From: Botryllus schlosseri
Taxonomy: Eukaryota
NCBI GenBank assembly: GCA_051294905.1
Contig: CM119373.1
Coordinates: forward strand, 34,224,001-34,288,000
Direction of reading: 5' to 3'
DNA length: 64,000 nucleotides
Below, in pieces: positions 1 to 64,000 of the stretch. The translations under genes were made by a program, and so were the position numbers. The first letter of the stretch is position 1, and the number at the start of each line of letters is the position of its first letter. The notes under the pieces are model-generated. The model was not told the origin of the DNA. It searched no databases and saw nothing but the letters and a program-made list of their open reading frames with translations.

Positions 1-829
1 AAGTGTGTGACATAACAATATAAGGCATCTTAATGAAAATATCGAGTTCAGGGTGCATGCTGTCAAATTTTCTTTTATCCTAAATCACGCCAAGATCCGG
101 TATGATACGCCATTGCGCAAGACGATCACGTGGCATGCTATCATGAAGGTATCAGGTTCGGGCGGGAATGCGTACGTTGGATTGTTCGCTTAGTTTTAGT
201 GGGAAGGAACAGCTCATGTTTCGATGGTGGAATTGAAACTACATCGGAAAAGCGCCCATTAACGGCTTTTGAAAGAGCTTAATCGCTATAATAAAGATAT
301 ATTGCTAGCGAACAAATCGCCCTCTTACACATTGCGAACAAATAGACAACATTGTACAATGTATACGTGGACATTAACCAGAGATTAAATGAAATTCAGA
401 TGAATGGTCCTAATATTCAAACTCTAACTGATACCAAAAAGTTAAATTTGAGTACGACATATATCTGTAATCAGATAACCGTCAGCAATTAGTAAGGATA
501 TCGGATAAATGAAAATATGAGCCAAATGAATCATCAGCAAAATGTTAAACGTCTTCTCGTGCGGATATGAATATCAATTTGCAACGTTTCAACGTTTCGC
601 ACTATTCATGGTTAAGCTTCGCACTTCATATCATACAATGTAATGGAGGGCAACTCTAAGACTGTTGCTACAGGAAAAAACTGTCCCACCGACTCGACAC
701 AATCATAATATGGACGGAAGCGTCATACAATGTAAATGCATTGATGTAAAATAGAAAATAGGAGCATTTACCAGATTTGCACCATTGCGCAGCCTGCATA
801 ACATACCATCGGTACTTTCTGGTACCAGA

Positions 830-960
830 TTTTGCTTCCATACTAATTCCAATGGGTGATAACAAGTCAAATACGCTAACTATGGAGATATCTCCCCAAG
901 GGTAGTGGATTATCGTCACGTGTGCCACCTATGCGCCTTCTCGGGTCGGTACACAAAAAT
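830..960. repeat. Dispersed repeat shared with 17620-17745 (inverted)
   Basis: TTCCAATGGGTGA..TATGGAGATATCTCCC..GTAGTGGATT aligns with the reverse complement of 17650-17720. Confidence 0.6.
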
Positions 961-2385
961 TCAACTCCCCCCCCTTAAATCTATCTTGACAATAATTGGT
1001 ATACTTGACTCATTTACACACGTTGGAATGGGTCGTAAATCAAGATCTCGCACTAGAATGTGATATGGTGGAACGAAACGCACGATTTTCGTATACAGCG
1101 TATCGCAATGGACGAAACTTTTGACACAACGATGAAACAGAAAGACCATGAGATATACTTCGTCGAAAAATAGTAGAAAGGCTTTTATTTATTACATTGG
1201 TAGCGACAATAAACTTGCAAAATCACATATGTGAAACCGTTGAATGATTCAGGACTCAAATTTGCATTAAAAATCTCACATTTGAGCTAAACCTCAGTTG
1301 CGGTAAGGCGTGAGTGCATGTACAAGTGTACTTGTTTGCTATAACGAGGCACTGCGGGGCCACATAAGTACACGTTGCACATTTCTCAGAAGAGCCCCTG
1401 TTGAACTATTGCATCTCCAGTTTACCGTGAATATTTTCAGCACTGTTAGGAACTGAAAAGCGTGACAAATAGTCACGATTCAGCTGGAATTAAGTTGTGG
1501 TTGACTTGCTTTTTCGGTAGATCCGATACATTGTAAATATGTATAATGGATTTTATGGTGCTCGACTACTAAGGTCTTGTGCACCAGGGCTGAGGAAGCC
1601 ATAGTTAAATCAGATGTGTCTACACAATACAACAAATTACACGACCGGAATAAGCATGTGTGGATCAGTTAACAGACATTCCACATCAGATACATTGAAA
1701 TCGGGCCTACGACATCTACAATAAGTTGCTGATTGAGTCTCCATTGCAATCTGGAATGTTAAAAACGCGTTAATCCCCAATTTTAAATCCACATCAGGGT
1801 TTGCCTGTACGTGCGATATGCGACATCAAATAATAAGAACTCCCAGGTAGCAAAAGGGTCATATTACGCATTCGGATGGAATCTATGCATCAAAGGCAGC
1901 GCGGTCTTGAGAGAAATGCGACCCCTCAGACCTAGGCGCGAAAATTTCAAACCGAGATGGAATTTCCCAAGGCATGTTTAAATCGGTTTTCGGTTTTGTT
2001 GTAAACAGCTGTTGACTCTTCTACAAGCCTACAAGCGGCAATCGACAATTTCAACAACGCATATATTTCGATGCTACCGCAACAACGGCTTACCGAGATT
2101 CACATATGAGCAGGAACTTTCAGCCCTAAGCGTTCATGTTCGTATATTTCATGTGCAACAAGGTTCAGTCTGCGAACTCAATAAATTTCCTGTGTGAGAC
2201 TTGCGTTCGTATTTCCCCCGGGAGACGTGGGATGTAGATGGAAGGGAACCTACATCATGGCCGTTTATCACGTCAATCCCAGAGGACTTTCCTTCATCAA
2301 CGCTTCGCCTTAACAAGAAGTTACACGCCACGCCGGGAGTGTAACATGAAGCGGGAAGCAAATACTGTGGAGGTTATAGCTATAC

Positions 2386-2650
2386 GAAGGGTCACCATAT
2401 CGTCTTTATTTCAAAGATTTGTCTTTGTTTTGAAGGGCCATGTCTTATGCAACTACATTGTCCTCATTGTAAAATTTGTCCTCAGGTAGAAGGGCGATGT
2501 CTTTTAAGACGACGTTGTCATTAGTCAAGATTTGTTCTTATTTTGAACGGCGATGCTATATAAACTTCATCTCCTAACCCTATGTCTATTTGTTCTTATT
2601 GCTAACTTGTGTCCTTATTGTCGCTACTGAAGCCGTGATGTCCTCATTTT
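2386..2650. repeat. Degenerate ~57-bp minisatellite
   Basis: GAAGGGC(C/G)A-like anchors at ~2432, 2489 and 2545; TTTGTCCT/TTTGTTCT modules. Confidence 0.6.
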
Positions 2651-3903
2651 AGTCATCTGTTTACAAATTAAACTGGTATGAGTTTTCGGCTGTCCTTGAT
2701 TTTTAATCCATCGCGATGGCAACCCTGGTTATAGGGCCACACGTGCCTTATGGACATCTGCATCGAAACTGTCACAGTTTCTTCTATATGATCGCGATTA
2801 GTACTAGTTATTCGGACAAGTTTACATGCATTTTAAAGTTGTATTAACCTCCTGATTATAACCATCGCGTCGACATCCTATTTTACACATATCGTTCACC
2901 CAGTCCTGCTATAGCTGAACGAGATGGCTTATATTATGGAATGATACAGCTCACTCCTGCCTATTGATATCGGGAATACTCCATTTCCAACAGGATGCCA
3001 ATCCGCTTAAAAGCTATCACGTGACATCCCGTTTCATTCATTCATGTATCGTGTGACAACAGACACAGCTGTTGTTATTGCGTAATCCGTCATACCACGA
3101 GGTTTATTGAATGTACCACGTGGAGTGCAGTCTGCGGTGGAATGCATTACACATTTATAACGTTACAGACTCCCGGCGAGGTGACCTTTTAATGACTGTT
3201 GCGAGGCGGTACGCGTGAACTTGAATGACCCGCACTAATGATGACATGTAGAATTTGTTTTCGTGAGTGTAAACATCGTGATTATTACGATGCACCACCT
3301 CAGCGGGTAATAATTTTCTGGTCCGAGCTGGCTTCATATCAAGCCTCGTGGCATTCGCACACCCGGGCTTTGGTGGTATTCGCAATGCAATCATCAGGCA
3401 GGTGAAGTTGGGAATACCTTCACCGTTTTTTTTTTGGCAGAATATACATTATCCTAGCGAGGTTTGAATGAGGATAAGATAACTGTGAATATTCACATTG
3501 TTCACAGATACTAGAGTTATCACTGAAACAACAACATATTGTAAACGTGCCACAAAGCCGAACAGCCCAACGCGGTAACCGACTAAATCATGGTGAATCA
3601 TTCAGATATCCACCCTAGGATGAGAACCAACACTTATTGCCGTTTGTAAACCAGAAGTCGGTCTGGAATTGGTTTGCTTCACTTTTGCGAGATAGTCCCT
3701 TGCGAAATAGTCCCTGCACCATGGTAACGGAATGTATTATTCTATCTGTAATGTCATCAGTAATTTAGCGTTGTCGCAAAGATGTATCTCGAAAATTAGA
3801 AGGTAGCCACTGCGAATTACTACTGAAATTATGCAACATCTCCCCCAAATCAACATTTAAACTACTTGCTTGGGTATTTGTCATACATTATATACTTCTA
3901 TTG

Positions 3904-4249
3904 TAGGGTTACCATACGTCCTCTTTTAAGAGGATTTGTCCTCTTTTGTCAATAAATTGAAAGTGTGCTCGGAGGACGCCTAAATGTCCTCTTTTTTGGG
4001 AATTTGTTCTCTTTTTCTTTAAAAAGGACTAAAATGCGACTAAAAACGCGACCCCGATGTATCGAAAGTCAGAGATTCGTAAAAATCGGGTAAATCAGGA
4101 GTCGAACCGAAGTGATGACCTTTTTTTAGTCAACACAGTACTATCGGTCGAAATATTTTCAGAATCACCAGTTTTCTTGTCCGGTACTGGTGCTTTCACA
4201 ATTTTTGAAAAGTGTCCTTTTTTTAGGATCTCAAAATATGGTAACCCTA
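3904..4249. mobile_element. hAT-superfamily MITE (family D, copy 1)
   Basis: Perfect 13-bp TIR TAGGGTTACCATA/TATGGTAACCCTA; 8-bp TSD TTCTATTG/TTCTATTT (7/8); TGTCCTCTTTT subterminal repeats. Confidence 0.92.
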
Positions 4250-5219
4250 TTCTATTTTAAGTATCTTCAGTATGTATTAGAATTTGTTACTTCTACTTGT
4301 AATTGAGTAGCAACTTACGACGTCACTTCTACTTCTACTGCAGCGACATCCTTGGCGGTCTTTACCGCACCTATGTGTCAGAACGACGTAAAATAGTTTC
4401 ATGCAGGAACACTGTGCTGGTGAAACGTATCCCAGAGACCACACTCGCGTAGGCAATCGATTATTCAATTCAAAGTCCAGCCTTATGACTCAAAGTAATC
4501 GTGCAGTCTTGCAAACAGTTCGATTTTGAAGTGGCCGCATAAAAGTGACCCGCTACGGGTTATCGAGTCACCAACCTCAGCGAAGCCTGTTTCAACCGCG
4601 TAAATACGACGGGTAGGGGTCAATGTGTAAGCACGGATATTGAACAAACACCAGATCCGGTGGAACAGCACCTCTCAACATAGCTGCGATGCCCAAACAG
4701 GATTACATCCGACCTTTCGTGAACTTTACAGAGCTGGCTTCGCAGCGATCGCTAAATTAGATCTGCCACGCTGTTTAGTTTTAATGAACTGGCATAAACT
4801 GGAGAAGGACTAGAAACGGGTGACCTATAAATATCATAATGTATAAAGGTTGATTGACGACCGTGTATATTGCATACCCATAGATATATATACTGAGCTA
4901 ACGGAAAATTCTAAGAATCTAGTTTGCCTTACAATAAGTGTTCTATTCTAGGACGTGTTATATTCAAAGTATTACTTCTCTACAGCAAGAATCGGGATAT
5001 TACAACACTCCACTCTCTTGAGATTTTGAAAAGTTCAAATACATATACCAATTCATGCTATTGCAAAACATGGTATAAAACGGTGCGCAACTTTACTGTG
5101 ATAGATACTCTCGATTTTAGAAGATATTCAACCATTAAAACACGATTAACTAAAATGTAAATCGCGCTCATTTGGCATTTACTGTCATTCGCGATCCCAC
5201 GAAACTATCATCGAACAGA

Positions 5220-5575
5220 CTTGGACAGCTGCATAATCTTAGAACGAAATGCAGGTAATCTAATCACAATCTAATTTGTGAAATGTTTCTATGGTCAAAT
5301 TTTACTTCTGATTTAATTTTCGGTTTTCCTGAAAATGACTGAGAATAACTATATAGTGGGAATGAGCCAAGCATGGCACATATACGTTTGCAATTCTCAT
5401 ATGTACGAGAACGGACTCCGATTTGAGATGAGCCGAACTTGAGTTTTATTGTGTATCCTTCTAGTTAGAAATTAATTCAATTTCCAAGTTTTTGCGGATT
5501 CAGTAATTCCAATTAGAATCTAATTTGAAAAAAAAAACATGTGTAATTCTAATTCTAAATGGAAAACCTGAAAAT
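5220..5575 (+). repeat. Family F unclassified dispersed repeat (others: 24195-24470 +, 28480-28945 -, 38165-38400 +, 46255-46380, 53095-53275 -, 61221-61258 joined to 62214-62530 +)
   Basis: Shared TTGGACA(G/A)C..GATAATT end, GCGAAATGC, repeated TAATTCTAATCTAATTT modules, GTGCGAAACGAGCC and an ATTCTCA-N-GAGAAT hairpin. Confidence 0.75.
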
Positions 5576-6159
5576 TTTCTAGTTTGCCATCAAGGTAACA
5601 TGGAGTTTTGGATACGTTGACAATACAACGATACTATTTATCAAACACAAAAATTGGTCATCTTCCATCCGAAAATACAAGCAGCCAAGCAAATTTTTTA
5701 AGACTGCGACCTCGTTTGACTTTTTCACGTGAGCAGACTTTGAGTAGGTGTTCCCAGGTGAACAGTATGAATTATTCAAGGCCGTTCGCAAATGTAATAA
5801 TCTCCCGTCCGAAGGTCGGCAAGTCGATGTATATATACAATAGCTAAGAGTTTGTCTAGCGGCATACTTATTACTTAACCGGTGTCATAGTATGATATCA
5901 CGCAGGAGCGGTTGTTGCATCATTGCGGATATTGCCGCATTTCCTCTGGCGGTGCCGCGCGCGGCATACGAAACGTTGTTATTGTCCCCTGTGCAAACCA
6001 AGGCTGCATGACGCATTAATTTGCATGGGCGGCCGCCAGTTGATGCATGCCAGTTGATGCATGCCAATGCGAGATTTGCAGGGAATGGGGAATACCGATT
6101 TCGTAACAGTGCGAGCTGCGCTGTCACTCATTTTACCGCATTGAAATGCGCGGTTGTAG

Positions 6160-6310
6160 TAGTAGATAGCGTAATGGCAGAGCGTCCGGCTTCTTGATCA
6201 GTAGGTCATGGGCTCAATCCCCAGCCGGGTCAGACCGAAGACCTAATTAGTATCACTGGTATCCACGGTTTCTCCACTTGGCGCTCAGCATTACCGGGAT
6301 AGCATAGAGA
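6160..6310 (+). mobile_element. tRNA-derived SINE
   Basis: A-box-like TAGCGTAATGG (6167-6177), B-box-like GGCTCAATCCC (6211-6221), followed by non-tRNA body CAGACCGAAGAC...GGTATCCACGGTTTCTCCACTTGGCGCTCAGCATT. Confidence 0.7.
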
Positions 6311-6542
6311 GGTGGTGGAAGACTTGCAAGGATATTTCTGCACCTTCCTTGTCCAGCGGCAAATGCACATTGTGAGCTCATGGTATGCATATATGTCCAT
6401 GTCGTGTGTATGTCTATCATGAGTCGGTGTATATGCCGCAAAAACATCAAGGACAAAAATATACAATGTCCTATTTCTACGTTATATTACTATTCCTTAT
6501 GAGATATGAAAATTATAGTTACTTATATCTTACAACCGATCG

Positions 6543-7078
6543 TCGAGGTGGCTCGTAATGAAGCACGTCCACCTCTTAGGAGTACTCGAATATGTTTTCC
6601 GACTACTAACTCAGGTGCTCATAGTTTTCGACCACTTCAAATTTTAGGCAAAGCATTTTCTTTTTACAATTTGAATTTTATTTCGACGTGTAGAATGTAG
6701 TTTGGGGGTAGGTTTTCAACACTTTTACTAGTGCAATTGTTACGAAAACTGTGTTGAATAGCCGCAGCATCACGGTAATATATTATATTTTCGGAGAATC
6801 TACCTAGTCATTTTTCGTTAGTCACGAAGATGCATCTTGTAATCTCGAAAGCTGCCACCTCTGAGTAACTCTTAAAAGCATGCGCCCCATACTAAATTCA
6901 AATTTCAAGGCTCATTTGCTTGAATTCCTTTCAGAACTTTCATTTTCGACTATTTTTTCTAAATCTGTGCGTACATGTCTTCGATATTGCTACTTTTACT
7001 TGTGGTTGAGTAGAAATTCACACCGATACCTCTACTTCTATACTTGAAGAGCAAGACTGTCCACTTTGACCACCTCTA
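6543..7078 (+). mobile_element. hAT MITE family A copy
   Basis: Left CGAGGTGGCTCGTAATGAAG, right TTTGACCACCTCT, internal CACGAAGATGCATCTT; ACCGA-containing flanks on both sides. Confidence 0.7.
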
Positions 7079-8504
7079 CCGACGTGTTATCGAATGTGAT
7101 GAAAATTTTGCTAAAGGAAATTAGATACTCCAGCATAATCACTCATACTCATAATATATGCAAACCATAAATCAATGCAATACAGTACTGCCGCTACATT
7201 GTTCTATATCTCAATTAAGACGCCGTAATGAGCACTTTGTTATCAGCAAGGTTTTTAATATTGCGTGGCACCGTGGAAACCGAAATAGATATTATTTTAA
7301 TGAAAAAGTATTATACAGTGCGTCTATTATATGCCATTACCCATTGATGTGACTTGTCGACGCAAATGCGATCGGCGGTGTAACGATCTCGCCGCCTAAA
7401 ATCATAGTTTGCAACGGATTACGGCGCCAAAAATAACAGCTAGGTACTCTTTGAACCGGATCCCGCACCTCGTCGACCGTACTTTAAATACGACCGTGAT
7501 TGCCCTCTCGGCAGCCTAGGTGTTCTCACAGTTGAGGTGCGTGCGTGTCATCGTGTTATCGCATGCGACTCTTGGGATAGGTACGGCCAGCTGTAGCTGC
7601 AACGGTGCGCGGCTGCACTCAATCAATATTCGTGTGGTGCAGTAGTTTATTGAGGTACTTGAGGTACTACATACTCGATGATCGTTTGGGAGTTTGACAC
7701 AATAACACGGGCTGGGTAATTTTTCAAGCACTGAGCTTATACGAATCTTTCCACGAAGACGAGACAGTATTAACGGCAAATCTTGTTTTGATGTTTCATC
7801 CGAACTTGGTAGCCTTGAAGCCTCGATTGGTCGTATCACAGCATCTGAAACATTTCTGTGAAGTCGTGAACAACTCGCGGCATTGTCAAAAATGAAATGG
7901 ATAAGATCTTCATGTGGTGTACGACTGGTATTATTTTCCTTGTGGTCGCATTAATGTTACATAATATGGACGATCCCCATCATTCATACTCTTTTGACGT
8001 CATACTGTACGTTACTCGACACGACTCAAAGCCAACCTCGATTAGGAATCGCATCACACAGACGATTTTGCCAAACTCAATGTTCTTCTCAATTCTCTAC
8101 TAGTTGCTGACGATTACCCCCCAACTAGCGTCAGCCGAAAATATTCTGGTTTATCTCAGTGTGGATATATCATTCAATTGTATATTGAAGTTCTCTATCT
8201 CCAAGAGTCTCTTCAAACCCTCCTAACAATAACCAACAAAGAATGGAAGTACACTCACATTAATATTGATGTCCCTCGAGACAACGTTGAATATATATCG
8301 TGGGAATGATTGCATGACTTCGCTCTGATATTTTTGTTCAGTGTTCTCAGGATATCTGCGCGACCGTGTTCGGAGTTCGCCAAAGCGGATATCCTGATTT
8401 TCAAGTGGCAACGGTGAATATTTAAATGATTCAATAGAATTGATTTTTCCCGAATCTGAATATGATGGCCGTGCCGATATGAACGGAAATAATGTGGAAG
8501 AGAT

Positions 8505-8750
8505 TCTTGAGGTACAGAACTTAAATATACTATTGAATAATATATTCGCATTGAAATAAACCGGAATATTTTCGGCTGACACTGGCCAGGGTGATCGTTA
8601 GCAACTATAGTACAGATATATAATTGTTGATATGTAATGTTCCTTTAAATTAACTACTCCTTGCTGATGAATTCCCCCTGGCGAGTGTCACCCGAAAATC
8701 ATGGATTACTTCAATACGTATACACTATTCAATTGTATTCGGAAATAATC
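8505..8750. repeat. Family B foldback repeat (two ~115-bp inverted arms) carrying hammerhead-like motif; extra lone arm at 8096-8200
   Basis: Arm consensus TTCTTGGAGGTACAGAACTTCAATATAC..GAAATAAACCCGAATATTTTCGGCTGACACTCGTCAGGGGTAATCGTCAGCAACTAGTAGAGAATTGG, then ~30-35 bp spacer, then the reverse complement. Confidence 0.85.
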
Positions 8751-10466
8751 TTACAGCTGTAGGAAAGAACCTTGAAACAGACGGGAGATTATCACACATT
8801 TACATGCAAACCGATACGGCAGACGATTTAGTCACACAGTCATCAACAGTCTATCAATTTGTCATTTACTGCACCGCGCCACGAAACACGCCCGCTTCCC
8901 ACCTATATTTGCACGCTCGTAAATACTATGACGTGTCGAATCATTTACCGATTAACGGCTTGTTTGTCACAAATGCCGTTTGGCGCGAGATAAATCATTC
9001 ACGTCGACAGTTACGGTGTCAGATGATTAAATAGTGTTCTATTATACTTAAACTAATAACGCCGAATGTTTGAAGGCTGTCAATGGAATGTGTAGTATCA
9101 TACATCTCAAACACGCGTGAGATTTGATGAATTGGGATGCGCGTTAAGAATTCGGTAATCGAATCATGGGCGTAGCCTATCGGCAACTGTTGATGGTTAA
9201 CGATTTTTACTAAACTTTGAAAATTGGAACACGCCCAATCATTACCGAAATATTTGCCCGTCGCGAGTCACGAATTTTCACATCTCTCGCCCCATTCGCG
9301 GAACCGATTCGAATAATTCACGATCGAACGACTCTAATCCGATTCGGACGAAGTGATTCTGTACACATTTCTAGGCATTTTTTCAGCAAAATTTCAAGAC
9401 GAGAGGAGGAAAATACGCACCTTTTTCTGATCACGCTTCACAAACTAAAGAAACAGGCAGATTTGATTATAGTAACGAAGTACTTCTACTTTTTTTTCCG
9501 AGCACTCTCACACGTTATGTTTATTGGCTACTGCCACTTATACTTGATAATTTGTATGTGCAAAATTTTTTTGATTTATACACTTTGGATATTGATAAGT
9601 TTGAAAGTAGTTTTGGCCTTTCCTTGCGTCACATGATTGAGTAGAATTGTCATGACAGCTGGGCAAAAGTGCCCTGCATCAGGGTATGTGGGTATAATAT
9701 CGAAAATTGTAGTGTAGTGTAATTGGTAGGGAAAGTTGTTGTTGCAGTCAAATCCGTGGTAAGTTGCAGTTAAAAGTTGCATGTGTTATTCAGAAAATTT
9801 GCACGAAAAAGTTGCATTTATGGACAGGTTCCTTGAAATTATTAGGTTATGATATACTCGAATCGATCCGTATCCAAGGCAATGTAGCAAAACTATGTGT
9901 TAGCGACTTCAACAAAAATCAATAGCCTGAAAATATTGACCCAGTGGAAAAATAATTTTCGGCGGTCTTATCTGAATATACGTCAAATCAGAAAGGACCT
10001 CCAATTTAAACGACAGTGACATAATCAAGCGATCTATTTGCATTTAGTTAGTTGCTTGAGAAATCGGCAAAAAATCGGTAAAAAAGTTGCAAAAACTGGC
10101 CCTATAGTCATTGGTTATGTTCCGTTAATTTCAAAGGGTATCTGACCAATCTACCAAGTCTCGTTTCTGAATATACTTACTTTCAGGTCATTATTTTCTA
10201 CTTCTACATGAAGTAGTTTTGACATATCTTTGAAAATGGTACATCTGCTTGAGCGGTAACGTTGAATACTTTGACCAACTCTGCGAAGAGGCCAATGCTT
10301 TCATTTATTCGTGAGAATTCATCGCGTTTACTGTAATGGGTAACTATTCGTTACCTCTAACTTTAATTTCGTCGATACCCCGGTACAGTGGCCAGAGAGA
10401 TTGATTTTATCATCAAAGCTTAACGTTTAGGTTACCCGTTAGGCGTGTTAGGGCATATATTTAGTA

Positions 10467-10561
10467 TTCATCCGCTGTTGCAAAAACACTACGGGTTTGT
10501 GCTATCCGTTATGTCTTTTATGGTATATCATCAATTCATCCTCTGTTGCAAAAACACTACG
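10467..10561. repeat. 27-bp direct repeat, 68 bp apart
   Basis: TTCATCC(G/T)CTGTTGCAAAAACACTACG at 10467 and 10535. Confidence 0.85.
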
Positions 10562-12029
10562 CAAGCGAAACAAAGCCATAGTATTCGGTACAGGCAAATC
10601 TCAAGAAACGATCACGGGTGACAGTTTAATCCTCGCCCTTGTTGAAAGCAATGCCCACCATAATAGCGTAGACGGAGGAATCATACCATGTAAACGTCTA
10701 CTCGGCGCCACTGGGATACGCGGTTTAACCTCAATAGACCTTAAATCCAGGTCTTCCAATAGCCTTAATCAAGCTTTAATCCGGCGTTTCACCGCTTCAA
10801 CACGATGCGTGGTCTGTGGCGACTTTCAAAACCGCACGGAGCGATGGAACTTCCAAATTATTACGATAATAGTCACACTGCTGCGAGTCTGGGTTGTGTT
10901 GTTACGCTGTAATGTGCCATTACGCAGTCATAGTGGTTGATTACGTCTCGTAATTACAGACAATAACAATAGCGCGTGGAAGGTATGTCTGGCGGGATCA
11001 TGTTTAAATACAAGCGTTGTGTTTTCATATTATGAAATAATTTGACGCTGCTTTCGTTTACCAAGGTTTTGTTAACAGAGTTGGTTAGATCAAGTCGATA
11101 CGACAGTAACCACTAGTTCCTAGGCTGCAGAACAAGATAGCAAGAATATAGAGTTTCACAAGCAACCGATTAATAATTACGCTGAAATTGACTGCGTGAA
11201 TGAGGTCGAGAAAAGCTCCAAAATATCAATTTCCTGTGACTTGTCATACCATGGATGTAATCGACGTGTGCGCAATGGAATTCGCAGCAGAGGCAAAGAA
11301 AACTTTACGCCTGCCAACATTTCCAACGTGATCGTGCCAAACAGCATTCACGCATGATAAGAGGGAGGTACGGATTTGGAATCTGGTTTCAGAAATCTGA
11401 AAATTTCAGCGTAGGATTGTATTCCTGAAGTTACAACCGACAAAATATATGACACCAATTTATGGTCACTACAGACTAAGATTTGAATATAATATTAAAG
11501 AAGATCTCTATTTAGATTCGAAAATGTCAAATACGTTTCTCTCTATCATAATGATTTGGTGTTATGCAACATGCAATGCCACTATCACAATGATCGATAA
11601 ACGTGACGGATAGAAGTGTATCATCGATTACAAGCGACTTAACCTATACAAAATGAATAGGTTACACTGATATTGCAGATTTATAATAACGAATGGCATC
11701 CCTTTGATACGCTGAAATAGGAAATTAATGACGCACTTGAAGATAAGTTGGCAAATACATCTCTGCGAGAGCAAATACCGGATCTAAATATGCGAACATT
11801 TCAATACGTAACCCGCCCATTATCTCTCTTGCTTACGTCACAGAGCTAATACAGTTTGTCCATCCCAGGTAACGGAACGCATCGCAGGGCTATAGTGTGC
11901 GAGACATGATCAAGGGTTCGGTTACAAGTTAAATCTCCATTACATCCGGGCTTCCACTCCTTCATGACTGCAGTCATTATATATAAATTTAGGAGTCGAG
12001 GTTACCTTATTCTTAAAGTGCAGAGCTTT

Positions 12030-12290
12030 TTGGAGTTACGGAACTTCAAAATACAATTGAATAGTATATTCAGTGTGAAATGAGCCCGAATATATTTGGC
12101 TGAGACACGTCAGGGGTATAATCGTCAGCAACTAGTAGAGAATTGGAATGAAGATTGTATATCAACAATCGTATCACAAGATATACTAGTAGCTGGTGAT
12201 TGCCCCTGACGAGTGTCAGTCGAATAAATTCGGGTTCATTTCAATATGAATATACTATTCAATTGTTTACTTATAGTGAGTTGAAAATTT
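12030..12290. repeat. Family B foldback repeat
   Basis: Forward arm 12030-12150, reverse arm 12183-12280. Confidence 0.85.
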
Positions 12291-12688
12291 TCACGATCGG
12301 GCTTTAATATTTTGGATTTGGAATCAATTTGTTGTATTGTGCTATTTTTTACTGTCCTTTTGACTCTCTGCCCGCAAATCACCGCTAAATTGAATTTGCA
12401 ATGGCCGAATGACCATATACCTTATTTCATTCATTTAATTTTACTTATTGCACGTGGTGCTGTGTTTTTTCTCTCTCTGCCACCGTATGTCTGTAGTTTA
12501 CCTACAGTTTTTAGTGTAACTACTTCTGTTGTAAAATGACTGGACTGTGGCTCGGCCCGCCTGTACCTTGCTTATCATATTACGTTTCGCTCAATTACCT
12601 TTGGTAATGTATGTTATTGATTTGCAAATAAATTGGCAAATAAACATGGTGAAGATTCTACACCAAATGTGTATGCTAGTGGCAGTGG

Positions 12689-13277
12689 CAGGGTTGTAAT
12701 GACTCGAGTCATGACTCGACTAGAGTCCGACTCGAGTCACGATTTTCTGATGACTCGACTTGACTCGAGTCATTTTCGCAAAATTCAGAAATGACTCGAC
12801 TCGACTCGAGTCAATTTGTGTATTGACTCGACTTGGACTCGAGTCATTGTGCATGACTCGAACCAAGTCATATGGCTCGAGACTCAGACTTCGAAGACCG
12901 GCGATTCATTGTAATTTCGAAGAATAGTAAAGTTGCCACGCTATTGGGATCTCGACTATTGGTACTGGTACTTGAAAATGCGACCAGGAACTGCTAAAAG
13001 TGTGGAAAATTAGTATATTATAAATGCGAACCATTAGATATCATCAAACGGAGTTATAAAAGGTGGGTTTAACAAGACATTGACAGGAATCCGAGCAGTC
13101 AACACAATGACTTGGACTCGACTCGAGTCATAATACCGTGACTCGGACTCGAGCCTATTTTCGCTGACTTGGACTCGGACTTGACTCGGTGGTGAATTGA
13201 AAATGACTCGACTTGACTCGAGTCAAAACTATAAAACTGAGATTGACTCGGTGCCTTGTGACTTGGTTACAACCCTG
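12689..13277. mobile_element. hAT-superfamily MITE with GACTC/GAGTC subterminal arrays
   Basis: Perfect 11-bp TIR CAGGGTTGTAA/TTACAACCCTG; perfect 8-bp TSD GGCAGTGG at 12681-12688 and 13278-13285. Confidence 0.95.
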
Positions 13278-14269
13278 GGCAGTGGTAAATTAAACCCACA
13301 ATTACAATTTCCGACAGTGATGTCATGGTACAAACAACTTACGCTTCATCGAACACATTTATCCCGGTTTTATGTACTCCGTAGTCATCCAAGCCGTCAA
13401 AGGCAATCTAAGTCCTCTTTAAGGCAATATGCTTTAAAACCCATAGAATTCATATGAAATTCCACGGTGTCCTGTCAAGTGTATCAAAGCAATAATCACA
13501 CCCTACTTGCGGTCCATCTGTCAAAATTATACCGGATTCGCTTAGATCCGAGTCGATGAAGCAAGGAACTGTGTGAGATGTTCTTGGTGGAGCGTGAGGC
13601 GTGGTTAATACAGCAACTGAAGCTTGCATAAACCATGCCGAATTCAAATTGAGCTCTGGCATCACCGTTGATACCGAACGACAAGACAAAAATATGGCAT
13701 GTGGTGTATCCATGTATGGGTAAATTTATCGGTAACTAACTATTCTTCACCATGGAATAGCAGATCGATACGATGATTAGTCAGTAACAATCTTCCAAAT
13801 GAAGTGGCGTTAGCGCTGCACTATAAGCCAATTTTGGATAAAAGATGTGGACTAAATTCGGTACACTTATGTTTGCTCAAGAACTAATTGTTGTGTGTTA
13901 TATTTTGGTGGATAAAAACTGTTTAGTTAGCAGCGACATTTCGGTACCACATCGTCAAGATACCGAGAACCCCCTAATATTGCAATATTTGATCAGGAAA
14001 TGAAATCGCTCTCAGTATAGTTTTTAGTATTTTACATCGATGGGAGCTGGCATGTGGTGCAAATACGCCTGTTTATCGAGAATCGATAAAACGTATTTCC
14101 AAACTCATGACGCAATATTTCCATGACAAAAAAACATTTATCGCGAGGGATTGTGTGATCAAACAAATGTCTGTTAGAGGTACTATTACATCACTTCGGT
14201 TGATCTGCCTTGTAGTGTTTTCGTAATCTAGGCGTCTTCCGATCATTTTAAATTTAATTGATCAGTATC

Positions 14270-14530
14270 AGGGCCAGTTTAGTAAACATTTTATCATTCC
14301 ATAACACTACATGACTTCGATACCATGTTACATATAGGAAGGTATCGAAACGACTTGGAATAGTCTTTGAAATCGGACACCCACCTTGGCTTCGGCGATG
14401 CAGATAGGAGGCATACACACGGGAGGGAAGTAGAACAGCTAACAACTATTCTGATGAATATGAATGCATGATGCATGTGAGATATGTCAGATTGCGGTCC
14501 GGTAATCTGGAGGGTTGAATAGTATTCAAT
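14270..14530 (-). mobile_element. LINE 3' UTR fragment (further copies: 26880-27030 +, 46385-46530 -, 55870-55940 -)
   Basis: Shared ACTGCGATACAATGAAAAGATAGGAAGGTGTCGAAACGA..GACACCCACCTTGGC and GGTCCGGTAATC motifs. Confidence 0.8.
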
Positions 14531-17500
14531 GCTCTTTCCAATTCTAGTAGTTACTGACGATTACACGCGAAAATATTCCGGTCTATTTCAATATGAATAC
14601 ATTTTTCAATTGTACCTCCGAGAGTCTTTTACATTTAACTATATTATCAGTACTACAAAAAACGAGATAAGTTGTGGCGGATACCGCAGACACCGCGATG
14701 CTTTTAAAGGAACTCCTTGAAATACCAACGCAGTGACTCAATCAACGGCAAAGCTATCAATTGGTTTACACGAAAACAAACCTGTACCCACGACCCACCC
14801 ACTTACCTCACAGACATCTGCGTCTCGCTATTACATTTAGTAGTCATTAAAACTAGTTTGGAAAGTAAGCCATCATTGGCAAAACCATGAAACCCAAATC
14901 CCCGCGAAGAAATCGGTCGTGCGCGTCAGGAAAACTACGTGAGGATCTTACGTCACGATTTGTTTGATACGATACGCGGGCGGTGACCCTTGCTACGACC
15001 CGGTCGAGCAGTCAGCGTAACTAAAACAGTCTTTCATCAGCGGTATGAGACAGCCGTACGATGTGTATACTTTTACGAGGTCAAACTATGGTGGTTCTAA
15101 TTTTAGATTCGCGAAGATACAGCTAGAGATATACGCAAACTCTGGGGGCAACTCAGGAAAAGTGATTGAATGAGAAAATAGACATCGGTAGGTGGCCAGT
15201 AAGTCATTCAACATTGCTAGTCAAGTAGAAGTAGATGCAACGACTCAAATTTCAGCCTACATATAGCGATTTCCAATTGGTTAAACAAGTATTCAATGCC
15301 TAGTTTTTGTCCAAAATAATTCCCAATATATATCAAAACTACTTCAAGTGGAGGTCGAAGATGAAAGATCTGAAAAGTGCTCAAGTAAATAGTTTCGAAA
15401 TCTATAGAAATGGTCGAGGGGCCGCATAATTTTCGATGTTAATCTGAGAAGGCTACTTGTTAGATTTAAGTACGAATGACACTACGAATAGGTACAGTAT
15501 TCGAGAACATGTTCGGTTACTATGATACGGAGGTCATCTAACGCGCGGTTTGTATGGCATTTTCGCTCACAAAAGTGATACAAACTCATCGCTTAAGTTC
15601 TTTGTACCCAAATCTTAAAAAGTAAGTTATTTTTCCAAAAGAACTGCCAGATAGAAATGGAAGTTATCAAAATGATATCCACGTGTGTAAGTATAGGAAG
15701 TATAAAGTTATAACCGACTTGATTAGTCCCAAACAGCAGGCGTAATTCGTTACTGACCATGATCAGTTTGATCACCTATGCTAGAAAGCCAATACGGCAT
15801 GAGTTACGACGGTGTGACTATAATACTGTCGTGTGAAACCGGTAGCATAAAGTGAGGTTTTAACATTCCACATTTATCGCACACACAGGAACCATTTAGG
15901 TAATATTTAGTTAACACATCATTTAAGTTACTGGTATCCATCATACATCACAACGCGTACCAAAACAGTCGCCAAGCAGCTGTTTCTGGCATACATCCTG
16001 AAACGGGGCAGCTTTAAAGAGCCAGTTCTTTCCCCTCATAATCTCAATAGCGCTCTCACATAAGGCGTGTAAGCAAAGGTCGCCTTTTTGTTTGTGACCA
16101 AAACTCGATTGGTGTCGCGAGTGGCGATACGGGTTGCCACGCAGATAAAGTATCTTGGCCCAATGTTATGAGTAAGAGTGATAGCGGGCTAGATAAAGTC
16201 GTGAGAAAGTTCGCGATTCATTCAGTGCTATTGAAGTGTCGGCTTATGGCTGGTTAGTGGTTACGCATACTTGATGCGTACCACTGGTTTACGGTATTAC
16301 AGTCAGCACTTCGGCTGTCCTTTTAGTGATGCATAGCTAAAGAGCTTCTTGGAGGTACAGAACTTCAATATACATTTGAATAACATATTCATATTGAATA
16401 TATAATTCAATTGATTCATAGCTATGATATACCATATTGGACTATGAAGAAGAGTAAACAAGGAGCTAGTGGTCGCGATCACTTTTCAGATGGCGCAAAA
16501 TCTATTTGAGAATTACAAAAAAGCAAAAGTACTTCGTTATTGAACACCTCTGATGGTTAACCACGCCATGTGGCGATATCATGGATAAGAATGGACGTAT
16601 ATATAGACGGCATATCATTAACACCTGCTGTTTGTTAGACGAAGCATATACATAATGCATAATGCAAAATCCTGCCAGAATCGACCCGTTTGATTTGGCG
16701 GTAATGAAGTCACATGCTCTGCACGATGTAGTAACTCACGCATACTGATGCATACAAAGGTTTTATTCAGATTCACGCGAGCTTCCTCCAATCACATAGT
16801 TTCAAAAGACACATTCACATCGGACCACACTACGTTATAGGGCGTTATAGATTTTTACACGCTTTAAAGGTGTGGTATGTAATGACAGGATGTAAGAAGG
16901 TTGTGGAAGGTTATTTAGGCGTCATGGATACGAACACGAATAAATATACGGTACATGATCTTAAGGTCTAAACATAGCCCTTCAACCAAGTCGTCTTTAT
17001 TAGGTTCAAAGGCCACGGTCTGAAAAAGGATACTGTGCCCATCTCCTTGAACTATGTGAATTATTTTTACTCACAACACCAAGTGAAAAGGCAAGCGTAA
17101 TTCTATATATGTACTTCATGCTGGAGAAATACAGACCTTTCATTATAGTGAAATTGACACCGCGGTAAAGTAACATGTTTCTAAAACGCTGTCGCAAACA
17201 AATTACGAAGTTCAAATAAGTTTAGATATTGTGTTAGACAAGTTTTGTCAAAACATGCTCCGTCTTAATTTAATGTTCGGATGAACGATCTACCTACGCG
17301 CGACCAGTCTGGTTTGAGATCAATCTTCGGTACTAATATTTATACGGAGAAGCATGTAATAGGTTTTTAACAGCAAGCAAGTACAATATCAATGAAGATC
17401 GTGTATTTCACCGATTTCCGCCATTGCTTGGTGTGCAAATCAAATCAACTGACACTATTCACGGGGAAATCGATTTTCACCCTATCGTAGGTCAGGTAAA

Positions 17501-17924
17501 CAGTACTTTCACGTACCGAATTCTGCTTTCACGCCGTTACATTGGGTCAAAATGAGTCAAATACACACTCTCTTATTGAGAAATAAGCCAGGGTAGTATA
17601 GTGACTTGAAGTGTACCACCTTTTGGGGGGTTATTGGTGCGGTGCACGAAATCGCAATCCACTACACCCATGGGAGATATCTCCATAAAGATTGGTATGC
17701 GACATATTTTCACCCATTGGAATGGGTGTGCACTGTACCAGCACAATTTGATGCCTAAAAGTTACGTTTACTTCTTTACACCCCACGCTACGATGGAAAT
17801 CTCATAAATACATTCATTGTACGCCCGTGGATTTACAGTGAATGAAATGTTATCCGTCACATGTATATTTAAGCTTCGCTACATGGTTAACTGCCAGGGC
17901 GTGCCATATAGATTTGATCTATCC

Positions 17925-18222
17925 AGATAATACTACCAGTGTATCATAAGAAATACATCTGGATTTCATCCAACAATTCATTTTGATGCAGAGGGTGACT
18001 CCATTGCACGATTGTATACGTTAAAACATTGTAGCCGTGTATCAACGTGGCACATTCCTAGCGAAAATAGGTATGAATTCCCAATTTTTGCGCTACGCGT
18101 ATACTATAGCGTACCATGAGAAATACATCGTACTTTCATCGACAAAATCCTACATTCCTAAATCATAGGGAGCTCCAGTGCGCGATTAAGTGAAAAACAT
18201 TGTAGCCGTGGATCAACGTGGT
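17925..18222. repeat. Degenerate tandem duplication, period ~171 bp
   Basis: AAAACATTGTAGCCGTG(T/G)ATCAACGTGG and AGAAATACATC..TTTCATC each occur twice, 171 bp apart. Confidence 0.75.
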
Positions 18223-19403
18223 GGAATTGTTCTGTAGAAGAGTGATGGATCAAGGCCCGACCAAACAGCGGGCAGTTTACTCATTGATTATGAATGGCAT
18301 CCGATCAAATGGATCTTAAACGTCATCAACTTTCGCGCCATTTCGAAACCTTTCACTGTTCCAAATTGAATAGGCGGAGAAAGCAATGAATTCGTGGCTA
18401 TTGAATAGCAATTCAATGAGCCATTTTTCATCGCGCATAATATCAGTCCGCAAGTCTTTGTTACTCGCAACTATACGCTGGTCGATAAATGTGTGGTGAT
18501 AGCCGGAAAATAAATATAAGGTCAATTCAATTTGGCTTTTAACTCAATTGCGAGCTAGACCTGCAAACAATCGCTTCCCAACGGTAGAAATAGGAAATCG
18601 CGCCTGGTCGCGACGGATAACTATATTGTCATGTCGGTGACGTATCAATAATTCAGTTTGGAACACCAAAGTAACGTGTTTCGCCATCTATCAGCATTGT
18701 CTGTATTGAAAGTCGGGCGCAGCTATTCAAATATGGCAACAAGTCAGTAAAAGGTGTCTGCTGACTGTTGTGCGCCGCAAAGACACTCAAATGCATATAT
18801 CTTTACAACCGACTCAGAATTATATCGTGAATACACCTTTCCTATGTGCGTGCATAATTAGGATTAAAATGTTGTACTCGATTTATACCGCGGTATTAGT
18901 CTGAGGTATAGGTGTTCAGGTTTCGTGTGTCAGGAATGTATATTCACACCCGTATATCAGGGGTGGTACACGCGTGGAAATGCACGCTCTTTCAGCTCAG
19001 AGTGTAATGTAAATTACAAGCCTGCAGGTATTGTACCGAACTGTTCAAAATGTCCTACAGCTCGATCAGTTGTGTGTGAGAGCTAAGAAGACTTTATTTT
19101 TCGACAGTACTTAGCTACATTTGACAGTATAATAGAGGCTCGCAACAAGCAAAAGTCGGATTTCTTTCAAAAGAATACCGAACAACCAAAATCAAGTAGT
19201 GGGTTTCAACAAGACTGGGCCTGGCAGTCAATAGAACAATATATAACGCGCCCAATATCAAAACGGCAGCATTAAATAAAGTTTCCAAGTTCGACTTTGC
19301 GTTTTATTTATTTGTCGGAATTATAGTTTGGGTTATTATGAATTTTAAAGGTTAACCGGTCCGTAGATTTGTTTTTGAAATTTTGCAACACTTGGACAAC
19401 ACT

Positions 19404-19836
19404 TGGGTCACCACTCACCATACGTCCTCTTTTAAGAGGATTTGTCCTCTTTTTTGACTTTTTGAAAGTGTCCTCGGAGGACGCCCAAATGTCCTATTTT
19501 TAGAAATTTTGTGCGCTTTTTTGAGAGATTGGTATAAATATAGGGTAAAATTGGATCGAGATACAGTAAATCAGCACTTAAGTAACGCTCCGGCGTCAAT
19601 TTCGGAAGCGGGGCCGGAAAGATGACTTTGTTTAGTCAACCAACGGATAATGTGAAAGAAAAACTGTATTTCGGTAGTTGAGCCGAGAAGTGGACCTTTT
19701 TTTCTTTATTTTATTTAGTCAACCGGCCACGAAGTCGGAAAAATTTACCAAATTTTCAGGATTTTTCTATTGTCTGACAAGTCTGACAATTTTTAAAAGT
19801 GTCCTCTTTTCAGATCTCCAAACTATGTTAACCCTA
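19404..19836. mobile_element. hAT-superfamily MITE (family D, copy 2)
   Basis: Shares CCATACGTCCTCTTTTAAGAGGATTTGTCCTCT and the right end with 3904-4249; left TIR disturbed. Confidence 0.85.
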
Positions 19837-20929
19837 GACAGCACCTACTTTAGTACGTTTAGAATACTGCGGAGGCACAAATCCCATGACACTCAACAAT
19901 CAACTTTTTAATTTGAATATTATGACGCTCGGCAAGCAGTCTAGTTAAGAATCCAGTCAATTCACAAACTCCTAATCCTTTGAAAGACAACAGACTCGCC
20001 CCGCCTACTACATAATTCAGCACGCTCACATGGGCTCTATTGGATTCAACATCGCCGTTTCTAAGCAACATACAGTCACTCGGAAACAAGAAGACCAATT
20101 TGAAGATAAGTTATCTCGGTAAATTATATGGCAAGGTACAACGAGCGCGGTTAATCGACACAAATAGCGTGAATCGTTAATGAAAATCGAGAATTTAACG
20201 GCGGGAGTTTACGCCGGCGCATTTCCTTGTCTTAAAAACTTTTGGCTGCGCTTGCCGCTTGGATTCTGTGAACCGCATATGCGATATTGATATATTTATT
20301 TACTGCGCAAACTGACAGTTTATTGCTAACTGTGCGGGGATTAACGTTTGCCATTTTTGAATCGATAAGCTCCTCAAACATTACACAACCAGTGATGTAT
20401 CGGGATACGATATCCTAATTTGGCACGGCCACTCTGTAATATCACCGCCATCACGAAACGTACATTGGATGTATAGTTGCTGAAAAAACACGCGCTATCA
20501 CACAAACGGTTTTTATGACGCCACGTGTAGTGGGCATACGGTCAATAAACCCTTACATCATATTTGTGCGGGCACGTATACGAATTGGTACACTATCGTG
20601 GTATGATAGGGATGCAAATAACAGGACCTCGAGCTCCGCTGACCTATTCCGCGGCGCGGATGCAGATATCATATCACGACATCGCGAGACATAGACATAC
20701 ATCACGACTTGATGTATATCTACACAAGGACCGCGTGAGTCACGTACCGATTGCAGTTCATGTGTAAGGTATAATGTCGCTTTGTGCAAGCAGCACAGTA
20801 ATTCAATGAAGCCGGATTTGGTCAATGTAGTCATCGTTAGCACCCAAGTTATAAGTGGTAGTAACACATTCAATTTTGCTCACGTGCAAGTATAAGTAGC
20901 GATTTCGCTATATGTATTCTACACCTTGT

Positions 20930-21010
20930 TTCTTGGAGGCACAGAACTTCCCGAATATTTTCGGCTGACACTCGTCAGGTGTAATTGTCAACAACTAGTA
21001 TAGAATTGGC
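20930..21010 (-). ncRNA. Candidate minimal type-I hammerhead ribozyme in a family B arm (best-preserved core)
   Basis: Minus strand 20982->20948 reads ACAC-CUGACGA-GUGUCAGCC-GAAAAUAUUC-GGGA. All core nucleotides present; helix I has mismatches versus the family consensus ACCC/GGGU. Activity untested. Confidence 0.55.
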
Positions 21011-22359
21011 AAAAACAATGCATATCAATAACTTTGAGTGCTTCGAAAAAGTTGACTTAGTCGTTTATGACCACCTCTGAATCTGGGCAAAGGGGGAATT
21101 CAACCCATTTTCATTGTAGGCTACGAATGTATTGTGTATTTCAGAACGAAGAAAGTTCTGATGTCGGTCGCTGACTATCGTCACGATTAATGACGCTTCA
21201 CAACCAGAATACACTTCCATACGACATGCGACTGTGTATTTTCGTCTCAAGCATGATGAAATGACCGATCGAAATTCAATTTTATTCGTCAAAAACGCAC
21301 TTGTACAATGTACATCTTCTGATGCACCGCCGTATATAGCCAACCCATATATTAACATAGTATGACAATGATAACATTTGCCGCTGTCATACCGACGCGG
21401 ACACGCTGTTACAGGAAATATCATGAAACACCCGCTGTAAGACTGTAAGATGCGAAGAGGTGGTCAGTAACGAAACCAGAACGTACCTCAGACTTACACC
21501 ACGGCATAAATCGAACACAACATTTTTATCCAAATGATGCTTGCATGTAGGATTTATAACCGCAATATAATTCTGATTTGGGTTATGTTCCGTGTACACG
21601 GTGTACACTCTTTTCGCCAAAAGCCATTTTTGCACTACTGCACCATCGATGGGCGAACCGATATGACCGGGGTGTGACTTCGTCAAGTCCGTCGTGAATG
21701 CCGTTGTCAGTGAAGCGCGCGAAATCGACCTAGTAACAAGTCACGAGCGTTACCGCGCAAAAGGATTGTGCCTTCGTTAAATATTGCCTCACGACAGACA
21801 TGCCTGGCGGCCTCCGCCAAACATTAAACCGTATTTGACAAACAGAAACATTGACACAAGAGGTGAAGTCATCGCTTTGCATAACGACCGGCCGGCGGTG
21901 CGTCGAGAAACGGTTGCCATCTCTTAAGACTGAGTACATATTAACTCCTCCGTGCCACAGCGAGAAAGTTAATTACGGATTAACTCTTCCGCGGTAAAAA
22001 CAAGTGGCAGTCTGGGAAAACCGCGTAAAACCGCCTAATTTTGCGATTACGGCTAGTAATTAGTGCGGTGCCGCGACATAACAATATAATCAAATCAAGA
22101 TCAAGGGACAGCAACAAACCACCGGTGACTGCGCGTTGTAATGGACATTAAGGGAAGCTAGACGAATGGGGCCGCACACAAAATTAAACATGACGTAATT
22201 CCACCATGCAGAAGGTGTAAGTTGATGTCGTGTTCTTGATATTTACTAATCGTAACGCTTACAAGAGATGGCTCAATTTTTCACCCAATAATGACTGACT
22301 AATTCATTCACAGTAATCATTGGCAAAATTCATATCGCATAGCGTGATAGCATAGAGCT

Positions 22360-22383
22360 TGAATCTGAATCTGAATCTGAATC
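22360..22383. repeat. (TGAATC)4 microsatellite
   Basis: Four exact units. Confidence 0.9.
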
Positions 22384-25300
22384 GACAGGTGAGAAAATGT
22401 ATTTCCGAGTACAGAAATAATACGTTCCTTGCCACTATATGAGTTAATTTAACAACGTGAATTATAGTTTTCATACTATTTTTCAGTGTGCTGTAAACCT
22501 CGATTGGTCGCATCGCAGCATACGAAACATGTATAGTACAGAGCTTCGTACGTTAAAGGAACTGACATATCTTTGAAGACGTGATCAACCGACAGCATGC
22601 TCAATAAGTTCAATGCAACGTAAGATGGAGAAATATCACATAATGTTTAGTGCGATGTAGACCTGGCCTTATATTCGTTGCGGTCGCATAGAAGGTGCAC
22701 AAATCAGCTTATTCCCACCTCATTCATACTGTTACAATCATGAGTGATGATCTAGTATTCGATCCGACTAAATGCCTTACGCTCGATTCAGAATCAAATA
22801 ACTCAGTTACTCAGGTGCTGGATTTTCTCCAACCCTATTCGTGACTCTATTGGTCAGGTGCCAATTTGAATCATATATCAGATCCGAGTCGTGATAATAG
22901 AAAAGGAGCAAGGAAGGCGAGAAGAAAAGATAATGATGTAAGACACATAAAGTGCAGTAAGCCTTTCGGCTATTAACAGCCAATTCAAGGATGTACAATT
23001 GTACATTGTACAATGTATACAATACATGCATATGCCGCCGCGCCTGTGATGACTGACACAAGAAACAATTTTAATCAGCGCATATCTTCATCCAATATGG
23101 ATCCTTCCTACGTGAGACATCCGATGATTACAAATGCAGAAACAGACGTTTGTCGCGTGCATGTTAGCTATGTGATGATATACCAGAACAGTGGAGGCGG
23201 TATACGTCGGTGTTCAATGGCGTACGCAGCGGGATCGGGGATCGAACTCTAAACCCCAACCTTCTGAAATGTTAATCCTATATCTAATATATATATATAA
23301 GAGCTAATTTGATATTAAGCAATTGGTATCGCGCTGTTGCGTTTCGACCGAAGAATACGACGATATACTTTCCACTATGTGAAGACTCGCTTTTCTGGAC
23401 TGATATCTAAAAAGGAACAGCAATTTCCAATAGATAATCATTATAATGTTTTCGTTTTTTCGTGAGAATCATATTTCAATGGCTTTGTTCTTTTGAAACT
23501 CGGTTGATGCGCAGTTCATTTTCTGCACCAGTAATATTTAATGATGTATTTGATGTGTAGTGGCATTGTGGTAGGTTTTTGTTTCTATAAGTCAACGGAA
23601 ATTTAGGGTTCCCGAAGACTCTCGTCGATTAGCGTAAGTGTTCCGCGGGATAGTAAAGTTTAAGAACAAGTGTACTAATTTAGGCGACGTATACGGATCG
23701 GAAATGCGCATGTATGGTATATCACATCGACTGAATGAATATGAAAATATAATACAATTTCAACATCGCCCACCGAAAGATATTAAAGTAGATATTAAAC
23801 TGTATGGATATTAAACAATATGAATAGTTTCGGGCAATAACTACACGTGGCCCTCCGGCTTAATTACTCGTAACGGTCGCGAAATTTCCATAAATATTGG
23901 ATATTTACCCATCATCATTAAGTCGCTGCCACTCAAACTAACACAATCACTTCAGGTGATAACGCTGAGTAGGTCGGAACTATCCCGTTTACCAAACATT
24001 GTTGAAATTCACATTTGCAGATCCGCGTTTTAAACAAGTCTCCGTTATCCGGAAGAGCAGTTTGCTCCGTCCCGAGTCAAATAAACTTGAAGGCGTAGCA
24101 ATGCGACTCCGTGAAAGCAGACATAATAAATGACAAGCATATCATTAAAATGACTTGTATGCTGGCTAGGTGTACAGATGCTTGTCTTGAATGCAGATAA
24201 TTCCAGTTTTCCAATTAGAGTAATTAGAGCGAAATGCTAGTAATCTAATTCTAATCCGATTTGTAAAATGCTTTCATGCTCTTCAAATTCTAATCTAATA
24301 TATGGTTTTGCAGAAAATGCTATAAGAACACTGTATTGTGCAAAACGAGCCCAGATTGGTGTACAGTACAATGTACATTGTACTTGCATTTGTCATTCTC
24401 ACGCTTATGAGAATAAACCATGCTTTAATATAAACTGAGTTTGTCTAAGTATAATGTAATTTGAAAATGCTAGCTGAACAAGCCTGCTTGTATTAACCTC
24501 CTAATTTTTAAATGATAAATTTGATGAATGATAAATGCTTTGGCTGCGAGTATAAAAGCACTAAATTGAGATTTTGACTGGACTTAGCGATTAAAATAAC
24601 GTTAGACTTCAATTCAATAATACTCTAATCATCCTCTTTTATGATCGATACGAGTCGTACAACCGGACATAGTCGTGGCGGTACGACGCCGTATAATTTG
24701 GCCATGCCCTTTGACCTATACTAACTATACACAGCGGCGCAAAGGAGCTAGTGTATAATTAATGTTACAGGCCGGTAAACGCAATAAATACGACTACATA
24801 TTATGATGTCTCACTACCTGTTATCATTGAAGTCGATTCGATGGTTCTTCAGTCAATAGATTTCAAACGTTCATCGCTAAGGCTCTATAATATTTGCGGA
24901 GATGCGTTTCCAGTAAAATAATATACATTTATAGGTAATATCATGGCGTTACTAGGTTATAGGCGAACATAAGTAGCGGGATATTAAACATATTTGGGAG
25001 TGGCGGCATAGCGATAACGGAGTTCATTGTTGCCATTGAGTTACGGGTCGCTTCCGGTAGGTTACATCTGAAAGAGCGGGTTAATTTATATCAGCTATGA
25101 TACCCATGCAGTGGGCACCGCCCATTTTCGAGTAAACCAGTAATACAACACGCGCTGGTGATATTTCAGCAGATTTGGTAACACCCAACTCCATAACATT
25201 GGTTACCAATGTTAGCGACTAACACTATACGCATATGTGTCATGCATTTAAAAATATATGATCCACTTATAATGTAAACTTTTGGATTATATTCAGATCG

Positions 25301-25530
25301 TAATTATTAAATGCGTCGTTTGATCCGGGCAACTTCTTTTTTACATTTCCTGAAATTATGTAAAATTGATTTTCGTAAATGGTATATCCATTTTCCTCCG
25401 CCATTTCCAGTGTAATATTACTTTGTTAGCATAAATATTCGAATATTTGCCGTATTTACACGTCTGTTTGTGTTTAACGCATATGTAATGACATGCAGCA
25501 CCACATAGTAAGTGGCGAGTGACTCCGAAG

Positions 25531-25574
25531 GCCTCAATGTCCCTTGATGTCCCTCGATGTCCCTCGATGTCTCC
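25531..25574. repeat. 10-bp tandem repeat (GATGTCCCTC)n
   Basis: About four units with substitutions. Confidence 0.8.
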
Positions 25575-26068
25575 AAGTATAAATTGCGATTTTGTTGTGT
25601 ATGTTTTGTCTTGTTTCCTTGGTGTGACGAATAAAGAAACCTATATCTAACCGATTTATTTACCCCGTTGGTACTTCGCATACTATTTGACCTCGTGCCC
25701 AAAATCCAAAGGTGTTTCTATATTTCACACACAAGTATAACTTGTCAACATATGCACAGTTAAATGAATTGTGCACTTTCGCTGTTTACAGCGATCCGGC
25801 TCTAGGCCGCGAGTGTTACAGTATGTCTGATCAGCCTTGCCGGTCCATTACTTATTACATGCCTATTTTACACATCCTATATTCTTGTATATTTGTACGT
25901 GTGACAACATTTAAAAATGCAGGGTGCTTCTTCAGCCACTGCGGTGCGGGGGCTCTCTTGCCAAGTTGGAATGACAATTACACTCAAAAAGGTGATGCGA
26001 ACATGCAACAAAACTACTTTTTACAAAATCAAATGTTTTGCCTGAAAACTGTTTAGCAGAATTCGATG

Positions 26069-27272
26069 TGGATTACAAATTTATCCACTTGAGTATACTC
26101 CCAAAAGTAGAAGTACTTCGTTACTGACTACCTCTGGTTATGAACAAGTATACCCGCATTAATGGAGGGTTTCATGCGCATATTGTGCCTAAATATCTCA
26201 CGTGAGCTTTGCAACTACACGCCCCGTATTTCCTCAATCGTTGTCACGAGTTACGACTGCAAAATGGAACAAAACCTTTCAGAACAGGCGATATAAGAAC
26301 CGGGCTTTTCTGGAGACAGCTGTCACGCTGACGAGGGCGGATATACGAATTCCAAAACGGTGACGTAATTCTTTTTAATAACAAGCCCGCTCTCGTATAT
26401 CCTATGCGCCATTCACGAGTTATTGCTTTTTCGTCGCTTACGAAAACAACACGCCCCGTCGTTACGTAACTGTACTTTGGCGAGCGAGCCGTTTTCATGA
26501 GCCGACTGAGCACACAGTCAAACATTACAAATCCCAATAATCCGGCCGCGTGACTTGGCCGAAATAGAGCAAAGCAAATATTGTTCCGGATGGCACACTA
26601 CGGGAGGAGAGCTTTCTTCTCTAACCGCAGGTAAAAAGGGTGAAGTATACTGCCACGTAGTCGTATTGAATTCTTTCGTGGTCGGTTAAACATTGGAATG
26701 AAACGAGAATTTATGCGGTTTGGATGCACATGCGATCACGAATATGAGGGGATCTTCCGATGAAAAGCAATAAATCATTGCGCTTCTATTATTAGAGATT
26801 CCTGCATCGGTTTCTTGGTACAACAAACATATAAGTTCGGACGCGGCTTGCGTGTTAGTTATCAGCAGTGTGCACCGTGCATGCCTCTTCTATGCATCGC
26901 CTAAGCCCAGGTGGTTGTCTGATTTCAAAGACTATCCCTAGTCACCCTATCCCTGGACACCTTCTCATCTTTCCATTGTATACAGTCTTGCAGTGTTTTG
27001 AAATATCGAAAATTATTAATATACTGATACTTAGCAGATGTGCTCACTGCTCAGCAACAATACACTACTACTTTTCGGACACTCAAGTATGGGTGTTGCT
27101 TACTTGCAGTACTTACCGAAGTAGTTGTAATTTAGACTACACTCCCATCTTTGTGAAGAGTTTTTAGGCGAAACTACTGACTTTTAAAACTTTGGATTTT
27201 TTAAAGTAAAATGTACGTAAAAGCTACGTTTACTTGAGTATAACAACGCTAACTATACTACGACCACCTCTG
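26069..27272. mobile_element. Two further family A fragments (26069-26136 and ~27035-27272); other fragments at ~9470, 10200-10283, 15200-15400, 16505, 21455, 29648-30180, 44080-44230, 48528-48620, 49285-49440, 51480-51890, 61030
   Basis: Recurring CAGAGGTGGTCAGTAA(C/T)GAAGTA end or its reverse complement, and TACTCAAGT/CTTCTACTT subterminal motifs. Confidence 0.7.
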
Positions 27273-27319
27273 GTTATCATATCCGAGTGTATTTACATTC
27301 AATTCCGGTTATTAGCGTC

Positions 27320-27790
27320 GAATCCGAATCTAGAACGCATTGATTCCAGCACTATTCGTTCGACGGTATAAGCGAATTAAATATGTCTATATTTGGCAAA
27401 AATTTCAAGTCCGTGCGTCCATTTTGAAGATGCGCCCATAAAAAATTATTGGATCACATTTGCGGTAGCTATTTCGGGTTTAGGCTTCGAATCCACATTT
27501 TGAACGCATTGATTTCGTCGTTATTAGTTCGATGGTGTGCGTGAATTGAATATACATTTGCCAAACATTTCAAGTCCGTGCATGCATTTTAAGGATGCGC
27601 CCATTAAAAAGATTATTGGATCACATTTGCGGTAGCAATCTCGAGTTTCGGCTTCGAATCCAAATTTTGAACGCATTGATTTCGTCGTTATTAGTTCGAT
27701 GGTATGCGTGAATTGAATATACATTTGACAATTTTTCTATTTCGGGCATACACAATAGATACGGGCCCATCAAAAATTATCGAGACAAAT
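27320..27790. repeat. ~168-bp tandem repeat, ~2.7 units
   Basis: GAACGCATTGATT recurs at 27333, 27502 and 27669; units 2 and 3 nearly identical. Confidence 0.92.
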
Positions 27791-30700
27791 TTATGATACC
27801 GGATATTGATTTTAATGTTTGAATAACATCTACGAGGACCTAAGCCACATAAAAGCATCTGCATCCGTCGATACACACAAACGCCGGTTATTTTCCACAA
27901 ACATACACACGTCATAAATTTTCGGACTTCTAGGAAATTTATAAATCATCCCGGTAGGTGACCGTTCCGCCAAAGACTTGGGATAGGGGCGTTGCTACTT
28001 GCTCACGTATTAAGCTCATTCATTTTCGGAAATAAATATTTGCGCCGCGAATCATACATCATACGATAAGCCGATCAATCTGGCGGACAATGAGATTGGA
28101 CATGATCCGTAAATAACAATATGTATTCTACGGTAAGCTATAAATCGTGACCATATGTTTACACAAAGGGCGTAGTTTTGAAGTGGGGTGATTTTACCAT
28201 ACAAGCATATGAAATACTCCACGTGATGTTTACGAAGATGCAACGAGGGATAACTCACAATTTTATGTTCATTTCCTGCTTAGGCCGTAAAAATGCCATT
28301 CGATATCCCCGTTTGACATTACCAACGTATATACACCAGGCGAGTACAGGCACGCACGTTTTACGATATGCGTGCATTGGATCTAGCAAAGTTACTATGC
28401 TGTTACAATGACCTGTGCCATCAATCGCTGTATGGATTATGATGTCACTGACATAGTGGGAAAACTGGAACACTATCGGCTTTCAAAATTAGATAAGAAT
28501 TAGTATTATAGCTACAGTTTTTCCAAATTAGATTAGAATTGGTGAATTCGCAGAAACTTTGGATTAAATTCCGAATTATAAAGACATACATTTCAGCTCA
28601 TAACTAATCGACGCTCATTCTCATGGATGAGGACGGCAAATGTCAAGCTAATATGGTACTATGGCTAGTATTCATAACAATGACTAATATAACTGTACGA
28701 TATAAGCAAGGCGATGGGCTTGTTTTCACTGCGCGAATGGTATTCTTGTATAGTAGCCTATACCTTGCCTGAAAACGCCGCGAACAGACTATAAAGTGTT
28801 TTCAGGTAAGCCAAAGAATAGATTGAAATTAAAATGAAGCATGGAACAATTTCACAAATTAGATTTGAATTAGATTGCCGGCATTTCGCTATAATTATTC
28901 TAAGGAGAAACTAGAATTATATAGTTGTCCAAGGCTGCTCACAATTACCGTGACATATACAGTGTGTAGTTGAAACCGTAAACGGTTGCCATCATAACGT
29001 ACAAATGAAATGCTGAGCTGTCAAAACGTTTGGACCATATTCGCGTGTTTGTTTATTCTTGAAGGTTCGGCTACATCGAGGAATAACAAAGCACAGCACG
29101 AAATTAGATGCGAAAATACCGTATTTACAAATCCCCAAATTGATAAACTTGATTATTCAAAGCCAAGTCTACCGAACATGACATTTTCAATTAATTCTCA
29201 ACCTCGGCAACAGGTGTTATCGCAAGGGAGTATCGAAGTCTCGGGGGAGTGACTAATTGCATTGTCACGCCGCTACGTTGACCACGCGATTAACGCTGAA
29301 CATCACAAGATCACCAAACTTGGTTTCGATAATGATCATAATTTAATAACCGTTGGACCCTGGAGACGAGTGGTATTTTTAGCGTTGATTGGATTGAAAC
29401 ACAGCTCGCTTTCAAAAGGAGACTGCTTATGTAGTGATGATGAGAGTAACGCACATTACATTGTAATACAAATCATAAAAATATATCGTACATCGGTTCA
29501 GATTGGCACGAAACTGCTCTGGAAGATTGCTTGGTTTGGAACCTAGAAACCGATATGTTCAATTACCAAAACAATACAAATTATTCCTCCGACGTCGGTT
29601 CTTTTTGACACGCTGGTGACTAAGGCAACTATAATATCGACAGAGGCCAGAGGTGGTCATTACGAATTTACGATTTACTTATTCTGAGTATACTCAAGAC
29701 ATTTCCTGTACAATGTACATGTAACCGTTACTCAAGTGGCCAAACTACTACCACTTCTTCTTGTCGTATTTAAGGCAAAACCGGGGCCTACTGAATATCG
29801 TAGGCCCCGGCAAAACTATACCTACACTTCCCGCTTTTGATTTTAAAAAGTAAAAAGTAGTTTGCATACCTTTTTCTAAGTGACATTGCAATACGAGCCG
29901 CATGAAATATCCTCTGTATCACGGTAACTGAATATAGTCGTTTTGCAGAAGTCGCGCAGTTCCGTCTAGCATTTTTTAATGTAGGCACCTCCGCTAAACT
30001 GCTAAAAGTACGCGACCTTCGACAAAATCTATACTTTTTGAGAATACTTACTAGAGTGTTTTCAGGTCATCAATTTTTACACCTATACTTCAAGTAGTAC
30101 CGGTATATTTTGAAAATCACCACTTCTCCTTATGATTGAATAGAAATTCAAGACATTACCTCTACTATTTTTAAATGTAGCTGCGGAGCCCCGGTAGAGA
30201 GCATTGGGGTGCATGAGTCAACCACAAGCATTATTTTACAGTATGAATAGGTAAATAGAATGAATGGAGACCGGAAATCAAGTATAGCAGCATTCGGTAA
30301 TAACAGCGAGAAGATGATGACATTCATTGTCCAAACGCCATTTGTATAAGAGTGTTATCTTCGCTGGGAGTCGACTATATTTTCTGTATGCAAACGCTTA
30401 GCAGGTTAAACATGGAACAGCATTCGTGGATCTATTTGAAATTCATGGAATACGAAAACTATTCATATTCAATCACACAGACTACCCACGTATTAGTTAG
30501 ACATTGTCGAAATTGGCGATCGCTATACGCGATCACAATAGGGAACGGACAGCGAAGACGTAAGAAACGTGGCAAATTCATCAGATCCGTGTCGGGTTGA
30601 TCAAGGTTCAATCGCGGAAATTGTAATTCGGTCGGTTCTTTGCCGAAATCAATGACGCGGTGAAGCATAATTGTACTAATCGCAATTACATGCTGATTGG

Positions 30701-31379
30701 AAATAAGCAACCGCATATACCACATATGAGAGACGGCGGACACATGTCGAGAGTTAGGTCAGACTTGGGAATAACTTCCACGACGAATGACGACAGATTG
30801 TCAATGTTTCCCTGTTCTCCAATTAGCAAAATGTCTGATTTAAATTCCTGATTTTTGCAGTTAGTTATTCCACCCTGCTGTTCTATATTAGTTAGGGTTA
30901 TCATATTTTGAGATCCGTGAAAGAAGACACTTTTTACAACTGATGTTGACAGACATTTAAACGGGAGGTTTTCATAGAAAATGGTGATCATGCCTGTGAA
31001 TTGAAAACAATGCTGAATCCGATGAATCCAATGCTGAATTGCGTTGGGTTGGCCGATTTTTTGTAAATTGTATAGAAAGCTAGTTTAACGTTTCTATTCA
31101 GTCGATATTACCATTTTTAGTCGTCTCTGTGTCTTCGCCTAACACACAGGGTATAGTGAAAGTGACATTTGGGCGTCCTCTGGCGACATTTCGGTTTTCT
31201 TGAAAAGAGAGATCTAATCATCTTAAAAGAGAACATGCAGTGTCCCTAATATTACTCCACGATTAGACCCAGCCTATTTTATGCAAGGCTCGACAAGACT
31301 TTGGCATGACTTTGGTAACTGTTACGTTTCAAGTTGGGTACGGTGTGAATATATGCCGTATAACGCAGGGATATATAAT

Positions 31380-31892
31380 CATAGGAGGTCAAGAGATACT
31401 TTTTTATATTTCAGAGTAGCTCAAATAGGTTTTGCCTAAACTTGTACTACTTGCCCAAGTGGTTGTGCGTTTGAACGACCCCCACTCTACTTCAAAGATT
31501 GTTTGGTGGAACTACTACATTTTGTATTTCGAATAGTATATAGACAGTGGTGTCGGAATACTTATGCGAGTGAAATTTTTATACGAAGCAAGCACAAACG
31601 CCACTCTAGCGCAGTAACTGAATATATGATCGAAACGATTCGTTGTGCGATTTGTCATTTTGCGTTAGTCGCGAAGATGCATCTTCCGACTTCGAAGGTA
31701 GCAATATCCGGCTGACCACTAAAACTGTTATACATGTCGCAATCAAATCTGCTTTTTCAAAGTATAATTACTCAGGTACCTTTCATTTTCGACTTCCAAT
31801 TAGAAATCGCTACTTCTACTTCTATTTGAATGTACATTTATGGTATTAATTCGGTACTAGAGTAGCTACGCAGACTAATCTGATCACCTCTG
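31380..31892 (+). mobile_element. hAT MITE family A copy
   Basis: Ends CATAGGAGGTC / GATCACCTCTG; TSD-like TATATAAT/GATGTAAT (6/8); internal GCGAAGATGCATCTT. Confidence 0.75.
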
Positions 31893-32159
31893 GATGTAAT
31901 AGAACTAATTTCAATGATGGGAAACACGTAAATGAAGTCAGAGACATGCAGTATTTCCGCCAACGGTATAAGATATGCGCATTGCGCATGCTGATTAACA
32001 GTGGGGCCTTCACTCTGTAGGAATAGGATTTTTTTATTTTACCCCGATGCTTTTGCGGCACCGACTCATTCAGTCAAGCAATGCATGGATATACAACATA
32101 CACATAATCATTGAATAATCACACCGTTGTGCAAGGGAGGTGCGGAAAGAAGAGAGGAT

Positions 32160-32620
32160 CAGTTTATTAATATTTTCAACATTTCAAAACACCACAAAAC
32201 TGCGATACAATGAAAAGATAGGAAGGTGTCGAAACGATTTGGAGTAGTCTTTGAGATCAGACACCCACCTTGGCCTAGGCTAAGTAGAGAAGAGGCAAGC
32301 ACATTTCACACTGAATGAAAAGTAAAGCAAAGAATATAAAAGGCAAGCGACAAAATGAGTTGGCATGATGTGGCGGAAGGCGAGATCGATATGTTAGGTC
32401 GTGGTCCGGTAATCCTGAATGGCTGACTGTAGTGTTCATTTAGAAGAAATTCCTTGTATTGGATGCTTAACTTTAATGCGGACATGCTCGACGACTGTTA
32501 GATAGCAGGCGAGATGCTCTTCCACGATTGGCGTACTGCATACTTGATAGACCAATGCTTTTTCTTGTGTTCCGTCCTGATCATATGGTAGTTGTTCTTG
32601 CAAGACTTTCTAAGGCTTGC
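32160..32620 (-). mobile_element. Same LINE family, 5'-truncated copy
   Basis: Minus strand reads NNYHMIRTEHKKKHWSIKYAVRQSWKSISPAI*QSSSM, homologous to 61600-61750; shared 3' UTR CAGACACCCACCTTGGCCTAGGC. Confidence 0.85.
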
Positions 32621-33659
32621 ACCACCCTCCATGCTATCCAGTAAATGATGATACCAACAAAGGCAAAGATACCAGTAAATGATGAGGTCTCCAATATGAT
32701 CACGCCGGTGATATTATCCACAATTTAACGATCAAGAAGACGGACGCTCTATCATTGCACTATCTTGTCGATGCCAAGTGGAGATCAGCAAAGTCACGGG
32801 ATTCCGATGTCTCCTACGAAGCGAAAGAAAGCAATTTCGAAATTCGCGGATTACTGTCACGTCTAATGAATTTCACAGCAATCAATGTAACAAAATCGCA
32901 CTCCCTCGGCGCGGAAATGACCTTTGCGTAAAAGCCGGTTATGTAATTGATTTCGGCGTCAATCGCATGACTGCCAAGAGAGGAAACGTTGCTGGAATTC
33001 CACACGGGAATCGGTTCGGGGCCACGTGACTGGCAGAGAGAGAGATTGTATTGCGTTTGATATCGGCGGTTACGACTGGAAACCGCATGGGAGTTTATTA
33101 TGAAGGCTCGGGTTTGTTTCGTATCGGCGAGGTCAACGCCGAGGTCGTTTGAACGCTTTGAAACATATTAGGGCAAGGTATAAGTCGATGAACGCTTGTG
33201 AAAATTGGCCATATCACGAAAATGCGAGCTATCAATTGTCAATCGATTCACATTTAATACTTTGTATTTCGCATTCAGTGTACAAACTGTGGAATTGAAA
33301 GATTTTATCAGTCTAGTATAGTTTCGTTCTCACCCATTAAAATGGCTGCGAAAACAACATTTGGTTCCAGGAAATGTCGATGACCTGATTTGCACCATAA
33401 GCTATGGTGGAGTGGGCTAAATACATATATTTGACACTCGTGTACCGGGCCTTACAATAACTTATCGTAGGTCCAGAGGTATTTACAGTGCACTGCACAT
33501 TTTCGACACCTATGCATCGTTGCGACATACTCTCGATTGTTACTATGTGGATGTGGAGGCCGAACACGCTGGTGATTTGGTTGATGATGGACTTAACCAA
33601 GCCTTTTTATCTCTCCATTTCATCTCAGGATTAGATGCCCTTTCGAAGTGAGGAAACGA

Positions 33660-33845
33660 TAATAAACACTGATTCTGTGCGATTTGGGTATGAGTGTTGC
33701 ACACGTGTGGGTGTTGCATACGTTAAATTCTTCCAAATTATCTCTCATTTGAATATGAAATGATAACAAACATTGACTCTGTGTGATTTGCTTATGAGTG
33801 TTGCATACGTTATATTTTTTCCAAATTAGCTCTAATTTGAATATC
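33660..33845. repeat. Tandem duplication, period ~104 bp
   Basis: TATGAGTGTTGCA..CGTT..TTCCAAATTA.CTCT.ATTTGAATAT occurs twice. Confidence 0.8.
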
Positions 33846-35171
33846 TCTTCAGCGTTCCTATGTTTGTTATTATGCCGTTCACTCTTGATAAGGGGCATGC
33901 GAAATGTCTTGAAACTGATATCGAAGTTTAGTACCTCCGGTCACCTTTACTAATAATACAAAATAATGTAAGTGAATACGGCGAAACCTGAAATGGAGCA
34001 TCCTAGATCTAGAGAACAGAAACGAATTGAGGTACAGAACTACCATTGCAATTAAAATCTTACCGTACCTTACCACTATGGCGCATCATTCGCTTATTTG
34101 CACTACCAGTGGAACCTCATACCAGTAAAAATTCGTGTCAAGTGATACGCCGCATTGAAGACGTACGAATCGTACGGCGTGGCTACTCTACAAGCGCATG
34201 GAGGTCAGGCTTGTATGAACACTGAACACTCTGAACAGTCGAGATTGCGGGAGAGGATATCCAATGCGAGTCGTGACAGACGTAGATAAGCTTTTGCGTG
34301 CAGAAACATGTGTTCTTTGAGGCCTGTAATCCGGATATCAGCAACGCAGTGCTTCTAACGAGGGCGATATCATTGATATTCGAATGTGCGTAGCAATAAG
34401 GCCAACGTATAGGATGCCATACATGAATATTGGCGGCTATTCAATTCAAGAATTTGTAAGACTAAAACACGGACATTGCTTCGGTGTATTGCGAATCTAT
34501 TTATAAGTGTGTTACTCAAGCAACTTTCATACCGGTTCTTGTGTGAAACAGAAATTTTTTAATTGATTTAGAAATTTTGAACGCATTTTCTGCATCTAAT
34601 ATAGAGATAATGGTTTACTGTGGACTTGGTGTAAATAACAATATTTAAAAGCAGCCCACACAACTTGTTTAAGACCAATTATATGTGGAAGCTAAGATGA
34701 CCTTTTAAACAAAATTGAGCAAATTTTGTCGGTCCAAGTTAGCGACATGTAGCAGCATAATATAGATTAGAAAATGGCATAGTCGCGGTTCATGCAAAGA
34801 AGCCAAACAATCAAAATGAAGTAAGTGACAGAATTTAGACAAAATATTCAGCATTCTATCATCATATGATTTCGTCAATACTTTTCCCCGTGATTCACAG
34901 TATTAATTGTACAGGAATCGAGTTGGCATTAAATATATAGCAAATGGTACACTAGAGTATATCTTCTTACCGCCAGTATTATTACAGCGTAAGTAAGAGC
35001 CCTATTTCAGTCGCAATGACCCTAAAGATCACACAAAAGTCGAAATTATGAGCTATCGGCCAGTGACTGTAGATTATATATCGGAATAGGTAGGCTATTA
35101 TACCATTATTCGGCTGCTAATGCCGACCATGCGTATACAACTCTATGATTGGCAACGGGTTGATTAGATAA

Positions 35172-36178
35172 TAGGGATGGTGTGAACGTGAGGTTCACGT
35201 TCGCGTTCTGTGTGTGAACCTCGGAAATTTAGAGGTTCGCGTTCACAACAGAACCTTGGTAGGTTCTGCACTGTGAACCTTTTTCATTTATTACAATTTT
35301 CACTTCATTATAACATCTTTGGTTCTTATTAATTGCATTTCAACTGCGGGCCACTCTATGCATGGCGCTGGCAGCATTAAAAATTAACACTATAAACGAG
35401 CATGCACCTTGACAATCTCAAAAGTTTTACTTGCTTTGTAACAAATGTTTGCTCGAAATATTCAGCTTTCCGTTTGTGAATATTTAGTGTCTCTCTGCTG
35501 TGAGTTTGACTTGCGATCACACAACATCACGAGCGAAATACGTAGTCAGCGAATGATGCTTATATTCAACCAATCAATGAGATTGATATCGTTTTCTGAT
35601 GCAAAAAAGCTAGCAGGGGTACGGGGCAATCTTGACTTCATATCTTTACTGCATCACGAGAACCAAATCCTTGTGATTGAGGTGTTGTCTACTGCTGTTA
35701 AACTTGTTAATGGGGTAATATCGGTAGCAAGTATAGAAACCAGTTTTACACTCTGCTCAATATCAATGTAGCGATAGGCTACTCAGACGCCGAATACATT
35801 GTCCGGTCTGGCCTAGACCGTTAAGGCGTAAGCTTATATTCCCTGGTAAGTCCTCGACGAAATTGTTGGCAAAGCGACGGAAGATATTGATTTAATAGGA
35901 GTATTATATCCTTTGATTGCCTCAGTTGAAACATTTAGTGACGTTTAAAACGCCAACATGTACTTCTGCATTGTGACATGATGTGGCCCGAGTCGTCGCT
36001 AGGTATCGTGTGTACGTTAATATAGGCTATCACTTCATTGAAAGATTGGAATTGGGTTGGAATTAGCAATATGACGTCACGTGACGTCATGAGGTTCACG
36101 TTCGTGTTCACACAGAACCTTTCAAAAAGGTTCGCGTTCACACGAACCTGAACCTTTCAGAGGTTCACACCATCCCTA
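35172..36178. mobile_element. hAT-superfamily MITE with GTTCAC/GAACCT subterminal repeats
   Basis: Perfect 16-bp TIR TAGGGATGGTGTGAAC/GTTCACACCATCCCTA; perfect 8-bp TSD TTAGATAA at 35164-35171 and 36179-36186. Confidence 0.95.
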
Positions 36179-38428
36179 TTAGATAATATATTCGTTTGAT
36201 CTACCAGCCATATGAGTCCATGTCCTCCAGATGTAAGTAGACGACTACTACAGTATCATCCTACGTATACCGCCAAATTTGACCGCAAATTACAAGTTCC
36301 GCAAAATGAACCGCGTTGATGCCATATGAGTTTAGTCGAGTTCTAATGAGTTCATGCCATTATATAGATACAAAACCCTTACAAACAATACACATTGGGA
36401 TGCGATAACAAACCGCTGTAGTTTCTGCATAAAACAGAACAGAAGGTACATGGTGCAGCTGAATATATAGAACTCTTAGATCGAAAACCAACGCACCTGA
36501 CGCATAGGACTGTGGATTGCGTGTTCCAACCACAATTCCGAGTTCATTCAAGTTGGCGAATCAATTACGGGGCAGCTACGCAGCTACATTTCAGGCTAAT
36601 GTTGACAAATCGTTTCTGTAGAGCGGTTAACGTGCACCATGCAAATATAGCACAAAAAACGCACGATATCTTGCCACTTGAAGTAAATTTCGCGAATATA
36701 ATATCCACACAGTGGCTAAATTTGTAGGAGGATTTTTAAGTACTTCGGCCCCAAAGTGTCTCCACGGAGTTTTCACCCTCATGTCTAGGTCTATCCTACT
36801 CTCCTTCACTGAACCGTTCTTAAAACTGGCGTTCCCGGGGACTCCATGGGTTCCTTGAGCAAGTCTCAGGGGTTCACTGGAGGTCAAAGCACACAGTCAA
36901 CTCATTGAAATGATTAGTGATGACACGTTAATCCTGGCCATCATTGGTTGCAGGGAGCCAAGTCGAATGGTGACTATTTTCTTGGTACACCGTGTGTACT
37001 GTGCAGTGTGCACTGTGCAGTGACGTAGGCACGAGAGGTTGAGATTCCAAATCAAAACCCTGTCCTTCTGAAATGCCAAATCTGTCTCCAATGTTAATAA
37101 GCTTATTCGCAATTAGGCAGTTGGTATCACGGTATTGTGTTTTGCCCGAACAATACGATGACATTTTCAAAAGTAAAACATCGCGTTTCTGAACTGGTAT
37201 CTGGACAGGAACATCAAAAGTCTCACTGATTTTCAATGGATAATAATCATTATAATATAGTTCCCCTGCCCGTCTTTCTACTTCCTAGCTGTGTCGCAAA
37301 ACGTCATACTAGTTATCTATCAATGACTAGTTCATTTCGCATTCTTGAACGTACAAATGGGATACACCCATCCAAGGCGAAGAGGTATGAATCCGGAATA
37401 CAATATGACCAGTTTGAAGCAAGTCCATACAAACCTATGATTCACAAAATCTCCGGATTGATAACTTTTCTTTAGTTCAAGTCAACCCGTCGCAATTGCA
37501 ACGCAAGTTGAAACGGGTTCTTTTTCGGAAAATGCACAGCAATCAAAGGTATTACGTGGCATCGAATATGTTATATATTCAAATTCCGTAAAATGCATGC
37601 AAAGAGGGATGCGAATTAAATATTAGTCGAAACGAACTCCGATGACAGGTTGAAGAATAGAAATTTGCCCGCGTAATACATCAGAAATTGGCATGATATC
37701 GTATGATTTCTTGGTTTCGAAAGTTTCATGACCGCAGCTGGCCTACCACGGGAAAAAGCGTCGGAAACGAGTATAAATACTTCACAAGAGGTGGTCTGAA
37801 ACGATCGAATTGAAATAACCCGCCAAACGCGATAATTAACCGCAATAATTTCTGCTTCTACAACTGCCAGGGTGAAGTGGGTTCGATGGCGAAGGTTCGA
37901 AAGGGTACAGTCCGCGACACGATGTGAACAAAACTGATTTACAGTAGCCACGCTCGATATTGGGAGTTCTCAAGCCTTTTCCGACCGCAAATATTGAGTA
38001 TGCCAGACAGCTAATTAGACACCAGCGATAATCCCAGCCCGCCACAATCAATAAATCAGAAATGATCACCGGGAGTATGATGGCAAGAGACTTCCAAATG
38101 ACTGAAGCTGCCAATACCTTTAAGCGCGAGGTTAGGTCAGCGCGGCACAGTGTGCTGTGCACACCAGAATTGGGAAACTACAAAACTCTATACCTCCTTA
38201 GAAAGACTAATCCATGCGAAATGTCGGTAGTCCGATTCTAATCTAGTTTAGGAAATGTTTGTAATCTCTAATTTTAATTCTAATCTAATTTCTGGTTTGC
38301 CTGAATGTGCTACTGGGGAACTGTAGGCCTAGTGCGAAACGAGCCGAGCTGGCGGTACCAAAGTTTTTCCATTCTTATGCATATGAGAATGAACTCTCTC
38401 TGGTACATACTACCGTATAGCCCGAGAC

Positions 38429-39744
38429 CAGGGGCCGGCCACCTTTTGTGCTGTGCAGCGTGCCAAAATGTCAAATAATGTCAAATTTTTATTAACTTGC
38501 GTGCCAAACATTCAATTTATTATTATTCAACGTTTCAAGCAAGGAATACCACCAACCCTTTTTCTGCAGCTGGCAACGGAATCCGTTACGCCAGTGATTC
38601 TTGAATTATTATTGGTCTCTAACTATTATTGGTCGCTACCGCACCCGACCTATCGCGTAAATGTACGTAATATTTATTTTCAGTCGCGCAACGATCGGTC
38701 TTCTGTGGTTGATTTGGTAGTTTCCAAGTCCAATGTGTTACGTACCATATCCAATAAGTGGCAGCCGATCAGTGTTGTTACGATGATGGGGTCTGATGAT
38801 GATGACAAGTGTGCCCACCCCTGTTCATTCAAGTCGGTTTGGTGTCACATTAAGGTTGGTGTGACACTAGATTTGTCTGCAAAGGTCGCGGTAAAGCGAT
38901 AAAGATTGTCGTTGCTCCAGATATATTGTTAGCGCTTGCACGCCAAACTGAAACTAAAAGAATATCTCCTTCCGACTCCCCGAGACGAACAAGATTTCAA
39001 ATTCGTATTTCGACGCGGGGTCCCATTATTTTTCTCGGCACGTCTCATTTGATACGCGCGGCTCAAGCTGCAGGCGCTGGACTACTCGGCGCTGGTCACT
39101 TTGGCGCCTTTACAGTGGACATATCAATATCGAACGTTTTGGCCAGCATACGGCGGTTATTTTTTTTAAGGTTTTGTCGCCGCCAATCATTTTAGCGACA
39201 CATTCACCACACGGAAGTCGCATGTTGTCCGAAAATTTTTGTCTAGGTCGTGTCTTCTATAGCGTGAAAATGCCCAGCACCGGAATGCCGTTTCACAAGT
39301 TTCGATCCCGTAAGCTGCACTACGAATACTCCTAGACTAAAGCAGCCAAATGGTTTCATATGATATTCGGTTGACGTTCTTCCGTGACTGCTAAAAGGCG
39401 GTTGACTCATTTCTGTACATTATGCACAGCTTTTTAAAAACATTTTCTATATACATATATTTATTTATTAGGGGTTCCCACATTATAATCAAGACATCAG
39501 GTTCCAATATATAATTAAATAATTTCAAGATAAGTAGGCTAAAATCTGCCCTAAAAGACTCTTTTTGATGTTGATTTACGATATAATCTTGGATCGCCAA
39601 CGAGTTTTGTACATTTTGAAAGCTTCTGTTTCACTTTTTGCAGAAACACGGTCTTATGTCGTTTGCGTGAAATCAGTTGGCGTGCCATGAAAAATCATCT
39701 CGCGTGCCACGAATGGCACACGTGCCGGGGTTTGCCGACCCCTG
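38429..39744. mobile_element. hAT (Charlie-like) non-autonomous element
   Basis: Ends CAGGGGCCGGCCACC / GTTTGCCGACCCCTG; GCGTGCCA subterminal repeats; degenerate TSD CCCGAGAC/CCCTAAAC (6/8). Confidence 0.8.
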
Positions 39745-42700
39745 CCCTAAACCTACAGTCATTTCTCCTGATTCGAGCGCATCATTATACTACATAGGAA
39801 GCTTAGGGCGAATTGATCCCTGGAATGGATATCTGGGCTGGTCATAAGATAGGAGCTTGTGACACAATAGCATCCGACACTTGATCATACGGGTTAAACT
39901 TGAGGTTACGGTTGGTTTGCAGTGGGGCGATACGATACTTTTCTATAGTATAGTATCGTAGGCCCATGGGCAGATTGCAGTTAAGTTGAAGATGCCTCAA
40001 GTGTCACCAAAGGCTACCGACACGCCAAACCGTCATTAAAGTAACCTTACTTCGGCGCATCTGGTCGAATTGTTACTTAGCGAATTGACACGATGGTATC
40101 ACTCCAGTTGGAAGGAATTCCCATAAATGACTCGCTGGAATCTCAATAAGCACCCAACGTTGGAAATTGTAACGGAAATAGTACAAACCACAGTTAGCAG
40201 TCCTTCCACAACTCCAGCCATTGGGCCTTTAAACTTCATCACTCATATATCATTCTTGGGGCATGCTATTCTGTTTCTATACTCAAGACGGGATGACAAG
40301 CGCCTGCAGAAATAGGCACACACATCTTTTTGGAGTCAACACCATAGCTCGCAATTGCGACAACCGTTCCGGCGCTGCGACATTGCACCAACTACGTCCA
40401 GACTTGTCACTTCATTATCGGTTGTGGGATATCATCATTGTGTTGCAATCATCGCCTGAGTTTGTCACTGAAGACGGTTGATTGGGCTTCCACGTCGTGT
40501 GAGCTAGCACTACAGAACTCAAGTTCATAGACGAGGTAATAACCGATGACTGTGACCAAATAAGGTGTACGACTGTACTGTACAATGTACATGTACAGAT
40601 AAGTTAAGATACATCTTGCATGTAATCAGCTGCGGAAAGGATCATTCAAAAGTAGTTAGTTTTCAGTACAGTACTGATACTGAGGAACATCAACTAATCT
40701 TCTTAATTCGCTGTAGCGGATTTCGCTGTTACGTGCATGAATTGGAATATAACAATACTCCATAAGTGATTTGTCAGACAGGATCGGACATGTCCTTTCA
40801 GGTAGAAATTCCCGTTTACATGTAGTAACACGAATTGGTAACCTTGGTACAGACAGGGCCAGGAGCGTAGTCAAGTCATAGTCGACAGTTTTTAACAAAC
40901 GAATGTGATGGTTATTGCTAATGTGAGCTAGAATGTGTATGAAAAGTATAGTTGACTCTGTGGTGATATCGACCGAGACGAGAATGCTACTACCAGCAGT
41001 TGGTTATCACATAGGCCTACGCAACGAATCGTTTGCAGATTTGTGCAATAGAAGCATATATACTAGCTCAATTTATCACGCGCGCAATTAGTTGAAGTTT
41101 ATGACACTCAACTTGAGATTGAGAATAATAGCTTATTGATGAATCGCGTATGTACTGTGAGAGCGATTTAGACGAGTGTTACGTAACCATAATGATTTGA
41201 ATCGAATTTGTATGCGCACTTGAAAATGACAACAGCTGCACTTTCGCGAATGAAATATAAATTGGTGATAAATTCTTGACAAGGAGATTACAGAAGACTA
41301 GAGATGCGATGCAATCAACGATATGGAAAACAGCCCAATGGCTGTGACAGAAGAATGGCAATTCTTCACCTTCTGCTTGAATTTCGGAACAAACTACTTT
41401 GCCAGGGCAAATTCATGACGCCGAGAGAGTGAATACATTGACACTAATGGCCCGCAAAGACCCCATAAATCCCAAACACGCGCATCCTGAATTGATGCAA
41501 GTTTCGTTGCTACACAGCGGCTATAAATAGGGCGCAGGAGAGGTCATTTGCGGTATTCAAGCGCCAATAGCAGACAAAAGATGAATGTACTTATATACTT
41601 TGAATTGCGTCATCGGGCCGCTGACCCGATAACAAATCGTGCGCTACTTCTGAATTTAACCCATTGAATAGCATCCGGCATATGAATCGAGAGAAAAGAT
41701 CTTCGTAAGCATGAGCAATTGACAAGCTACGGTATTCTATTTAGGAACACGTTATTATTGCTGTTCCCATCATTCTGCTTGAGTACTCGGTCTTGATCAA
41801 TCTTGCTGTCTTAGTTCATCCTTCACTAGTAACTGCAGAGATAAATAGCAAATCACAATTACACCGTCATAGATCATGCTGCTATGCCACACCATACAAT
41901 ACTATCGTGAATACATGCCCGGGAATCAGAATCCACTCAGATCTAAAGTAACTATAGTTATATTCGTGTGTAGGTCAGTATATTGAATGCTGATAAGGTC
42001 ACTATGCGTTCAATATTGACATACCTCCCTCCAAAATCAAAACGCAGCCAAAATTTATAGCTAGCTGCAAATGTGAAGTCTGAAATAGTTGTTTTCGACT
42101 GATTATTATGCTGTTTCGACTTCTGTGGTCAATGGTCAATCAATTGGTCAATGGTCATTGCTCATGTATACTGCTAACATAGGTTTAGGCTGATTCATGA
42201 ACTGCGACATCTAGGACTTTGAATACAGGCTTACGCAAGCCACTGCTTGTTCATACTGGCTTGGAAAATTGAGATCAGATTTGCCTGAATCAGCTGATTT
42301 AGGGGGAATTGGGGCCCGCGATTCACTGCATGGTTCTACTGTAGCCCTGCAAAGTTGAGTTGTCACTTTTGACATGTTCACTGGTTTCAAAGCGATAGCA
42401 ATACTGAAAACGACCAACTACATTGTTGCAAGGTATACAAATTAATTTCAAGACAGTACCGTTGTGTAAAAAAAAAACAGAATTCTGAAACAGGAGTGCC
42501 TGCACGTTCTAATGTCACGATATTGTGTAGTTGTAGTTTCGGCGAGAGATTTGTTGTATTTCTCGCTGGAACTAAATATATAGCTTGACATCGTTGACAT
42601 GTAAAGAAACACGCCTGCTTTACATGTGTACTTTTAGATTCTAAGTACACTGGCATTGTTTGTCGCTGCAATGAGACATTAGTGGAATTTAAAACGGATA

Positions 42701-43423
42701 GAGATGCCAGCTAGTATCCTGTTAGCGCCTCATAAGGAAATGATTTCATCCGCTGCGTACTTTGGCGTTAAAGTATTTTCATGCGTACTCATGCCACGGC
42801 CTGCAAGATATGCGATGACTGCTCGCGTGCTCGGTGCAATGCGCGTCAGCAATGTCGTTTCAGGAACTAGGCATTCCCAGTCACAGCACGGAATGGAAAG
42901 TAATTTGTGCATTCAAGCTACTACCGTTCCTGCTACAGCTATGCATGACCCCAAATATAGTAAGTAATACATATGTTGGTAGCGATTAAGCATCACAGCC
43001 GTACTTCCAACCCGCACATCAGACGTGCGTGCAAGCCTGAGGTATGAATATTAGCCCGTAATGTATGCCGTCATTGTCACGTCACACCTCATACGCATTG
43101 TGTTTATGCGACCTTCCAATGTTCAATTCACAGTTAACCACGGCGTTCGGTGCTTACCGAAAAGTTACAGTTTGCGGGACCCGAGTGTAAAGTTACAATA
43201 AGTTGCCGTGTACGCAAACGTAGATTGAATTTATAGCATACCAGATTTGTATAAACTACCAATCTTGTTCGTTGAAGGTTGACCAACTACTCATTAACTA
43301 CTGAATTTTAGTAGTTCTAGTTCTTTGAGGATCTTGAAAAGTCGTTTGGCGTGGATCGTGATACCGGTGTTTTGCTACGTGATGTTTTTGCAGCCATTAC
43401 TAACTCAGAGTCGTCGCTACTAA

Positions 43424-43500
43424 TAGTGGCGTAGCCAGAGGTGGGTTTTAGGGGTTTGAATCCCCTCTCAATTTCAAACTCGAAACCCCGTACTGTTGCA
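43424..43500 (+). mobile_element. Possible PIF/Harbinger-like MITE end (similar degraded end at 23215-23260)
   Basis: AGTGGCGTAGCCAGAGG..GGGGTTTGAATCCCC; no partner end or TSD found. Confidence 0.35.
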
Positions 43501-44850
43501 ATGCCACTTCTATCTTCTATGTTTTAAATTGATGAATCGCATCAGAATTGAGTCTAGTTAGTTGTATATATTTTAGTTAGTCTGTCCGTATGTTCTGCAG
43601 ACCTGCCGCATAGTACAGAGTGCAGTGCGTTGTTTTGGCAAGGCAGTGTTTTGTATAACACAAAATAGCTAGCGTATATACCATAACAACCGGTCATTGC
43701 GGTGTAGGCGTGTAAACTACCAAGAATATTTACGTTACAATGCAGTCTGAAGGAGGTTTGTGCGGGAAGTGATGTCATCACATTGCAGGAAGTGATTGCG
43801 CCGATCTCCGTATGTATATGCGTGAGACCAGTGTCTAGCTTCTCTCAGTTCAAATTTGAATCCCCGCGATCCAGGCGAATGGTCCAAAAACCGACGTCAA
43901 TTTGACGGATCAATTGTGATAAATTCGTGAACTAGTTCCGAATATAAATCTCGAGTGGGAAGAGATTCTTATCTTGTCTAGACACTGATGTCTACATATC
44001 CAATACAGTTCATGTTCACGCTAATTCAGATCTTGTGTGATAGTAAACTTTCCGACTCTACCTTGGGGTGATCAAAGTAGTAAGTATAACAGCGTTGCTA
44101 CTAAAGTAGAAGTAGAGATAACGGCGTAACGCTGTAAATATTTACTCAATTGTGAGTAGAAGTACCAATTCCCAAGTCTTGTAAAACTATTTCAAGTGGA
44201 AAAGTATAAAATGAAAGGGTTCATGCGGTTCTTACGACAGTTTCACTCATATAAGTGATGAAAAACTCGACACGAACAGATCTTTCTACTGTTCAAGGTG
44301 ATTTTGATACAGACATGCTTGTAGGAGACACGGAATGATTTGGAATGCTTCCAACACGATCCGGTTATAATTCCACTGTCGTGTAGCCATATCAATTGCC
44401 GCTGGTAAGCATTTATTCTTGCCAATTTGCGTTAAGGCGGTATTTAGCTAGTCAGGTAAACGACCAGCGATTCCATTGACGCAGCATTGCTGAATGGGCG
44501 ATTGGCCATTGCCTGGAATCCAGAACGCAAACAACATTACTGGGTTTACGCAGGTCGCAATGAGTGCTGAACTTTAGACTTCAATACGAGTTCACGACCG
44601 ATGGGAGGTACTTTAACGATCGATTACCGACAATTGTCACGGTGTAATTTGCGGTGATGGTCGTGCGGTTTTCGAGGACGAATATAACCTGAATTGGTTC
44701 GAATTTGAATGATAATCTGTTAACGTTATCGCGCGCTATATGTTGTAGTTCAATTTGCAGTCTACGTCCCAACAGAATCACATTGAGCATTTATGAGTCT
44801 ACATTTGGACCATATATTCAGGTTCAAATTTTATGTTTATTTTATGCACA

Positions 44851-45423
44851 CAGTTGTGGTCACAGTATAGTCAACGTTTCTACTCGAGTGGAAGTATAGC
44901 GGTAAGGCCGTAAATTCCTACTTGATTACATGTAGAAGTCGCTATCTCCAAGACGTGTCAAAAATGTCAACACTACTTTAAGTGGAAATAGGCAATAGGT
45001 ATGAAAAGTTCTTGCGTAAGTTGCTTTGAAAAGAAGATATGGTAGAGGGCGCCATATTTTTACCAGTTAATCGGAGGTGACTAATTCAGTAATGGCAAGA
45101 TGCATCTTGCCGGCTTAGTCGAAATGACTAATATCGCTACTAATATAGATGCAATTTTGGCAAATATGCTCATCAACGGCTGTGATGGTTAGATCACGGC
45201 TTTGTTGTGACGACTTCACGGATAAAAGAGATGTAGACTTATCCCAAACCTATTATATACTTCACGTCCAAAGTGTCAAAAGTAAGTCGATTTGATTAAA
45301 AAACTGTCCAGATGGAAGCGGTAGTAGTTTGAAAACATATCCACTTGAGTAAGCAGAGCAAGTAGTCACAACCTACTTGAGCACTCGGAAAGAGTGGCAG
45401 TTACTTTATACTGACTACCTCTG
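44851..45423 (-). mobile_element. hAT MITE family A (best-defined copy)
   Basis: Ends CAGTTGTGGTCA / TGACTACCTCTG (family TIR ~CAGAGGTGGTCA); TSD TATGCACA/TACGCACA (7/8); internal GCAAGATGCATCTT and TACTC/AGTAG motifs. Confidence 0.85.
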
Positions 45424-47999
45424 TACGCACAAGAGCAACGTAAAAGTCAGGCGGGAATGACCGACTATGGATATACGCTTTGTTCCAAATTGCAATGTTG
45501 CTTCATAAGGGAAGTCAATTTTGGTGATATTATATTTGATTTCTTTCCTTGTAACTAATAACGTAGAGACATCATATTACTGCAAAGATATTGGAAAGTG
45601 CGATTTAGAATCTTGGTTGTTCTGTACGTGATCCATTGCGATTTGACTGACACCTTATTTCATCTCTAATTTATAATTTACATTTAAGTTCGTTCGTTTT
45701 TTTAGTGAATGAATATTTCAAAGGGTTCGGAGATAACCATCGAAACTCCATTACGTACGTTGGCTGCTAAGTGTGACTAAGTGCCAGCCCGTTCAACTTG
45801 GGTATATTTACTATGTTGTAACGTTCGATAACATCAGCGAAACCGTCATGTGTTACCCGGTCGAACATCTGACAACGTCTGAATTGCGCGCTGTTACGTC
45901 ATAAAAACATAGTAAACTTTCGATAGACAGGTGGTTAGCAGACCAAAACAGTTCGCTTGGTCGCTAATAATTCATGGGGCCTGAATAGGCGAACAACGTT
46001 ACGGCATCTGGCGTGCTGGCGTTCGCGCCAATTTGAATTTTACGAGCCGACCTAGCTCTTCGTTTGCGGATGATTTCGTCACAAACATTCCGTCAATTAA
46101 CGGGATTTCGATACTTCGCGGAACTATTTGGGATTATTAATGGCGTTGTTATGCAGACAGCGTCATCGGTGCATGAGGTCGTTGACTCACAAAGCGCCTC
46201 TACTTGTGTTTACGACATCATTTTGAAACGTCGTTAGTCGCTACTCCCAGCGTTGGACAATTAGAAAATTTTAAGATTTTCGAAATTGGACTAGAATTAC
46301 AATTATAGCTATACCTATTTTCCAAATCGGAATTGAATTGGAATTAATGAATTCGCAAAACTTGAATATTTTAAATCAACAATTCAATTCAGTTCTATTT
46401 GTTGCTAATATTTTCATCATTTCAATACACCACAAGACTGCGATACAATGAAAGATAGGAAGGTGTTCGAAACGACTTGCAGTAGGTTTCAAAATCGGAC
46501 ACCCTCCTGGCCTAGGCGATGTAAAAAAAGGAGCCAAACTTTTACTACAATCGAATCGTGCCCAGCCAATGGTCATTGACAACCCATATCTCATCTATTC
46601 ACAGCACAGTCGGTCAGTACGGGTCACTGTGTCAATGCAGTTGATTTCAAATCGAAGTGTCACGCCCCAACAAGTCTTTTATCTCCAATCCAAATAGGGC
46701 AATGTTAAATTATCTTTTTCCATTGTTATCAACCCCGCGCACCCCATTGACCTTTCGCAACTCCCTGTCCCTTGTCATCGCAGAACAGCTGACCTGTTTT
46801 CTGCACTTGAAAGGGGGGCCGAACGCATTTTCGCTGTTGATTCTGCCTAATCCAAACACGGCTCGACTATATCGGACTCACGCGGCTATTTATTCGCCTA
46901 CACAAAAACGCAGACTACCATTGAGCTAAATCAACGGGCCAGCTCCATTTAAGCCTTTTATCGTTAGTTTACTTTGCACCCAGACCGTTACGATTTCGCT
47001 GACGACAGCTTAAAATAACACTATCGCGTCACAATGGATGTTATGACAACGTAACAAAATCTTTGATTATTACGTTATCGGGTTTTGAATGTCACTGGTC
47101 CTTGATCTTGATATAGAAATGTTTAACCTAGACGGGCGAGTACGCCGGCCAGACATATACCAATATTAGATAAATCGCTGTAAATCTATAGTTATAGGCT
47201 TTAGGCCTTAGGGCTATAGTTTCTGCGATTAGAATGCTAGAATCCGAATAGTCTATCAATTGTAATGATTCGAGCTCACTAGTGAGAGACAGCATTTTCT
47301 AGTACCGAAATTCTTCTTGACGCTAAAAGTCATTTTGTCAACAGAAAATATTGTCTCGATACTTTATTCCTACCAGGAGAGCCTTGAAACTCCAATCAAT
47401 GGCACCACAACATATCCTAAATTTGTGGCACTTCTGTGAAATAGCTATCGACGTCGCAAAGCGTCATCGAATAAGTGTATGGTCCAGAAACGAAAAATTG
47501 TTTTTGATGTGGCGTAAACAGCATCATCTTCTTTACGATATTTGATGATTCCAAGAAGTGCGTCCCAATAATGAGTGGAACTCGAATACTCGACTCGGCG
47601 CCTGATATACAGGTCCTGGCACTCAGGTCCTCGATTTCCCCATACCCAATAATTATAATTATGCATAATAATAACAATTATTATAATTGACGCAGCCCTC
47701 AAACTCAATTTGATTCCGTATTTCAATCTGGGGCACCTGGGATTAGACTTGGCGTTAATGATGTGGGATGACTCAAAACTGACCTCTTTAGTCAGAGGTC
47801 CCCGCGCAATTAGATTTCAATTTCATTTTAATTCGAGTCACCCATTTCATACGTGCTGACAGCAAATTGTCTCTAACCTAAACAACAATTACATTCATTG
47901 TCAAGCAGTAATGTCCATTTTACCTGAGGGCATGGTGAGGGCGTGAAAATAAAGGAGATAGTGGCATAACAGCCAGCAGGCATGCGTTTAAAATCGAGG

Positions 48000-48420
48000 G
48001 ATTTTCCACATCGCCAACACCTGCCTGTAATGGAAGGAAACAGCACAAGTGAGATTAATCGAACATCATAAAACGGCGGCGGACGAAATTAATAATGCAT
48101 ATCTTCTCTTTGTTGCGGGATAACGATAGGATTATGACGTCACACTAATTGACACACGACGGGTATAACTTGTTAATCCGTTACCGCGTGAGACGAGAGA
48201 TATGCAGTCGACGTGTCGCTAACAATGAACATGACCTTTGCCAGACAGCTGCTAAGAGATTTTCGATCACGTGAGCCGGCGCGACCGCGGGTGATCCCGG
48301 GTTCGTGATGGCTTGTCGTGAGCGGGAAATTACCGTGAAACGCGGTGGAAGTGATTGGACAATCGATTGGAAATGTGAGCGTTGGTCATCGGGGTCATGT
48401 GGAAGTGATCATCGATACCT
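48000..48420. promoter_or_regulatory. Candidate distal enhancer or alternative promoter
   Basis: CpG-rich, repeat-free; CRE TGACGTCA at 48135-48142; GGAAGTGAT at 48347 and 48401; two ATTGG (reverse CCAAT). Confidence 0.4.
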
Positions 48421-50149
48421 ATTGACAGAACGAATGACAGAGCCACTATCAGAAAAAAGCCAAATCGATTTCGTGTTTCATGCGATACTATATGTTCGAC
48501 TATGTACTATTTTGAAGTGTTTGAATCCAGAGGTGGTCAGTAATGAAGTACGTCTATTTTTTCCCGAGTACTCAAGTTGACTTTTCTTACTTGCGTACTT
48601 CCACTTCTATGTATGTAACAGTTACCTGTGTGTTAGCAGAATCAAAGAGTTTATAAGATATTACCGTTTTGGATTCTTTTTCTAAACGTGTACAGCATAA
48701 CTTCCATCCCGGAAGAAATATCGATTTAGTACGAACGCAGCGTGTAGCATGATACCGTGTTATATATAAAGAGCCTGAAAGACATTGCCCAATGTTATCA
48801 TATGATTGCTATTAGCGACGCCAGCAGTAGGTATAACAGGAGAATACGAGACGACCACCGTCAGAGCAGGCTTATCCATAAAACAGACGCCAAATGGAAG
48901 TGAGTGTACGCGTTATTATATGTTTACAATCCGCCCTGATCCTTCTAACATTCATTCAAACGACGAGACCGGTTTCATTAGCAAGCGAACTGTATATATT
49001 TTCGATTAGCGACCAGTCACACTTGGAGACATGTTCGATTTCCAATCTGAATGTGCCTATACGCGTTGACGATCGGGAATGGCCGCGCGCCAAACGCGTC
49101 TATTTTCAAGATCGCAAACTTTCGCTCTCAATGCATAGCGGTCTGGAATTTCAATTCTGTGACGCAGGTGAAAACGGAAATGAATGCGATTTTCGCGATT
49201 ACAATATCTTTGCCACAACAGATTGAGACAATATCCATATTGTATATGTATATGGAAATGTGGCGCGCATTGCTCCAAAATGGTCAAGGTCAGTAATGAA
49301 GTACTTTTTGGAAGTACTCGAGTGTGTGATTGCTTACCTGCGCTACTTACTCCAATTCGTTACAATATTGCACTACTCTTCTACTTCTACTTGACTGTTG
49401 TTAGTTTTTTAGTCAAACGTCTGCCTAGAATACTTACTTTTTGACTTAAAATGGTATTATACTCATTTTTAAACACTGCAATGGATGTAAATCGGAGAAA
49501 TGTACGATATTCATAAACAGCTAAGATTCATTGACCCGGATATCATTCTTGAAACCAAGGTCTGGATTCTGAGAAACTCTATCACATACAATACACGAAG
49601 ACAAAGCGGCATATCGATTTAGCATGGTTCGATCCGAACTATTACGTCACAGTCTCCTGTAGTGATCTGGGAAATTCATTATTTCGCAATAAATCGATTA
49701 CATTGATCCGAAAGCCGGCATCGTCTTATTTGGATCAACGCACGGTACTCCTACGCTACCTCGCCATACGATCCAAATCAATAGCGCGAAGGCAGTCAAG
49801 CGCGTTGTTCATCGGATTACTTTTAAATTAATCACGTTTCCTATCTACACAAGCCGGGGCTTATAATTATCGCTGTAAATCGCATTGCGTGAAGCCGCGT
49901 GGGGGTGACGCACGTGATATATCAGCATCGTTGTGGTATTTTATGTCGTTGCACGCAGACAAAAGTTGTGAGTTCTAACTTGACTCGTGGCGTATCAGTG
50001 CGACATTGAATGAGGTGCCGTGCTGTGAGCTGTATGTGATTTGTGAATGCTATAGTGCTCACTATATGTTCAGCTCAGTTTAGCAATAGTTCCGTCATTT
50101 CTAAACACCATGAGATTCGCGATAATATGACAAAGATGCGGGCTTGAAG

Positions 50150-51050
50150 TAATATCTTTCAATCCAGCACCCATCTTTTCGCAGGATATGTATATAAGAG
50201 GCACGTGCACTGAATTAAAAGTAACGCAAGATATCATAAAATGAAGAAAAAAAACGATGAAAACGAATTGGTATGTGTCGGACACTGTCGGTAGTAGAAA
50301 TAGATATGTCGGATCTTGGTCCGGTAATCTCGAGCAGGCTAGTATTCATTCTGTAGAATCTTCTTGTATTTTGAATTGAGTGCGAGCATGCTCCTCAACT
50401 GTCTGATTGTACGCGAAATACTCTTCCACGGTCGCGGTCGGTCGTAATGGACCATAGTTGAAACGAATATGGATTGCTACGGATTGTTCCCTGAGCAGCT
50501 GTAGAATTACTCGTGTCTTGTCTCGAACAGATATAGATAGATCTTCATCAGTCCTTTATAAAAACGTTTATCTTTTCACCAACACCACAAGATTGCGATA
50601 TAATGAAAAGATACGAGGGTGCCGAATACGACATGAGTAGACTTCTAATCAGACACCCACCTTGGCCTTAGAGCAGTGGTTCTTGATCGGGGTTCACGTG
50701 AACCTCGGTGTTCGCTGAGCCAGTCTCTGTGGTTCGTTAGAGGTCAAGAAACATACCAGATTTACAGTAAATATTCATGATAATCTTCTGTTTTGCTTGA
50801 AAATCATGTTTTAATAATTTTGCTGTTATTGATGTACAGTTCATTTTGTTTCCTGGTATTCTACACTATAATATGTGTAATGTTTTAGATTTTTTTCGTG
50901 ACTAGGCGAGAATTTGGTGTTCGCTAACGCTTTTGGAACAGAGTAAGGGTTCACTACGTTAGTAAGTGACAGACACACTGAATGAAAAGTACTATAAGAT
51001 ATAAGAGGACAGTACACGGGCAACAGTAATTTGTGAAACGGCAATCTCAA
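50150..51050 (-). mobile_element. Two tandem LINE 3' ends (50150-50460; 50560-51050, the latter split by the hAT fragment)
   Basis: Both carry the family 3' UTR motifs; CACACTGAATGAAAAGT resumes after the hAT insert at ~50975. Confidence 0.7.
50674..50965. mobile_element. hAT (Charlie-like) MITE fragment inserted in a LINE 3' end
   Basis: Left end CAGTGGTTCT..GGGGTTCACGTGAACC..GAGGTCAA; related fragment at ~36820-36890. Right end degraded; no TSD found. Confidence 0.6.
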
Positions 51051-54000
51051 TGAAAGGTGAAACCTGAAATTTACGAAAGTGGGAATTTAAGAAATCACAT
51101 GAATATATCCGCGATACTCAAATGCTCGAACGGTGTACACGGTATTCATGAATTATTCTGCGCGTGCGCGCGATCGATTGACATTTCGATGGATTCACCC
51201 TCTCCCGGCCGGCACAGCGCTTGTATTTCGACCCTTGATTGGAGAGGCGAATGGAGGGTAGTTGAAGGTATTACATCGATCGCCAGGATCGATATTGCTT
51301 CGAGTAAATTGCACTCGGATACGCACATGCCTGGACGAATTTAACCCTCTCGTCGCTAATGCGGCATTGTTTGAATTCCTCGCGTCGCACGGAAATGCAT
51401 TGTTTATATATTGGTTTGGGTTGAATGGAAAATTTCCAGGCGGTTTTGGGGAGAGGTCGTCACATTTAAGCACAGTTGTGGAGAGCTCAAGTAGTTATGC
51501 CTACTTGAACTGATTACTGGAGTGTTTATGTTTTCGAATTACTTCCAGCACTATAACTTGAGCAGTTTGTAGGCAAAAATGCTCACTTTCTGTATTTCCG
51601 TGTACACTTTAACTGAATATATCTTCGAGGATTGTACCTATTTGTACCTTCATTAGGCGTTTTTCATTAGTCGCGAAGATTCATCTTGCAATTTTGGAAG
51701 TTTTAGACACCCCCGATAAAAGTATACGCCCACTCGATCTAAACCTACTTTTTGAATTACTTATCGGAGTACTTATTATTCCATCATTTCTACTTCTATT
51801 AAAAATAGTTTTGACGGATCTTGGCAATTGCTACTTCGATATGAAAGTGAGTAGAAATTTCCGGCGTTACTTCTACTTGCGTAGCAACGCTGACTGCTTC
51901 GCCCGCCTCCAGTTTTCAGATTAGTTTAGGCGCTTTTATTGACGTTTACATTGGATTTTTGGTAAATTTTCGCACTATCTATAAATACGTTTCATACACT
52001 GTGTTGGCATTTGGATAAATACGGGATTGTACGCCAAAAATTTGTGGAAGTAAGTGAGTATACACAGACTGCGCACTATAATTGGAACCGCATTGACGGA
52101 AAGAACGTTTCCATGGTGATACAGCTTGGATAAATACGGGTTTATACTCCAACAATTGGTAGTGGCACATGAACACGCAGATTGCGCTCCATAATTTGAC
52201 TAGCATTGACGGAGGAGACATTACTACATAGCGATCAGTTTCAGAGTGATACTAAATCCAGCAATTTTCGATTTTGTATTGTGAAATGTCTGATATGGTA
52301 ACGCTTCATAACATCACCATAAACCAACATATATAGTCAAAAACAAACATCTGTTTACCTTGAATTATCTAAGACATATTACAGGAAAACTGATTGACAA
52401 GGATCTGAGGAAATAGAATAACATTGTTAAGTATATAGTCCTAGAAGTATTCGTCTCATAACAATGAGCATCAGCATGATGGCTCAGTATGAGTAGTCAA
52501 TGGGTACCTGGGCTCGAACCGGGGCTTTTGTTCAAAATAGAACCGGAAAGGTATACAGTTATCGTTTAGCTTCTTGGTATGTCCCGTTTTCAACACAATT
52601 TTCCGTCGTGTCAAGCGAATATCCGGATCGGATATCACGGACCCGGTTTTAACACAAAGATTCCGAAATTCTTTCTCCAGATATCACTTGAACTCCATCC
52701 GATGACATATACTTAACGCGACACGAGAGGAGGAAGAGTTATTATAAAGAGCTGCTTTGATTGTACTTGTAGTAACTGCCACGTTGCGCAGATACCATTC
52801 TAATTCAGACACAAAGGGCGTGCGAGAACCGATTTCTAAAGTAAATTATCCGACACAATAATCGTCTCTTACGGGTTTTATTAGCACCCATCGCATTCTT
52901 CTACGGGCCTACATCAATGAATCCGGGCTATTATAGATCGTCCACGTTCAGCGCTGATCAGGTCAGGAGTATTGGTGGTATGTGGGCACAGAATGCAAGT
53001 AGTTGTAGTTTGTGGTCATTAGCAGTGACACAACAAAAATCAAGTTAAGCTCATATTAAATCGGAGTAGGAGCGAGAAAGAATAGTGTCTGTAGACAAGC
53101 TTGGCTTGTTTCGTACTTTGCAATTATCCAGTAGCATTTTCAGGAACACCATAATATAGTTTTAAATTAAAATTAGAGCATAGAGACATTTAAAAATGGA
53201 TTAGAATTAGATAAGTGAAATTTCGCTCTATCTAATCCATAGACAATTATAATTATCTAGCTGTCCACGTCTTGCGTGAAGTCGGTGCTTTTTGAAAGTT
53301 TAACGTCAAAGAGTTTCGCAGATTTGGGATCATTCGTTTTACGATTACGCACGCTGGAGAATTTCAATCAGCGATTGCACCGCATCGCTCTCGTGTGGAG
53401 TCATTATCCCAGTAAGCGGTGTATGAATATTCAACACAAATCCAATGGATAGGATCGAACAGGGTTTAAGCCACGGATCTATACGACTGTACGATGCACA
53501 AAGGCGCAATGGTATATGGGTTTGGTCTTATTCAGGAATCGTGATAAAGACTACCGCACTGGTGCAGCAAGACCAATGTAGCCGAAACACCACGAACACT
53601 AAACCATCCCAATAGTGAATAGTTGATATCAGAAATACTGAGTAACAATAATGGAGTGACGTGGGTGTAGGCTTATAGGAAAGGCGGCGTTCCGTAACCG
53701 ACAATCGGCTTTGTTTGCCCCGAATCACGTCACTAATGGTCGATAATCGCCTGAAAACGTAATAGAAAACTACCCGATTCATTCTCCAACAATGCGATGT
53801 CACGATATATATGTTACCTATTACTATAATCCGCAATCACCAGTACCGAGGCGATCTAGACGCTGTTGCCAGCACCCCGCAATTTCTGCGAAAGTTGTAC
53901 TTGCCTGACTGAGTTTTTGTCATCGCAATGGGGTCTACCACTATGTGGATTTCGTGGGTGTCGTTTGGTACGGGTCTGTCGTGATGTTTTGTAACGACAC

Positions 54001-54249
54001 GGCAGATCTTAGTCATTCTCTAATATTGGCGGAGAATTCCAAGCGGGGTAGTCTGGGACCTTATCCCGATTCACACAGAGAATGGATGAAAACAATAGCT
54101 TTCGCAGGGTCTTTTGCGCTACAGCTGGTGTTGCTAGCACCGGGTGCAGTTTATGAATAATTTCATCATTTGCATACGCCGCAACATGGCGAGAAAATGA
54201 ATGGATAGGAAAAAGTCGCACGACTTGGAATATTCTTTCAATGCACACT

Positions 54250-54450
54250 GTACAGTGGAATAATATTTTCAATTATTCATATTATTTAAATAAACCTAAA
54301 TTCTGTCGGCTGACACTCGTCAGGGGCAATCGTCAGCAACTAGTCGAGAATTGGATTCAACTAAAGAACAATTCTCTACTCATTACAGGCGATTACCCCT
54401 AACGAGTGTAAACCGAAAATGTTAGTGTTATTTCAATATGAACATATCGT
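54250..54450. repeat. Family B foldback repeat ~1 kb upstream of the IER ATG
   Basis: Forward arm to 54355, reverse arm 54380-54445. Confidence 0.8.
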
Positions 54451-54779
54451 GGTCTCGTAGCTCCAAGAGTTGCTCCAACTAACCTTTCAATCAAACACCC
54501 ACCTCTTCGTCTGGTGTCCAGACTGTTTTAAAAGGCCGATAGTCATGTACCTTATCTTTATGCGACCCGGATTTAAACAAAAAAGCTGTAAACACGCCAG
54601 CAGACTGTTGAGTCTATTTAGAGCGCAGTGTTTATCAACAGTGCGAATTCCCAATTCGCAGAACAGCGGCACGGATCAGTAAAGGGTTAAGTCACTTAAG
54701 CAGCCGCGATATATTAAATGTCATCTTAGTCGATAACACTCAAACAGCGAAATGTATACAGCGTCCAGCGGCCTTTATC

Positions 54780-55250
54780 TTTACAATATCCAGATAAGTC
54801 CCCTAGAAAGATAACAATGCCCTATCCGCCGTGGCGTGGCGTGGGACGATCGATCTATACGCGGAATTTAAAATAAGGAGAGAGAGCCGCCAAGTGCTAA
54901 CAAAAGCCTGGCGTTTTCCTTCCGGCCAGTTCGAGAGAGGCGGGGAGCTGAAAAAGAAAAAAGAAACGAGACAGTCTATAATTGGCGAGGAATAAAACTA
55001 CGTAATCCGTTTCCCGCAAGCATGCAGTTTGATAAGGCCGCGACACCGGCAGGATGTGCGGTACGCTGGCCATTGTATTGCAGTTTTCTTTGCTTGTGAA
55101 ATATTGCAATCTTAGTTGTAGTCGCGGATATAACGTGTAAATGAGTTTGCATATAATATTGCACGGAAAATGTCAAATAGCTGATAATAGTCTGGACGTA
55201 TTTTAATAACGAAGAATTCGTGGATTGCGACCAGAACAATTTCGTCGGTG
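54780..55250 (+). promoter_or_regulatory. Candidate proximal promoter of IER-family gene
   Basis: CpG-rich stretch upstream of the ATG with (CGTGG)x3 at 54830-54844, GC-box GAGGCGGG at 54937-54944, TTCCTTCCGG ETS-like site at ~54916-54925, E2F-like TTTCCCGC at 55010-55017. TSS not determinable from sequence. Confidence 0.5.
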
Positions 55251-55433
55251 CCTCGGCGAAGTCACGAAATTTCTCCGGTCTCGACGCTTAGAATCAAGCG
55301 AGGGCGTGGTTTAGTTACTGTAGTATTCAGCAAGTGTTCATATCCTATTATCTTTATCAGGTATATACTAAATACCCAACCTACTACTGAAACAGGGATT
55401 CGGATAACCCCGAGGAATATATTTTCAATCAAG

Positions 55434-55734
55434 ATGGTGATAAACATGGACGTTGAACTTCAAAGACTGATATGCGTGTCAGTGGAAAAGATGACACGAG
55501 AACCCGTGCCTTCGCGAAAAGGGAACGGCCTGGATTTACGCAAGGCGTTGCTGGTAGCGCACGTATTGCAAGACATGCGGACTGCGTACATCGCCGACGA
55601 TTATAAGGTTTTGGTTAACACTGTCTGCCCGAATATGAACGGCGAAGAAATTGAAAGGGCCATACTCAGGCAGGAATATAACGAATCGTTAACGGGCGAC
55701 GTATTGAATCACAAAAGAGCAAAATTCTTATCAG
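55434..55734 (+). CDS. IER5-like: IER-family (immediate early response) gene, coding exon 1: N-terminal IER domain
   Basis: ATG in strong context (aagATGG at 55434; second in-frame aacATGG at 55446). Translation MVINMDVELQRLICVSVEKMTREPVPSRKGNGLDLRKALLVAHVLQDMRTAY resembles, from memory, the IER2/IER5/IER5L N-terminus pattern (..Q.L...S..KM..SR..RGG..L.K.LLV..VL...R..Y). Ends at donor cag|GTAAAT, phase 1. Paralog cannot be assigned. Confidence 0.88.
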
Positions 55735-58700
55735 GTAAATACTCCTTACTGTTCGACTTCCGAGGTCGGATTTGTCTTGCGCTTTTTGTCGCGCTCGGTC
55801 GCGCTTATTTTCGGCGGGATTGTTTCAAAATACCGACACCGTGATTCGATGATGTTTGAATGTCTGGCTCAGTTCAGTAACAATCTTATTAATAATTTCA
55901 TCTATTCAAACCACCAACACACTGCGATACAATGATAAAATTGAACTCGAAGCTGCAATTTATTTACGCTGCAGTATGCCACAGCCTCAGTGTTCAGTAA
56001 TAGCTTTGCATTCGCTCGTATCGCGAAAAAGACGTTGCCAATGATACATTCATATTGAAATAAATCCGGATATTGTCGGCTGATACTCGTCAGCAACAAC
56101 TATTAAAGAATTGAAAGGAACATTGTAAATCAGGAATGCATTGATGTGTGCTTAGGTTTCAGAAATCCCCGCGATTTCATGTCACGGAGGTGTGTGTTTA
56201 CTTCAAAATTAGGTGGTGGAAAGATCTTGTCACGACGCATTAAACATAATGATCCGCACACGATACATTTCAGAATTTAATTAAAAAATGACTGGAATTT
56301 TATATCATTTGTCGCTTTGAGAGAATAAATAGCAGATATGTCAAACCTAAAAATAGCTATACTGAGTATTTCCGCGCTGGGTCTGCTGCTATACATATGC
56401 ATATTATATAGCGCTTGATACGAGGAAGTGTACTATATGGCGTGGTAGTCACATGTCGCATAGTGCAACGCGGAAATTCGTTACCCGGCGAGGCACTCGT
56501 GACTGTTTGTTTTGCCGCGGTATAGCGTCAGCGCACTCGAAAAGGAAGCACATCGTGTGAATAGATCCTGTTCTGGCGGCCAGCGCGGCACTTCTGGGCG
56601 GGTTCGTGTTGTGACGGAACCAGACGCTTGTTTGCAAACAGTGGGGCGATAACGGAATGTTGAAAAACGCGGGAAAACGTTGTCCGGACGCGTGTGCCGC
56701 GAATTTTCGCACCAAACTAGGGGAATACTGTTGAGAAGTAACGGCACTCTGTCAAAATCACACGTGTATGCAAGACATTCATTCGATCAGTACTCTACAC
56801 ATCTATACTGGAAATACTAGGGAGTAGAATAGGCGTATTTACCATATCCCCACTGTAGCATATGGTGTAGCACTTTCAGGCGCCATATTATGCTTTCAGC
56901 TGTGGTCGCACTTTGAAAAGCAGGGCGTGGCAATCTTGAATTGGCGACGCCGGTTAAATTAGTCATAAACGCAAAATAAGTGACGTCACTTGCGATTCCA
57001 TTTGGCGCGTATACGCAACCGATCCTGCAGCTTGTACATTGTATTGTATAGTGTACAACGCGCACATTCCGTGCATTGAATGAACAGGAGGTAGTTTCGA
57101 CGCTAGAAACACTAACCTAATCTGATTCAATGCAGGTCCGTAACTGGAAAGTGCCTTATCACCAAAGGCTATGGCGATTAGTCAGTAGATAATTGGACTA
57201 TCTACGAAACCTGCAGTCACGGGGCGTACCAAAATCCCAAGTCTTCCACAATGCTGTAATGATGACAACTATCTTGCGTTCATCACTAGAGCGTTTCAAC
57301 CGCGGGGATTATTCTAGCTAGAACATAGTCGCTGGGCCCCCGAGATTATTGGGCCTCGATTGCGCCGAGACAGCTTGGATATTCTCGGCTGTGTTAGCGT
57401 CTAATATCCAAATTGGAAATCTCATTACTGTATTCCGAGAAAGCACTATTTGCTAAGTACACCAGAGCGAAACGCCTGGTTAATACGCGTATCAGACTGA
57501 TAGTCGACGGTCGGTGTTACGCTGTATCGTACTACATCGAAATGCTTGATCCCCGTGTTATTCTGCCGTTACTTGTTGGGCTATTGGTCATTTTCAATAG
57601 GCGGGTCGTACCGCTGTGACCCGTTATCGATTCCTTAAGCTATCAGAATCGATTGACTTCCAAATTCGGGCGGTTATTTTCGAATTTCGCACAGCAATCG
57701 AGAGATATCTTTTCCTGTGCGTAAGTTCATCGTTTGAAGGCCGGCCTCAATCAAATGTCAAAAGCGCGGCAATTGGTAATGATGAATTGGTTATTATAAC
57801 TGATAACACAGTCAAATTCATGTATCGCTCTTAATAATCCAGCTGTATCTGTGTTTTAAATAGCTCGATGTTCATTTCAATTATCTACTAGTTGCTGACG
57901 ATTACCCTTGACGAATGTCAGCCGAAAATATTCGGGTTTATTTCTCTATAAGTTTGTTATTAGATTGTATATAGGTCTGTACCTTAGTGTATATGCTGAT
58001 GACTGTGGGCTGTGGCAGGTTATAAACCAGCAGAATGCTACGCAGTACTGCCAAAACCGAAAATGTTCGTTACGCGCAAAAGTAGTATCGATATTTTTGT
58101 TTATAAATAATAGACTCTCTCGTATACGAATAGAATACTAGGTAATTGCGACTGTCCTCGAAATAGCACCGTCGATTCCGAGAAGGCGCAAATTATCGAC
58201 ATCACTAAATTTGCATCAATCTCGGCCGCGGAAAGACGTAATGGCGTGGTGGCCGGTGGTCCTTTTTCGGTATAATTCAATTTTCCGCAAAAATCAACCC
58301 GAGATTTGAGGTAATTCGGAAAATTTTGGACGATTCGGAATAATGGCACCTTGAAAACGAGAGTCGATTGCTTTTGATTGACCACAGGCCGCGAATAACA
58401 GTGGAGCGATTCAAAATCGGGTAATTAAGCGCGCGGATGTCTTGTTTGTCTTATCCGAAACATATTGCCCGTGTGTTTAATAACGTCAACCGGGCACCTT
58501 GATAAGATACCGCCCGAACTAATTGCGCTGTAACTCGGGCAATTCTCATCGGATAAACTCGGGGTTAGGTGGATATCAATCGCGCTATCTTTGGATGTTC
58601 AATCTGATGGATCGTTTTCAAAACAAATAGCAGGGCCCCGGATTATGATTAACCCTATCGATAATGCTGCCGGCATTTTCTCCACGTTTTAATTAACATC

Positions 58701-59249
58701 TATAAATATTCCTCGCAGCTGACATTGTCGAATACATTCCGCTTTAGTCATACGATTTTGCGCCAACGTATTCTTGATATACGCGTATGCGGTTTGCTAA
58801 TCGTGTACATTGTGAATGCATGAGTGAAAAATAAGTGTATATGTCAGATTCCCGCCGTAGTGGACATCATGCGGGCGAAAATAATCAAAAATACATTTTT
58901 GCTTACAGTGTAGGCTCGTGATAGCCATACTTTATAGGAAACGCAAAATTACGAGCTCTTACCTTGTATCCATTGACCAGACTACCTCTGTAAAGTCGCG
59001 ATAGTTTGCGCTACAGTGGGCACTCCACAGACAGTACTGGTGTGTGAATGAGTCTAGTTCTAACTTCCAGGATTATCTACTAGAATAGTAGGTGCATTAT
59101 CGCCTTATACTGAGCCCTGCATCGTATTGTACTGATAGTACCTAGTACCGTACTCGTACTCTACAGGACTGTACCGCTATTAATTTCTACTGCAATTTTC
59201 AAAATACCAGCGATTTTTCACGATAACATCGTAAATCTTTCTATTGCAG
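55735..59249 (+). other. Intron 1 of IER-family gene (3515 bp, GT-AG)
   Basis: GTAAAT donor and pyrimidine-rich TTGCAG acceptor; the join preserves frame. Contains LINE and family B fragments and a CRE. Confidence 0.78.
57885..57945 (+). repeat. Family B arm in IER intron 1 (hammerhead orientation = pre-mRNA sense); opposite-orientation arm at 56045-56100; other lone arms at 14535-14615 and 16345-16410
   Basis: ATTACCC-TTGACGA-ATGTCAGCC-GAAAATATTC-GGGT at 57901-57937. Confidence 0.8.
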
Positions 59250-59462
59250 ACGATTGGGCTACCGGTACCATCGACAGGCCGCCGCGCAGCGAAAACAGCG
59301 ACGCACCCTTTATGACGTCACCGTACCGTTGTCCGTCGGGTACGCAGTCGTGCGTGCCGACCTGCAGTGATGCGACAATGTCGAAGATATCACAGATAAC
59401 GCATCCCATACCAGTATCCATCAACACTTCGTATGTCTTATCGCATCAAACGGAAGATAAAG
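59250..59462 (+). CDS. IER5-like: IER-family gene, coding exon 2 (213 bp, symmetric phase 1-1)
   Basis: Acceptor tctttctattgcAG|ac and donor aaag|GTAAAT. Open reading frame DDWATGTIDRPPRSENSDAPF...SHQTEDK joins exon 1 and exon 3 in frame with no stop. Not in the ORF track because it lacks its own start. Confidence 0.8.
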
Positions 59463-59714
59463 GTAAATTGAGTTTAAATTCTTAGTGGTCGTAAGCAGAG
59501 GTGTTAACTGTTCAGTAACGAATTTCTAATACTTTGTCAGAGTATCCTGTAGGTTTTGCCGGCTTAATGTAAATATCGTAATATATATGATGTGATTTGC
59601 TAGAAAAATTGAAATAAAACAATGGACAGATCCGAAGCTAAGAAAAATAAAATGAATAAATCAGTAAAACATGTAGCAGAGTATAGTATATTTACGTTCC
59701 GCATCTATTTGCAG
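59463..59714 (+). other. Intron 2 of IER-family gene (252 bp, GT-AG)
   Basis: GTAAAT donor, TTTGCAG acceptor, AT-rich interior, frame-preserving join. Confidence 0.82.
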
Positions 59715-60463
59715 ACGACGAAATCGCGATGGACAGTGACACGCCCTCCGTCTCCGAGCAAGTCGAAGTAGCCTCCGTCAACGAACTCGAATCGGAACCT
59801 GTCGAATCGGAAGTGATACACTGCGAGGAATATCTCAACGTGGGCCCCGAGAGCCCGGAAATAATCGTGGACCCCGCCACTGTGACGACTTACACGGACT
59901 TGTCTGACAGTCAAGACAGGGTGCATCAAGTATCCTGCCCCTTACCCCGAAAAAAACGACCCCTGCCCAAAGAGTATTTGGAGTCAAACTCTATCGACGA
60001 TTCCAAAAGGACAAGGTTACAAAACCACACTGTTACGTCATCTTTTAGCACGATTGTGACGTCATCCCCTTGTAGACTATTAAATACGACCACAGCGACT
60101 ACAGTGACCCAGTCTACGGCGTTGTCTTGTGCGAGAGCACCAACGAACGGAAACAACTCGCAATCTACACAAGTCACGTCGACCGCTACATCTAGCGTGT
60201 GTAGTTTCGCGGTGTCATCAACAGCGACAGCAAGCGTTAGTACGGCGATTTCGTCGTCCGCTGCTGTAAACGCAGACTCTAAAGTTGTGGTCGAATTGAT
60301 GAACAAGTCAGCTTGGAGTTGGTCTCTGCCTGCCACCTGTACGCAGCCCAAGCTTTCCCAGTGTCTCATGGACGGGGTGTACTGTTCTCAGCTGGTAGAA
60401 GCCGCCAATTTACGAGACAGTAGCGTACACGCCATGACTTTGAAGAACTTAGTGGCGGTTTGA
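59715..60463 (+). CDS. IER5-like: IER-family gene, coding exon 3 (acidic, basic NLS-like and Ser/Thr-rich regions; C-terminus ...LKNLVAV*)
   Basis: Acceptor catctatttgcAG|ac is in frame with ORF 59729-60463. Contains PRKKRP...KRTRL basic motifs and a C-terminal LVAV resembling the IER-family (I/V)VAF end. Spliced CDS is 301+213+749=1263 nt, i.e. 420 aa plus stop. Confidence 0.85.
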
Positions 60464-60900
60464 GTCTGCAAACCTGGTTCAATATGGTCTTTACTACTGT
60501 GCTTCTGTCCGTAAATACTAGGAGTGACGAGCGTGTCGTCCGCGACGGTTGTGACGTGATAGTCGATGTGTGGGTTGTGTATCGTTACGATAGTTCTGTG
60601 GAACTTGATCAGTCGAAGAGCTGCTAGCTTGTATTAGCGAATTGTGACGTCACGTATGGTTATTTTGGGGGTCTTGTCTAGTGTCTCCCGCGAAAACATG
60701 TTTCTTTCTTGTTTAATGCTTCTTGAAAATGTGCAATTTTTTCTCGTTTTACGTCGATTCTTCGTTTTTTTTGTTTCTTCGCGCGTTCATCACTGGTGGT
60801 TTTGCTTATGATTTCTTTTGGAAACTTTGAAACCCTTCTTTTTTTCGCGAATTCTAGCTACTTTTTTGGTCTTGTGAATTAAATTCTGCACTCAGAGATT
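60464..60900 (+). other. Putative 3' UTR, U-rich in 60700-60870
   Basis: Follows the stop codon; long T-rich tracts precede the ATTAAA hexamer. Confidence 0.6.
60878..60883 (+). terminator. Poly(A) signal ATTAAA with downstream GT-rich element
   Basis: ATTAAA at 60878-60883; GT/T-rich tract gtcgcttgtgcttctgttgtcg at ~60910-60931. Confidence 0.6.
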
Positions 60901-61258
60901 CGAATCAAGTCGCTTGTGCTTCTGTTGTCGCCGGATGTTCAATTTGTGATGGTAGATGGAACAGGTTGCAGTCAAGGGGATAGTTATAAGTTCAGCTTGA
61001 GTGGTGTAAGATCCCAGTAAACGGACATACAGTTAGTGGTAGTCAGTAACGGAGTACTAAAGCAGTTTTTGCCTGCCACACTTAGTCAAGTGGCTATGTT
61101 TGCGTCACGATACGCCAAATCGTCACGTAATACCCGTGGCGTGATAAATTGCGGGTAGACATTGCCATCTAGCGGATGGCGTATTTTCCAAGTTCCAGAA
61201 AGCTGCCCTGGTTGTCACACTTGGACAACCAGATAATTCCAGTTGTCTATAATTAGAT

Positions 61259-62213
61259 CAGTGGTTCTCAACCTTTTTGAGCTCACGGACCGGCAAAACT
61301 TCCAAGCAAGTGTTGCGGACCGTTAAACATCAAATCAAAATTACACATAAAGTTAATTACTAAAAGTTATGCAGATTACTACAACATAAAGTACTCCGTT
61401 TCATAGCTAGGACCTCAAAGGGGCCTGGTTGTCCATCCAACAACTCGCTGCTGAAGAGATTCGGTGCCCTAAACACAAAAGATCTGCGGAAACTAGAAAT
61501 CGTCAAGTTTATCTATTAGTTCCATTGTGGTCATTGCCCCGAATATTTCAATGACTTCTTTACCTCGGAATCAAAAGCTCACAAGTAGGCCTACGACACG
61601 CGCGTCCACGTCATACAACTATCATATGATCGACAGAAAAGATCATCGCTCTATCAAATATGCCGCACCTGGCGTGTGGAACAGTATCCCGCCGGCTATC
61701 CGACAGTCGACGAGCATGTCCACATCACGCCGAAGTACAAGCAATTACCGGATCACGACCTGACCTATCGATCTCGCCTTCCATGACATGCCACCTCATT
61801 CTGTCCCTTGCTTTTCTGTATTATCTTATTTTACTTTTCATTAAGTGTGCATGTCTCCTCTTTACATCGCCTACAGGCCAAGGTGGGTGACTGATTTCCC
61901 CGTAGCTTTCACATATAGCTTGTCCGAAACGAGTGGTAGGCAACATTTAAGTAGTTTTTACAAGGCTTGTACCATTGAGAAGTGCTCAAAGTAGGCCATA
62001 TGAACACTTTATTACGAGACCACGCAGAAAAATACGTTCCACACTGCTAGATCAACTTAAATTTTGATGTTTTATTTCTATATTTAATGGAAAAATGCCC
62101 AGCTTCTTGCATTTAGGAATTTGTAGATATAAAACTCTAATATATTTGGCGGACCGGATGGAAACTTGCCACGGACTGGCACCGGTCCGCGGACAGGCGG
62201 TGGAGAACCACTG
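61259..62213. mobile_element. hAT (Charlie-like) MITE containing a nested LINE fragment
   Basis: Ends CAGTGGTTCTCAACC / GGTGGAGAACCACTG; GGACCGG subterminal motifs; degenerate TSD AATTAGAT/ATTTAGAC (6/8). Confidence 0.85.
61432..61950 (+). mobile_element. CR1/L2-type LINE 3' end: degraded ORF2 C-terminus plus 3' UTR
   Basis: Translates to LKRFGALNTKDLRKLEIVKFIY*FHCGHCPEYFNDFFT...YDTR, then after a frameshift SIKYAAPGVWNSIPPAIRQS, matching the typical ORF2 tail of this clade. Followed by the AAGGTGGGTG..TGATTT 3' UTR motif. Confidence 0.85.
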
Positions 62214-64000
62214 ATTTAGACGAATTACAGCGAAATGCCGTTGATGCAATTATGATTTAATTTGTGAAGTGTTTCAATTGTCTATGCCTATAGTTTTAAT
62301 CATATTTCCGGTTTTCCTGAAAATTCTGCAGGAGAACTGCGTATAGTGCGAAACGAGCGAAGCTTCAAGCTTGGTGTACAATGTGTACATACATTTCCCA
62401 TAGAGAATGACCTCGGATTTCGTATGAAAGGTACATTCTGTATTCTTGCAAATTCGGAATTTGATTCAATTTCGAATAGTTGCAAATTCGGTAATTCTAA
62501 TTTTAATCTAGTTTGGGAAAGCTAAAAATGTGCTAGTTATTCAACTCTGAGTTCGGGTTGTAATAACGAATCGAACACATTGGAAATCCACTCTATTAGG
62601 TTCGTATGGGGATCCGTACTGTATATAAGTATGTGACTATGCTGTCATGGTCGAATTACATGGCACACATACATCGTTCCCATGACGAACCACGACTGTG
62701 GGACAGTATTTCGCCAAGCAGATTTGACTGAATGGAAAATATAGTCCGAGCTCGTGGTCATAGACGAATGAATGAATTCATAAATGATATATTATCTAGA
62801 ATAGGCTACCGTGTCCGGACCCTTGTCTTTTTCGCGACCAGCTCATTCACTTCCATAATGGAGTTTTACAGCGATTCACATTAAAACGTCTCTTGGTTCT
62901 CATCTTCAACATACGGAAACGAGCGACGGACTTCACCACCGCTGAGCGCAGATCTGTCGATGTGGGTCGGACCCAACTACCAAATAGGCCGAAAATGCGC
63001 TGCTGTGTGTTTCAGTCACAAGTCACAACACAAACTCAATTAGACGTAGACAGAGATGAAGACTACCACGCACAAATGTACAATTCCGGTGATAAACTGA
63101 ATACAGAAATCTATTGAAATTGAAGAGGGTTCGGAAGCCTAATAGAATTAAAAGCTTTGATCACTGTGATAAAATCCAGCTCCATGGCGCTATCTGACGG
63201 TAACTTCTAATGAAAGTATTTCTACTATGCTGCGACAGCAATGGAAGTAAATTCGAACACCGGTCCGTACAAAAGTTTATACACTGGAGGTTTATCTGGA
63301 GTCATCCTCATCGGTGACCTGAATGCGTAAGCTATAGCAGTGCTTCTAAAGGTCCAGACATATTAAAGTGAGTACATTCGGTAGATTGTTTTCATTCAAG
63401 CTGTGATGTATATGATCTTCTAAGTAATGTCATGGATCTGTTTGAAAATTACCGAGAAAATTTGGGAATGCTTTGAAAATCGTTTCATGAACATTTCAGC
63501 ATCGCCCTATCTGTGCATTGCGTCGTGTGTATCGCATTGTACATTGTGTCTCGAGCAGGTGAGAATAATGAATAAAAACCCGCTGTTCGTTCGTTCGACC
63601 TCACGTATAATACCACATTGATTCGAATACCTCCCTATATTAGACATATCATGTTTTCAGCACCCAAAAAGAGGATCTATTTTGCCGCCAAGGAAAACGA
63701 AAGTAGAGTTGTTACGTTTGAGTTGGATGATGCTTTACGTTTCCTTGGTAGATGCAGTGACGAGTTACAAAAACTATAGGCATAGAAAAATGGTTGCGAA
63801 CACAACCACGAAACAAAAAATCGTCCGTGGTTGATTTGCGGTTCCCTTAACGTTTGTCAATCAAGAATGATCATTTTTAACATTAACGAATTATCGCTTA
63901 ATTTAAATTATATACAACCGCCAAGATGCTCGGAACCGATCCAACCAACATGCCTGTCAAGTTCGAACTTGCGCCAGATTTCCGCATGTAAATAGGCTCG

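What the first reader, a model, noticed from the sequence alone, without database searches (positions are those of the whole stretch)
8096..57945. Dispersed foldback repeat whose consensus is a complete minimal hammerhead ribozyme
Seen in sequence: 11 arm copies (8120+, 8560-, 8678+, 12090-, 12206+, 14554+, 20950-, 54300-, 54390+, 56070-, 57905+) give the majority consensus 5'-UUACCC CUGACGA G UGUCAGC C GAA AAUAUU C^GGGU-3'. CUGACGA is intact at the expected position in the copies at 12206, 20972, 54317 and ~56087. GAAAAUAUUC is intact at 8137, 8564, 14569, 20953 and 57924. Established knowledge: the hammerhead core is C3-U-G-A-N-G-A9, G10.1-C11.1, G12-A-A-A15.1...U16.1-H17, with helix I flanking. 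Minimal type-I hammerheads of newt satellite 2 and Penelope-like elements have GAA followed by a 6-nt palindrome and C, and work as dimers. AAUAUU is such a palindrome, and ACCC/GGGU closes helix I in the correct register. Inference: family B is a Penelope/retrozyme-related, ribozyme-bearing non-autonomous element rather than an ordinary MITE.
Basis: partly seen in the sequence, partly recalled or inferred. Interest (0 to 1): 0.9.

Follow-up and report, generated by a model that had tools for sequence, protein, structure and literature searches.

The report
Penelope retroelement relics carrying hammerhead motif
A very abundant repeat in this animal genome is the cut-off tail end of a Penelope-type jumping gene whose ancestral sequence holds a small self-cutting 'hammerhead' RNA motif with an odd second helix; every copy in this window is a mutated relic, and the Penelope-hammerhead link itself is already known.

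Summary
All 11 arms plus one extra fragment exist, at 76-94% identity to a roughly 150-nt consensus.

The window consensus, and the genome-wide majority read from contigs and RNA reads, is ACCC-CUGACGA-G-UGUCAGC-C-GAAA-AUAU-UC^GGGU.

The repeat is not a MITE:
- Its 3' ends are fixed at two sites about 30 nt apart, matching the optional "tail" reported as peculiar to Penelope-like elements (PLEs).
- Its 5' ends vary.
- Four of nine loci are back-to-back inverted pairs, with the tail at one end only.
- Those four are flanked by 8-12 bp target duplications that do not border inverted termini.
- Genome-wide flanks are AT-rich.

This is the PLE insertion signature, and the motif sits on the element's sense strand, 37 or 67 nt from the 3' end.

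Caveats:
- Helix II as a hairpin is one base pair. The motif is complete only if loop II pairs with the upstream box GCUGAC, which is unproven here.
- No Rfam hammerhead model matches.
- Predicted folds prefer three inactive hairpins.
- No RNA ends pile up at the cut site.
- All window copies carry disabling changes and drift neutrally.
- No RT/GIY-YIG ORF lies in the window.

This scan has already flagged the same motif at many other places in this genome.

The parts
8062..8214 (+). Copy A: single arm with tail. The hammerhead region at 8100-8157 carries 3 core changes.
   Evidence: consensus positions 44-193. No TSD detected (p=0.33).
8494..8739 (.). Unit B: a back-to-back inverted pair. Arm 8497-8616(-) has the tail. 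Arm 8623-8738(+) ends at the tail-less site. The 10/10 TSD CGGAAATAAT lies at 8484-8493 and 8740-8749.
   Evidence: (p=0.0005).
12021..12269 (.). Unit C: an inverted pair. Arm 12022-12185(-) has the tail and reaches furthest 5' (consensus position 31). Arm 12184-12269(+) is tail-less. TSD CTTAAAGTG / CTTATAGTG at 12012-12020 and 12270-12278.
   Evidence: (p=0.10 alone, but at the same element boundaries as B).
14523..14632 (+). Copy D: single arm. A deletion fuses the box heptamer to GAAA and removes the real core and loop II.
16340..16412 (-). Unit E: the 3'-most 63 nt with tail, plus a roughly 10-15 nt inverted stub. The 11/12 TSD GAT(G/T)CATAGCTA lies at 16328-16339 and 16413-16424. There is no hammerhead part.
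   Evidence: (p=0.01).
20925..21031 (-). Copy F: the only copy with all core nucleotides intact (20951-20998). Helix I has 2 of 4 pairs. An internal deletion joins GGG directly to the tail.
   Evidence: (0 mismatches). No Rfam hammerhead hit on 20930-21030 at E<=10.
54243..54483 (.). Unit G: an inverted pair. Arm 54250-54353(-) is tail-less. Arm 54369-54477(+) has the tail. TSD CTTTCAAT at 54235-54242 and 54484-54491, possibly 14-15 bp.
   Evidence: (p=0.0035).
56040..56132 (-). Copy H: single arm. One of the two CUGACGA repeats and the spacer between them are deleted. It ends near the tail-less site.
57868..57984 (+). Copy I: single arm. C3>U and G10.1>A. The tail is partly kept.

Best explanation
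Family B consists of dead, strongly 5'-truncated 3' ends (62-163 nt) of a very high-copy Penelope-like retroelement.

Insertion (structure shown, mechanism inferred):
- Each insertion was made by target-primed reverse transcription starting at one of two internal start sites about 30 nt apart. This gives copies with or without the 'tail'.
- In four of nine loci the reaction ran from both cut DNA strands, so two cDNAs of the same 3' end were joined head to head.
- That is why the repeat looks like a foldback.

The motif (shown as sequence, activity inferred):
- The ancestral sequence carries, on its sense strand 37 nt (tail-less) or 67 nt (tailed) before the 3' end, a Penelope-type minimal type I hammerhead motif.
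- Its parts are helix I ACCC/GGGU, the core CUGACGA, a G10.1-C11.1 pair closing the loop UGUCAGC, GAA, A15.1-U16.1 closing a palindromic AUAU loop, and the cut after C17.
- Inference: in master copies the 7-nt loop II pairs with the box GCUGAC, which lies 4 nt upstream of helix I. This would build a 7-bp quasi-continuous helix II and tie it to helix I.
- Inference: cleavage needs a second copy (dimer through AAUAUU) and/or the element's protein, as published for other PLE hammerheads.

In this window the motif does nothing. Every copy has a core change, a deletion or a broken helix I.
For: Observation and consensus.

Genome-wide majority and abundance:
- The majority keeps CUGACGAG-UGUCAGCC-GAAAAUAUUC-GGG (loose ends at places 12119 and 8120).
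- Summed contig depth reaches 2.06e6 against about 93 for single-copy sequence, and 29,601 contig pieces were laid.

Ends of the copies:
- 3' ends cluster at consensus positions about 163 and 191-193.
- 5' ends scatter over positions 31-132.
- Genome-wide at place 12264-12266, 589 contigs go on with the tail, and 256 go on with unrelated AT-rich sequence.

Inverted units:
- In B, C, E and G both outer ends are 3' ends, and the tail is at one end only.
- Their TSDs have p=0.0005, 0.10, 0.01 and 0.0035 against random placements.

Flanks beyond the head and the tail are AT-rich with low agreement.

Published PLE traits that match:
- An inverted 5'-truncated copy at the 5' end, and a 30-40 bp tail at one end (PMC8557442).
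- The tail equals the stretch between two internal RT start sites, both DNA strands are cut and extended, targets are AT-rich, and the ribozyme is protein-assisted (PMC11167929).
- min-HHRs with helix I of 4-5 bp and a minimal palindromic helix III, found as pairs on opposite strands 100-700 bp apart (PMC4209133).

The box/loop II duplex is -8.1 kcal/mol, against -4.7 for the rival core/loop pairing. Pseudoknots that tie stems I and II are common in hammerheads (PMC3088659).

A relaxed descriptor is met by chance about 4e-5 times per consensus with helix I, and about 5e-6 with the box (first-match counting, so low by a small factor).
Against: - No RT or GIY-YIG ORF was found among the 78 stop-to-stop ORFs of 85 aa or more in the window, so the link to a Penelope protein is by insertion signature only.
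- No Rfam hammerhead model matches.
- The hairpin helix II is 1 bp.
- The predicted MFE of the consensus is three hairpins (-12.2 kcal/mol) that bury the core and the cut site. The hammerhead fold without the pseudoknot is +5.2, and the AAUAUU dimer helix is about -0.2 kcal/mol.
- There is no covariation. Window copies fit the pseudoknot and the rival CUGAC/GUCAG hairpin equally well.
- Core positions are no better kept than flanks (85% vs 86%, p=0.88).
- No pile-up of RNA ends at UUC^GGG in one bulk RNA-seq run (table 6). The library type would hardly show one.
- Five single arms have no detectable TSD.
Confidence: 0.62

Rival explanations
1. The Penelope-type origin holds, but the hammerhead-like stretch is no longer, or never was, a working ribozyme in this family. 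With helix II cut to one base pair, it would be a degenerate descendant of a PLE hammerhead. Alternatively it is two small hairpins (CUGAC-GAGU-GUCAG and CCGAA-AAUA-UUCGG) that serve RT binding or nothing at all.
For: - The MFE is exactly these hairpins, and the hammerhead fold is about 9 kcal/mol or more worse.
- No Rfam match.
- No RNA ends at the cut site.
- Some very successful PLE clades lack hammerheads altogether (PMC8557442).
- HHR mutants do not affect PLE insertion in vitro (PMC11167929).
Against: - All 13 core and closing nucleotides, the helix I register and the palindromic loop III are kept in the majority sequence of a family with thousands of copies.
- A 6-7 nt complement to loop II sits at a distance from helix I that is geometrically sensible.
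- Published PLE min-HHRs also fold poorly and cleave weakly without help (PMC4209133, PMC11167929).
Confidence: 0.28
2. An ordinary foldback/MITE-type DNA transposon with long terminal inverted repeats, in which the hammerhead-like words are a by-product of internal palindromes.
For: - Arms occur as inverted repeats.
- TSDs of 9-10 bp would suit MULE or foldback-type elements.
- CUGAC/GUCAG and CCGAA/UUCGG are palindromic arms.
Against: - The ends marked by the TSDs are not inverted copies of each other. One is the tailed end and the other lies 30 nt short of it.
- The inversion junctions differ between units (positions 31/79, 47/75, 71/71, about 132).
- Single arms share the 3' ends and differ at the 5' end.
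- There is no transposase ORF in the window.
- The interiors between facing arms are single-copy host DNA (depth about 93).
Confidence: 0.04
3. A SINE-like element, or a LINE 3' end, moved by a non-Penelope reverse transcriptase. The inverted pairs would come from twin priming, and the hammerhead resemblance would be chance.
For: Variable 5' truncation, TSDs of variable length and AT-rich targets are common to all target-primed retroelements.
Against: - Twin priming inverts an upstream segment. It does not duplicate the same 3' end on both sides.
- There is no poly(A) or microsatellite tail.
- Two 3' ends 30 nt apart are described as unique to PLEs (PMC11167929).
- The motif lies on the sense strand, where PLEs carry their hammerhead.
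- The chance rate of the motif is about 1e-5 to 1e-4 per family.
Confidence: 0.06

Closest known systems
Minimal hammerheads (min-HHRs) of Penelope-like elements (Cervera & de la Pena 2014, PMC4209133)
   Same: Type I order of blocks, a full core, a short helix I (4 bp here, 4-5 published) and a helix III reduced to a palindromic stretch. They occur massively as single truncated copies, and as pairs on opposite strands 100-700 bp apart. They lie near the element's 3' end/pLTR.
   Different: Published min-HHRs have a long hairpin helix II of 7-8 bp. Here the hairpin is one G-C pair with a 7-nt loop, and a helix of that length arises only if the loop pairs with an upstream box.
Poseidon/Penelope insertion mechanism (Frangieh et al. 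2024, PMC11167929; Craig et al. 2021, PMC8557442)
   Same: An optional 30-40 bp tail between two RT start sites, extension from both cut strands giving inverted 5'-truncated partners, AT-rich targets, and a hammerhead some tens of nt upstream of the start sites.
   Different: No ORF is attached to any copy in this window. All pieces are 165 nt or shorter. Mechanism was not tested here.
Newt/axolotl satellite-2 hammerheads and metazoan non-LTR retrozymes (PMC7229834; bioRxiv 10.64898/2026.07.22.740005)
   Same: Helix III is a single A-U pair closing a palindromic tetraloop, so dimer-dependent cleavage is expected. Retrozymes are proposed to be PLE-derived.
   Different: Retrozymes are head-to-tail arrays of 170-400 bp with a 4-bp helix II and loop-loop contacts, and they yield circRNAs. 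Family B shows no tandem array in the window, and no circRNA evidence was obtained.
Pseudoknot-stabilised hammerheads (Perreault et al. 2011, PMC3088659; crystal structure PMC11300833)
   Same: Loop II base-pairs with sequence attached to stem I and holds stems I and II parallel.
   Different: In those ribozymes stem II is a normal stem and the pseudoknot is an added tertiary contact. Here the pseudoknot would have to supply almost all of stem II.
Non-circularly permuted hammerheads, type SGC/CSG (PMC10085705)
   Same: One side of stem I would be joined to one side of stem II by a 3-4 nt linker, with pseudoknotted core topology.
   Different: Those are whole-block permutations found in metatranscriptomes. 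Here the block order is the classic type I, and only the 5' strand of stem II is displaced.
MITEs / foldback DNA transposons
   Same: Short, AT-rich, dispersed, with inverted arms and TSDs.
   Different: The true ends are not inverted repeats. There are two alternative 3' ends and variable 5' ends. Tested here and not met.

Membership tests
Hammerhead ribozyme (type I, minimal PLE/newt kind) | Core C3-U-G-A-N-G-A9, G12-A-A14, A15.1-U16.1, H17, in type I order | tested here: met
   Met in the window consensus, in the genome-wide majority and in one copy at 20951-20998(-). The other 10 arms each carry 1-3 core changes or a deletion.
Hammerhead ribozyme (type I, minimal PLE/newt kind) | Helix I closing the motif in register (4-5 bp in PLE min-HHRs) | tested here: met
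   ACCC/GGGU in the consensus. 79% of cells pair across 9 copies, with no covariation.
Hammerhead ribozyme (type I, minimal PLE/newt kind) | Hairpin helix II (7-8 bp in PLE min-HHRs, 4 bp in canonical metazoan ones) | tested here: not met
   Only G10.1-C11.1 closes the 7-nt loop UGUCAGC.
Hammerhead ribozyme (type I, minimal PLE/newt kind) | Substitute helix II by pairing of loop II with the upstream box GCUGAC | tested here: inconclusive
   6-7 complementary nt in the consensus, with a duplex of -8.1 kcal/mol. 87% of cells pair, but this is no more than shuffles give and equals the rival hairpin.
Hammerhead ribozyme (type I, minimal PLE/newt kind) | Helix III: one A-U pair with a palindromic loop | tested here: met
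   A-AUAU-U in the consensus. The dimer helix is about -0.2 kcal/mol.
Hammerhead ribozyme (type I, minimal PLE/newt kind) | Match to a curated hammerhead covariance model | tested here: not met
   No Rfam hammerhead family at gathering score, at E<=10 on 13 kb, or at E<=10 on the 101 nt of the best copy.
Hammerhead ribozyme (type I, minimal PLE/newt kind) | Self-cleavage at H17, and RNA ends there in vivo | tested here: inconclusive
   No place where RNA reads begin or end in excess (table 6). Depth was 60-300 in a standard cDNA library. Cleavage in vitro is not testable with these tools.
Penelope-like element | Optional 30-40 bp tail: two alternative 3' ends | tested here: met
   Ends lie at consensus positions about 163 and 191-193. 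Genome-wide, 589 tailed and 256 non-tailed continuations were seen at place 12264-12266.
Penelope-like element | Inverted 5'-truncated copy joined to the 5' end, tail at one end only | tested here: met
   Units B, C, E and G.
Penelope-like element | Variable 5' truncation and TSDs of variable length at AT-rich targets | tested here: met
   5' ends lie at positions 31-132. TSDs are 10, 9, 8-12 and 8-15 bp in four units. Five single arms have none detectable. Flank consensuses are AT-rich.
Penelope-like element | ORF with telomerase-like RT and GIY-YIG endonuclease | tested here: inconclusive
   None among the 78 ORFs of 85 aa or more in the window. All copies end before any ORF. The 5' continuation seen in other copies is open in one frame up to a stop, which is weak. 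Notes from other windows claim the link, but it was not checked here.
Metazoan non-LTR retrozyme | Head-to-tail arrays of 170-400 bp units, each with a hammerhead; circRNA products | tested here: not met
   No tandem array of family B. Arms are single or inverted.
TIR DNA transposon / MITE | Identical inverted termini directly inside a TSD of fixed length | tested here: not met
   The ends inside the TSDs are different parts of the arm, tailed versus 30 nt shorter. There is no transposase ORF.

The most novel reading that the evidence does not exclude
The Penelope elements of this genome use a hammerhead in which stem II is not a hairpin. One G-C pair is kept, and the rest of the helix is built by the 7-nt loop pairing with a box 4 nt upstream of helix I, which ties helices I and II covalently. 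The box repeats the core heptamer CUGACGA exactly. The same loop can therefore pair either with the core (off) or with the box (on), which would make a built-in switch. As far as the papers read here show, such a split-stem-II type I hammerhead has not been described.
Probability: 0.4. Interest if true: 0.65.

Novelty: new variant of a known kind. Interest (0 to 1): 0.42.

Why it matters
It matters in three ways.
- Annotation: this looks like a foldback MITE but is a retroelement product, so repeat annotation of this genome should file it under Penelope-like elements.
- Mechanism: it gives a clean natural example of the two-start-site 'tail' and of double-ended insertion, which so far have been documented biochemically for one lizard element.
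- Ribozyme structure: if the loop II/box pairing is real, a family with thousands of copies offers a natural hammerhead whose stem II is supplied in trans-like fashion by the 5' flank. That would widen the search descriptors, since neither Rfam models nor hairpin-based descriptors find it. It would also bear on how PLE hammerheads are kept off or on.

The copies in this window have no likely function.

Tried and rejected
- Rfam at gathering score and at E<=10, also on the best copy alone: no hammerhead.
- Window scan for any CUGANGA...GAAA: only 2 hits, no more than shuffles give, so the window holds no second hammerhead family to give covariation.
- Covariation counts on 9 copies for the hammerhead-plus-pseudoknot structure and for the rival hairpin: no signal either way.
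- Core versus flank conservation: no difference.
- Pfam on all 78 stop-to-stop ORFs of 85 aa or more: only a weak IER hit, no TE protein.
- Exact-pattern scans of public collections for more copies: viral contigs gave none. Metagenome contigs gave none for the 29-mer. The 20-mer gave 5 hits, all in GC-rich bacterial-looking coding sequence, which I judged to be chance.
- Search for the 5' continuation of the family in the window: absent.
- Attempt to name the organism or get orthologous loci: the 244-aa ORF is not on record, and the Atlas gave no usable hit.
- The idea that arm pairs 3.5 kb apart in direct orientation (8636/12181, 54369/57864) frame a Penelope ORF was rejected. The interiors are single-copy and hold no RT ORF.
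- Lunse et al. 2017 (PMC5785218) could not be read.

Full report
**1. What is there**

A MAFFT alignment gives a consensus of about 147 nt, and the copies are 76-94% identical to it. GAAAATATTC occurs 6 times where 0.3 is expected. The combined pattern with up to 3 mismatches is found 9 times, against 1.0 +/- 1.0 in shuffles.

The window has 41% G+C and no N.

**2. The family genome-wide**

I laid two DNA contig sets, one raw RNA-seq run and one RNA contig set of the same organism on window 8000-12400 at 80% likeness.

- Abundance: the arms collect summed contig depths of 1.6e5 to 2.1e6, against about 93 for the single-copy sequence between them. 29,601 contig pieces from one run were laid. 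The family therefore has thousands of copies or more; the tool warns that this depth is not a copy number.
- Majority sequence: where window copies depart from the family, the loose ends give the majority. At place 12119 this is the reverse complement of CCCCTGACGAGTGTCAGCCGAAAATATTCG (282 and 227 contigs, 127 RNA reads). At place 8120 it is TGACGAGTGTCAGCCGAAAATATTCGGGTT.

The consensus keeps both.

**3. It is not a MITE**

I oriented all arms so that the hammerhead-like strand reads 5'->3' and aligned them to a consensus extended by the 5' continuation (see section 4).

- The 5' ends fall at consensus positions 31, 44, 47, 48, 52, 55, 61, 71, 71, 75, 79 and 132.
- The 3' ends fall at only two places: about 163 (after CAATTGTAT) and 191-193 (after ...CCAAGAGCTCTTC).
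- Genome-wide the same dimorphism shows at place 12264-12266. There, 589 contigs go on with the 30-nt extension and 256 go on with unrelated AT-rich sequence.

Four of the nine loci are back-to-back inverted pairs: B 8494-8739, C 12021-12269, E 16340-16412 and G 54243-54483.

- In each, both outer ends are 3' ends, and the 30-nt extension is present at one end only.
- The junction between the two arms lies at different consensus positions: 75/47, 31/79, about 132, and 71/71.
- Each unit is bracketed by a direct repeat: CGGAAATAAT 10/10; CTTAAAGTG/CTTATAGTG; GAT(G/T)CATAGCTA 11/12; and CTTTCAAT, perhaps 14-15 bp.
- Against 2000 random placements of the same geometry, p = 0.0005, 0.10, 0.01 and 0.0035.
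- The sequences just inside these repeats are not inverted copies of each other, so there are no terminal inverted repeats in the transposase sense.

Other observations:
- The five single arms show no detectable TSD.
- Flanks beyond the head and beyond the tail are AT-rich with low agreement genome-wide.
- The interiors between facing arms are single-copy host DNA.
- No transposase, RT or GIY-YIG domain is found in any of the 78 ORFs of 85 aa or more.
- There are no head-to-tail arrays of the family.

**4. Which mobile element**

The combination of traits is the published signature of Penelope-like elements.

- Craig et al. [quoted passage not shown]
- Frangieh et al. [quoted passage not shown] The enzyme cleaves and extends both DNA strands at AT-rich sites.
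- Cervera & de la Pena 2014 (PMC4209133): PLE min-HHRs occur mostly as single truncated elements, and as pairs on opposite strands 100-700 bp apart.

Twin priming of LINEs would invert an upstream segment. It would not duplicate the same 3' end.

I therefore read the 'foldback' as two cDNAs of the same 3' end, primed from both cut strands and joined in the middle. The structure is shown; the mechanism is inferred from the literature.

Other genomic copies, including RNA reads, continue 5' of the family head (place 12184). That continuation is absent from the window. In one frame it is open up to a stop 8 nt before the head, which is only weak evidence for an ORF end. So the window pieces may be plain 5'-truncated ends of a longer element. 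A separate non-autonomous family is not shown.

**5. The hammerhead-like motif**

On the element's sense strand, 37 nt before the tail-less end and 67 nt before the tailed end, the consensus reads GCUGAC-GAUU-ACCC-CUGACGA-G-UGUCAGC-C-GAA-A-AUAU-U-C^GGGU.

- What fits: core order, helix I register (4 bp) and helix III (one A-U pair closing a palindromic tetraloop, as in newt/axolotl and PLE hammerheads; PMC7229834, PMC4209133).
- What does not fit: helix II as a hairpin is a single G-C pair. This fails a defining feature of published min-HHRs (7-8 bp). It probably explains why no Rfam hammerhead model matches, even at E<=10 on 101 nt of the only intact copy.
- Possible rescue: the 7-nt loop is complementary over 6-7 nt to the box GCUGAC(G), which lies 4 nt upstream of helix I. 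The duplex is -8.1 kcal/mol. The loop strand runs on directly into C11.1, so the box would take the place of the 5' strand of a 7-bp helix II, and its 3' end would lead through GAUU into helix I. This is sterically like a fully paired hairpin loop. It is my inference and was not modelled.
- Precedent: pseudoknots that tie stems I and II are common in hammerheads (about 40%; PMC3088659), and one has been solved (PMC11300833). A stem I-stem II linker of about 3 nt occurs in permuted forms (PMC10085705). In those, however, stem II is a real stem.

**6. Evidence against activity**

- The box repeats the core heptamer CUGACGA, so the same loop can pair with the core itself (5 bp, -4.7 kcal/mol).
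- The predicted MFE of the consensus is three hairpins at -12.2 kcal/mol, which bury the core and the cut site. The hammerhead fold without the pseudoknot scores +5.2, and the AAUAUU dimer helix about -0.2.
- Published PLE hammerheads behave similarly: they cleave weakly even as dimers, and in one case only with the element's protein.
- Among the 9 alignable window copies, the proposed pairs are kept no better than in shuffles, and no better than the rival hairpin.
- Core positions are as mutated as flanks (16/108 vs 57/405, p=0.88). Eight of nine copies have core changes, two more have deletions that start or end in the two CUGACGA repeats, and the one intact core has a broken helix I.
- This is what neutrally decaying retro-copies should look like, so it says nothing about the master copy.
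- RNA reads cover the arms equally on both strands, and nearly all run on into unrelated sequence. No excess of read ends is seen at the cut site. Frangieh et al. report the same absence for an active element.

**7. Chance**

A relaxed descriptor required CUGANGA, a closing pair, GAAA, 2-6 nt, UH, and a 4-bp helix I. In random sequence of the arm's composition it occurs about 4e-5 times per 147-nt consensus on both strands. With a 6-nt complement to the loop within 25 nt upstream, the rate is about 5e-6. The script counts only the first match per start, so these figures are low by a small factor. By inspection the consensus passes in the register ATAT.

That alone would not survive a scan of very many repeat families. 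But the motif also sits on the right strand, at the place where PLEs carry their hammerhead, in an element with the PLE insertion signature. I therefore take homology with PLE hammerheads as likely (about 0.8) and present-day or ancestral activity through the pseudoknot as open (about 0.4-0.5).

**8. Earlier notes of this scan**

Look-ups show that the same motif, including the GCUGAC box, has been noted many times elsewhere in this genome. Two follow-ups filed it as a Penelope hammerhead whose second helix is made with an upstream box, and other notes place it directly after a GIY-YIG ORF.

These notes changed my reading. Before them I put 80% on a chance resemblance in a MITE. I could test only the parts visible from this window: the box complementarity, the genome-wide consensus and the PLE insertion signature. 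The ORF link was not tested here.

**9. Verdict**

- It is overstated on 'complete' and unsupported on 'retrozyme' and 'non-autonomous'.
- The association of PLEs with minimal hammerheads is known.
- The one-base-pair stem II with a box pairing is the only part that may be new. This window adds no test of it beyond consensus complementarity.

Noticed in passing
window 9617-10057: Another very high-copy repeat, unrelated to family B. Summed contig depth is about 1.3e5 against about 93 for single-copy sequence, and the window copy differs from the family majority at many places.
   Followed up: no
window 27318-27731: A tandem array of 2.5 units of 167 bp at 85% match.
   Followed up: no
window 3889-4016, 19417-19521, with inverted partners at 30893-30939 and 31164-31248: A second dispersed inverted-repeat family. 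Its 37-nt stretches at 3911-3947 and 19417-19453 are 100% identical, while the rest of the family is 62-85% alike.
   Followed up: no
window 12700-12880: A nest of GACTCGAGTC-type palindromes and a 33-bp tandem repeat. It gives weak, sub-threshold microRNA-precursor hits (mir-1422, 29.5 bits against a gathering score of 60).
   Followed up: no
window 55248-55844 (+): An ORF with a weak match to the IER (immediate early response) domain, E=0.003, below Pfam's cut-off. Family-B copies G, H and I lie within 2 kb on either side of it.
   Followed up: partly
window 56057-56113 (-) and 14534-14589 (+): Two family-B copies carry deletions whose ends lie in the two direct CUGACGA repeats (box and core), as expected from slippage between them.
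   Followed up: partly
window 12154-12185 (-) and its continuation in other genomic copies: Other copies and RNA reads continue 5' of the family head. The continuation is open in one frame (...DYSKFHAGDVYIL, then a stop 8 nt before the head), so it may be the C-terminus of the parent element's ORF.
   Followed up: partly
L001-L005 (metagenome contigs): The 20-mer CTGANGAGTGTCAGCCGAAA occurs in five GC-rich soil-metagenome contigs, within what looks like one conserved bacterial coding region. I judged this a chance match unrelated to the family.
   Followed up: partly
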